Source: Syncephalis fuscata S228
Lineage: Eukaryota; Fungi; Zoopagomycota
Direction of reading: 5' to 3'
Length of the DNA stretch: 64,000 nt
Assembly (NCBI GenBank): GCA_025786725.1
Contig: JAHLTZ010000040.1
Location: 116,980 to 180,979 of the forward strand
Shown here: positions 1 through 64,000 of the stretch, piece by piece
Layout: the number at the start of each line of letters is the position of its first letter
How positions within the stretch are numbered: the first letter of the stretch is position 1
Position numbers and translations under genes: made by a program
Notes under the pieces: generated by a model
Databases searched by the model: none
Told to the model about the DNA's origin: nothing
Seen by the model: only the letters and a program-made list of their open reading frames with translations

Positions 1-59
1 CTATTAGAAGACTAATTCTTAATACATTCATAATAATAGTATATATTCTATATGTATAG

Positions 60-2696
60 AATGGACTCGATACCATGTTGGAACGCGCAAAACAAACAGT
101 ATTTTCATGTAAAGTATGTAAAATGTATTTATTCGGTTAATTGTTATGGTGTAGCGATATAGATGGCTGACAAAGCATTGGTGTACCATTTAGGATCTAT
201 TGATATTTCTACGTAAACGTGCGGCCATCGAGGAAGAATATGGACGAGCTATGCTTAAATTAGTAGTAGCAGCAAGAAACGGTGGACCGACCGGATCGCA
301 AACAGCAGTAAGTATAATTGCACTGTGTAGCGGATGTGTGCATCAACGTGCATATCGCCAAGTGGAGAATATGTTTGTTACGAAGGAGTGTGAAGAAAGG
401 AGAAAATACTACTGCTCGTCAAAGTAGTGACAACTATGACAGTGCATTCACCGACCATTGCAATGGTGATCGTCATCATGTGCAGTCGATAGAGAGAGTG
501 AAATGTGGCCATATGCATACAAAACATCAATGCGCTGACACATGCCACGTAGTTCGTATGGAGAATCCATGCAGTCAATTTTTAAAATCCACGAGACATT
601 GGACAAAACCACATTAAATTATCATCGACTATTGGCGATATTGCCGAAGGATTACAATCACTACTTAAAGATACAGATCGTGCTCGTAAAAGTGTAAGTT
701 AATATTGGTATCAGTTAAATATTGGCTAATATAGTTTATTTAATTATTTGGTGATCAGTTAAGAGAAATGGGATTAAAATTTTATCGTGGATTACTTGAG
801 GCAGAAACCTCAGTAGACAAGGTGTGTATGCATGTGGATGATATGTGGTGTGTGTATGTGTGTATGTGTGTGCACATGAACATTTGTATGGTTGGCTGTA
901 TGTACATGTATGTAATGTGTGATGAGTGTGGCTGATGAGCGATTTACCTGTACAGAAGTATGCATTGACACATGTGTACATCTATACCGGTTTTATTGGT
1001 TATTCAATGTGAGATGTTCTATAGCTTACAGGTTTTTTCTTTTTATTTATTTTATTAGGCTCGATCTAAATACGATTCATCTTGTGAAGAATGGGAACGT
1101 ACACTTATACAACAAAGAAATGGAGAAGTGCTGTCACCGGGCAGAAAGCCTGCATCCAATCCATTGTCGCGGTTTAAACAACGCACCCCACATAGTGTAA
1201 GTAGTATAGAAAGTGGATCTGTAAATACTAATAGCAACGGCAACGACTAGTTGAATCGAAATGAAGAAGATGCACGTGTACGCGTCGATTCGGCCAATGA
1301 CAACTATAAAGCACAATTAGCACTGGCCAATGCAGTACGACACGACTATTTCCACTCTAATATGCCATTAGTGCTTCAGGTGATTAGTAACAATTTATTG
1401 TATTAGCTTGTATATTTAGCAATCTATAGGCACTATTAGAAGCACTCGAGGAATGTGACTATGGCATGCAGTATTATTTGGCCAAATATGCCTTTAATAC
1501 AGAGTCTTTACAATTGTTGGATGCCACAGCTGTATCACCATCTGATCGTAAAGGTAATGAATATCTGTATATATTAGATTAGTTTTAGTTCTAATATATA
1601 TGTGTGTGTGTATATGTATATATTTAATTTGAAATATAGTCATAGGATTGCGGGCACAAGTTGATCAAATTAACCATCAAAAGGATTTACAAGCTTATAT
1701 TATGAAATTCCATGCACGGGATGTTGGCGTTAAACGACGTGAAGATATTCCTTACGAAGAATATCCATTCGTAAGTTATAATTATAACATTTGTTCATTA
1801 GACTAACAAACATATACAATGATAGTCTGATCAAGCCCGTTCTATTGTTAATCCACGTCCTATTTTCGGCGTTGATTTAGCAACACAGCTTAAACGAGAT
1901 AATATGGATATACCGCCCATTATATCAAAATGTGCTGCATCTATCGAAAAGCACGGTAATATGATATACATATAATTACAAATATATCGACTAACCACTT
2001 ATAATCAATTAGGTATTAAAAGTGAAGGCATCTATCGTATTTCCGGTCCTGTTTCTCAACTTCGTCAATTAAAGGCGGCATTCGACAAAGGTACTACTAT
2101 CATTATTATTATTATTATTATTATTATTGACATGGCAATGAATAACATATAAACTAACCTATTATTTATTTAGATAATGAGTTGGTAGTATTGGGTGAAA
2201 AAGATCCATTATACGATATCAATGCCATTGCCGGTGTATTAAAACAATATTTACGTGAACTACCCGAACCACTACTTACACGCTCGTTAAGTGAAGAGTT
2301 TATACAAGCAGCAGGTAAGTCGATGGATATTTCTATTTAATTATTTACTAATAGAAATGTTATAGCCGCAGATGATACCAAATCACTGGCTGCCTGTGTT
2401 AAAAGAATGCCTATTGCCAATGCAAAAGTATTAAATTTCCTAATTGCCCATCTATGCCGGTAAGTATTTTATTTAATGCCATTTAACACAGTTAACATAT
2501 TTCTATTAGTGTACGTGACTATGAAGCACTTAATCGTATGGGAGCCAACAATATTTCCATTATATTTGGACCCACGATCACTTGTGGCGATGAATCACTG
2601 AATCCAATGGTTGATATGGCACGAAGATGTAAAGTCATTGAAATGATGATCATCTATCGAACGGCAATCTTTACCGGTGAAAATAATATATTTTAA
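60..2696 (+). CDS. RGD1: F-BAR (FCH) + RhoGAP protein, Rgd1-like; multi-exon, 5' end probably outside window
   Basis: Manual splicing gives [13 protein letters not shown]|[21 protein letters not shown] (FCH), then [60 protein letters not shown] (RhoGAP); stop TAA 2694-2696. Confidence 0.85.
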
Positions 2697-3901
2697 TCAT
2701 TGCAAGACACTTGCTATTATCTATGTATTAGAACTAATTAACTATTTCATATTAATCATTTGTTTTATGCTTGCAAATAATAAATTTCGTTTTCATTCTT
2801 TCATTTATTAATTGGTTGGTTGATATGTCTTGTCATTTTAGTATTAATATTATATTACAATTAATTATTCATTTATTGATTAATTGGTGTATTAGATGGC
2901 GTGTTCGGTTTATTTGCTAGTTAATCCGCTCATTCGTTTCGTTTCGTTTCCTTTTCATCTATACTCGCTTACATATCCATTTTTTTCTGTCCAAATATAG
3001 GTACGCGTTATATTGCTGTGAATAGTATGAGTATTACGACCACCGTGGTTACTCGACAGCAGGTAAGCGTTTAGGGTAGAGAACGCATGCTTATTTCTAC
3101 CATGAATTATCGGATGTGGAAACGGACCTGCAAATGTTGATGCGCTGCATGTGCATCATAATGATAGTAGACTAGTCATTCTCTATAGATGTTTATTGAT
3201 GGTAGCATAGTTAATGGTGATTCATTTTCTAACACGTCGATACTACTGATACAATTCAAGGCTTCATCCCATTACGTATCATATTAATCTGCTTAAAACA
3301 CGCGTATTTGTAACTTGTTCTATTTTTCTTTCCATTACAAATCAAGAAAGAATATATATATATATGTGTGTGTATTTTGAATTTAAATCTTTCTACTGCG
3401 GCGCAATTATCCTTTTCTATTTCACTTTGGATTCCTTTGGTCATCTCTTCTTTTACTTACTTGCACCACTCCTTCTTACTTTGAGATAGACTCATCTGGT
3501 CTATGTTGGCATAGTAGTCGAGTACAAGGTTGTGTACGTATACAGACGGTAGTGAATCAATTTTATTTTGATACCTGGTCGGCAGATTAAGCTCTCCTAG
3601 TCTGTTGGCACGCTTTCCCTACAGACTGTTACTTCTACTGGCACACCAACAACAACAGCAACACCACCACCACGACAACGACGACTTTATTGTTACTACA
3701 CTCTATTATTGCGCACTCAAAGCCTATTTTACTCGCTCACTCATCCTACCACATTCTTTATTTCCATCGTACTCTTTTCTTTTATACACAACAGCAATAA
3801 CCAATAGCCGTTTTGCTTACCATCCAACGAATTTATTACTATAGTCTGCTTGCTTTTCGATTGCACCTTGTTTAGACGGCCAAGGCTGCGCACTACTCAG
3901 T

Positions 3902-5998
3902 ATGTCTCATCCCGATACTGCCGATGTTGAAAATAGGACCGATGGACAGGAATTGGTATTGGATGTTGCCAACACTACCATAGACGCCGTTGTCGAGTCA
4001 GCGTTAGCGTCGTTGAGCACGTCGACCGAACAGACGACCAGTAACGAGAATGAAAAGAGTATCAAAGATGAAGAGACTGAAGATCCACTCCTGGGACTAT
4101 CGGCTGATCGGACCAAGTCGTTTGGGTGCCGGCTCGTCTTCATCCAACCATTGCGCCACATGAGTTTAAATCATGGCTTGAAGAACACTCGAGCGCGGTT
4201 AATCTTAACGAGACTATGCTTGGACGTCGTCGATCGATTCTATCGCTGCACTCGTACTCAAAACGAGCCAGTGTTTCAATGGACCAAGATGTTATTGGGC
4301 CAGTGAAGGAGGAAGAGGCAGCTGCGGCTTCGGCCTCTTTCCACGATGTAGCTGACGACATGTCGACCTACGACGAGTCAACGAGTACGCTAAAGGCTGT
4401 GCTTAAACGACGATTCAGTCTAAATGTGCCTAGTAAGCTGTGATATAGCATATAGAGTGAAATAAGCATTAATCTTTATGTTTGAACAATAGAGGGACTT
4501 TTAGAGGATGAGGATAGCACAGAAGCTATAAACGAGGCGGCTCGCCATCTACAAGCAATAGAGCGAGTATGCGACGTTCTGTTAGATCACGCATATATCG
4601 TACTGGATCGACCGGTACAGCTGGTGGCCGTAGCGCTGTACTATCTCGTCGTGGTGCTCATCGACGCTTTACTTCGTCGACAAACGATCAACTTGGAGCT
4701 GATGGCGATAAAACCGACGGCGATTCACCGCCTAACAGCTCTGTACCGCCACAAGAAGAAAGAGCTAGCCTTGATGCGCTTCCAAACACCCCACCGCCCA
4801 TACCAATTATGGAACCACACGCACGACTTAACTATATGCAGGATAAAGAGTTTAAAGTATTGGATCGACCATATAGCCTTGGTGCACAAAAAAGCCTACC
4901 AGAAGAGCCAATACCGTCTAAACGATCCATGGATGCAATATCAATTAATGAACGACGTCATACTGCATTGTCAAATGTACAGCATTCAGTTGTGCGTAGT
5001 ACACGTTCTAGTGATAATATGCTAGCTGCATTCCGTAAGGATAGTTCATTGGTTCGGGCGCATACAACATCAATTGGCGGCGGCAATGATGTTAGTAATG
5101 AGGAGAAGCGATCCACGAAAAAGGCATCTGCTTGGTCATGGCTATGGGGCGGTGACTCACAGGTTGAAGCAGAAACGGCTAGAATGCGTAAACGTAACAT
5201 TCCTACACCAATAATTGACACATCAATTGCATCCGAAAATGACAGCGGTTCTGAAGGCCGACCATCAATTGAATTGGGCCAACCAAATATTGAAATGAGT
5301 CTTAATAATGGAAAAGAAACTGAAAAGAAAAAGAAGGCGGCGTATCATCGTTCTTCTTTTCATCCTCTCGTTCAAAACAGAAGCAGCAACAGAATACATC
5401 GGGACGTGGAAACGACGACGCTAATGGTAATGGTCTATCGTCGGCTTCTATTTCACCTGCATCGCCAGCCACTCCAAACCAGACTTTACTCGACGGTATG
5501 TCAGCTACTGGCGATTCAGCTAATGCGCGGTCAACACTGCCACCCATGCGCTACACGAACTACAACCGATTCCCTATTCATATTGAACGAGCCATCTATC
5601 GTCTGTCGCATGTTAAACTATCTAATCCACGACGTGCTCTTAATGAGCAGGTGCTTATTTCAAATATGATGTTCTGGTATTTGTCGTTGATTAGCCAACA
5701 GACTGGCATGAATGCATCGACTGAGCCATCGGCACAAGATGGTCGAGTGGCACGTGAAACAGCTGCCGTTAAAAGCCGAGTCGCTAAAGGCGCCGGTGGC
5801 CGTAAGAAGAAGAGCAGCAATAAACGACAAGCACCTGCCGCTCCCTTACTTGGACAAGAGTTTACAACGCCTGCTTATAACGGCTATCGATCATCGGCAT
5901 CGGCGTCGCCTTCAGCCTCGGAGGACGATGACGATGACGATGATGAAGATGATGTGCCATTGGCGCGTATTCGCCATAGTCCAATTCCGGCCTCGTAA
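3902..5998 (+). CDS. ZDS1: Zds1-like PP2A-Cdc55 regulator (apparent indel frameshifts near 4120, 4560 and 5330)
   Basis: N-terminal WVPARLHPTIAPHEFKSWL motif and C-terminal Zds_C domain RFPIHIERAIYRLSHVKLSNPRRALNEQVLISNMMFWYL; intron about 4433-4491. Confidence 0.85.
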
Positions 5999-6245
5999 TT
6001 ATTGCCTCTTGTATGTACTATATCTATATCTATACACGCACTCTATCCATCTACACCAGTAGTTTATCATACACACACCTACACCTATTAGTAAAATGAC
6101 CCAATCACACCAACTATATATGATATAATTTAAAGTGTATATTTTAAATAGATTTTGTTACTTTCTAATGAATTAAATATAAATAATGAATAGAACAGTA
6201 AGCATATTAATACTAATACTAATTTATTGGACTAAATGAAACTAT

Positions 6246-9044
6246 TTAATTGTATTGTTTGATCATTTCCAATAGTTGTTTGCCATAAGCAACTGGTTCA
6301 ACGGGTGATGCATCAACGGCACTCATACGAACACGTTGTGTATCCTAAATAAGGAATAGTTACAAATTGTTAATATATTATAAAGTGTCAGTTTAATTAT
6401 CCTACATTATAAGTTTCTTCTTTAGCTCTGCATCTAAATATATATGGTTTGAAAAGTGCATCTTGAATAGCCGATTTATAAGCCTCATCGTTGGATAACT
6501 GATTAATGTTCAGCAGATATTAGCAATAATTATACTAGTATATTAATTACTTACTCTTATATTTTCAAGTTCATCGGCTGTACGGCCAAATATTTGAATA
6601 CCCGTCTCGTTAAAGCCTTGAAGCCAACCTTGTCCACACAGATCACTAACATTGAAACTAAGAATATAGCTATTTATGATTAATTAGTCAACTATTTAAT
6701 CAACACACATATATATACATATGTATATATGTAACTTACCGGTGTTCAGGTGATCCATAAGCACGTTGACATTTTTCGCAGAACCAACTGCCATCACTTT
6801 CAGATGTGACTTTTTTATTACAGTTTTCACTTGGACAGGCAGTGTAGTAGAGGTTATCGCGTACTTTAGTGATAACACCTTTAATGTTGAAATAATCAGC
6901 CTATCAATGATTTATTAGATGGCCATAGATACATTTTGCTATAATTTCCTTACCTTTTCACCTGTACCAATATTTTCATCTTTAACTTGTTCAAATGTTT
7001 TAAAGTTATTGCGACGGGAACCACCTGCACCTGCACCACCGCCAATATGACCACCAGTGAAACTGCTAAAGTTAACACTTGCTCCTTGAGCATCATACCT
7101 ATTGTACATAGTAGAATTGTATTAGTAACAATGCTATTATGTTGTATTATAATCCTACCAGCCACGTAGTCGATGTGATTCAGGAATGTCTGGATTAACG
7201 GCCATAATAGCCGAACTCAACATTGATAGCGACCGACCTATAGTATATATATATATATATATGAGTTGATATTTCATTTTACTTATTCGATTTACCTTGA
7301 AAGTCACCAACACGTACACCTTTAAATGCAATTACTGGCTGGTTATCACCATTAAACGTTTCAGCTTGATTGCCCCATAGTGTTAATCGAACGGCAAATA
7401 GACTTTCATCAACAAGTGTTATTTCACGTTTAACCAACTGTTATCGCCATGAATATAATTAGTTATGTATTAGCCATATATCAGCTATGATCTAATCATT
7501 ACTTACTGGACGTTGTGTAGTTTTTGAAATAATCTGTGACAATTCTTCTACATCTTTAACCACACCAATGACATCTAAAAACAGTATATAAATATACGAT
7601 TGTTTGATTTACCTATTAATTAGCTTACCAACTGAGGCGTCTTTATCAACATTGATCAGATCAGCAATACGGACAAAGTTAAATCGAATAGATGGAACAG
7701 CTGAACTATCAGGACACTAATATACTAATAAGTCATTATAATTAAAGATCCACTTCGCTTACTAGTCTAATTTGTGTGCCACTTTCAAAGGTAAGTTCAT
7801 AGCTATTTTGTACAGTTGAAAATTGCTGTTTTGCAATATTGACTCTAGCGTTGGAGACGTAATAAACCTTTTATACAATTAGCTAATTATACAAAGCTTA
7901 TGTATTGTATTATTAACTACCTTATTCTCCTCTAACATTGGATAGAATTGATCGACTTGGTCACGGAAAGCAGTGGCCCGGATTTCACCCTATATTATGA
8001 ATAAGTACAGCGTATTACTGGTACAGTTGTCGATCTTACTGAGTCATCGAGGAAAGTAACATTGAATAGCTTTCCTTCACCACGAGCATTCTTCCAAGTT
8101 CTAATGTCCGACTTGGTTAATACACGAGCTCGAATGGTCCATCTGTGTTTAATAGTATGTATATATATATATATATGAGTCATAGTATATCATTTTTTGT
8201 TTAATAAATTACCTATTTTGATACGGATTCACACTGCTAATCGGGTGTAGATCTGCTGGTTCACCGGGTCTACTACTATAATATTACGTTAATATATCAA
8301 TCCATTTACTGGCTTGCATTACTAACCCGCTTGATGTATTCGTATTATTTGTATACGATGTTGGATTGTTTGGTCTTGATGCGTTGGTCGTGGCTGTTGC
8401 GGTAGGTGCAGCATTATAAGGTTTTGGTGCTGGCGCAGTAGGTGCATTTGATGGTGCAGATGCAGATGTTGTTCCAGTTGTGGTGGCTGTATTGGGAATA
8501 GGCTCAATAGAAGTAGGATTACCAATACGATCAGCAATACCAACAACACTGGTAAGCAATACAATAACAATACTATCAAATAGATTAGTTTAATACAACA
8601 TATATCGCTTTATTTTGTTCTTACCGACGATTTTGAACAGCATTACAACTATATTTATCAAGACGAATAATAGAGTTCTTTACCAGTTGATCACTGGTAA
8701 TTATATCGTTTAGTTGCGTAGAAAGCATAGCTAAATAGATATTGAATAAACAACTACAACTCCTCTCTCTCTATATATATTCTTACCTTGCATGTACAGT
8801 GTGCCATCCGAGATAATAAGTCTATAATATTGTAGTTGTAAACGCAGTTTAGCAATCAATCAGATTCATAGCTATATATATATATATACTAAAACTATTC
8901 TTACCGATAGCGATCAGGACTATCAGGAGAGTTGGCTGGTAGTTTTTTAACATTGATTACTTGAACCAATGGATCAATCAGTGACGGCTCAATACTGACG
9001 TCGTCATAGATTTGGCGAATAGCATTGCTAGTCAGTTGTGCCAT
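6246..9044 (-). CDS. RFA1: Replication protein A 70 kDa subunit, multi-exon
   Basis: [11 protein letters not shown]|[47 protein letters not shown], zinc ribbon YYPTACP..NCNKKV..WFCEKC. Confidence 0.95.
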
Positions 9045-9135
9045 CGTGTAAACAGGAGTAGAAATAGTAGAAAGAATAAACGTTGCCAAAGAATGAAAGA
9101 AGTGGAAACAAGTGGAAAGAAAGAAGTGAAAATAT

Positions 9136-9172
9136 GACGCGCAATGACACGGTTTTAATTTGAAAAACGCGT
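9136..9172. promoter_or_regulatory. MCB-like (ACGCG/ACGCGT) cell-cycle elements upstream of RFA1
   Basis: GACGCG at 9136 and ACGCGT at 9167, about 90-125 nt upstream of the RFA1 ATG; RFA1 is a classic MBF/G1-S target in yeasts. Confidence 0.5.
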
Positions 9173-9269
9173 CTAAAATGTCATAATTATTCATTAATAT
9201 TTATTACAATCAAGTGTCATAATTATTAACATTAACATGATTATTATTATGATTATGATTATTATTGTA

Positions 9270-12009
9270 CTATAACGCAGGTTCAAATCGACACATGCCA
9301 CAATACATAACAGTATCAGATTTCTTGGCTGCCCAAGCATTCTTAAATACAGCAATTTTAAGAGCATCACAGTTAAATCGTGCGTTTAAATTGGTATGAA
9401 TAGCACGGCCCATTCCCTAAATATTATAAATAACCATATTTAATATAATGACTTTTAATTAAAAGTATCTAGTTACTTGCCTCAATAATAATAAGATCCG
9501 CCGTTGTACAGATTGCTGCACAATCTTCATTTAATCGACGCAAGTCTAAACAAGGACTATCGCTGCCTGTACCAATAATAGTCAAGTTACCATCACGCCA
9601 TGCATCGGCTAATGATCGATCAAGTTTAATAACACGGTCCATAAGCTCAAGCAATTCTGTGGTCTATTAACAGCATCGCCATATCAATATCAATATTAAT
9701 ACTAATATTAACTAACTAGCTAGCTAGCTATTTCTACTTACTGTAATGTCATTCAATGCTGGATAACTATTGGCCGCCAGTGTTACACGTGTGCCCATCG
9801 CTATAAGTTGACGCACAAATGGTAGAATACCTAGAACAATATCGGCACCACTGTTATCGACAAAGGCAACAACATGTTGATAGACGGGACCAGTCTCGAT
9901 TCGATCGATAAATGAAGATGCATCGTAATATTCTGGTGGATATTCTATTAATTCACCGGCCGTCTCAAATACCAATTCATGATTACGCAGTAACTCAAGG
10001 GTTTGATTAGATCCCCAGTCAAACATATTGCCTATGTATTAATAGGTAAGGACTGTTGTCTATACTTGTACACACTAATTGCTTACCAGCTAGTACATTG
10101 TTAATAAGCAGCGTCCACTTTTCCCGTATATCTGTTATAGCATCAACTTGTTTTAATATACCAGGTAGAGTGTTGATAGAAGCATCTACTTCACGTCGTT
10201 TAACCGGTTCAAACACATCGAAAAAGCCAAATTCATGTAGACAGCGTTCACGTAGATCAAGTAGACTACGCACTGTCAATGCACCATACACGCCTGGATT
10301 GCTGCTTAATCGAGCAAAATGTTCGCGTAGTGTTGCCACAAATGCTTCAACACGCATATGTGCTCCTTCTTTATCTTCGGGCTGCCAATCAATCGCTAGT
10401 TGTGACAAATTGCTCAGATTCCGCTCCAGTGCATTTAACCAGTATTGGTGATCTTCTGGTAGAGAAAGTGCATGTGTATCCGGTCGATATTCTCGCACAT
10501 CAAGTAATTTCGGTAATGGGCCATGCCACTTGGTAATGAATCAAGTACACCCATGGCATTGACTGAATTTATCGCAATCTTTGTTGTACGAGTAAAGTTC
10601 TCGGAGAATGATGATCGCTTTAGCGTATTCTGATGTTTAAGGAACGCGCCTACTGCTCCTAAATAACCTTCATGACGTAAAAAAAAAGCTTGCATTGATC
10701 CAGCCGACCAGAACTTGATGGCATAGGAGAGTGTGCCCATTGTTACCGCATGTCCTAATAATGATATGCTCGTCAATACTAACGAAACAACATATATATA
10801 TAGACAAAATACCTCGAATGAAATAGCCACCAAAATAGATACGTGTCAAATTATGGGCACGTGCATTCAAATAAGCAATCTGTCCAATATTATTACTAAT
10901 TCATAGCTAGTTAGTATTATAGAATATTAATGATGTCAAGTATTACCTAATCATAAATAATAACGAACGTGCCACATCAGCATTATTAAACGACTTGGAA
11001 TGGCTGTGTCTAAATGCTTTGCCCATTGATGAAGCAATAGTGGTGGCTTTTAGCCCAACCTTGTTGTAATCAGTGCCATAAATGTCACCCACTAATAGAT
11101 CCTATTAAATATATGAATACCTATCATCTATTCATTAAATAATATATAAACGAACCACATTTGCATTATTGCCCTCTTTTGTCATTTCGAGAATATCTAG
11201 AAATGCTATAGATTATTATCATAGCTATATAAAGAACAGTTCAATTATAATTATTATAATTATAATTACCATCAAATGACGTATTTCCTTCAAGTAGTGA
11301 CATCAGTCCCCAAAAAGTACCACCACCCAACTAAAATTAACGATAGCATTAAAATATTATTAATTAAGTAAAATTAACTTACTGATGTGCCACTAATACG
11401 TTCATGTTGATTAGGACCAGTGACTTTAATCAAACTAATCATTTAATAAATATATTGGTTAATCAATCACTATAACTATTATGATTAATTGTATTACCTA
11501 ACACCTGATCCAATGTTGACCAACTATAATAATAGAATTTATTAATAAATACAATTACAAATACCATTTACTTACTAGAAATGGAAAACGGTCTTTTGTC
11601 ATTTCTTCAAAGCCCATTTCACCTTGTTCACTGAACATGAATACTTCATTAGAGATATGTTCTATAAAGAAGTTAATGCCTAATAGATGAAATAAATACA
11701 AGGATGCTATATACTGCGATAGAATAGATTACCAGTAATTAGGCATTCCATTTCATCTTCTTTACAAGCATCGATATTTAATCGGTCAAGTATAAGTTGA
11801 TGGTATTTGTGTGCACCACCACCAGTGGCAGTTATTTGCAATGGCCGACTTGTTTTATTACTAGACTTTGACTCAGCTATCAATGTTTGTAGAAATTCGA
11901 TACACGTATCAATATCGGTCGTTTCAAACCGAGCAAAGTTAAGTCGGCCACCTGCTATACCAGGTCGTCGTGAGAAATACACCACTTTAATAAGTGAGCC
12001 ACCAATCTA

Positions 12010-12050
<41 letters not shown>

Positions 12051-12217
12051 TCAACAATAATATAGTTGTGGTATGGTTAGCTGTCTAGCAACGAGTTTAA
12101 TAGTATAACTTGCATCAAGGGCAATGTGCGACACTTGGTCCGTGTGATGGGGTAGTAGAATACCTCGCGTCTCTCCGAGGACACCTCCTCACTGATAGTT
12201 GCGCCGTGAGCATTCAT
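9270..12217 (-). CDS. PANK4: Type II pantothenate kinase fused to a DUF89/ARMT1-like damage-control phosphatase (PANK4/plant PANK2 architecture); start approximate
   Basis: ALD|[50 protein letters not shown]; DUF89 motifs [22 protein letters not shown]|GMGRAIHTN. Confidence 0.93.
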
Positions 12218-12518
12218 TCCTAAAGTCGATATACAAACAAACGAACGAACGAACAAACTATGAAAGATAAGAGGCAGGCCAACAAAGAAAGCGAGAGTAA
12301 GAGAGATTAGAAAAGAAAGACGAGATAAATAGTAACAGTAGTAGTGGTAGTGGTAGTTAGTACAACGACGATAAGCACGAAAGCAACCAAGCTACGTAGT
12401 TGTCACGTGATTTGTCGTAAAAACTTGGCAACACCATTATTAATGTAAATATGAATATAAATATGACACAAATCTATTTCTTTCTATATTCTTTTCTCGC
12501 ACCATTGTCACTATCAAT

Positions 12519-14408
12519 ATGGGCTCCTTAGTAAGTTGCCTAGCACTTGAATGTGTCTCATGCTTTGCCGCCACCAGTTGTCGGTGTGCCACTAAGCTTA
12601 TTGGCTGTTCCGGCTCTATTGCTACTAGAGTCGGGTATGCCTTGCTATTCCTTGTCAATTCCGTGGTAAGTTGGACTGTCGTTATTCTATATATTTCTAA
12701 ACAATATACATGCTTCTACTATCTTTTACTGCTTTGTTTAGATCTCCTGGTTTATGTTATCAGATTGGGCGATTGTTCATCTACGTAACCTATTCCATGG
12801 TTATCTAGAGCTCAATTGCGCAGAAGGCTACTGCTACGGTGTTATTGCTGTAAGTTATGACAGCTATTAACACTATAATTCACTAGATATAGTATTAATA
12901 CATTAATAATGATATGTATATTATAGGTGCATCGAATGGGATTTGCTCTCGCTTTATTCCATATTATACTTGGATGTTCAATGATTGGTGTACATAATAC
13001 AAGAGATAAGCGAGCACAAATACAGAATGGGTAACTATTAATACATAATATACTATAATATAGTCAGTATATTAATAACAATACTATTTATTAGATGGTG
13101 GGGCCCTAAACTATTTCTATGGACCGGTCTTGTTGCTATATCATTCTTCCTTCCCAATGAATTCCATATGTTCTGGGGCAATTATATTGCATTGATAGGC
13201 GCGGGTATTTTCATACTTTTACAGCTTATTCTACTAGTCAGTTTTGCCCATGATTGGTGCGAAAGATGTCTATACAACTACGAAGACCATGGTTTACGTC
13301 ACTGGCTGTATATTCTAGTTGGTTCTACAGTGGGTCTATTTCTATTTAGTGTAGTCACTACTATTCTGCTCTATGTATTCTTTGCTCCATCCGGTTGCAG
13401 CTTCAACCAATTCCTTATTAGCTTTAATCTAGTACTTTGTGTATTTGTTGTACTCCTATCGGTACATCCCAAGGTACAAGACGTATTTCCAAAAAGCGGT
13501 GTTGCTCAAGCTAGTATGGTTATTGCATATATTACCTATGTTATTGCCAGTGCATTGGTTAATGAACCAGTTACAAAGGGCGATAATGAACAATGCAATC
13601 CATTAAGCAAGAGTCGTAGTACACGCACTACAGCTATTCTACTAGGTGCCTCTTTTACTCTTATTGCTATTGTCTATTCAACATCCCGGGCTGGTAAGCA
13701 GACGTGTTGTAGACAACGACAGTAGACTAATGTTACAACATAGCCACACAATCCGGTACATTTAATCGATCTGATGAGACCAGAGTGCCATTGATTGATA
13801 AACAGCCATCGGAAAGACAGCAAATGCGTTTGGATGCAGCACGTGAAGCTGTTGATAGCGGGTAATTATTAGATATTGAATATTGAATATTAGTATTAAT
13901 GTTATTAATGTTATTTTAGCGCTTTTCTACAATCAGATTTAAAAAAGTTTGAAGCCGAGATGAATAGTGATGATGATGACGCCAATGCCAATTTTGACGA
14001 TGAAACAGAAGAGTGTGCCTATAATTACGCCTTCTTTCACCTTATATTTGCCTTGGCTACAATGTATGTAGCAATGCTACTTACTGATTGGAATACGATG
14101 AGTGGTAATCCAAAAGAATTGATGCGTATTGGACAGAGTTTCACGGCTGTATGGGTACGTGTTGTATCCAGTTGGATGTGTGTTATTTTATATGCTTGGA
14201 CATTGGTGGCACCACTTTTATTCCCTGATCGGTAAGTAGCTATTAATAGTAACAGCAATAGTAATAACTGTAAATAACACATTTAATTAATTATTAACTA
14301 TCTATTAATAACAATTGTTAGAGTAAGTATATTAATACATTTATGTCATGATTATTCATTAATCTATTCATTATCATTATTTAGTTTGAGTCTTATACGA
14401 TCAATTAG
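12519..14408 (+). CDS. TMS1: Serine incorporator (SERINC/Tms1) membrane protein; 3' end 14408 if the microexon is used, 14235 if unspliced
   Basis: Cys-rich N-terminus, SIATRVGYAL, RAQIQNGWWGPK, FILLQLILLVSFAHDW, YNYAFFHLIFALATMYVAMLLTDW, WTLVAPLLFPDR. Confidence 0.95.
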
Positions 14409-14496
14409 AATTGGTCAACTGTTCCATGGATGTGCCGTTGTAATAAATCACTTTGAAAAAGATGTATGGTGTGCAATTCAATCATTTCGTATTTTA

Positions 14497-17501
<3,005 letters not shown>

Positions 17502-18067
17502 GACCAACAAGCACCAGTGCTACAGCTATTACGATTACAAAAGTATAGTCCTTGTATGTCAGTTGGTTCAATCTTTTTTGTTCTTTGGCGGTAAGTAAGA
17601 AAGTCTACGCACTCTATACGTATATATATATATATGCCCACTCACGCGCTTAGACTTGAATCGACACGTATGCCACACTCCACACACACACACACTTAAG
17701 CACAAACTCACGCACACAACGGAACCCAAAAGAGAAAGGTATAGTCGACGTGTAAAAGAATCCAAAGGAATAAGTGTGCAAAGTTAGGCAGTATCGTTTG
17801 TACGTGGAGGAATAGAATAGTAATAAAGAGTTGTCGTGTTGTTGTTTACTAGTAAAGTGGTTAGATTCTTTCGGCCTCCTTCCTTTCTTTTGACGTAAAT
17901 ACGTTTTGAGTGATGGATCAAAATAAAAATACCAAATGGGCGATGCTAATTGATTAATTAATTAATTAATTAATTAACAGTTAAATTAATTTATTTTATT
18001 ATAAAATAAGAATTTGTTTATTTATTATTGTTAAAAATATAGAAACAATAGAGAATAATAATAACAA

Positions 18068-19954
18068 TTAGACTGATAAATCAGTATTTTTTGTAGTATT
18101 TGTTATTGTTGGCCATTTAATTTGTGTAATAAGACGATCTATTTGCTCAAGTGTCTTTTCTGTAGGACGACCTTGTCTTTGGGCATATTGTAGACGCGGT
18201 ACCACATCTAATGTAGCCAATACACGAAGACGGCCTGCATAGTCAAGATTACTACGTATTTGTTGTGGTGCTGTTGATTGCGTCAATGTTGGATCAGTTT
18301 CGACAGTTGGATACTGATGATCAGTGGCACCACTACACCAAGCATCAAGCGCATCAACTACATGAGCTATTGTCGACAAATGGGATTCTTCAAGGCCAAG
18401 CGTAAGATACATAGGACCGGATAACTCGGCAAATTGTGTTATAGCTCCAGTAGCTTGTTCTTTACTCCATTGACTGGCCTCATTCTCATCTTGTAAAGTA
18501 CGCGTTGATCCATCATGGGCCAGCCATAGAATACGCGATAATATACGCCATGCTGTAGCACGTTGAGCAGCCACTGCACTACGAGCCAGTAACAGCAATT
18601 CTTCTATGGTATATCCAGCTTTATCTTGTTCTTTGCCATGATGGTGTAGTCCATGGTGGACAGGAACCTCACTGTTAGATAGAATAGGCTGTCCACGTAA
18701 ATCATATCGTGTTGTTGTTGTTGAAGATGATTCAGTATTCTCACCGCTCTCTTTACTTGTATCCAATGTTGTATCATCTGTATTACAAAGTAAACCATCC
18801 TTATTAATAATACCCATCCAGGCTAATTTATCTGCTTCTAATGGCACATCAGAAAAATAACGTTGTCGTAAAGTAATTGGATCTTCATCGTCTTGATTTT
18901 GTCTATTTTTAATTGGTATATCGGTTTGGTTATCACTAGGCGCCGTAGATGCCATCGATTCTATTTCACCAACAATCTCGACATCATCGTCGCTTTCTTT
19001 AACAATGCCAGAATTACTCGATAGCTGTTCTTCTTTTATATTAATGTTGTGTTGCGGAATAGTTGGCTTTATTGTAGTTATATGGCTTCCTCCCGGCCTT
19101 AATGCAGATACCAGCTGGTCTGCATAGTTACATCACTATCATTATGCTTATTTAAAGCACGTTGCGCTATTCGGTTCTCCATCCATGCTATACCAGTGTT
19201 GCCTAGACGTTCTTGCAAGTCGCCACTGCTTGTTCTATCTCTTCCTCGGTCATTGCTTCAATCTGGCTACGATTTTCACGATCGATTTCGGCGTAAACCG
19301 GATTGGTCGATGGATTTAAACTATGATTAATCGATTTAGGAAGCAAATCTGGCTCTGGAAATCCCGTAATAGTTGATAGAGGAATAACCTTGGGCGGCTG
19401 TTGTTGATCTGCAGCATTGGGTGTACGTTCTGTGATATCGGCTAATACAACGCCTTTATCTGTTCGTGTGGTCGATACAGTTGATGTCGACAATCCATGG
19501 TCGTCGGCCAATGAGCGTACACGTTCCAATAATGCCGCCTGTCGTTGAGCAAATACGATAATCCTCGCTTTGGCTGAGGCTCTGCACGACACTCCTTTGG
19601 CGATGGATGTGATTGAGCTGTAAACGCGTTGCTTTCTTTAATAGCTGGCGCTGTTTGCTGTGGCTTTGTAGCTGCTGGGACCAGTGGTGGCATCTCTTCT
19701 TCTTCTTCTTCGTACGTTTCGTTGTCATCGTCGATATGTACTATTGGCGATGGTACTTTGATAGGCGTTGCTTTTGGTATACGTTTTACTTGAGCAGCCG
19801 GCTTTACTTGTTCACGAATAAATGCCTCATGAAGAGCAAGTAGATCTTCTTCCGTTTGAACAGTATCTTTAAAACGTACCTGTACCCGACTCGGTTGTTG
19901 CTGTTGCTGCTTAGTGCGTGTAGCAGCAGACGATTCAGTTGGTAATTGCGACAT
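18068..19954 (-). CDS. RBA50: RNA polymerase II-associated protein RPAP1/Rba50 (apparent indel frameshifts)
   Basis: RPAP1_N EIDRENRSQIEAMTEEEIEQA; RPAP1_C RYDLRG..GLHHHGKEQDKAGYTIEELLLLARSAVAAQR. Confidence 0.88.
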
Positions 19955-20121
19955 GACAAGCAATTAATTGTAAAGTAAAGAAAACTATCAAAAACATTAA
20001 TTGCAATGTGATTTATTTTTATTTTTAACCAAAATATTACTCATATCAAATGTCAATACAGCCATATGGCGTATTATTAATAAAATAATATGTTTATTAA
20101 CAACAGCAATAATAATACTAA

Positions 20122-20752
20122 TTAAACATCGTTCATGGCAACATCATCGTTATGACTGTCGCCGTTTGCGTCTTCAGCCATATTATTGTCCGTATTTTCG
20201 CCATCTTCCTCCTCTTCCTCCTCTTCATTGTCATCATCCCGAGGAAGATGTTGTCGTACTGTGGCAAGCATCGTTTCTAATGCTTCCATGTCAAATCGTT
20301 CATCACATTCTTCAATCAGCTAGTAAAAATATATATTAACAAACTTGCTATACTAATAATAAATCAAAATAATTTACCATGTGGATTTCGACAATCTGAC
20401 GCGGCCGTATATTAATCATCTGTAGCTTTTCTGCCTTTGTAAGCGACCATGCTCCAAGTGCAGTTGTTAGCTGAACTACTTGTTCATCAGTTTGCGTCGA
20501 GCTAGGCGTATTATTTAGGTAATTAAGTGTCTAGCGTGTATAGCAGATGTAGTCGATGGTTAATATTTAAGCATGCTAGTATTATAGTATATAAACTTGC
20601 CTCAAATTCAACTGTTTTTACATTCTCGGCGATTTTTTTATTTTTGCGACTACCGTGGTATTTTCTTCTTCTCTTGCTGAGTGCTGCTGTTTTAGAACAG
20701 TAAGCACTTCGTAATTAGACAAAAGTGCTGAGCGCGATTCTACAATTTCCAT
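20122..20752 (-). CDS. RPC17: RNA polymerase III subunit RPC9/Rpc17 (CRCP), 3 exons; missed by ORF track
   Basis: MEIVESRSALLSNYEVLTVLKQ..TVEFE|TLNYL..LTKAEKLQMINIRPRQIVEIHM|LIEECDERF. Confidence 0.9.
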
Positions 20753-21116
20753 GATGTGTTGTTGTTTAATGAATTAAACTGAAAATAAAATATAAAAACT
20801 GTTGCAAGCTTTTTATTTTGCAATAATAATATGTTTACGATTTCATTTGCTTTGTGTAAAGTAGCACCTATTCATTGATAATTTTATTACTGAAATGTAC
20901 AATTTATTGGTAATTTGATATGATTTGTAGCTTAATTGCGCAAACGCTATTAAACATAATTATTAAACACTAGAATGATAATAAATTGTATAATAATATT
21001 AAATGGTACACAAATGTTATATGATTTACAATTTTATTCAACTTAATAAGCATGTAGCAAAGCCCGCAATCTTTTAAAAATAAAAAATAATAGTAAACAG
21101 TGTAATTCTAAACTAA

Positions 21117-21866
21117 TCAAACTTGAGCAATACGCCGCGCAATTTTGCGTTGGAAAAAGTATTGTAGTTTGCGACGACGCCAATAAATTAATAGAAGGGT
21201 GCCAATGGCAATAAAAATATTAAATGTCTATAAAAATAACAATTAGTTTGACCATTAGCTATTTAAAATTATACATACCTGGAATTTGAAAAATCTACTC
21301 TTTTCTAGTCGTTTTACTACGACACAGCTACGGAAAGATGGTTTAGGTCCAAGCGATTTCGATGGTGGTGGATCCAGCGGCTTACAATTGATCGGCTCTT
21401 TGTTACCCGTCTTTTGACATATTGCTTCTGTTTTCTATAGTGCACAAGTGTTGACATATTTATATAAGTTGCTAATAACATAATAAATCTATGACAACTT
21501 ACCTGTTCAAATGATGTGCATAAATCACATGGTCCAACCGGATAGCAATCATATCCATATTCTGGATCATCAGTCCCGTCCTGGCCGCTGCCGTTATTGC
21601 GTGTTGTTACTGCCGAAGACGTATCAGTATTATCGCCAGATTTAATTAACTGTTCGTCATCCCGTTTGGAAATATCACTATTATTATTAAGTAACGACAA
21701 GTAGTTAGTATAAATAAGCATCTACAGTATTTATATTTCAACTACCTATTTAAAGTCGTGGAATCTTCATTGTTATAAGAATATTTAACAAGTAAGATAC
21801 CTACTATGAACGTGACAAGTACTAACAGTAACAAGTCAGTATGGGCTTTCGTCGTAACATAATCAT
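21117..21866 (-). CDS. Small single-pass membrane protein with Cys-rich ectodomain, JTB-like
   Basis: Spliced: CYPVGPCDLCTSFEQ|KTEAICQKTGNKEPINC..FRSC..FFKFQ|TFNIFIAIGTLLLIYWRRRKL; hydrophobic N-terminus with an apparent indel. Confidence 0.6.
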
Positions 21867-22272
21867 TGTAGATGAAGAACTAAGTGCTATCGGGAAACAG
21901 GTAAAGAAGAAGATAACGGTGTGAATTAATTTATTGCGATCAATACTGGAAAGAGATATAAAGGAGGTGATCAATCTCTTAAAATGCCATATTAATTTTA
22001 TGGTGGATGGCTTTTCATTTCTTAAATCTATCAATTTATTGCTTGTGGTGTTCTACGATACTGATGTTTACTTATTGTAACTATTCATACTGCATTTGCG
22101 TTTGATTGTTAATAAGTTCTATAATATGTTAATAATTGATGTTAAATAGCACTTGGTTTTACTTTATTTATCTATTTATTAATAATATGTTCTATGCCAT
22201 ACTAACTAACATCTTGGATAGAAATTTTATTATTTACACTCCATTTATTTATTAATAAATTAAATTCGCGTC

Positions 22273-24530
22273 TTTATAGTATTGACTGACAGGCTCCACA
22301 TCTTACAATCTACGTCATCACATTCCATTTATCTTTCTTCACACTTGATAGTATATATCCATTGTATATGATTGTACATTTCATATATACCAATTAGATA
22401 GTGCCAGTAGTAGACTAACTACTAGTCGAATATATACACTTGTTATATCACTGTACTTTAATCTTATCTTTCTTGTAAGTTACATTCATCACTCGTATAT
22501 TGGTACTAACGCATTCATTGGCATAATAACTGTGTTTCAGCTTTGTTTTATGCTCCTTTGGCTATGTGCGCTTTCATTTTTTCAGCAATTACCTTTTATT
22601 TTCTTCATTATTTAAAAAATGCCATTTGTTAACATGTCTCAAGCACTGGTGTTTTTAGCGCAACAATTAGTGTTAGTTTTTACATGATTAACTCGGCATG
22701 TTGTGCAATATAATTTAGTAATCCTATTGTTGTGTTGCCATGTATTGGTTTATTTGATCTTAAAATAAACTTGAAATAAAGCTTTTTACTACAATAATTG
22801 AATATAACTCAACATCAGTAAAGGTAGCTAAACATAAACATTGCCCTATGCTTGTTATTAAATAACTGGTTTATAGAATTACGTTTATACACAAATACAA
22901 ATGCCAGTGCAAGCTGACTACTTACCATGTTTTGTAACAAAAAAATAAAATAGCTTGTGTAATGTGGTCACCACTTCTGACTCTACTGCTGCGCTAAACG
23001 TTGCTAAGCCTTTGAATGTGTTTTTCCGACAGCTAAGCATATATTTACCACGCTCAAACATGTGACAATACAATCTCGGCAATAGGTGAATAAGCGTTGT
23101 ATTTCAAGAAGAATAAAATCGAACATTCCTGGTCTATTTTTATTTTTGCATTCTATTGGTCTGTGTCTATTCTTGATAGCGACCATTTAGCTTTTTAAAG
23201 CCCGAAAACACCAACATCTAGATTGATCATTGTGTTAATCGTGTGATAGACTACTACACATCGTGGCTGGCACGGCAATCTTAATGCGGATTGCTACACG
23301 TCACCCACCTTTGTTGTATCACCATTACTGCAGCCACTTTCCAACAATCTATGTTCCAGCTACAATGGCATGAGCAAACTGTTGACAGCTGTGTATGATT
23401 AACAGATATACACTAGTTATTGTAGATATACTGTATTGTTACTGTTAATAAAATAATGACATGTATATTAATTGCGCAAATATTTACGAATGTGTGAAAA
23501 AATAGCATAAAAATAGAACTTTGACAAGAACTAATGTAGAATGGATTTTGTTACAAATTTGGTAGTCGTAAGATACCTTTGTTCGTAGAATCGCAAAGTT
23601 AAACGGCAGCTTAGCAAAGGCAATGCTAAAAATAAATTTGGATGTACAGCAAAATGATGCATCATTACACAAAGCGGAAACCAGTCCTAATTCAATGGGC
23701 AATATTGATGTTTGTCAAGCGAGTAGGAAATGCTAATTTATGTATAAAAGCAGGACATGATTTGAAGTAAATTGTTAGTTCTTTACTACACAACAAGCAT
23801 CTTGCATTGAACATTCATTCATTCATTCATTGTCTATAACAATTGTTTATTCTGCTATCTAGCACTTTCTGCATTCAAGCTACAATCAAAACAACTCATT
23901 CATCATGGTCCGTGCTGCTTTCATTAAAACTGCCTTGGTCCTCGCTGTTGGTGCCGCACTAAGCGTTGAAGCATTCCCAAATAAGCCTTATGGTCAACAT
24001 AATGGTCAATATTATGGCCAGAAAGGATCAATTGGTCTTGGTGACACCTGCAATAATAATGACATTAACCGCTTGTGCCGAACAGATCAACAACCATTAA
24101 AATGTTTACCTAGAACTACCGGAGGTATTTCATTCTGCGTTACGGTTTCTCAGCTTGGTCAAACTTGTAACGAGAACGCCCTATGCGCTGGTAATTTGAA
24201 GTGTTCTGTTGGATTATTCCAAGGAAACGGTGTCTGCGTTCAAACCTACCGGCCTCCAACAACCTATTAATCGGTTTAAGCTTAATACTTTGATTTGTTA
24301 ATAAAAGAAGTGTTTTATACAATTGCTGTCTTTATTTATATCATCAATCAAATAATAATAGTGCCATTTATATGCTACTGACTTTTTTACCATAGGATTA
24401 TTATATATAATTGGTAGTTTTTGCTATAAAGGTACTACTATTATTAATAGTTGTTGGTCTTTTACTTGGTAATAATTATTTATTCATATCCTATGTGCAG
24501 ACTTATCATTTAATTTGTATTACGATATTA
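22273..24530 (+). repeat. Tandem duplication unit copy 1 (upstream region + secreted Cys-rich gene + 3' flank)
   Basis: Matches 25531-27735 at an offset of about 3258 nt; both start tttatagtattgactgacaggctcc. Confidence 0.95.
23905..24270 (+). CDS. Small secreted cysteine-rich protein A (121 aa, 8 Cys), effector/toxin-like
   Basis: Signal peptide MVRAAFIKTALVLAVGAALSVEA; two GxxC..C..LxC..C modules; TATAAAAG at about 23743; intronless. Confidence 0.9.
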   Translation: MVRAAFIKTALVLAVGAALSVEAFPNKPYGQHNGQYYGQKGSIGLGDTCNNNDINRLCRTDQQPLKCLPRTTGGISFCVTVSQLGQTCNENALCAGNLKCSVGLFQGNGVCVQTYRPPTTY

Positions 24531-24834
24531 TAAAAAAATAATATTTGTTTATTAAATAAAGATAGCTTTTGAAAACATTAAGGAATTATTAAACCGTTCG
24601 ATGTGATTTGATAATGTCCGTGTAGTTAAATTAAACGTTCATTCTATTAAATATAAAGCTGGGTGGTGAACAATGTTACTGATAAAATCGTCTGATTGCA
24701 TCGTAGTGGAACACCATATTTGACTGACATAATGTGTGTGTGTGTGAAATCCATGTTCTGGATTCCTTTCTCTTTACCACACATTCGCACAGACTACCTT
24801 TTCTACCAAACAACAGCTGTATATTCTATTCCTT

Positions 24835-25298
24835 ATGTCTATTCGTGCCGACTCGACCTTTGAGCCTCGTGAGGAAGACGACGGGTTTTTTGCGCCCCAA
24901 CAAAAGTGCACTACTATTACCGGGACAGCTGCTGCGCTCTTACGGATAAAGAGCTTATTATCTATTCGTATTTCGCCCCGGGTATCTCCAAAACACTTGC
25001 GTTAAGTGATATCGAATCGGCATATACTGACCGCGAGTTGGACCTGCCCTGGTTCTCGCGAAAGTTCAACGGGCTATCGAGCGACGGATCCACTTGGTGG
25101 GCACTTGACTGGCACCGTAGTTTGCCCTTTATCAAGGAGGCGCGCGACTGTGTGTTGGTCACTGTAAAGAACGATTGGTTGCGCAAAGGCTTTTCTGTTG
25201 AAGATTCAAAACGATTCATGGTACTACTTCGTGATGCAATCAAGCAAGTACGCAAAAACACCACTATGGAACGTCATAACACTGGTCAGTCGATTTGA
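24835..25298 (+). CDS. Intronless 154-aa uncharacterised protein, possibly PH-like fold (1-nt deletion near 24900 in this copy)
   Basis: Intact mirror ORF at 63154-63618; motif pattern YRD..LT..LII..YF.PG.SK.L.LSDI..WWALD..R. Confidence 0.75.
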
Positions 25299-25530
25299 AC
25301 AAACTGATTAAATTGTATTTAGTTAAATGTTTATACTTGCAGTAATGGCTATATATTTTATACATGTTTATTCTATTGTTTATATGTACAATGTTCTATA
25401 ATAATGCTATTTAGTGTTAAATAAGATTTATATTCATTACATTATTACATTTAATTTATTTTATGATATACCGACTTGTATAGTTTGGCTTTATTATTCA
25501 CCCTTCGCTTGCTACCATTTTATTTAAGTT

Positions 25531-27735
25531 TTTATAGTATTGACTGACAGGCTCCACATCTTACAATCTACGTCATCACATTCCATTTATCTTTCTTCAC
25601 ACTTGATAGTATATATCCATTGTATATGACTGTACATTTCATATATACTAATTAGATAGTGCCAGTAGTAGACTAACTACTAGTCAAGTATATACAGTCG
25701 TTATATCACTGTACTTTAATCTTATCTTTCTTGTAAGTTACATTCACCACTCGTATATTGGTACTAACGCGTTCATTGGCATAATAACTGTGTTTCAGCT
25801 TTGTTTTATGTTCCTTTGGCTATGTGCGCTTTCATTTTTTCAGCAATTACCTTTTATTTTCTTCATTATTTAAAAAATGCCATTTGTTAATATGTCTCAA
25901 GCACTGGTGTTTTTAGCGCAACAATTAGTGTTAGTTTTTACATGATTAACTCGGCATGTTGTGCAATATAATTTAGCAATCCTATTGTTGTGTTGCCATA
26001 TATTGGTTTATTTGATTTTAAAATAAACTTGAATAAAGCTTTTTACTACAATAATTGAATATAACTCAACATCAGTAAAGGTAGCTAAACATAAACATTG
26101 CCCTATGCTTGTTATTAAATAACTGGTTTATAGAATTACGTTTATACACAAATACAAATGCCAGTGCAAGCTGACTACTTACCATGTTTTGTAACAAAAA
26201 AATAAAATAGCTTGTGTAATGTGGTCACCACTTCTGACTCTACTGCTGCGCTAAACGTTGCTAAGCCTTTGAATGTGTTTTTCCGACAGCTAAGCATATA
26301 TTTACCACGCTCAAACATGTGACAATACAATCTCGGCAATAGGTGAATAAGCGTTGTATTTCAAGAAGAATAAAATCGAACATTCCTGGTCTATTTTTAT
26401 TTTTGCATTCTATTGGCCTGTGTCCATTCTTGATAGCGACCATTTAGCTTTTTAAAGCCCGAAAACACCAACATCTAGATTGATCATTGTGTTAATCGTG
26501 TGATAGACTACTACACATCGTGGCTGGCACGGCAATCTTAATGCGGATTGCTACACGTCACCCACCTTTGTTGTATCACCATTACTGCAGCCACTTTCCA
26601 ACAATCTATGTTCCAGCTACAATGGCATGAGCAAACTGTTGACAGCTGTGTATGATAACAGATATACACTAGTTATTGTAGATATACTGTATTGTACTGT
26701 TAATAAAATAATACATGTATATTAATTGCGCAAATATTTACGAATGTGTGAAAAAATAGCATAAAAATAGAACTTTGACAAGAACTAATGTAGAATGGAT
26801 TTTGTTACAAATTTGGTAGTCGTGAGATATTTTTGTCCGCCGAGTCGCAAAATTGATGCTAAAAATAAAATATGGATGGATAGCAACTGCTACGTCATTG
26901 TACAAAGCGGAAAATAGTCTTAAATGTGGTGAATGATGTTGACACTGCAAGCAAGTAGGAAATGTTAATTTACGTATAAAAGCAGGACATGATTTGAAGT
27001 AAATTGTTAGTTCTTTACTACACAACAAGCATCTTGCATTGAACATTCATTCATTCATTCATTGTCTATAACAATTGTTTATTCTGCTATCTAGCACTTT
27101 CTGCATTCAAGCTACAATCAAAACAACTCATTATCATGGTCCGTGCTGCTTTCATTAAAACTGCCTTGGTCCTCGCTGTTGGTGCCGCACTAAGCGTTGA
27201 AGCATTCCCAAATAAGTCTTACCAGCCGGAGTATGTTGGTCTTGGTGAACGCTGTGGTTACTCTGGCAATCTTTACCGTCAATGTCGAGAAGATCAAAAC
27301 CTGGTCTGCACCAACAGACCAAACACAAGTGATACTTACTGTGTTTTGAATTCCAAAGAGGGTGGTGCCTGTGACGAAAACCACATATGTCCTCCCTGGT
27401 TGTACTGCACTGTTGCGCCATTCCAAGGAACCGGCGTTTGCGCCCGATACACTCAACCTCCTAAAACCTATTAATTGGTTTAACATTCAAACTGTCATCT
27501 CTTAATAAAAAAGCTGTTTGTTCAGCTACTGTTTTTAGCTTATTTATATTAGTAGCAAGATAACGTACCATTTATAATCTACTAATGTTTTTATCATAGA
27601 ATCATTATATTTAATTGGTAGCTATTTCTATAAAAAGAATTGTTATTATATAACAATTCAATGGCTTTTTAATTAGCAATAATTTATCTATTTATATCCT
27701 ATGTGCAATACTTGATATTTAATTTGTATTACAAT
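25531..27735 (+). repeat. Tandem duplication unit copy 2
   Basis: Matches 22273-24530; an inverted third copy lies at about 60710-62921. Confidence 0.95.
27136..27474 (+). CDS. Small secreted cysteine-rich protein B (112 aa, 8 Cys)
   Basis: First 27 codons identical to 23905; same Cys framework; C-terminus PPKTY vs PPTTY. Confidence 0.9.
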   Translation: MVRAAFIKTALVLAVGAALSVEAFPNKSYQPEYVGLGERCGYSGNLYRQCREDQNLVCTNRPNTSDTYCVLNSKEGGACDENHICPPWLYCTVAPFQGTGVCARYTQPPKTY

Positions 27736-28458
27736 ATTATTATATACACAGTTTTTTAATTTCACCATAATAAATTGCTCATTTTTAAATTTATTTAGTA
27801 AATAAATCATATTTTTATTTGCTTACACTTCATTTTTTGTACTATATTTTTGAGTTCATTTGCCACATATATCATTGAAAGTTTTTAAAAGTAAAACACA
27901 ATTACATTGTTGTTAATATTGTTACAAGTAACTAAACTACTTAAATAAAGATTTAATTAAGATTGCTGCATTTATTGTAGTTAACTTTTTTCCATCAAGT
28001 TTTTTAGCTTTGTAACTTTTATTATTCAACATTATTATAAATACACAATACTGTTACTCAAACAATAATAAAGATGCTTTTATAATCTAATTTATTTTAG
28101 TTTATATCAAAATTTATACAATCATAACTTTTGTTATAAATATGTTAATTAAGCTATTGTTATAAGTTAAAGTCATTTAATATTAATAATATTTTTATTA
28201 AATTGATATCAAAATATTTAATTAACTACTATATATTTTTATTTTTTAAAATTTTATTCAATGTATTAAACATAATAATAGGCGATGGATGATATCAATC
28301 ATCAAAATACTCATCATTATATGATTTTATAGTATAAATTATTTATAAATTTAATTTGTTTAGTTTATTGAATCATTTATACAAACAATATAATCTTGCT
28401 ATTAACACTTGTATTATATATAACAAATATACGCTTCATTTATTATTATTATCATTAT

Positions 28459-29089
28459 TTAACTGCCACGATATGTGCTATATGAATAGGGACTTAATAA
28501 CAACGGAATGTGGTAGTGGTCTTCTGGTGCAGTCAATTCAAATACAATCTATATCATCCATATTAATTAGTTTATAAACATCAACGCTATATCTATTTAC
28601 CTGAACAAATGGATAAAAACACTTTTCATTAAATTGTGCATAATAAGCTTTAGTATCAAAAGTAACACGATAACATCCAGGCTGAAGTGTATCGCCACTT
28701 TTTGTTAGTCCTGGACAACGACCATCTTGATTAGTTAGACTAACACCATCCACAATACATCAATGCGAATTATTTATAAACACTAGTATTAACTTACGTT
28801 GTTCCTAAAACAGCCCAAGCTACTGCTTCCGCATGACTAGTAACAGATAAACCCGTATATTCCAACAAAACCGGAAGATTGGCAGCTGGTCGACCACGTC
28901 CGGTATCAAGAACGTGTGACGTAATAGGCGGTTGAGCAGAAGAACCCGACATGACAGACTTTGCACTCTATAAAAGCCAGTTTGAAAGTCAGTATCATAT
29001 AATATATATGCTATATACTATATACTATATGGACCTACTAAATGTTCACGATATTGTTCAAGACGTGGCTGTGTACGAGAGTTACTCAT
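28459..29089 (-). CDS. URAH: 5-hydroxyisourate hydrolase (transthyretin-like) with N-terminal PTS2, 4 exons
   Basis: PITSHVLDTGRGRPAANL, TNQDGRC, FYPFV, HYHIPLLLSPYSYSTYRGS*; first exon MSNSRTQPRLEQYREHL. Confidence 0.95.
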
Positions 29090-29212
29090 ATCAACACAAT
29101 AAAAGAATAAACGATTGAAGGAATAAACGAGTATAATGTTGTTTTCACACTCTCTTTTAAATCACAACGCGCCCACGCGCTTCATTAAAACCAAAGATCA
29201 GCAAATAACCCA

Positions 29213-30408
29213 ATGTCAACGGCCAATGCCCGAAGTGTACTTAAACGGGCCCGTCTAGCCCGAGAACAACAACGAAAAGAAGGTTCTAGTCGCGATGATG
29301 GTGATCACGACACTACAGAACCCATTCAAGAATCGAGGCGTATTCAATCGCCATTAGCCCGCTATGATACACAAGGCCGTCTCAGCTGTGCTATTTGCAA
29401 AGTAGTTATAAAGTCATCGGTAGATTGGCCTGCTCATTTAACATCCAATAGTCATCAAGCAACAATAGAGCAATTACGCAAACTTAAACGCTCCTCTACC
29501 GAGAAAAACACTTTTAACCAAGAAGAAGAAACAAGCGAACCAAAGAAGCTAAAGACATCGAAGGATACATTTACCGCACCACGACCTATTTCTAAGCGCA
29601 AGATTACTTCTTCTTCTCTACCGTAGATCATAGTACATCAATCTCTTCAGTATCAATTGAGTCTATTAAAACAGAAGATACATCAACTGTTAAACGAAAG
29701 CGTATTCATAAATCAAATACTGATGAAATGGAATCAGATACAATTTATATGGAATTAAATGAACATGATCAGACTACAACGAACGTAGACGAATTGGATA
29801 GTAAACATCAATTACCGGCCAATTTCTTTGATACAACACCAGTCAATGATGAATCTGTTAATGTAAATACTACAAACAATACACAACATTTACCCAAAGG
29901 ATTCTTTGATAATGCTAGTCAAGAGGATAAAGTAAGACGTGAACTTGGTATAGATGCCACATCTACGGCTACACCACTATCACAAGATACAATGGATCTA
30001 GAATGGAAGCGATTTCAACAAGCACTTGGTGATACAACAACAACAACAACAACACAGAGTATAACACAAGCAATGGCACCATCAATAGAACCATCTATTA
30101 AAACCGAACCACAAGAAAAGGAAGAACAAGAACAAGAAGAACAAAATAATAATGACTTGAATCCACTGGCATTACTTCAACGCAGATGGGAAGATGAAGA
30201 AGAACAAATGCAAGACTGGAGAGATCGATTGGATGTGTTACAATTGCGTGCAGCAGAGACACGTTCACGATTAGTAACCACTACTACTATAACAAGTAGT
30301 ACACTTCAACAGAATACAGATATGAATGAAGATGAAGATGATAGTGAAGATGAAGATATTGATTTAGATAATTTATTATTGGATTGGAGAACACAGCAAC
30401 TAAAATGA
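29213..30408 (+). CDS. ZNF830: ZNF830/CCDC16-like zinc-finger splicing factor (1-nt deletion near 29617 in this copy)
   Basis: IQSPLARYDTQGRLSCAICKVVIKS..WPAHL..SH, LPKGFFD, EWKRFQ, acidic tail ending DWR. Confidence 0.8.
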
Positions 30409-30481
30409 AATGAAAAGTTGTAATTGCAAAATCGTAATAATAATAATAATAATAAAATAAAAATATATCCATTTAGATCAT

Positions 30482-31000
30482 TTATGAATGATGATAATAA
30501 GATCGATGTGATCCATGACTATCATTATTATTGTTACTATTATTGTTATTACTGTTATGGTGGTTATTATTATTATGTCGATAGTGTCGATATCCACTAT
30601 GTTGTTGATGATGACCTCTTCCTCGATGAGATGTATCATATCGATGTTGGGTTGATGTATATGAATACTGATTGGATGGTGTATCTTCATTATAATTAGG
30701 CCGATAATCACTATTCATAGTATTCTTGTAGTTATGAGAAGAGAAACGACGAACCGATCTAGATTGATGTTGTTCTTGTTCATTACTATGATGGCTGTTG
30801 TTGTTGTTGTTGTTGTTACTATGATCATAGTAATTATAGTTACTATTGGATGGATGTCTTGGTGGTGGTGGTGGTTGATATGTGTGGTGGTAATTAGATC
30901 TTGTATCGGCCGTAGATGACATATCCGTATCATGATAATTACTATTCATATTACTATTCAAGTTACTATTCGTACTATTTAGGTTATTATTATTATTTAG

Positions 31001-31036
<36 letters not shown>

Positions 31037-34000
31037 AGTGTAGTCAGATTCATAAGGATGATATTTATCTGGTTCAGTAAAATCCCATGTCCGTGTCTTG
31101 GGTACCGGTAATGGATTGACACTTGCTATATTAGAGGCGATACTATTCGTCGTTGATTGTGCTTGAATAGCCTTTTGTAATGCTTGTAATAAAGCAGGTG
31201 ATAATCCAGTATGACCAGATGGTATATTGGTTGTTGTTGTTGTTGTTGTTGTAGTAGTATTGGTAGGTGGTGGTACGGCTAATGATGTCATATATTCATT
31301 TGTTGACATACTAGGAGGATTAATAGTGGTGGTGGTGGTGGTTAAAGGACGAATAGTCGATACAGGATGATTTAATTGAGCTAGTAATTGAGCTACTGAT
31401 GTATTAGGCGATAGTAATCCACCACTATTTGTACTATTCGTATTAGTATTAATACTAGGTAGAGGTGTAGTATTGTTACTAATCGTATTGATAGAAGTAA
31501 TAGAAGTAGGTGTTGAAACTAATGGTACTCTATAAATAGTAGGTTGTTTATGATCACGACTATCTGGTTGATGCTTCACTCTATTGATATCACTCTGCAT
31601 CTTATTATTACTACTACTACTAATACTACAACTAGTAACAGTAGAGAGTGATTTGGGTTGATGCCATACAATAATACCGAGTAAATAATGATGTGCTGTA
31701 TGGATATCCACTTTATAATCGAGTAAGTCAATAAAAGGTGGCAATTTAGACTGATTAGTAGCAATAGGCACAATATACATATCCTTAACCGAGGATAGTG
31801 TATAGCCTATCACGCCATATCGCTGTCTTGTACTAAAATAGGACCATAATAGATCGTAGGCCTCTTGATACACATGAGAAAGGGGATCAAATCGCACGAG
31901 CAGTAACTGTTTACTACTAGATGATTTGATAATCTGGGTCAAATAGTCATCGGTACGGTTAACGTGGATACGGCCATCAATAGACAGGGCTGCCGGTAAT
32001 AAATCCGCCCACGATGATCGACTCAATTGAGTGGCCCCGGCCACTTGACATGCCGTACATTGTAGATCGGTGACATCAGGCATAAATAATCTACCTTGCC
32101 ATATCACATCGACTGGATCACTACTAGCATCAATCAGTACTGGTTCTAGATCATAATCTGCAAATGGATCATTATCGTCATCGTCATCATTATCATTAAT
32201 ATCGATATCAATGTCATCTGCTCTTATTACATGATTTATATTAGTAACAGACAATGATGCATTATGGTTTAATAAAGTATAATCTCTATTCTGTTCCTTC
32301 ATCGCTTCATCATGAATAGTTGACAATAATGGTGGTGGTGGCGATGCTGATGCCGATATTGAGGAGGCAATTGTCATGAAATCGTCGGGTAATTCCAATT
32401 GATTAACATTAAAATCAGCTAGAGGAGAAACAGGACGTGAACCACTTTTAATATGACTAGTGGTAACTGCTTTAATGGCTTTATCGTCATCGTCATCATC
32501 ATCTTCTTTAAATGGCTTTAATGTACTGGTTGATTCAAATCGATCAAATACTTTATCAAATTTAGATAGTGCATCTTCATGCTCATCTTTACTACTATGA
32601 CTATGACTCGTAGTAGTAGTAGTAGTATAACTATCGGTAAATGTGGCTGTCACTGGCGTAGTGGCTAATGATGTAGTGGCACTATCTCTATCTCTATGTC
32701 GATTAGAGGATTGACTATGTGTAGGAGTTGGTTGTGATGATGATGATGATGGTGGTGGTGGTGGATGATTATCTTCATTATGAGGACGTGTATCACCCAG
32801 CATCGTTTCACCTTTATGGGTTTTTTTAACATAAGCGGATAGATCAATATCTTCAATAATAGAATCTCTAATGCCTTGTTCGCGTACATCTTGGGCTAGA
32901 TTACGTAGTTCTTCATTGGCCATATCTTCATTACTCATACGCACTAATACAGAAGAGGTCACTTGTCCGGAGAGTACACGAAAGCGTAACGAGTTATTCT
33001 TCTTGTCATTTAAACTGAATATAAGACTGCGGTATTTGTTCTTATAATCTTGTCCACATCGACCATGTCCCACTCTATCTGATCTATCGGCCAAGTAATG
33101 GAATAGTGCTTCTTCAATATCCTCCGCATGGGCTTGTAAGTCTTCATCGGTGACTTTAGAGACATCTGTCTTGCCTTTCTCTCCTGCTTCTTGTAGAATA
33201 TTCTTAAGGGCACCGGTTAGTTTATTGACCACCATACGGCGTAGTGGATCGGGACTATGATGGACACTGGCACTGGCACTGGCACTGGCACTAGTACTTG
33301 ATGTTGTACGGTGATGGCCAATGGTAGTGGGACTTGTATCGATACGCGTTAATTTAGGTCGTGTTGATTTAGATTTAGAACGGATGGGTATATTCTCTTC
33401 TTCTTCTACATCCATATCATCTATACCTTCTGTATCATCCTCTTTATTTTCTTCATTCTTATAATCGTCATCGTCATTACTGGTATCTCGTCTCGTTTTG
33501 AATAATCCACTTTTGTTATGAAGTGTGGCATGACTATTACGTCGTGTGGCTTGTTTCTTAGTTATGCTCTGTTCTTCGATATCTTGTTGAGATAGACGAC
33601 GTCGACGTTGAGATGGTGGGCCTGTAGCGCGGTTACGAGGTGGTGGGAATGATAGACCATTGGCCTTTAATTGAACTACTTCAGGACTGTGTTCACATTC
33701 AGCACTGCAAAATGCTGTCCAATCCTCGGCATCATGTGAACAAGAAGGACGAGCACATTTGATAGTACTTGATGTCTATATTAATATTAATATTAATGTT
33801 GGGTTATTATATATATTATATATATTATATTATATTATATTATATTATATAAAAGGTACTTACTGGTGAATGACTTGACTTGTCGTCATTATTACTTATT
33901 ATAGCTGTTGATTCAGGACTATCTTGTTGATCTGAGTTAACAAAGGTTGCTATAATTAATATAAATAGTATAAATTGGTATAAATAGTATAGATTAGTAT

Positions 34001-34724
34001 TTGTTATATATATATATATATATCAATAGCTTACGTTTCATAGCATTCTTGCCCGCCTTGCCTCCAATACCTGGTAGTGTCGATATACATACAGGACAGT
34101 AATAGGTAGTGATTTTAGCCACTTTACCCTTGGTTAATCCAACACATTTAGCATGGTACCTATATTATACATATTAGTTATTAATTATTTGATGATTTGG
34201 TTATTTAATATAAATACTTGCCATTCAGAACAGCCATCACAACTAATCATAACAGTGCCATCATCTGGTTTACGACATAGACAATATAGTTTATCGTCTT
34301 CTATATCTTCTTCATGTTCATGTTCTTCTTCTTCTATATCCTCTACTTGTTCAGTAGTTGCATCAATGACTTTACTGTTATCATTGATACTATTTATGAC
34401 ATCATTTTCTGTTTGTTGGTGGTGGATTGATGTATCGAGTGATTTAACCGCTTCAACATATTGAGCAGTTAATTTACGGGCCCTTTTACTTCTTCTAATA
34501 GGGCCTGTTTCTTGTTCCACTGCTATAGTGTTGTTTTCATGGTGGTTGCTTAAATCGCTACTCTTTATCATTGTTACTTCAGAATCAATACCATTGGTAG
34601 AGCCATTTAATGGCATGTCTTTAGAAAGAATACACGATTCCTCTCCTGCAACAGCAATACTATCCATATCATAAGTTAGGGGAGGTGCTTGTTGCGGTTC
34701 TGATTGATCGGTCATATCCGCCAT
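30482..34724 (-). CDS. BYE1: PHD + TFIIS-central + SPOC protein (Bye1/DIDO1/PHF3 family), 4 exons
   Basis: LYCLCRKPDDGTVMISCDGCSEW|YHAKC; YKNKYRSLIFSLNDKKNNSLR..LVRMSNEDMA; SPOC IWQGRL..IDGRI..RQRYGV..VKDMYIVP. Confidence 0.9.
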
Positions 34725-35111
34725 GACACTCGTTGATAATGGCTGTCACAGCGATTGTAGTAGTAGTAGTAGCAGTAGTAGTTAACTATACTAATAGATC
34801 GCAATTCAATAGAAATACTATCGCTAATACTATCGTCAACGACAGATCAAGAATAAAAGTCACTACAAATGGGTTGAGTTGGGTGGTTTAATGCAAAGTA
34901 GCACGGTAAATGTAAGAAGTGTAATAGTTGTGGTCCTTAAAAATATTGTTAAAATAGACCAATGGTTCTGATTTAATAGATAAATAGAAAGAGTGAAGAA
35001 ATCATTGTGAATTTCCATTGTGTATTACAATTACAATTACAATTTATTATTATATTGTATATTATATTGTATATTATATTGTATATTATTATTATAATGA
35101 CAGTGTTGACT

Positions 35112-36086
35112 TTATTGTTTGCCAAGACAGACAAAATAGATTTCTGCAGAATCTTTTCGAGAGGCCATGGGTTTTTCTATTAATACTTTACGGAATAAGC
35201 CTTGTAAATGGCGTCTAAAGGTTGGATCACCTCCATCCATAAATACCTATATTATAATATATTACATGTTATTTAGTATAATATTATGAATATGCAATAC
35301 GTACTTTGCAAATAAACGTGCCTTCTTTTCTTAAATGTTGTTGGGCGAATTCTAATGCTGCTTCACATAATTCCTATTATTATATATTATTATAACATTA
35401 ATATATATATATAACTTACCATAGATCTTGCTTGATCAACTGTTCTAATACCTATTGATATATATATATATTAGTGGTCTATTAATGATATATACGTGTT
35501 ATTATTATGTACCAGATAACGAGGGTGCCATATCTGATAGTACAACATCAACGGGTTTATCGTCTAATAGTTTGGCCATACGTTGTGTTATTTCATCGGT
35601 TCTAAAGTCACCTTCAATAAAATGAACACCAGTGATAGGAGCCATTGGTAGTAGATCAACGGCTATAACAAGTCCTTCATCCTCTAGTTCTTCGTCGTCG
35701 TCGTCGAGTCTATTTGACTCGGTGTCTGGTGTTGCTATTCTATAGTGGATGCGTGGTTTTTCTGGTTTGACAGCATTACGTAAAATAAGTTCAGCGGCTA
35801 CCTGGCTCCAACCACCTGGACTCGAGCCGCAATCGACACACCGGCACCCCGGCAATAGAAAGCGATGCTTTTCATGCAGTGCCAGTAGTTTATAGGCACT
35901 CCTTGTGCGGTAGCCGTCGGCGCGGGCTTGTCGGGCATAAATATCGTCGCGTTGTCGCTGCAGCCACCGATTAGACGAGCCAGACCTACTATGGGCCATA
36001 GCTATGCCATACGTAGACAAATAGCGTCGCATAGCCCAACCACTACTACTACTACTACTACTCGGCATTAACTTGGCCATAGCCAT
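35112..36086 (-). CDS. MRM2: Mitochondrial rRNA 2'-O-methyltransferase (FtsJ/RrmJ)
   Basis: SNRWLQRQRDDIY..GYRTRSAYKL, DCGSSPGGWSQ, VDVVLSDMAP, KPMASRKDSAEIYFVC. Confidence 0.92.
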
Positions 36087-36186
36087 GTAATTGAGTTTAT
36101 GTTGGTGGTGGTAATATACGCTGTGCAACATAATAAAATAGAAAATAACGCTCAAATATAATTTATTGTTGAAAAATAGCTGTTGC

Positions 36187-36844
36187 TCATTCCACTACTC
36201 CACCTTCGGCTACGACTAAAGCCAGATCCTTTACTGTATCGCGTACTTGATTTGCCAGCTCTAATAATAGACCTGTATAATAATGAAATAGTTGGTTTAT
36301 TGGCTTATTATTACTGTTAGAGTATTATGACCTACCTGTATTGGCTTGTGCGTCAGCAATAAGTGAAATAACTAGAGGTGGTCGCGATGCTTGCACTAAT
36401 TGATGTAGGCCTGTCATACAAGCGACCGTGCGATGACGGCCAAGTCCTAATTTACTAGCCTATAACTAAAATAAATAACACAATTATTAAATAGCATTCT
36501 ATTACCTGTTCGCTAGCTACGGTAAAAGTTGACGACATTGGAGGTTCGTGTAAGTTTTCTCGTGTCTGGTCGGTCATAGCTAGTCGTTTTAAATGAGTAT
36601 TGCTAACTTATAAAACCTTACACGCACCTTGTCCTAGAATAACGCCTTCGCGATCAGTTACTAAGCAGACAAGCAAGTCCCGCGGATGACTATGTGGGAT
36701 TTAGCTTATTGGGCCATAGTATTACTGTTCAATATATACTTACCAGGCGAGTAGTTGATGTAAATAGGATTCTAGCTCATCCCGCTGTTGTTGTTGTGCC
36801 TGAGATTCCTCAACCATTGATGAATCGCTAACATTGGTAGCCAT
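36187..36844 (-). CDS. LAMTOR3: Ragulator subunit LAMTOR3 (MP1), 5 exons; missed by ORF track
   Basis: Spliced: LVTDREGVILG..STFTVASEQ|ASKLGLGRHRTV..QLVQ..PLVISLIADAQANT|GLLLEL. Confidence 0.88.
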
Positions 36845-37284
36845 GTTAAACAACGAGTAGATTAAAAAGAAAGTAAAGGAGGTAAAGTTTTATATTAATT
36901 CTATGGATACTAAAGTTGTTTATCATTTGAATTTAAAGAACTTTTGTTATTGTTATGGTGTATTATTTGAAACAATCACTCATTTGCCAAGTAAAACAAT
37001 ACATCTTTATAAATAACAAACAAACTATATTCATTATGTTTAATACATTTTACTGATTTTAACTATTTTATTATATGTGCTATAACTTCAGCACCAATAT
37101 TCATATTCTTCGCATTATATATTTGTGCTAATATATACCGTTTTACGTTTACTTGGCGTTGCTTACTGAGAGACACTGCCAGCTCGACTCTAGCTTTATT
37201 ATTGCTAATTTTTACTTATTTGGCTTATTGAAATATATACACTATACAATAAATAGTATAAGTATGTGTAGAGTTATTGATTTA

Positions 37285-39195
37285 TTAGAAACATGTATAA
37301 AGTTGGTCATTGATAAGTAGCAATTGTTGGATCGACCAACGTTTATAAGATAGTGTTGTAATACTATCTGGTGAAGCAATTGATAAATCGGGCTTGCCAT
37401 CGACCTTATTAAATAGCCGTGCCTTAATCTCTGACCATAAAAGTCGGTAGGCAAAGAGTGGACTAACAATAATTGTTTCCGATGAAGTTTTGCCATAATC
37501 TGGCATACGGATACCAAGCACATAAAGTAGAACAGCCGATACAATGGTTAGGCCAACGATGTTATATGAAAGTCGAGCAATCATTTTATCGGCATCGATT
37601 GACCATTCAAGATTGAGTAATAGGAAAACATCAATAATATTAAGAAGAAATGCAACAAATGAAGCCGTTGATATGATGGCCAACTGATCGAATACAAGTT
37701 AATTATTAGTAAAAATCAGTAATCAAATAGTTTGGTGTTTATAAACGGTAAAATACTTACGCGAGCTAGAGCATTACGAAGCGATTCGCTAATACAGTTC
37801 TTCATGCTAAGATAGAAAACTACAGCTACACATTTGATTAGAAGTTGTATATGCAATTGTATACACCAATAAATGACTTACTAAAATAGGCAAATATAAG
37901 TGCTGTCAATAGTTGTTGCGATATTAAGAAGTAGCCAAGTATATTGTAAACAATTATATTAACAATATGGTCTGTATCATAACAATCGACGGCGACTATT
38001 ATAAGAACTGCAGTATGTATGATTATCCGCATAGCAAAGCCGATGTGAATGACTATACGGAACAGCCTAATTCTACGTTCAATTTGCTTTCCGAGTTTGA
38101 GGGAGCACCTGATTAATAAAAAGTGTTAATTTACTACATATTGCATATTCATTTTATACATACCAGATAACAAGCAAAAAGTAAAAAGCTATAGAGCATA
38201 GTATCGTAGAAATCTGTATTATAATATGATAACTTAGATCTCCAAAGTTACTAGGAATAACAACTAAGTCAACTGTGAATAGCGATAAAGCTACATTAGC
38301 CTGGCTGTAAAAATGCCACGTATTATTGCTACTTACGCACGACAGCTAAGAAGCCAGCCACAAATGCCAGCGTCCGTAGGTCGGCCTCGAGACTTCCAAA
38401 CAACCATATATATATAAAACTGCCGAGAGCATGCAGAATAAAAAGACATTGATTGTAAAGAATGTCCACATAAATGTTTGGAACCACGGTGAAAGTATAT
38501 AACGTTTCCATGCATTGGGTTCTAATCGGCATGCTATTAGTTGATATATTAAATCGGTGCTTTTAATCTACCTTGTGTCATGTGGCTATAGCTGGAAACT
38601 CTAGCATTTTCATTGCATTGCTAATATCTTTCAGATCTTTATTACGAGCCAATGCTATAGGAATACTTGGTGTATACCTTTTAAAGAAGCTGCCGACAGA
38701 TGCTGAGATTTTACGGAAGGCAGGTCTTAAAAATAAAAGACCACTGGCTGGGGGATAATTGCGGCTGACTATCCATTTCTTGTAATCATCTAGCGTCTTC
38801 TCAAGCTTTAGACGCAAAACAGATTATTAGTTCGATTACCATGGAGTACAGCAAAACTTCAGTTACCTGTCGCATGTTTCTACAGCCGTAGCTTTTTAGT
38901 TTCTCGAGCTCAAAAACCAAAATGATGGATGCAACATCCTTTGGCAGAGTGCTTACTTCTGATATAGTTTCGCCTGGTAAAGGCAGTTTTTTAAGTTCGC
39001 ATCGACATTATTATAGAATTCTGGGATGACCAGCATTCCAGTAATGTTAAAATAATCAAACTCTATCCTAAATGGATCGGCCGTTTTAAACTTGAATACT
39101 GTCTTATTTGTACGCATAATTATTCCACCAACCGCCAGGTGCATTATTTGGCTGATGAAAAACAACAATGACAATAAATATGCCACGAGTGACAT
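37285..39195 (-). CDS. Signal peptide + ectodomain + 7TM receptor-like protein, paralog 1 (indels in this copy)
   Basis: Six-exon model with seven hydrophobic segments; mirror of 49241-51153. Confidence 0.75.
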
Positions 39196-40166
39196 GGCTG
39201 CTGGTATAATAGGTTGTTCGTTGGTCGTAAATTGGCTACTAATAACTTAAAATAGTTGCTAGTATAGTAAATCAGATAAACATTAAGCGTGGCACACAAA
39301 AAAGAATAGCAATCACAGACATGCAATTGTTTGTAAAGTCAATTGACTAAAAAGGATAACTATGAATAAATGGCAATTATTAGAAAGGTTCTGGCCACAA
39401 TATGGTGCAGCATCTACAAGTAAAGCAGTATATTTAACGCATGGGTTTGACCCTTCAAACAGTACATATTCATATTGTATCAACAGTATTAAAAAATACT
39501 GGTTTGGCTGCTAAAAGTGCACGCTTAAATGACTCGCCTATTTACCCTAAGATTAATGACACTTATCTATACACGCGGTCTGTTTTAAAACTGCTTCCTA
39601 ACAAGTACCTGCATCCTCCGACTGTCTTCGTGCCCTTATCTGTCTAAAACCTATACCTTCAATATTTGTTGTTAGCATAAATATTTGCAGCCAAAAAACT
39701 TCTTGGTTTGCAGTATGTTCTATTTTTTATTAATCTTAAATGCAATTAAATTAATCTGTTTGTTAGTAAACATTACTTAAAATACAGTATTCCACTTGTT
39801 TATGATTCTATCAAGATTTAAGCCTAGGAGAGACTTGAGTGTTTTAGTTTACACGTGATTAGTTCAAGCCGCCCCGGTTACATCACTATTGGCTGGAAAA
39901 TGTTTTAAATTATTATGATTAATCTATTAATTACAAGGCATTATTGCGTCTTGGCAAATAATTTGTTATTCCATGTTTATTTGGCGCCGCTCTACTCAGA
40001 GACAGGTCGGTTTGACTCAGCCTTTTATTAATAATCTTAATTTTATTTGGCTTATTAAAACATGCACACTAACACATTAAACAATATTAATATATATATA
40101 TATATTAATTTACTAGAAACATGTATTAAGTTGGTTGTTGATAGATAGCAATCCCTAGATTAATTA

Positions 40167-42036
40167 CTATGTAGGAGATAGTGTTGTAATACTATTCGGT
40201 GACATAACTGATAAATCGGGCTTGTCATTAGCCTTATTAAACAGCCGCATTTTAATTTCTAACCATAAAAGCCGATAGGTAAGTAAAGGACTGACGATGA
40301 TCGTTTTAGATGAAGTTTTGCCATTATAATTTGGCATACGGACACCAAGTGCGTAGAGTAGAATAGCAGATTGGATAGTTAGACCGACAATTCTATATGC
40401 ACGCCGAGCGATCATTTTATCAGCATAGATCGACCAATCGAGATCAAGTTCTAAGAAAGTATCAATAGTACCAATGAGAAAGGCAACAAATGTGGCAGTT
40501 GAGATTATGGCCAGCTAATTAAAGTTAAATTAAATATTATTAAAAAGTAAAAATCAAATAGTTTGACGTCTATAAATGATAAAATACTTACGCGAGCTAG
40601 AGCATTACGAACGGATCCACTGTTACAGTTCTTCATAACTAAATAGAAAACCACAGCTTTGTATTTGATTAAAATTTGTATATGTAATTGTATACACCAA
40701 TAAATGACTTACTAGAATAGGCAAAGATAAACGCAGTTAATAACTCTAAAGAAATCAAGACGTAGCTAAATATATCATAGATAAATTTATAGCCGTAATA
40801 GCTTGTATCGTAATAATCAACAGCGATTATTGTAAGAGATGCAATACGCGCAATAATTCGCATAACAAAGCTGATATGAATAACTATGCGAAATACTTTA
40901 GCTCTATGTTCAATTTGTTTGTCGAATTTGAGTGAGCACCTAATTATTATTGTTATGATTAATCATCTATAATATTGCATATTCATTTATACATACCAAA
41001 TAATGAGTAAAAAATAAAAAGATACAGTAAACAATATCAAATAAATCTCTACTATAATATGATAGCTCAACTTTCCGAAATTACCAGGAATAGTTGCTAA
41101 ACCAACTGTAAATGAAATAAAAGCATATTAGTTTGGTTGTAGAAATGATTTATATTATTGTTGTTACTTACGCATGACAGAAATAAAACCAAATACAAAT
41201 GCCAGTGTTCGTAAATCAATTTCTAAACTTCCAGATAACCAAACATATGTAATACTGCCGAGAGCATGCAGAATAAAAACGATGTTAATTGCAAAAGACG
41301 TCCAAATAAATGCTTGGAACCACGGTGAAAGTATATATTGTCTCCATATATTGGTTTCTAATTAGTATGCCATTAGTTGATATATTAAATCGGTGCTTTT
41401 AATCTACCTTGTGTCATGGTGGCTATAGCTGGAAACTCTAGCATTTTCATTGCATTGCTAATATCTTTCAGATCTTTATGACGAGTCATTGCTATGGGAA
41501 TACTTGGTGCATACTCTTTAAATAAATTGCTGGAAATTATCGAGATTTTACGAAAACCACCTCTTATTAACAAAAGGCCACTGACTGGAGGATACTGGTG
41601 ACTGGCTATCCATTTTTTGTAATCATCTAGCGTCTCTTCGATCTATCGGAAACAAAGGAAACAAAAGAAATATTAGCAAATATTATTATAAATTATGGCA
41701 AAAATCTATATTTACCTGTTGCATTGTTTTGCAGCCATGGCTTTTTATTTTTGAAAGCTCAAAAACTAAAATAATGGATGTAACATTCTTTGGCAGAGTG
41801 TTTACTCCTAATATATTTTCTCCTGGCAAAGGCAGTTTCTCGATTTTACAATCAACATCATTATAGAATTCTGGAATGACCAGCATGCCAGTAATGTTAA
41901 AATAATCAAACTGTATTCCAACTGGATCAGTCGTCTTGAACTTAAATATTGTATTATTTGACTGCATAACAATTGCACCGATTGCCAGGTGGATTATCTG
42001 ACAGATAAAAGATAACAATAGCAACAAACGTGCCAT
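40167..42036 (-). CDS. Signal peptide + ectodomain + 7TM receptor-like protein, diverged tandem paralog 2
   Basis: Same intron positions and motifs as paralog 1 (FDYFNITGMLVIPEFYN, PSIPIA, EPN.W, LRNALAR, LLY.LG.RMP). Confidence 0.75.
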
Positions 42037-43249
42037 GAGTAATATGATTGCTGATATGATAAATAGGCCTTTAGCCGTGAATTGATTAATAAGAAATAGA
42101 AGTAGCTACTAAGATAATAGGCTGGATATAAACATTAATTATGACACACAACAAAGAATAGTAATCACAGATATGGAATTGTTTGTAAAATTAGCTACCT
42201 AATAAGGAATTAATATGGATAAATAACAATGATTAGAAAAGGTTTGATTACAATATGGCCCATTATTTATGACGGAGCAGCAGTATATTTAACGCATGGC
42301 CTTGGCCCTTCCAATATATTTTCAAGCATTATCAGCTACATCAAGCAATACCGGTTTGGGCTGCTAACAACGCATGGTTAAAATGGCTTATCCATTCAAT
42401 CTATGACCAAAACTATCTGTTTATACCCACAGTTTGTTTCAAACCTGATTTCAAAGAAGCATTCTTTATCTTCTAAATGACTTCTATTTCTTCTGTGTCT
42501 AAATTATATCTAACACTATTTACTATTATATACCGACCGGCTTCCTTTGTATTATTTCAGTGTCGTTACTTATCATTACTTGCCTATTTATTGATTGCGC
42601 ATCATGTCCATACATCACAACGTTTTAATTTAATTACTTAATTTGTATTACAACATCAACATAATATCTATTTTATCATAAATTTATTATCCAGTAGCAT
42701 ATATACTCTATTTGCCCATATTATTTTCATTTTATACTTAAACTATTACAAGTCATTTTATTGTACAATGAACACGTTTTATTAATAGATATTTAGCTAT
42801 TTATTAATGACTGTATTTGCTATAAACTTTAATTTGTTTGCTTGCTGCATTCACTTATTCACATACATAATAGCTTCAACACTATTATTCCTGTATTTTA
42901 TTTTGTTCACTTATTCCGTTCTACACTATTCTATATCTATTATCCACGCTTTATAGATTTTGAATTGGCTTAAACAAATAAAATGCATATACTATACGTC
43001 TATTATAGCATTTCTATATTTTATTTGTCTATACATTTAAAATTATATCAGTTTACTATTATACAATTAATTACTTGACATAAATACGGAATAGAATAAA
43101 AACATAAAACCGAGCCAATCTACAGTGAGCCAAGTTTTGACAACAATCATATCAAAGTGCAACAGGTGTGAATAAAAGTTTTCACAGTCATCGCATCTTG
43201 TTTTTTTTCATTCCATCGTTTATTTTACCAGCATATAATATCTGTCAAG

Positions 43250-44725
43250 ATGGGAGGAGGCGATCTCGTAAGTCATGGATAAGTGCATATATGCTTATTT
43301 ATTTACGCCGTATGAGTAGAATTTGAAAAAGTCCTGGCATACAGGCACATTCCGTAATCAGGAGACAGTATGGAAACGCGAACAAGAAGTGGCCGAGGAA
43401 AACAAGAAACTTGAGCAACTAAGAAAAGAACTGGAAGAGGAGAGACAGTTACAGGAGTTGCAACGGATTCAGGAATCATCAGGAGTACGGTAAGCTAGCG
43501 ATGAGGTAATATACGGTCACTACTAACAGACAATTGTAGGAAACGTGCAGAACGACTAGAATGGATGTATGCTGCTGGTCCTGGACAGTCTGCAGCCACA
43601 CGTAATGCAGATCTTGAACAATATCTGTTAGGAAAGAAGCGAGTTGATGATATTGTTGATGCAGGCCATACAGTTGATGAGGTAAAACATATAGACATTT
43701 ATACTTGCATTAATTAACTAAACTGTCTATTAACATTACATGTAGCTGTCAGCAAACTCTACATCAATCTTTCAACAAGCGATGAATCAAAAAGCAAACA
43801 ATATACGCGATACATTTGCCAAAGTGCGAGAAGACCCGTTATTGATGATCAAGAAGCGAGAACAACAGAGCTTGGAAAATATTATGAGTAATCCAGTAAA
43901 GATGAAGCAGCTAGCTGAGGTAAATAAATGTCTATTTAATATATTAATTCGCTAATTTAAATTATTTCAGTCTAAAAAAGGCATTGTAAAGGACAAAAAG
44001 AAGAAAGAAAAGAAAGAGAAAAAGCACCGAAATAGACATCGGGAAAGTGAGAGCAGTGATAGAGAAGATGGCGATGAAGTAACATCGGCTCATTATCATA
44101 AACGTCAACGGTCTCGTTCACCAAATAGATCTGATTTTTATAGAGAAATACAGCGATGTTAACAGAGCATCCATGTGGATAGACGTGATTATCGTCGTTA
44201 TGACCGACGCAGTTCTCGCTCACCTTCTTCTAGAAAACATCGCAGCCCGAATAATTATAGACCACATCGTGATCATGGTCGACACGAAAACAATTATGCA
44301 CGATCACGACACCATGAAGAACGACAACGACAACATTCATCGTCAAATGCTGCACCAGACGATAAAGCGTTAAAGGAACAAGAGCGTCAACGTCGTTTAG
44401 CTGCTATGGTGTCAGATGCAGAAGCATTGGATCGTGAAAGAGACACACGTATTGAGACTAGTATGAAAGAAGAAGCTGAACAAGAGAGGCGAGACCAAGC
44501 AGTTCGAATGGAACGTGGCCGTCATGGCACAGGACGTGATTTCTTAAGGCAAGTACAGCTACTATTTACTCTGTTATAACATACGATCTAATCAATGTTT
44601 GTGTGTTGATGTATTATAGTGAGACGAGCCGTGCCATCTACGGTACAGCCGATTCTCTTCGGTTAGAAGATCGAGTTCGACGTAATCGAGCTGGACTTCA
44701 ACGTCAAAGTGCCGTTAGAGAATAG
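43250..44725 (+). CDS. CWC25: Pre-mRNA splicing factor Cwc25
   Basis: MGGGDL|NLKKSWHTGTFRNQETVWKREQ, ERLEWMY, EQYLLGK, KVREDPLLMIKKREQ. Confidence 0.95.
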
Positions 44726-44800
44726 AAATGAATAATAGGGACCGTTATTAGTTTTATTATTAGCATATTTTGATTATTAAACAAAAATTTAATCGCTGTA

Positions 44801-47389
<2,589 letters not shown>

Positions 47390-49240
47390 AGTGTTAAAAA
47401 ATAAAAGCGAGAATAAAAGTCTACATCTGATAACAAATGTTTCATAAACCAGGTTATCCAATAGGCGGTCACGATAGTAATACTAAGGACCAGTTAATAA
47501 GTACAATAAGCGACATAAATCGAGGTTTATTAGTAATAGGGCTAGTGATAAGTAGATAGTAATGTTTGATAGAACAAAGACAGTATGCAAAAATCATATA
47601 TTAGAAGGAAGGTATATTGGCAAAAGCATGAATAATGGTGCTGAAGTTGGAGTGTGTATAAATTAATGAGTGAAATGAATAAAGTGTGTTGAAACATATA
47701 GCAAGTAGAATATAGCTATTATATTATAAAATGATATATGGCAGTATAAGTATACAATGGAAATGATATAGTTAGATAGATGATAATAATGGTAATAAAT
47801 CTATGATGACAAGTAACTTGATGATTGATGTCACTCATCAACTAGTGCCATGTTCAATAGATTGAATGTTAATTCAATTGCGCGAATATTATTAAACATG
47901 GTTATCTAGCTCCTAAATTAGATTAGATTAGCAATAGACCGTTTAATAACAATAGTTGAAATGATGAAACAATTAACTAAACTATTGATATTATTGGTTA
48001 ATGAGTAGCGCGCAGTAGCTGTAACGAGTTTAGCCAATTGTGATGTGCTAGTATTTACAAACTAAGAAGCTATTTTTATTTAATTAATAAAAGGAATAAC
48101 ATACGTGTGATGATATTATAATACAAATGAAATAGCTGAATGTCGTATTAGAGCAGTCTGAGGATGAATGTGATGGGCAACCATAGATAGGCAAGTAATC
48201 ATAAGAAGCAATGCTAGTATGAATGTACAATATAATTTATTTATATCAAGCTTTTAGTTATACTAACTTGTTGTTAAGGCATTTCTGAGGTGATGAATAG
48301 CCATTGTAACCTGTAGAATATGTCTGTATAGTATCGGCATCGTAGCTTAGATATGATGGCATATTCGTCTGGCATTTGGTATAACATGCCACGCTGCATG
48401 TAATAAGCGTAGAAGAAATTGCATGATGGTCCAAGCTGCAAAGCCTTGGAATAAAAAAATCATGTTTTGGCAAATGCAGCAAAACCGGTTGACATATAAA
48501 TAGCAAAGTATATTCCAATTGGTAGTAATGTTTTGTAACAAATGTATTAAAATGCTTAAAACATTTCTCTATTAATGGCAATACAAATAGTTGGAGTAGC
48601 TTGGATTAGTTACGTATAAAATAAAACACAGATTTCTCCCTAGGTTTACAACTCGATAGAGTTGTAAAAAAGTGCAGCACTGCATTTTGGGTACTGTTTA
48701 TTAATAAACAAACCAACTTATTACATTTGGAATTAATAAACGGATAGTGCCTACTGCAGGCCGAGTGGTTTTTGACTATAGATATGCACCTAACACAAAT
48801 AGGAAGGTATAGGTTTTAGACAATAGGGCACGGAGACAGTCGAGATGCAGTGCTTGTAGGATCGTTTTAAAACAGACCGCGTGCATAGACAATGTCATTA
48901 TCTTGGGTAAATAACAAGTCATTTAGCATGCACTTTTAGCAGCCAAACCAGTATTTTTTAATACTGTTGATACAATATGAATATGTGCTGTTTGAAGGGT
49001 CAAGCCCGCGTTAAATATACTGCTTTACTTGTAGATGCTGCACCATATTGTGACCAGAACCTTTCTAATAATTGCCATTTATTCTTATAATTAATTGACT
49101 TTACAAACAATTGCATGTCTGTGATTGCTATTCTTTTTGTGTGCCACGCTTAATGTTTATCTGATTTACTATACTAGCAGCTATTTTAAGTTATTAGTAG
49201 CCAATTTACGACCAACGAACAACCTATTATACCAGCAGCC

Positions 49241-51153
49241 ATGTCACTCGTGGCAATTTATTGTCATTGTTGTTTTTCATCAGCCAAATAATGCACCTGG
49301 CGGTTGGTGGAATAATTATGCGTACAAATAAGACAGTATTCAAGTTTAAAACGGCCGATCCATTTAGGATAGAGTTTGATTATTTTAACATTACTGGAAT
49401 GCTGGTCATCCCGGAATTCTATAATAATGTCGACTGCGAACTTAAAAAACTGCCTTTACCAGGCGAAACTATATCAGAAGTAAACACTCTGCCAAAGGAT
49501 GTTGCATCCATCATTTTGGTTTTTGAGCTCGAGAAACTAAAAAGCTACGGCTGTAGAAACATGCGACAGGTAATTGAAGTTTTGCTGTACTCCATGGTAA
49601 TCGAACTAATAATCTATTTTGCGTCTAAAGCTTGAGAAGACGTTAGATGATTACAAGAAATGGATAGTCAGCCGCAATTATCCCCCAGCCAGTGGTCTTT
49701 TATTTTTAAGACCTGCCTTCCGTAAAATCTCAGCATCTGTCGGCAGCTTCTTTAAAAGGTATACACCAAGTATTCCTATAGCATTGGCTCGTAATAAAGA
49801 TCTGAAAGATATTAGCAATGCAATGAAAATGCTAGAGTTTCCAGCTATAGCCACTATGACACAAGGTAGATTAAAAGCACCGATTTAATATATCAACTAA
49901 TAGCATGCCGATTAGAACCCAATGCATGGAAACGTTATATACTTTCACCGTGGTTCCAAACATTTATGTGGACATTCTTTACAATCAATGTCATTTTTAT
50001 TCTGCATGCTCTCGGCAGTTTTATATATATATGGTTGTTTGGAAGTCTCGAGGCCGACCTACGGACGCTGGCATTTGTGGCTGGCTTCTTAGCTGTCGTG
50101 CGTAAGTAGCAATAATACGTGGCATTTTTACAGCCTGGCTAATGTAGCTTTATCGCTATTCACAGTTGACTTAGTTGTTATTCCTAGTAACTTTGGAGAT
50201 CTAAGTTATCATATTATAATACAGATTTCTACGATACTATGCTCTATAGCTTTTTACTTTTTGCTTGTTATCTGGTATGTATAAAATGAATATGCAATAT
50301 GTAGTAAATTAACACTTTTTATTAATCAGGTGCTCCCTCAAACTCGGAAAGCAAATTGAACGTAGAATTAGGCTGTTCCGTATAGTCATTCACATCGGCT
50401 TTGCTATGCGGATAATCATACATACTGCAGTTCTTATAATAGTCGCCGTCGATTGTTATGATACAGACCATATTGTTAATATAATTGTTTACAATATACT
50501 TGGCTACTTCTTAATATCGCAACAACTATTGACAGCACTTATATTTGCCTATTTTAGTAAGTCATTTATTGGTGTATACAATTGCATATACAACTTCTAA
50601 TCAAATGTGTAGCTGTAGTTTTCTATCTTAGCATGAAGAACTGTATTAGCGAATCGCTTCGTAATGCTCTAGCTCGCGTAAGTATTTTACCGTTTATAAA
50701 CACCAAACTATTTGATTACTGATTTTTACTAATAATTAACTTGTATTCGATCAGTTGGCCATCATATCAACGGCTTCATTTGTTGCATTTCTTCTTAATA
50801 TTATTGATGTTTTCCTATTACTCAATCTTGAATGGTCAATCGATGCCGATAAAATGATTGCTCGACTTTCATATAACATCGTTGGCCTAACCATTGTATC
50901 GGCTGTTCTACTTTATGTGCTTGGTATCCGTATGCCAGATTATGGCAAAACTTCATCGGAAACAATTATTGTTAGTCCACTCTTTGCCTACCGACTTTTA
51001 TGGTCAGAGATTAAGGCACGGCTATTTAATAAGGTCGATGGCAAGCCCGATTTATCAATTGCTTCACCAGATAGTATTACAACACTATCTTATAAACGTT
51101 GGTCGATCCAACAATTGCTACTTATCAATGACCAACTTTATACATGTTTCTAA
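49241..51153 (+). CDS. 7TM receptor-like protein, inverted copy of paralog 1
   Basis: Mirror of 37285-39195; 1-nt deletion near 49256; several substitutions in the 5' part. Confidence 0.75.
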
Positions 51154-51595
51154 TAAATCAATAACTCTACACATACTTATACTATTTATTGTATAGTGTA
51201 TATATTTCAATAAGCCAAATAAGTAAAAATTAGCAATAATAAAGCTAGAGTCGAGCTGGCAGTGTCTCTCAGTAAAGCAACGCCAAGTAAACGTAAAACG
51301 GTATATATTAGCACAAATATATAATGCGAAGAATATGAATATTGGTGCTGAAGTTATAGCACATATAATAAAATAGTTAAAATCAGTAAAATGTATTAAA
51401 CATAATGAATATAGTTTGTTTGTTATTTATAAAGATGTATTGTTTTACTTGGCAAATGAGTGATTGTTTCAAATAATACACCATAACAATAACAAAAGTT
51501 CTTTAAATTCAAATGATAAACAACTTTAGTATCCATAGAATTAATATAAAACTTTACCTCCTTTACTTCTCTTTTTAATCTACTCGTTGTTTAAC

Positions 51596-52253
51596 ATGGC
51601 TACCAATGTTAGCGATTCATCAATGGTTGAGGAATCTCAGGCACAACAACAACAGCGGGATGAGCTAGAATCCTATTTACATCAACTACTCGCCTGGTAA
51701 GTATATATTGAACAGTAATACTATGACCCAATAAGCTAAATCCCACATAGTCATCCGCGGGACTTGCTTGTCTGCTTAGTAACTGATCGCGAAGGCGTTA
51801 TTCTAGGACAAGGTGCGTGTAAGGTTTTATAAGTTAGCAATACTCATTTAAAACGACTAGCTATGACCGACCAGACACGAGAAAACTTACACGAACCTCC
51901 AATGTCGTCAACTTTTACCGTAGCTAGCGAACAGGTAATAGAATGCTATTTAATAATTGTGTTATTTATTTTAGTTATAGGCTAGTAAATTAGGACTTGG
52001 CCGTCATCGCACGGTCGCTTGTATGACAGGCCTACATCAATTAGTGCAAGCATCGCGACCACCTCTAGTTATTTCACTTATTGCTGACGCACAAGCCAAT
52101 ACAGGTAGGTCATAATACTCTAACAGTAATAATAAGCCAATAAACCAACTATTTCATTATTATACAGGTCTATTATTAGAGCTGGCAAATCAAGTACGCG
52201 ATACAGTAAAGGATCTGGCTTTAGTCGTAGCCGAAGGTGGAGTAGTGGAATGA
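51596..52253 (+). CDS. LAMTOR3: LAMTOR3, inverted-repeat copy
   Basis: Mirror of 36187-36844. Confidence 0.88.
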
Positions 52254-52353
52254 GCAACAGCTATTTTTCAACAATAAATTATATTTGAGCGTTATTTTCT
52301 ATTTTATTATGTTGCACAGCGTATATTACCACCACCAACATAAACTCAATTAC

Positions 52354-53332
52354 ATGGCTATGGCCAAGTTAATGCCGAGTAGTAGTAGTAGTAGTAGTGG
52401 TTGGGCTATGCGACGCTATTTGTCTACGTATGGCATAGCTATGGCCCATAGTAGGTCTGGCTCGTCTAATCGGTGGCTGCAGCGACAACGCGACGATATT
52501 TATGCCCGACAAGCCCGCGCCGACGGCTACCGCACAAGGAGTGCCTATAAACTACTGGCACTGCATGAAAAGCATCGCTTTCTATTGCCGGGGTGCCGGT
52601 GTGTCGATTGCGGCTCGAGTCCAGGTGGTTGGAGCCAGGTAGCCGCTGAACTTATTTTACGTAATGCTGTCAAACCAGAAAAACCACGCATCCACTATAG
52701 AATAGCAACACCAGACACCGAGTCAAATAGACTCGACGACGACGACGAAGAACTAGAGGATGAAGGACTTGTTATAGCCGTTGATCTACTACCAATGGCT
52801 CCTATCACTGGTGTTCATTTTATTGAAGGTGACTTTAGAACCGATGAAATAACACAACGTATGGCCAAACTATTAGACGATAAACCCGTTGATGTTGTAC
52901 TATCAGATATGGCACCCTCGTTATCTGGTACATAATAATAACACGTATATATCATTAATAGACCACTAATATATATATATATATCAATAGGTATTAGAAC
53001 AGTTGATCAAGCAAGATCTATGGTAAGTTATATATATATATATTAATGTTATAATAATATATAATAATAGGAATTATGTGAAGCAGCATTAGAATTCGCC
53101 CAACAACATTTAAGAAAAGAAGGCACGTTTATTTGCAAAGTACGTATTGCATATTCATAATATTATACTAAATAACATGTAATATATTATAATATAGGTA
53201 TTTATGGATGGAGGTGATCCAACCTTTAGACGCCATTTACAAGGCTTATTCCGTAAAGTATTAATAGAAAAACCCATGGCCTCTCGAAAAGATTCTGCAG
53301 AAATCTATTTTGTCTGTCTTGGCAAACAATAA
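52354..53332 (+). CDS. MRM2: MRM2, inverted-repeat copy
   Basis: Mirror of 35112-36086; identical ORF translation. Confidence 0.92.
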
Positions 53333-53722
53333 AGTCAACACTGTCATTATAATAATAATATACAATATAATATACAATATAATATACAATATAATAATAA
53401 ATTGTAATTGTAATTGTAATACACAATGGAAATTCACAATGATTTCTTCACTCTTTCTATTTATCTATTAAATCAGAACCATTGGTCTATTTTAACAATA
53501 TTTTTAAGGACCACAACTATTACACTTCTTACATTTACCGTGCTACTTTGCATTAAACCACCCAACTCAACCCATTTGTAGTGACTTTTATTCTTGATCT
53601 GTCGTTGACGATAGTATTAGCGATAGTATTTCTATTGAATTGCGATCTATTAGTATAGTTAACTACTACTGCTACTACTACTACTACTACAATCGCTGTG
53701 ACAGCCATTATCAACGAGTGTC

Positions 53723-56700
53723 ATGGCGGATATGACCGATCAATCAGAACCGCAACAAGCACCTCCCCTAACTTATGATATGGATAGTATTGCTGTTGCA
53801 GGAGAGGAATCGTGTATTCTTTCTAAAGACATGCCATTAAATGGCTCTACCAATGGTATTGATTCTGAAGTAACAATGATAAAGAGTAGCGATTTAAGCA
53901 ACCACCATGAAAACAACACTATAGCAGTGGAACAAGAAACAGGCCCTATTAGAAGAAGTAAAAGGGCCCGTAAATTAACTGCTCAATATGTTGAAGCGGT
54001 TAAATCACTCGATACATCAATCCACCACCAACAAACAGAAAATGATGTCATAAATAGTATCAATGATAACAGTAAAGTCATTGATGCAACTACTGAACAA
54101 GTAGAGGATATAGAAGAAGAAGAACATGAACATGAAGAAGATATAGAAGACGATAAACTATATTGTCTATGTCGTAAACCAGATGATGGCACTGTTATGA
54201 TTAGTTGTGATGGCTGTTCTGAATGGCAAGTATTTATATTAAATAACCAAATCATCAAATAATTAATAACTAATATGTATAATATAGGTACCATGCTAAA
54301 TGTGTTGGATTAACCAAGGGTAAAGTGGCTAAAATCACTACCTATTACTGTCCTGTATGTATATCGACACTACCAGGTATTGGAGGCAAGGCGGGCAAGA
54401 ATGCTATGAAACGTAAGCTATTGATATATATATATATATATAACAAATACTAATCTATACTATTTATACCAATTTATACTATTTATATTAATTATAGCAA
54501 CCTTTGTTAACTCAGATCAACAAGATAGTCCTGAATCAACAGCTATAATAAGTAATAATGACGACAAGTCAAGTCATTCACCAGTAAGTACCTTTTATAT
54601 AATATAATATAATATAATATAATATAATATATATAATATATATAATAACCCAACATTAATATTAATATTAATATAGACATCAAGTACTATCAAATGTGCT
54701 CGTCCTTCTTGTTCACATGATGCCGAGGATTGGACAGCATTTTGCAGTGCTGAATGTGAACACAGTCCTGAAGTAGTTCAATTAAAGGCCAATGGTCTAT
54801 CATTCCCACCACCTCGTAACCGCGCTACAGGCCCACCATCTCAACGTCGACGTCGTCTATCTCAACAAGATATCGAAGAACAGAGCATAACTAAGAAACA
54901 AGCCACACGACGTAATAGTCATGCCACACTTCATAACAAAAGTGGATTATTCAAAACGAGACGAGATACCAGTAATGACGATGACGATTATAAGAATGAA
55001 GAAAATAAAGAGGATGATACAGAAGGTATAGATGATATGGATGTAGAAGAAGAAGAGAATATACCCATCCGTTCTAAATCTAAATCAACACGACCTAAAT
55101 TAACGCGTATCGATACAAGTCCCACTACCATTGGCCATCACCGTACAACATCAAGTACTAGTGCCAGTGCCAGTGCCAGTGCCAGTGTCCATCATAGTCC
55201 CGATCCACTACGCCGTATGGTGGTCAATAAACTAACCGGTGCCCTTAAGAATATTCTACAAGAAGCAGGAGAGAAAGGCAAGACAGATGTCTCTAAAGTC
55301 ACCGATGAAGACTTACAAGCCCATGCGGAGGATATTGAAGAAGCACTATTCCATTACTTGGCCGATAGATCAGATAGAGTGGGACATGGTCGATGTGGAC
55401 AAGATTATAAGAACAAATACCGCAGTCTTATATTCAGTTTAAATGACAAGAAGAATAACTCGTTACGCTTTCGTGTACTCTCCGGACAAGTGACCTCTTC
55501 TGTATTAGTGCGTATGAGTAATGAAGATATGGCCAATGAAGAACTACGTAATCTAGCCCAAGATGTACGCGAACAAGGCATTAGAGATTCTATTATTGAA
55601 GATATTGATCTATCCGCTTATGTTAAAAAACCCATAAAGGTGAAACGATGCTGGGTGATACACGTCCTCATAATGAAGATAATCATCCACCACCACCACC
55701 ATCATCATCATCATCACAACCAACTCCTACACATAGTCAATCCTCTAATCGACATAGAGATAGAGATAGTGCCACTACATCATTAGCCACTACGCCAGTG
55801 ACAGCCACATTTACCGATAGTTATACTACTACTACTACTACGAGTCATAGTCATAGTAGTAAAGATGAGCATGAAGATGCACTATCTAAATTTGATAAAG
55901 TATTTGATCGATTTGAATCAACCAGTACATTAAAGCCATTTAAAGAAGATGATGATGACGATGACGATAAAGCCATTAAAGCAGTTACCACTAGTCATAT
56001 TAAAAGTGGTTCACGTCCTGTTTCTCCTCTAGCTGATTTTAATGTTAATCAATTGGAATTACCCGACGATTTCATGACAATTGCCTCCTCAATATCGGCA
56101 TCAGCATCGCCACCACCACCATTATTGTCAACTATTCATGATGAAGCGATGAAGGAACAGAATAGAGATTATACTTTATTAAACCATAATGCATCATTGT
56201 CTGTTACTAATATAAATCATGTAATAAGAGCAGATGACATTGATATCGATATTAATGATAATGATGACGATGACGATAATGATCCATTTGCAGATTATGA
56301 TCTAGAACCAGTACTGATTGATGCTAGTAGTGATCCAGTCGATGTGATATGGCAAGGTAGATTATTTATGCCTGATGTCACCGATCTACAATGTACGGCA
56401 TGTCAAGTGGCCGGGGCCACTCAATTGAGTCGATCATCGTGGGCGGATTTATTACCGGCAGCCCTGTCTATTGATGGCCGTATCCACGTTAACCGTACCG
56501 ATGACTATTTGACCCAGATTATCAAATCATCTAGTAGTAAACAGTTACTGCTCGTGCGATTTGATCCCCTTTCTCATGTGTATCAAGAGGCCTACGATCT
56601 ATTATGGTCCTATTTTAGTACAAGACAGCGATATGGCGTGATAGGCTATACACTATCCTCGGTTAAGGATATGTATATTGTGCCTATTGCTACTAATCAG

Positions 56701-57420
56701 TCTAAATTGCCACCTTTTATTGACTTACTCGATTATAAAGTGGATATCCATACAGCACATCATTATTTACTCGGTATTATTGTATGGCATCAACCCAAAT
56801 CACTCTCTACTGTTACTAGTTGTAGTATTAGTAGTAGTAGTAGTAATAATAAGATGCAGAGTGATATCAATAGAGTGAAGCATCAACCAGATAGTCGTGA
56901 TCATAAACAACCTACTATTTATAGAGTACCATTAGTTTCAACACCTACTTCTATTACTTCTATCAATACGATTAGTAACAATACTACACCTCTACCTAGT
57001 ATTAATACTAATACGAATAGTACAAATAATGGTGGATTACTATCGCCTAATACATCAGTAGCTCAATTACTAGCTCAATTAAATCATCCTGTATCGACTA
57101 TTCGTCCTTTAACCACCACCACCACCACCACTATTAATCCTCCTAGTATGTCAACAAATGAATATATGACATCATTAGCCGTACCACCACCTACCAATAC
57201 TACTACAACAACAACAACAACAACAACCAATATACCATCTGGTCATACTGGATTATCACCTGCTTTATTACAAGCATTACAAAAGGCTATTCAAGCACAA
57301 TCAACGACGAATAGTATCGCCTCTAATATAGCAAGTGTCAATCCATTACCGGTACCCAAGACACGGACATGGGATTTTACTGAACCAGATAAATATCATC
57401 CTTATGAATCTGACTACACT

Positions 57421-57456
<36 letters not shown>

Positions 57457-57975
57457 CTAAATAATAATAATAACCTAAATAGTACGAATAGTAACTTGAA
57501 TAGTAATATGAATAGTAATTATCATGATACGGATATGTCATCTACGGCCGATACAAGATCTAATTACCACCACACATATCAACCACCACCACCACCAAGA
57601 CATCCATCCAATAGTAACTATAATTACTATGATCATAGTAACAACAACAACAACAACAACAGCCATCATAGTAATGAACAAGAACAACATCAATCTAGAT
57701 CGGTTCGTCGTTTCTCTTCTCATAACTACAAGAATACTATGAATAGTGATTATCGGCCTAATTATAATGAAGATACACCATCCAATCAGTATTCATATAC
57801 ATCAACCCAACATCGATATGATACATCTCATCGAGGAAGAGGTCATCATCAACAACATAGTGGATATCGACACTATCGACATAATAATAATAACCACCAT
57901 AACAGTAATAACAATAATAGTAACAATAATAATGATAGTCATGGATCACATCGATCTTATTATCATCATTCATAA
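53723..57975 (+). CDS. BYE1: Bye1/DIDO1-like, inverted-repeat copy (homopolymer frameshift near 55630)
   Basis: Mirror of 30482-34724. Confidence 0.88.
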
Positions 57976-58048
57976 ATGATCTAAATGGATATATTTTTAT
58001 TTTATTATTATTATTATTATTACGATTTTGCAATTACAACTTTTCATT

Positions 58049-59245
58049 TCATTTTAGTTGCTGTGTTCTCCAATCCAATAATAAATTATCTAAATCAATA
58101 TCTTCATCTTCACTATCATCTTCATCTTCATTCATATCTGTATTCTGTTGAAGTGTACTACTTGTTATAGTAGTAGTGGTTACTAATCGTGAACGTGTCT
58201 CTGCTGCACGCAATTGTAACACATCCAATCGATCTCTCCAGTCTTGCATTTGTTCTTCTTCATCTTCCCATCTGCGTTGAAGTAATGCCAGTGGATTCAA
58301 GTCATTATTATTTTGTTCTTCTTGTTCTTGTTCTTCCTTTTCTTGTGGTTCGGTTTTAATAGATGGTTCTATTGATGGTGCCATTGCTTGTGTTATACTC
58401 TGTGTTGTTGTTGTTGTTGTTGTATCACCAAGTGCTTGTTGAAATCGCTTCCATTCTAGATCCATTGTATCTTGTGATAGTGGTGTAGCCGTAGATGTGG
58501 CATCTATACCAAGTTCACGTCTTACTTTATCCTCTTGACTAGCATTATCAAAGAATCCTTTGGGTAAATGTTGTGTATTGTTTGTAGTATTTACATTAAC
58601 AGATTCATCATTGACTGGTGTTGTATCAAAGAAATTGGCCGGTAATTGATGTTTACTATCCAATTCGTCTACGTTCGTTGTAGTCTGATCATGTTCATTT
58701 AATTCCATATAAATTGTATCTGATTCCATTTCATCAGTATTTGATTTATGAATACGCTTTCGTTTAACAGTTGATGTATCTTCTGTTTTAATAGACTCAA
58801 TTGATACTGAAGAAATTGATGTACTATGATCTACGGTAGAAGAAGAAGAAGTAATCTTGCGCTTAGAAATAGGTCGTGGTGCGGTAAATGTATCCTTCGA
58901 TGTCTTTAGCTTCTTTGGTTCGCTTGTTTCTTCTTCTTGGTTAAAAGTGTTTTTCTCGTAGAGGAGCGTTTAAGTTTGCGTAATTGCTCTATTGTTGCTT
59001 GATGACTATTGGATGTTAAATGAGCAGGCCAATCTACCGATGACTTTATAACTACTTTGCAAATAGTACAGCTGAGACGGCCTTGTGTATCATAGCGGGC
59101 TAATGGCGATTGAATACGCCTCGATTCTTGAATGGGTTCTGTAGTGTCGTGATCACCAATCATCACGACTAGAACCTTCTTTTCGTTGTTGTTCTCGGGC
59201 TAGACGGGCCCGTTTAAGTACACTTCGGGCATTGGCCGTTGACAT
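58049..59245 (-). CDS. ZNF830: ZNF830-like, inverted-repeat copy (indels near 58955 and 59160)
   Basis: Mirror of 29213-30408. Confidence 0.8.
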
Positions 59246-59368
59246 TGGGTTATTTGCTGATCTTTGGTTTTAATGAAGCGCGTGGGCGCGTTGTGATTTA
59301 AAAGAGAGTGTGAAAACAACATTATACTCGTTTATTCCTTCAATCGTTTATTCTTTTATTGTGTTGAT

Positions 59369-59999
59369 ATGAGTAACTCTCGTACACAGCCACGTCTTGA
59401 ACAATATCGTGAACATTTAGTAGGTCCATATAGTATATAGTATATAGCATATATATTATATGATACTGACTTTCAAACTGGCTTTTATAGAGTGCAAAGT
59501 CTGTCATGTCGGGTTCTTCTGCTCAACCGCCTATTACGTCACACGTTCTTGATACCGGACGTGGTCGACCAGCTGCCAATCTTCCGGTTTTGTTGGAATA
59601 TACGGGTTTATCTGTTACTAGTCATGCGGAAGCAGTAGCTTGGGCTGTTTTAGGAACAACGTAAGTTAATACTAGTGTTTATAAATAATTCGCATTGATG
59701 TATTGTGGATGGTGTTAGTCTAACTAATCAAGATGGTCGTTGTCCAGGACTAACAAAAAGTGGCGATACACTTCAGCCTGGATGTTATCGTGTTACTTTG
59801 ATACTAAAAGCTTATTATGCACAATTTAATGAAAAGTGTTTTTATCCATTTGTTCAGGTAAATAGATATAGCGTTGATGTTTATAAACTAATTAATATGG
59901 ATGATATAGATTGTATTTGAATTGACTGCACCAGAAGACCACTACCACATTCCGTTGTTATTAAGTCCCTATTCATATAGCACATATCGTGGCAGTTAA
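59369..59999 (+). CDS. URAH: 5-hydroxyisourate hydrolase, inverted-repeat copy
   Basis: Mirror of 28459-29089; ends YRGS*. Confidence 0.92.
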
Positions 60000-60975
60000 A
60001 TAATGATAATAATAATAATGAAGCGTATATTTGTTATATATATAAAGTGTTAATAGCAAGGATTATTGTTTTGTATAAATGATTCAATAAACTAAACAAA
60101 TTAGAATTATAAATAATTTATAGCTATAAAATCATATAATGATGAGTATTTTGATGATTGATATCATCCATCGCCTATTTTATGTTTAATACATTGAATA
60201 AAATTTAAAAAATAAAATATATAGTAGTTAATTAAATATTTTGATATCAATTTAATAAAAATTATTAATATTAATGACTTTAACTTATAACAATAGCTTA
60301 ATTAACATATTTATAACAAAAGTTATGATTGTAATAAATTTTGATATAAACTAAAATAAATTGATTATAAAAATGCATCTTTATTATTGTTTGAGTAACA
60401 GTATTGTATTTATAATATGTTGAATAATAAAAGTTACAAAGCTAAAAAACTTTGATGGAAAAAAGTTAACTACAATAAATGCAGCAATCTAATTTAAATC
60501 TTTATTTAAGTAGTTTAGTTACTTGTAACAATATTAACAACAATGCTAATTGTGTTTTACTTTTTAAAAACTTTCAATGATATACTTGTGGCAAATGCAA
60601 CTCAAAAAATATAGTACAAAATGAGTGTAAGGCAAATAAAATATGATTTATTTACTAAATAAATTTAAAAATGAGCATTTATTATGGTGAAATTAAAAAA
60701 CTGTGTATATAATAATATTGTAATACAAATTAAATAATCAAGTTGCACATAGGATATAAATAGATAAATTATTGCTAATTAAAAAGCCATTGAATTGTTA
60801 TATAATAACAATTCTTTTTATAGAAATAGCTACAATTAAATATAATGATTCTATGATAAAAACATTTAGTAGATTATAAATGGTACCGTTATCTTGCTAC
60901 TAATATAAATAAGCTAAAAACAGTAGCTGAACAAAGCTTTTTTATTAAGAGATGACAGTTTGAATGTTAAACCAA

Positions 60976-61312
60976 TTAATAGGTTTTAGGAGGTTGAGTG
61001 TATCGGGCAAACGCCGGTTCCTTGGAATGGCGCAACAGTGCAGTACAACCAGGGAGGACATATGTGGTTTTCGTCACAGGCACCACCCTCTTTGGAATTC
61101 AAAACACAGTAAGTATCACTTGTGTTTGGTCTGTTGGTGCAGACCAGGTTTTGATCTTCTCGACATTGACGGTAAAGATTGCCAGAGTAACCACAGCGTT
61201 CACCAAGACCAACATACTCCGGCTGGTAAGACTTATTTGGGAATGCTTCAACGCTTAGTGCGGCACCAACAGCGAGGACCAAGGCAGTTTTAATGAAAGC
61301 AGCACGGACCAT
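60976..61312 (-). CDS. Secreted Cys-rich protein B, inverted-repeat copy (2-nt deletion near 61005)
   Basis: Mirror of 27136-27474. Confidence 0.85.
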
Positions 61313-63153
61313 GATGAATGAGTTGTTTTGACTGTAGCTTGAATGCAGAAAGTGCTAGATAGCAGAATAAACAATTGTTATAGACAATGAATGAATGAAT
61401 GAATGTTCAATGCAAGATGCTTGTTGTGTAGTAAAGAACTAACAATTTACTTCAAATCATGTCCTGCTTTTATACGTAAATTAGCATTTCCTACTTGCTT
61501 GCAGTGTCAACATCATTCACCACATTTAAGACTATTTTCCGCTTTGTACAATGACGTAGCAGTTGCTATCCATCCATATTTTATTTTTAGCATCAATTTT
61601 GCGACTCGGCGGACAAAAATATCTCACGACTACCAAATTTGTAACAAAATCCATTCTACATTAGTTCTTGTCAAAGTTCTATTTTTATGCTATTTTTTCA
61701 CACATTCGTAAATATTTGCGCAATAATATACATGTCATTATTTTATTAACAGTAACAATACAGTATATCTACAATAACTAGTGTATATCTGTTAATCATA
61801 CACAGCTGTCAACAGTTTGCTCATGCCATTGTAGCTGGAACATAGATTGTTGGAAAGTGGCTGCAGTAATGGTGATACAACAAAGGTGGGTGACGTGTAG
61901 CAATCCGCATTAAGATTGCCGTGCCAGCCACGATGTGTAGTAGTCTATCACACGATTAACACAATGATCAATCTAGATGTTGGTGTTTTCGGGCTTTAAA
62001 AAGCTAAATGGTCGCTATCAAGAATAGACACAGACCAATAGAATGCAAAAATAAAAATAGACCAGGAATGTTCGATTTTATTCTTCTTGAAATACAACGC
62101 TTATTCACCTATTGCCGAGATTGTATTGTCACATGTTTGAGCGTGGTAAATATATGCTTAGCTGTCGGAAAAACACATTCAAAGGCTTAGCAACGTTTAG
62201 CGCAGCAGTAGAGTCAGAAGTGGTGACCACATTACACAAGCTATTTTATTTTTTTGTTACAAAACATGGTAAGTAGTCAGCTTGCACTGGCATTTGTATT
62301 TGTGTATAAACGTAATTCTATAAACCAGTTATTTAATAACAAGCATAGGGCAATGTTTATGTTTAGCTACCTTTACTGATGTTGAGTTATATTCAATTAT
62401 TGTAGTAAAAAGCTTTATTTCAAGTTTATTTTAAAATCAAATAAACCAATATATGGCAACACAACAATAGGATTGCTAAATTATATTGCACAACATGCCG
62501 AGTTAATCATGTAAAAACTAACACTAATTGTTGCGCTAAAAACACCAGTGCTTGAGACATATTAACAAATGGCATTTTTTAAATAATGAAGAAAATAAAA
62601 GGTAATTGCTGAAAAAATGAAAGCGCACATAGCCAAAGGAACATAAAACAAAGCTGAAACACAGTTATTATGCCAATGAACGCGTTAGTACCAATATACG
62701 AGTGGTGAATGTAACTTACAAGAAAGATAAGATTAAAGTACAGTGATATAACGACTGTATATACTTGACTAGTAGTTAGTCTACTACTGGCACTATCTAA
62801 TTAGTATATATGAAATGTACAGTCATATACAATGGATATATACTATCAAGTGTGAAGAAAGATAAATGGAATGTGATGACGTAGATTGTAAGATGTGGAG
62901 CCTGTCAGTCAATACTATAAAAACTTAAATAAAATGGTAGCAAGCGAAGGGTGAATAATAAAGCCAAACTATACAAGTCGGTATATCATAAAATAAATTA
63001 AATGTAATAATGTAATGAATATAAATCTTATTTAACACTAAATAGCATTATTATAGAACATTGTACATATAAACAATAGAATAAACATGTATAAAATATA
63101 TAGCCATTACTGCAAGTATAAACATTTAACTAAATACAATTTAATCAGTTTGT

Positions 63154-63618
63154 TCAAATCGACTGACCAGTGTTATGACGTTCCATAGTGGTGTTTTTGC
63201 GTACTTGCTTGATTGCATCACGAAGTAGTACCATGAATCGTTTTGAATCTTCAACAGAAAAGCCTTTGCGCAACCAATCGTTCTTTACGGTGACCAACAC
63301 ACAGTCGCGCGCCTCCTTGATAAAGGGCAAACTACGGTGCCAGTCAAGTGCCCACCAAGTGGATCCGTCGCTCGATAGCCCGTTGAACTTTCGCGAGAAC
63401 CAGGGCAGGTCCAACTCGCGGTCAGTATATGCCGATTCGATATCACTTAACGCAAGTGTTTTGGAGATACCCGGGGCGAAATACGAATAGATAATAAGCT
63501 CTTTATCCGTAAGAGCGCAGCAGCTGTCCCGGTAATAGTAGTGCACTTTTGCCTGGGGCGCAAAAAACCCGTCGTCTTCCTCACGAGGCTCAAAGGTCGA
63601 GTCGGCACGAATAGACAT
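63154..63618 (-). CDS. Intronless 154-aa uncharacterised protein, intact inverted-repeat copy
   Basis: Complete ORF; mirror of 24835-25298. Confidence 0.8.
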   Translation of the reverse strand: MSIRADSTFEPREEDDGFFAPQAKVHYYYRDSCCALTDKELIIYSYFAPGISKTLALSDIESAYTDRELDLPWFSRKFNGLSSDGSTWWALDWHRSLPFIKEARDCVLVTVKNDWLRKGFSVEDSKRFMVLLRDAIKQVRKNTTMERHNTGQSI

Positions 63619-64000
63619 AAGGAATAGAATATACAGCTGTTGTTTGGTAGAAAAGGTAGTCTGTGCGAATGTGTGGTAAAGAGAAAGGAATCCAAAACAT
63701 GGATTTCACACACACACACATTATGTCAGTCAAATATGGTGTTCCACTACGATGCAATCAGACGATTTTATCAGTAACATTGTTCACCACCCAGCTTTAT
63801 ATTTAATAGAATGAACGTTTAATTTAACTACACGGACATTATCAAATCACATCGAACGGTTTAATAATTCCTTAATGTTTTCAAAAGCTATCTTTATTTA
63901 ATAAACAAATATTATTTTTTATAATATCGTAATACAAATTAAATGATAAGTCTGCACATAGGATATGAATAAATAATTATTACCAAGTAAAAGACCAAAC

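Follow-up and report, generated by a model that had tools for sequence, protein, structure and literature searches.

A large gene-bearing inverted repeat at a contig end of Syncephalis fuscata: chromosomal palindrome or folded alleles?

The 64,000-nt stretch of Syncephalis fuscata S228 analyzed here (GCA_025786725.1, JAHLTZ010000040.1:116980-180979; in the following, the window) raises the question of whether a long inverted repeat in an assembly corresponds to a palindrome in the chromosome. An earlier note on this DNA had offered two readings, a genuine palindrome or two haplotypes joined head-to-head at a short inverted repeat. Both survive the present analysis, and the evidence internal to the assembly leans to the palindrome. 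Accordingly worded with caution, the locus is probably a real inverted segmental duplication with arms of at least 15.4 kb around a spacer of 8.7 kb, a reading to which we assign a probability of roughly 0.55.

Extent, gene content and outer boundary of the inverted repeat

When the window was compared with itself using blastn, the two arms given in Table 1 aligned as reverse complements of each other with 98.674% identity over 15,465 columns, including 91 mismatches and 86 gap openings. A repeat search within the window linked both arms by 24 collinear inverted blocks. The match is far above chance level, confirming that an inverted repeat is present in the assembly. Its dimensions (arms of 15.4 kb, spacer of 8,729 nt) bear out the giant inverted repeat claimed earlier, for which arms of at least 15 kb and a spacer of about 8.6 kb had been proposed. 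Equally present are the BYE1 substitution and the microsatellite-length differences between the arms that had been claimed; the former is found at 31425, the latter are 3-nt changes at 31325, 31608 and 34756, and many 1-nt indels occur besides. Substitutions are spread unevenly, with approximately one between 29.7 and 36.7 kb vs. approximately 100 in the last 1.1 kb adjoining the spacer. Over their central 7 kb, the arms as assembled are nearly identical.

Table 1. Features of the repeat arms, the spacer and their surroundings (window coordinates).
Feature	Position	Strand	Evidence and remarks
Left arm as assembled in contig C307	24454..39869	+	blastn self-match; three-way comparison with right arm and contig C138
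Spacer, 8,729 nt	39870..48598	.	7TM paralog B, CWC25, NDOR1-like gene, dispersed repeat, upstream region of right 7TM copy
Right arm, ending with contig C307 at 64000	48599..63998	-	blastn self-match
Direct repeat D1	22270..23990	+	95% identical to D2 (25528-27221) within arm; mirror of D2 at 61227-62921
ZNF830-like C2H2 (zf-met) exon	29189..29623	+	weak match
BYE1-like gene	30485..34745	-	Pfam PHD, TFIIS_M, SPOC
MRM2-like FtsJ methyltransferase exons	35115..36194	-	Pfam FtsJ
LAMTOR3 exons	36328..36889	-	Pfam MAPKK1_Int
Orphan 7TM receptor-like gene A, inner end of left arm	37147..39456	-	mirror 48991-51292; no Pfam family found
Left inner-edge divergence gradient	38700..39900	.	windowed identity and substitution list
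7TM paralog B, tandem copy of A	39975..42311	-	76% identity; repeat search and blastn
CWC25 splicing-factor gene, spacer	43320..44576	+	Pfam
NDOR1/TAH18-like gene, spacer	45137..47493	-	flavodoxin domain begins in exon 47212-47493
Dispersed repeat	47504..48023	.	dozens of copies, 70-78% identity
Upstream sequence of right 7TM copy, ~490 nt	48108..48598	+	67% identical to paralogous locus C168:75735-76219
Right inner-edge divergence gradient	48599..49740	.	C138 sides with left arm, not right copy, at 99/99 sites

The arms also hold a weak Pfam match to HIUase. In the spacer, 7TM paralog B has the opposite orientation to the right 7TM copy, with which it forms an older, eroded inverted repeat flanking the CWC25-NDOR1 core. 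In the assembly this core (42100-47400) occurs once, and so does the left flank between 7000 and 20000. Copies of the dispersed repeat on other contigs often occur as inverted pairs; the one in the window is separated from the right junction by about 580 nt. Beyond D1, the similarity to D2 persists until about 24430 with an identity of about 77%. In a frameshift check for heterozygosity artefacts, the Pfam coordinates of the PanK4-like, RPAP1 and Zds_C genes between 3.8 and 20 kb were compatible with short introns.

That the right arm runs off the window, as stated earlier, is correct as far as it reaches the edge, but contig C307 itself ends at this edge: the last of its 180,979 nt is window base 64000, so that the arm was cut there by the assembly and the places at 64.2-64.5 kb, where the earlier note had wanted to look for a mirror of 23905-24270, do not exist. 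No telomere repeat was found at this end of C307. Contig searches relied on queries of up to 5 kb only, as longer ones missed the known self-matches and matches to C138; the queries were taken outside 28227-28262, its mirror in the right arm and the corresponding part of C138. A mirror of the left flank (7000-24453) is on no other contig of the assembly, and neither a contig with the right flank nor another contig with the outer arm was found in it. Likewise, the right arm was not met in the assembly joined to a unique outer flank of its own, which reflects incomplete assembly rather than proving the flank absent. An exact-protein look-up of a 226-aa ORF for independent contigs returned nothing on record. 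The assembled arms lack a divergence gradient at their outer edge, and we conclude from this that the outer boundary was never reached.

A third copy and the mixed consensus of the left arm

A 15-kb contig, C138, represents a third copy, which contains the left arm together with its junction and reaches 2.2 kb into the spacer. In a three-way comparison only two real arm sequences emerged, the type of the right arm (R-type) and that of C138, which are approximately 0.55% apart, mainly by transitions, and are also separated by two indels of about 290 and 50 bp. Between 26642 and 38700 (excluding 27750-28750) the two types show 61 differences, with a ratio of transitions to transversions of 49:12. 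Both types, distinct and transition-biased, extend along the whole arm as far as the contig end.

The left arm of C307, in turn, has a single private substitution when compared with R and C138. It also has 11 single-base gaps, and at 9 of these the base in R differs from that in C138, whereas such sites have a background rate of 0.55%. For these two reasons the left arm of C307 is no third sequence; its consensus is a mixture of the R-type and the C138-type. Most of its 1-nt gaps in the stretch covered by C138 are consensus artefacts at polymorphic sites. The error-like 1-nt indels pointed out in the earlier note do exist in large number, but those of the left arm are largely a product of the mixture and are no evidence about biology. 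As assembled, the two arms resemble one another more than either resembles C138; however, since the left arm mixes both real types, the near-identity of the assembled arms overstates the case.

Comparing C138 with C307, we find about 5.5 differing sites per kb inside the arm and not one substitution in 38582-42061, which comprises 1.3 kb of the left edge and 2.2 kb of unique spacer. If the 0.55% variation were allelic, about 12 differences would be predicted in the spacer part, as opposed to the 0 seen; it is the only unique stretch of the locus that is covered twice (by C138 and C307). The differences between the copies occur inside the repeat only and not in the adjacent unique sequence, as is typical of paralogs. 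Further, the R-specific states at 26417, 26425 and 26965 agree with the older paralog D1, and at 26965 C138 has the derived base of the left arm. This pattern is consistent with R being an independent copy.

Inner edges and spacer junctions

At the left inner edge, the sequence matches the right arm with 100% identity as far as 38.7 kb. Identity is then 98-99% until 39.3 kb and 85-96% until 39.5 kb; beyond, it falls to 79% and then to 63-70% up to 39.9 kb, where noise begins. High identity in the arm body with a gradual decay at its boundary (38.7-39.9 kb) is the pattern of a palindrome maintained by gene conversion. Repeat-induced point mutation was considered for the transition-rich edge and rejected, as the changes go both ways and are limited to the edge.

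The upstream sequence of the right 7TM copy is without counterpart at the left junction. Since this sequence, proper to the right edge, matches a paralogous locus on contig C168, the right junction is genuine. Together with the graded divergence, this supports a real inverted repeat that comprises, at the minimum, the inner end of the arms. One type of junction is seen per spacer end, and no alternative spacer junctions were detected in the assembly; nor is there a contig in which the NDOR1 end or any 7TM-like copy continues into other sequence.

Competing explanations and comparison with known systems

In a real palindrome, two arms would surround a single-copy spacer of 8.7 kb carrying 7TM-B, CWC25 and NDOR1, and the R-type and the C138-type would both lie on one chromosome. 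Gene conversion from arm to arm, a process we infer, would keep the arms alike to within about 0.55% and two indels and would fade across the last 1.1 kb adjoining the spacer, leaving the divergence gradient. The arms would be longer than most reads, as suggested by the many single-read-sized contigs of about 15 kb in the assembly. A long-read assembler unable to separate them could have produced the mixed left arm of C307, leaving pure left-arm reads over as the 15-kb contig C138 and halting C307 inside the right arm. The palindrome is favored by the biological, transition-biased mutation spectrum (49:12) of the two sequence types and by the variation between C138 and C307, which stops at the repeat edge. 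The gradual decay of identity at the inner edge, unlike a sharp assembler switch, and the single junction type at each spacer end argue in the same direction. It is weakened, on the other hand, by a right arm that stops exactly at the contig end, without a right flank or a mirrored left flank, by a genome that looks structurally heterozygous, and by the gap of 0.55% between R and C138, which is of the same order as that between alternative contigs and their partners, as alleles would give.

These weak points are what an allelic fold-back would account for, an explanation that we consider plausible, though less likely than the palindrome. The sample would then be a heterozygous diploid or a heterokaryon in which each haplotype has one copy of the arm, the R-type and the C138-type being alleles. 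Plausibly, only a short inverted repeat of about 1-3 kb would be real, formed by the 7TM gene and the inverted 7TM copy beyond the spacer, and recombination between these copies would have inverted the spacer in one haplotype. The assembler may plausibly have followed one haplotype into the spacer and, at its far side, continued along the reverse strand of the other haplotype, creating a false right arm of 15 kb that ends where the chains merge. With this agree the existence of just two real sequence types with a left arm that is their mixture, the right arm ending with the contig, the right flank absent from the assembly and the missing outer gradient. Elsewhere in the assembly, six contigs of about 15 kb were sampled; three of them look like alternative alleles, each with a single counterpart among the large contigs, and two of the three differ from their partner by an indel (175 bp, and a TE-like one of about 830 bp), and the divergence of R and C138 is similar to that of other such contigs. 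Moreover, according to published work (PMC6784888; see also PMC9457484), three out of four Zoopagomycota mycoparasites have non-haploid, heterozygous genomes. However, C138 and C307 share without any substitution 2.2 kb of a spacer that would be common to both haplotypes. The fold-back also requires that a 7TM-like copy adjoin some other right flank and that each spacer end have a second junction, none of which is in the assembly, and the boundary of heterozygosity would have to coincide with the boundary of the repeat.

A simpler error, in which the genome has one arm sequence and the right arm consists of left-arm reads reused in reverse after a wrong turn or in a chimeric read (fold-back or amplification chimera), would explain a palindrome at a contig end and the near-identical central 7 kb. 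Nevertheless, it is nearly refuted and highly improbable: two transition-biased sequence types run along the entire arm, and the junction is a 1.1-kb homology gradient with private right-hand sequence instead of a sharp or microhomology join. A missed-adapter or amplification chimera was rejected; a spacer of 8.7 kb does not fit a missed-adapter palindrome. Conversely, the real structure could be more complex, either an inverted triplication or multi-copy amplicon with C138 as third copy, or a palindrome reaching far into the left flank. Three copies are assembled and the outer boundary is out of sight, but the left arm is essentially without private variants, C138 equals C307 in the unique spacer, and the assembly has one copy each of the left flank (7000-20000) and the spacer core, which makes such a structure improbable.

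With plastid inverted repeats the locus shares two long inverted arms around a single-copy segment that could invert by recombination of the arms; it differs in its nuclear chromosomal context and its intron-bearing genes, and both isomers are not evidenced here. In inv-dup rearrangements and in origin-dependent inverted-repeat amplification in yeast, short inverted repeats serve as sites of fold-back or template switching, and such events have sharp junctions, spacers of tens to hundreds of bases and often triplications or terminal deletions. Similarly, the segment here would be copied in inverted orientation and seeded at pre-existing inverted paralogs, the 7TM copies facing each other across CWC25-NDOR1; the 8.7-kb spacer and the 1.1-kb junction gradient set it apart. 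Long-read assemblies of heterozygous genomes contain false duplications, either as retained haplotigs or as paths folding back at a heterozygous inversion. The duplicate at a contig end, the additional small alternative contig, the mixed consensus with gaps at variant sites and the apparently heterozygous sample resemble these, in contrast to the invariant adjoining spacer and to the lack of alternative junctions in the assembly.

Human Y and X palindromes are large, gene-bearing and kept alike by arm-to-arm gene conversion, with an arm identity of 99.9% or more. The present locus resembles them in arms of kilobases to tens of kilobases, a unique spacer, intact genes and a divergence rising at the boundary of arm and spacer. 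In contrast, its host is a fungus, its true arm identity is only about 99.4%, it carries ordinary housekeeping genes and no testis-type gene family, and conversion is deduced from the gradient rather than from comparison across species, with the outer boundary not reached.

If the palindrome is real, an early-diverging fungus joins those organisms whose large palindromes carry genes and are maintained by conversion. We tentatively suggest that S. fuscata may have several gene-rich nuclear palindromes of at least 15 kb kept alike in this manner. The present locus would be one of them, a fungal counterpart of sex-chromosome palindromes that duplicates BYE1, MRM2 and LAMTOR3 and brackets a cassette capable of inversion, with receptor-like paralogs on either side. 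Should the palindrome be an artefact, several housekeeping genes are falsely doubled in the public assembly (at least five families identified), and the case flags a systematic class of error, namely contig-terminal fold-backs together with frame-breaking single-base gaps at variant sites. In either case, the mixed consensus of the left arm matters to any user of these gene models. A T7/T6 homopolymer (32821 in the left arm, 55631 in the right) splits the BYE1-like gene in its right-arm copy.

Geometry and edges of the inverted repeat

The giant inverted repeat reported for this window by the earlier note is borne out by self-comparison: positions 24454-39869 are the reverse complement of 63998-48599 with 98.674% identity (15,465 alignment columns, 91 mismatches and 86 gap openings), and a repeat search of the window found 24 collinear inverted blocks. 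The innermost gene of the arm, which belongs to a receptor-like family (7TM), occupies 37147-39456 and is matched by a tandem paralog; this paralog and the right-arm copy (48991-51292) therefore face each other over the spacer core. The assembly comprises 371 contigs (29.36 Mb), and the window corresponds to C307:116980-180979. Since C307 is 180,979 nt long, window base 64000 is the contig end; the right arm, which had been thought merely to leave the window, is in fact truncated by the assembly. No telomere repeat is present at the end of C307. Beyond the matching point, the left-arm sequence simply runs on. The contig ends before the repeat's outer boundary is reached, and the arm lengths are minimum values.

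Toward the inner edge, 100-nt windows show identity between the arms declining stepwise: it is 100% as far as 38.7 kb, then 98-99% until 39.3 kb and 85-96% until 39.5 kb, drops to 79% over 39.5-39.6 kb and to 63-70% until 39.9 kb, and is at background beyond. The right copy extends approximately 490 nt further (48108-48598), without a counterpart at the left junction, and this extension is 67% identical to a paralogous 7TM locus on another contig, C168. Judged from the sequence, the inner edge is both real and old. The right junction and the inverted 7TM copy beside NDOR1 are genuine, because an assembler cannot invent about 490 nt homologous to the C168 paralog.

A third copy and the composition of the left arm

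The small contig C138 (15,176 nt) matches window positions 26642-42061 along its entire length, covering left arm, left junction and 2.2 kb of the spacer. In searches of the assembly with its own DNA, queries of 8.7-15 kb missed even their own place, while queries of up to 5 kb were reliable; the arm query also missed the 12-kb match to C138 (approx. 99%), and a blank from a long query is not trustworthy. In a three-way alignment, the arms disagree at 99 sites within the final 1.2 kb of the arm, and at all 99 C138 carries the left-arm state. Across the body of the arm (28750-38700), substitution sites at which one copy alone differs number 37 for C138, 6 for the right arm and 1 for the left arm. 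About 290 bp of both C307 arms (27800-28088), inside or beside a dispersed repeat, are missing from C138, and a second length difference, of about 50 bp, falls in an AT-rich tandem stretch around 34000; these indels are structural differences between two arm types.

In the part covered by C138, excluding the repeat-rich stretch 27750-28750, 11 single-base gaps interrupt the left arm, and at nine of these the right arm and C138 carry two different bases, usually related by a transition. As right-arm and C138 sequences differ at just 0.55% of positions, the location of the gaps at variant sites is not due to chance (rough binomial estimate approx. 1e-19). In the simplest reading, the consensus caller would have dropped a base wherever two read populations disagreed, which the near absence of substitutions private to the left arm fits; the gaps at variant sites look like a systematic consensus artefact. 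Because of these nine gaps and the almost complete lack of private substitutions, the left arm of C307 is a consensus mixed from two real sequence types, that of the right arm (R-type) and that of C138. Its consensus follows the R-type at 43 sites and the C138-type at nine, with a gap at nine more, and is purely R-type over 29.7-34.4 kb but mixed toward both ends. True divergence of the types amounts to approximately 61 substitutions in 11 kb (transitions:transversions 49:12) besides the two indels. The near-identity of the assembled arms is only apparent, a product of the mixed consensus. The 1-nt indels between the arms described earlier as error-like are present, but many stem from this mixing; some others are ordinary homopolymer errors. 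One such T7-to-T6 difference breaks the right-arm BYE1 frame into 249 aa and 775 aa at 55631 (mirror of 32821), probably through an error in the consensus rather than as a sign of a pseudogene.

Real palindrome or folded alleles

Two models can account for two real types among three assembled copies. We favor a real palindrome, with a probability of roughly 0.55. Its true left arm would be C138-type and its true right arm R-type, and reads unable to span the arms would have led to mixing of the types in the left arm. Over 38582-42061, where C138 and C307 are independent contigs, neither substitutions nor mixture-type gaps separate them, and the sole differences are deletions in the ragged last 750 nt of C138, versus approximately 5.5 differing sites per kb inside the arm. 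Furthermore, R-specific states at three sites of D2, the direct-repeat unit inside the left arm, are those of its older paralog D1, and at 26965 the derived base of the left arm is also found in C138. This is expected if the right arm is an independent copy. The CWC25-NDOR1 core lies between two 7TM receptor-like paralogs that form an older inverted pair. An inverted duplication seeded at this pair, or an old palindrome, may subsequently have been homogenised by gene conversion between the arms, with tracts seldom reaching the last kilobase and so leaving the divergence gradient.

Alternatively, the arm could be single-copy and the two types alleles, the spacer having become inverted in one haplotype via an inverted repeat that is real but shorter, and one haplotype having been folded back on the other during assembly. 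The right arm stops at the contig end, no right flank was found in the assembly, and a gradient at the outer edge is absent. At least 21 contigs (within C130-C152) measure 14.2-15.4 kb, roughly one read length. Three of six sampled are alternative versions of large contigs with a single counterpart: C133 matches one place on C1 at 99%, C142 is set apart from its counterpart C350 by a 175-bp indel, and C151 from C168 by a TE-like insertion of about 830 bp; the remaining three belong to multicopy or inverted regions. These alternative contigs suggest that the sample is structurally heterozygous, and the divergence of 0.55% is similar to theirs. Three of four Zoopagomycota mycoparasites are reported to be non-haploid with high heterozygosity (PMC6784888), and the phylum is reported to be often diploid-dominant (PMC9457484). 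However, the 2.2 kb of spacer, common to both haplotypes, should then hold about 12 differences between C138 and C307, and no substitution is seen. Also, neither end of the spacer has a second junction on any contig of the assembly, and no contig joins a 7TM-like copy to other sequence. We consider folded alleles plausible but less probable than the palindrome; under either model the structure is of a known kind. A real arrangement of greater complexity is improbable. A plain chimera, from reused left-arm reads or a chimeric read, is essentially excluded, as only one sequence type and an abrupt join would then be expected, instead of the gradient and two types observed.

Gene content and dispersed repeats

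Genes and repeats are listed in the table. Pfam returned no family for the 7TM genes, nor for the pair of Cys-rich secreted proteins.

Features of the window (gaps: the two bases carried by right arm and C138 in brackets for four examples)
Feature	Position	Strand	Remarks
Spacer	39870-48598		8,729 nt, between arms in self-comparison
Direct repeat D1	22270-23990		95% match to D2 (25528-27221)
Tandem 7TM paralog	39975-42311		76% identity
Left-arm single-base gaps	26656 (T/C), 26695, 26712 (G/A), 27130, 27564, 27584, 27716, 36869, 37163 (T/C), 38444, 38581 (A/G)		
BYE1-like	arm		PHD, TFIIS_M, SPOC (Pfam)
MRM2-like	arm		FtsJ (Pfam)
LAMTOR3	arm		MAPKK1_Int (Pfam)
ZNF830-like zinc finger	arm		weak Pfam match
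HIUase exon	arm		weak Pfam match
CWC25	spacer		Pfam
NDOR1-like flavodoxin	spacer		Pfam
Zds_C gene	3845-5995	+	left flank; unusually GC-rich stretch (47%)
PanK4-like gene	9727-10845	-	left flank; Fumble and ARMT1-like domains
RPAP1-like gene	18071-19963	-	left flank
Dispersed repeats, two families (approx. 400-520 nt)	25391-25812, 22112-22552, 47504-48023		dozens of copies genome-wide, 70-82% identity

One dispersed-repeat copy lies approximately 580 nt from the right junction, and the second family often forms closely spaced inverted pairs elsewhere in the assembly (contigs C349, C101, C341, C136). On contig C304, 15216-17032 (-) and 30256-33273 (+) are both matched at 97-98% by a small contig, and a further small contig matches as well (C139, C86); this locus has at least three assembled copies, a pattern as at the C307 inverted repeat.

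Follow-up and report, generated by a model that had tools for sequence, protein, structure and literature searches.

Large palindromes of the human Y and X chromosomes reportedly stay near-identical through arm-to-arm gene conversion, as Rozen et al. are said to have described in 2003. The locus presented here, from the zoopagalean mould and mould parasite Syncephalis fuscata, resembles these palindromes in having arms of, probably, more than 99 % identity around a unique spacer, multi-copy genes at the inner ends of the arms, a decay of identity at the boundary, and a spacer that might be inverted as a by-product. It is unlike them in that it is autosome-like, that its arms carry mostly housekeeping genes, and that conversion is deduced from a single assembly. 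In Ogataea polymorpha and Komagataella, flip/flop mating-type switching involves an invertible segment between inverted repeats; the system consists of a 19-kb region for which both orientations have been seen, with MAT genes and with one side under centromeric or telomeric repression (PMC5720833, PMC6692504). The S. fuscata locus also has inverted repeats around a several-kb segment that homologous recombination could invert, but a single orientation is seen, the cargo consists of CWC25, NDOR1, and a receptor paralog, and the host is not a yeast. Inverted duplications can furthermore arise at existing inverted repeats through fold-back or template switching (PMC3907307, PMC11293582, PMC10622511). 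A single-copy spacer and an inner junction located in older inverted homology, here that of paralogs A and C, are shared with such cases. These are de novo human or yeast events of which both junctions were sequenced, whereas the one in S. fuscata would be an evolutionary event with an inner junction blurred to a gradient and a second junction that falls in an assembly gap.

The window, i.e., the whole stretch of DNA that was analyzed, covers the terminal 64 kb of an S. fuscata contig (C307) of 180,979 bp, the end of which is window position 64000. A single-copy core of ~4.7 kb contains CWC25 (43323-44710, forward strand; Pfam Cir_N, E 1.7e-15), the ortholog of the annotated CWC25 of S. plumigaleata, and a gene for an NDOR1/TAH18-like diflavin reductase (44800-47567, reverse strand), recognized by synteny and by its Flavodoxin_1, FAD_binding_1, and NAD_binding_1 domains. 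The latter gene is covered by a spliced 2.4-kb RNA contig (public run X1). Together with receptor-like paralog B, these two genes occupy the 8.5-kb spacer between the palindrome arms. The left arm (L; 24454-39590), delimited by self-blast and represented in a redundant contig, C138, that covers 26642-42057, holds, according to Pfam assignments among others, a secreted-peptide unit, an HIU hydrolase, a TFIIS_M+SPOC protein, an FtsJ methyltransferase, MAPKK1_Int, and receptor copy A. MAPKK1_Int (LAMTOR3-like; 36331-36889, reverse strand) was placed as the syntenic left neighbor by tblastn against the S. plumigaleata locus and has a mirror copy (51584-52109, forward strand) in the right arm (R; 48864-63998), the inverted copy of L that reaches the end of C307. 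RNA genes or tRNAs were not found between 36 and 53 kb, and no second copy of the unique left flank (18000-22270) is present anywhere in the assembly. Three inverted pairs with arms of 1.3-3.3 kb and 98-99 % identity were also observed inside the large contigs C101, C201, and C35, away from contig ends.

Four copies of the receptor-like gene were considered. Copy A (37285-39195, reverse strand) was recognized from open reading frame pieces with a signal peptide, an ectodomain, and 7 helices, and is expressed; its version in C307 has 1-bp deletions at sites at which A and C differ. Unit B (39975-42528, reverse strand; coding part approximately 40167-42036) is its tandem paralog and has, for every exon equivalent, open segments that match the S. 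plumigaleata homolog. Copy C (49241-51153, forward strand) contains, as assembled, a 1-bp deletion after codon 5. The fourth copy, P4, is an unlinked paralog on contig C168. The two public runs that were found are small contig sets. Run X1, which is read as RNA because its contigs are spliced, covers NDOR1 and receptor copy A: its contig over 49054-49823 bears A-type variants, and only A-type receptor RNA, no C-type transcript, was seen among its spliced contigs. Run X2, labelled 'DNA?', touched only the dispersed repeat described below.

Searches with the receptor were run exon by exon. Pfam recognized no family on the exons taken one by one nor on the annotated homologs, an Atlas search with exon 1 gave no usable match, the nearest Atlas clusters are unnamed, and an exact-protein look-up with the 977-aa open reading frame returned no record. 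Six hits were obtained among 1.84 billion representatives, and all those with a name are from Syncephalis. A low-confidence AlphaFold model (pLDDT 60) has a signal helix and an alpha/beta ectodomain followed by 7 long helices. With this model, Foldseek returned GPCR and PA-domain rows that are weak throughout (E 0.085 at best) and no significant match in the PDB. From the model and the searches, we infer a Syncephalis-restricted orphan family of putative 7TM-like proteins, in which a signal peptide and an ectodomain precede 7 transmembrane helices.

The stronger old homology at the locus, that of B with C and that between the upstream DNA of A and of C, had not been cited in an earlier, sequence-only reading of this DNA. 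Unit B is 74.8 % identical to A and, in inverted orientation, 74.9 % identical to C over 2.5 kb (self-blast). What that reading had noticed, namely that the upstream DNA of the right-hand receptor gene is related to the upstream DNA of both left paralogs, was found to be correct, with a 72 % block in the case of B and 70 % identity in that of A. The match of 42545-42680 with the reverse complement of 48100-48235, for which the quoted sequence strings are present, reached a local score of 34, where 200 dinucleotide shuffles averaged 11.7 ± 1.6 (z 13.9); the same-strand control gave a z of -0.5. In a four-way alignment, the block upstream of B (42555-42662) corresponds to the reverse complement of that upstream of C (48107-48219) with 71.7 % identity over 106 positions. 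The former adjoins a deletion of ~590 bp relative to C and P4. The same block was found upstream of the unlinked P4 by local blast and alignment (72.3 % identity to that of C), the copies of B, C, and P4 being 69-72 % alike, which shows that the homology is not private to the inverted pair. Upstream DNA of C in fact aligns with that of P4 over about 1.6 kb. Genome searches with 42530-42675 gave no copy elsewhere, the paralogs apart; 47970-48500 also matches a stretch of contig C337 at 73 %, where the DNA is repeat-like. As judged from these alignments, the matched pair is upstream DNA carried within the duplication unit of the gene family, a unit with 1.1-1.6 kb or more of such DNA. A conserved cis-element was considered as well and rejected, as the block is conserved no better than its neighbors and is not conserved in S. 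plumigaleata; such a reading is also unneeded, because shared ancestry suffices for the block.

The upstream DNA of A (39591-39971) has escaped homogenization. It is 70.0 % identical to the reverse complement of 48815-48499 and 65.5 % identical to P4, and its end at 39971, at which the 3' end of unit B cuts it off, is the junction of the tandem duplication. Its diverged counterpart upstream of C (48499-48863) forms the inner edge of the right arm. The two share their 70 % identity along 310 nt that lie immediately inward of the edge of the near-identical arms, and either of them is 63-66 % identical to the P4 upstream DNA. These unconverted sequences have thus diverged about as far from each other as from an unlinked paralog, in agreement with the proposal that the copies stood in inverted orientation before the near-identical arms came into being. 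The accompanying argument that a plain assembly fold-back cannot yield diverged homology also holds, since the part with 70-75 % identity is left unexplained by it. Divergences among the family copies are star-like (63-75 %) and do not fix the order of tandem and inverted duplication.

A second match, of 42670-42900 with the reverse complement of 47630-47810, had been put forward in the same sense. The similarity is real (z 7.9) and could be aligned over about 42653-42794 and 47718-47831, but it does not testify to an old inverted repeat. Both halves, a fragment upstream of B (42653-42794) and a copy located against the 5' end of NDOR1 (47504-47880), belong to a dispersed repeat that is present in hundreds of copies, with at least 40 scored hits genome-wide (56 and 722 first-look candidates, respectively). 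The two local copies are 70 % alike and either is 64-81 % identical to unrelated copies; as they are no closer to each other than to these, the pair adds no support and was discarded as a sign of the old repeat.

Synteny was compared with one related species, S. plumigaleata, in which the order is MAPKK1_Int, CWC25, NDOR1, one receptor gene, and WD40, a receptor gene being absent on the left. The single receptor gene, oriented divergently to NDOR1, is located at the place of C, which makes C the ancestral copy and A and B later, inverted gains. The comparison upholds an inverted symmetry older than the arms; it does not favor flipping of the core, as the assembled orientation is the ancestral one. 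Upstream DNA of the two species is not alignable (z below 2), and the homology among the upstream sequences of the paralogs consequently points to duplications after the species split. A left receptor copy may, alternatively, have been lost in S. plumigaleata rather than gained in S. fuscata.

Self-blast of 24454-39970 against 63998-48499 gave 98.4 % identity over 15.6 kb. Identity of the arms is probably ~99.5 % if the sequence of C138 is used as the clean version of the left one. At the inner edge, the identity of A and C falls from 99.5 % (39100-39300) to 94.9 % (39301-39590) and 70 % (39651-39971), and this graded decay spans 38790-39971, which lies within the old A/C homology. An arm edge inside old paralog homology, together with graded decay, fits seeding by inverted paralogs, and the old inverted pair could plausibly have seeded the palindrome, as had been suggested.

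The reading that we favor, and consider rather probable, is that the weak inverted matches are remains of a duplicated gene-family unit, and that the inverted paralogs later seeded the palindrome. Homology, synteny, the gradient, and membership in a dispersed repeat are shown by the data; how the events followed one another, by which mechanism of recombination, and that the right arm is real are the parts that we infer. The C unit would have been copied in inverted orientation across CWC25 and NDOR1 after the species split, and the inverted copy would then have been duplicated in tandem to give A and B. The single-copy core would thereby have become enclosed in an inverted repeat, which is old by now and has about 70-75 % identity. 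Much later, A and C would have interacted by gene conversion, by fold-back or break-induced replication, or by template switching. In this way, an inverted copy of A and the left flank may have taken the place of the body of C and of all DNA beyond, which would have produced a palindrome with an inner edge fading from 99.5 % over 95 % to 70 % and with arms that measure 15.5 kb or more.

In the competing explanation that survives best, the near-identical right arm is an artefact: the assembler would have passed from gene C into reverse-complemented reads of A and have continued back along the left flank, while in reality C is followed by WD40, the order of S. plumigaleata. The right arm does stop exactly at the contig end, and the assembly does contain indel errors and redundant contigs. 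Contig C340 opens, at its base 1, inside the syntenic neighbor WD40, the 3' exons of which were found nowhere in the assembly; it follows that the outer junction of the palindrome is unassembled. The differences between the arms point the other way. At isolated sites, these comprise 17 transitions to 1 transversion, and C138 has the L variant at all of them. The variants private to R are almost all transitions and occur along the length of the arm; two of them (36714 and 36870) are located past the receptor gene, in the mirror copy of MAPKK1_Int. C138 has differences of its own from C307, which are transition-biased as well (25:5) and occur only inside the duplicated part, no differences being present in 2.2 kb of unique DNA upstream of A and in B. 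Differences of C138 confined to the duplicated part, combined with the variants private to R, indicate that two real versions of the arm are present in the data. Long reads should, moreover, span the shared gene body of ~2 kb. The transition-biased, arm-specific variants argue that the right arm is real, and we regard the artefact as unlikely.

A much bolder alternative is a programmed invertible cassette in which a flip changes the active receptor gene or promoter in the style of the Ogataea MAT locus. The sequence-only reading had proposed such flipping of the core by recombination between the receptor genes. A discrete segment is indeed flanked by inverted repeats, both the near-identical arms and the older pair of B and C. 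The arms agree without a mismatch over as much as 1,699 bp, and A and C over as much as 1,139 bp, which would make them excellent substrates for recombination. Receptor RNA, as far as seen, was solely of the A type, so that expression may differ between the copies. No sign of two orientations was found, however: C307 and the only extra contig, the independent C138, are in the same phase over 26642-42057, although an inversion makes no new junction and contigs therefore cannot reveal it. The ancestral orientation of the assembled core also speaks against a cassette. The proposed swap of receptor promoters or 5' ends does not follow either, because crossovers between A and C would fall within identical gene bodies, by which every promoter-gene pair would be left unchanged and nothing functional would be swapped. 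B and C, which are 75 % identical and agree without interruption over 61 bp at most, are too diverged for ready recombination. The analogy with MAT flip-flop fails on the cargo, which is formed by the housekeeping genes CWC25 and NDOR1 and paralog B, MAT genes being absent. The frameshift after codon 5 would account just as well for a silent C. In a non-exhaustive scan of the genes in the arms and the spacer, a recombinase was not noticed. The spacer could invert by a crossover between the arms like that of any palindrome; no sign of an inversion or of an effect was seen. A programmed cassette is accordingly judged very improbable. It seems just as far-fetched that the spacer isomerizes in growing mycelium and that its orientation sets the expression of the receptor copies by a position effect; if true, this would be a flip/flop-type switch outside the yeasts, made from orphan receptor paralogs.

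Chance similarity in AT-rich intergenic DNA (the region has ~30 % G+C and the matches are just 68-72 % identical) has a negligible probability as the source of the weak inverted matches, being refuted by the scores of both matches relative to the shuffles and by the colinear block in a third, unlinked paralog.

Nothing seen at the locus speaks for a novel type of genetic switch. Users of the assembly should regard C307 and C340 as neighbors across an unassembled gap, which truncates the WD40 gene, and should be aware that the consensus of one arm is contaminated by reads of the other, by which gene models are broken. If the right arm is real, the S. fuscata locus would be a clear natural case of a known route to palindromes, in which small, old inverted paralogs seed a larger inverted duplication, with an ancestral state that a sister species still shows and a junction that persists as an identity gradient.

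Self-comparison of the window of Syncephalis fuscata, a zoopagalean mycoparasite, revealed a large inverted repeat (24454-39970 against 63998-48499) and a gene unit of 2.5 kb that is present three times. Unit A (37147-39674, minus strand) lies in tandem with unit B (39975-42528, minus strand), to which it is 75% identical, while unit C (48866-51292, plus strand) matches A at ~100% and B at 75%. Since the genome is intron-rich, genes were read as exon pieces and exons were searched one by one. The single-copy middle, or spacer, carries CWC25, with a Cir_N domain, and an NDOR1-like diflavin reductase with the domains Flavodoxin_1, FAD_binding_1 and NAD_binding_1. NDOR1 is covered by a spliced RNA contig, from which its AT-AC (U12-type) intron (46571-46634, minus strand) has been removed. 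The left arm contains a TFIIS_M+SPOC gene as a single 977-aa ORF (30482-33415, minus strand); in its right-arm copy (55037-57975, plus strand) an indel, which may be genuine or an assembly error, splits the assembled ORF into 249 and 775 aa. At 26417, 26425 and 26965 (right arm 62034, 62026 and 61484), the right-arm copy of a secreted-peptide unit agrees with the tandem paralog (22116-24588) and not with the left-arm copy.

The family to which A, B and C belong has no Pfam family and gave only six matches in a set of 1.84 billion cluster representatives; every match with a name is from Syncephalis. In a model of the ortholog from S. plumigaleata (pLDDT 60), a signal helix is followed by an alpha/beta ectodomain and then by seven long helices; Foldseek returned weak GPCR and PA-domain rows only, and none of the closest Atlas clusters has a name. 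The label "receptor-like" is thus plausible for these predicted proteins. The one receptor RNA contig found carries A-type variants along its whole length, no C-type transcript being seen, and in the assembly C is missing 1 bp after codon 5.

The gene order in S. plumigaleata (JAIXMF010000023.1) is MAPKK1_Int(-), a 156-aa gene(-), CWC25(+), NDOR1(-), receptor homolog(+), WD40(-), AAA, kinase and CoA ligase. MAPKK1_Int matches the window at 36331-36889 and, mirrored, at 51584-52109. Searches with tblastn in both directions found one receptor at the S. plumigaleata locus and none on its left. As this single receptor occupies the right-hand place, C is the ancestral copy in its ancestral orientation, and A and B are additions beyond CWC25-NDOR1, inverted relative to C. 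The spacer, too, is assembled in the ancestral orientation.

A and C share a stretch that has escaped homogenization (39651-39971 against 48815-48499) and is only 70% identical; the same stretch is 65.5% (A) and 63% (C) identical to P4, a fourth paralog on another contig (C168:72.9-76.2 kb). Toward the gene, A and C become more alike, with 94.9% identity at 39301-39590, 99.5% at 39100-39300 and close to 100% after that, so that the edge of the near-identical arms falls, in a graded manner, within older paralog homology. The proposal of the sequence-only reading that inverted paralogs predate the palindrome is therefore upheld on stronger evidence than it had itself put forward. The old inverted paralogs probably gave rise to the palindrome, and the sequence fits seeding by recombination between them, which could have proceeded by conversion, fold-back/break-induced replication or template switch. 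Seeding at inverted homologous segments has comparison cases elsewhere (PMC3907307; PMC11293582; PMC10622511).

That reading had also taken two weak inverted matches as remnants of an eroded repeat around the spacer, which was half right. The match of 42545-42680 to the reverse complement of 48100-48235 is genuine homology within the locus family (local score 34, z 13.9, where dinucleotide shuffles reach 11.7 ± 1.6; a same-strand control was flat). A genome search found no further copy of 42530-42675; the C-side query also matched part of contig C337 at 73%, inside repeat-like DNA. P4 aligns with C across the gene and ~1.6 kb of upstream DNA, and a four-way alignment showed that the block is shared by B, C and P4 at 69-72%, ~590 bp of C and P4 being missing from B. 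The block is no better conserved than neighboring DNA, and no alignment of the upstream DNA to S. plumigaleata could be made; the block thus reflects shared ancestry in a young, lineage-specific family and is not a conserved element. The DNA upstream of A breaks off at 39971 against the 3' end of B, the signature of a tandem duplication that left the original far-upstream DNA with B.

The second match, of 42670-42900 to the reverse complement of about 47630-47810, is above chance (z 7.9), but both halves (42653-42794 and 47504-47880) are members of a dispersed repeat, for which the genome yields hundreds of candidates. At 70% identity, the local pair is no more alike than either member is to unrelated copies, so this match gives no independent support for an old inverted repeat. 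The repeat measures ~380-500 bp and occurs hundreds of times across the 29-Mb genome; single loci often match in both orientations. One copy adjoins the 5' end of NDOR1, whose transcript extends into it.

Whether the right arm exists has to be weighed, as it extends off the contig end: window position 64000 is the last of the 180,979 bases of contig C307 (window, C307:116980-180979). Also against it, the S. fuscata WD40 ortholog starts, already truncated, at base 1 of another contig, C340, and the assembly as a whole lacks its 3' exons. Beyond WD40, C340 (1-10000) is colinear, gene by gene, with the right flank in S. plumigaleata, through AAA, kinase and CoA ligase, so that C307 and C340 are neighbors across an unassembled gap. 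In favor of the arm, isolated differences between the arms comprise 17 transitions to 1 transversion, and two (36714, 36870) lie beyond the receptor gene. A redundant contig, C138 (15,176 bp), matches window 26642-42057, that is, the left arm, the DNA upstream of A, and B. It agrees with the left arm at all isolated arm differences and departs from both C307 arms at ~30 isolated sites (25:5 transition-biased), in the duplicated part only; none occurs in 2.2 kb of unique A-upstream/B DNA, where ~8 were expected. The C307 left arm has single-base deletions at several sites where the right arm and C138 carry different bases (38444, 38581, 39001, 36870, 26712, 27132, 27564 and 28332). These look like a polishing artefact of mixed reads, and they break the frame of receptor copy A, whose deposited model (KAI9592065.1) has only 324 aa. 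The simplest reading is that two true arm sequences, ~99.5% alike, exist and that the C307 left arm was polished with mixed reads; C138 is probably the clean version of that arm. On balance, we hold the right arm to be quite likely real.

With exact runs of up to 1,699 bp, the arms are an ideal recombination substrate, and a spontaneous inversion polymorphism, as in any palindrome, is possible. An inversion makes no new junction and is thus invisible in contigs; over the 12 kb of arm nearest the spacer, C138 is in reference phase, crossovers further out lying beyond its reach. A programmed switch, for which the same substrates would serve, is very improbable. B and C recombine poorly on paper (75% identity, longest exact run 61 bp), and an A-by-C crossover falls in identical gene bodies, so that each promoter/5' end stays on an identical gene and the suggested swap of receptor promoters has no effect. 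Unlike the flip/flop of Ogataea (PMC5720833), the locus has no MAT genes and the spacer carries housekeeping genes, which leaves the invertible cassette and its mating-type analogy unsupported.

Other inverted pairs occur inside large contigs, at C101:272-298 kb (3.3 kb), C201:234-256 kb (2.7 kb) and C35:43-67 kb (1.3 kb). They are 98-99% identical and ~16-18 kb apart, and may be the terminal inverted repeats of large elements; C101 also has a ~2.3-kb tandem array of 26-bp period near 294.9-297.2 kb.

With the caveat that the assembly here runs to a contig end, the S. fuscata locus is a fresh instance of an already known kind of structure.
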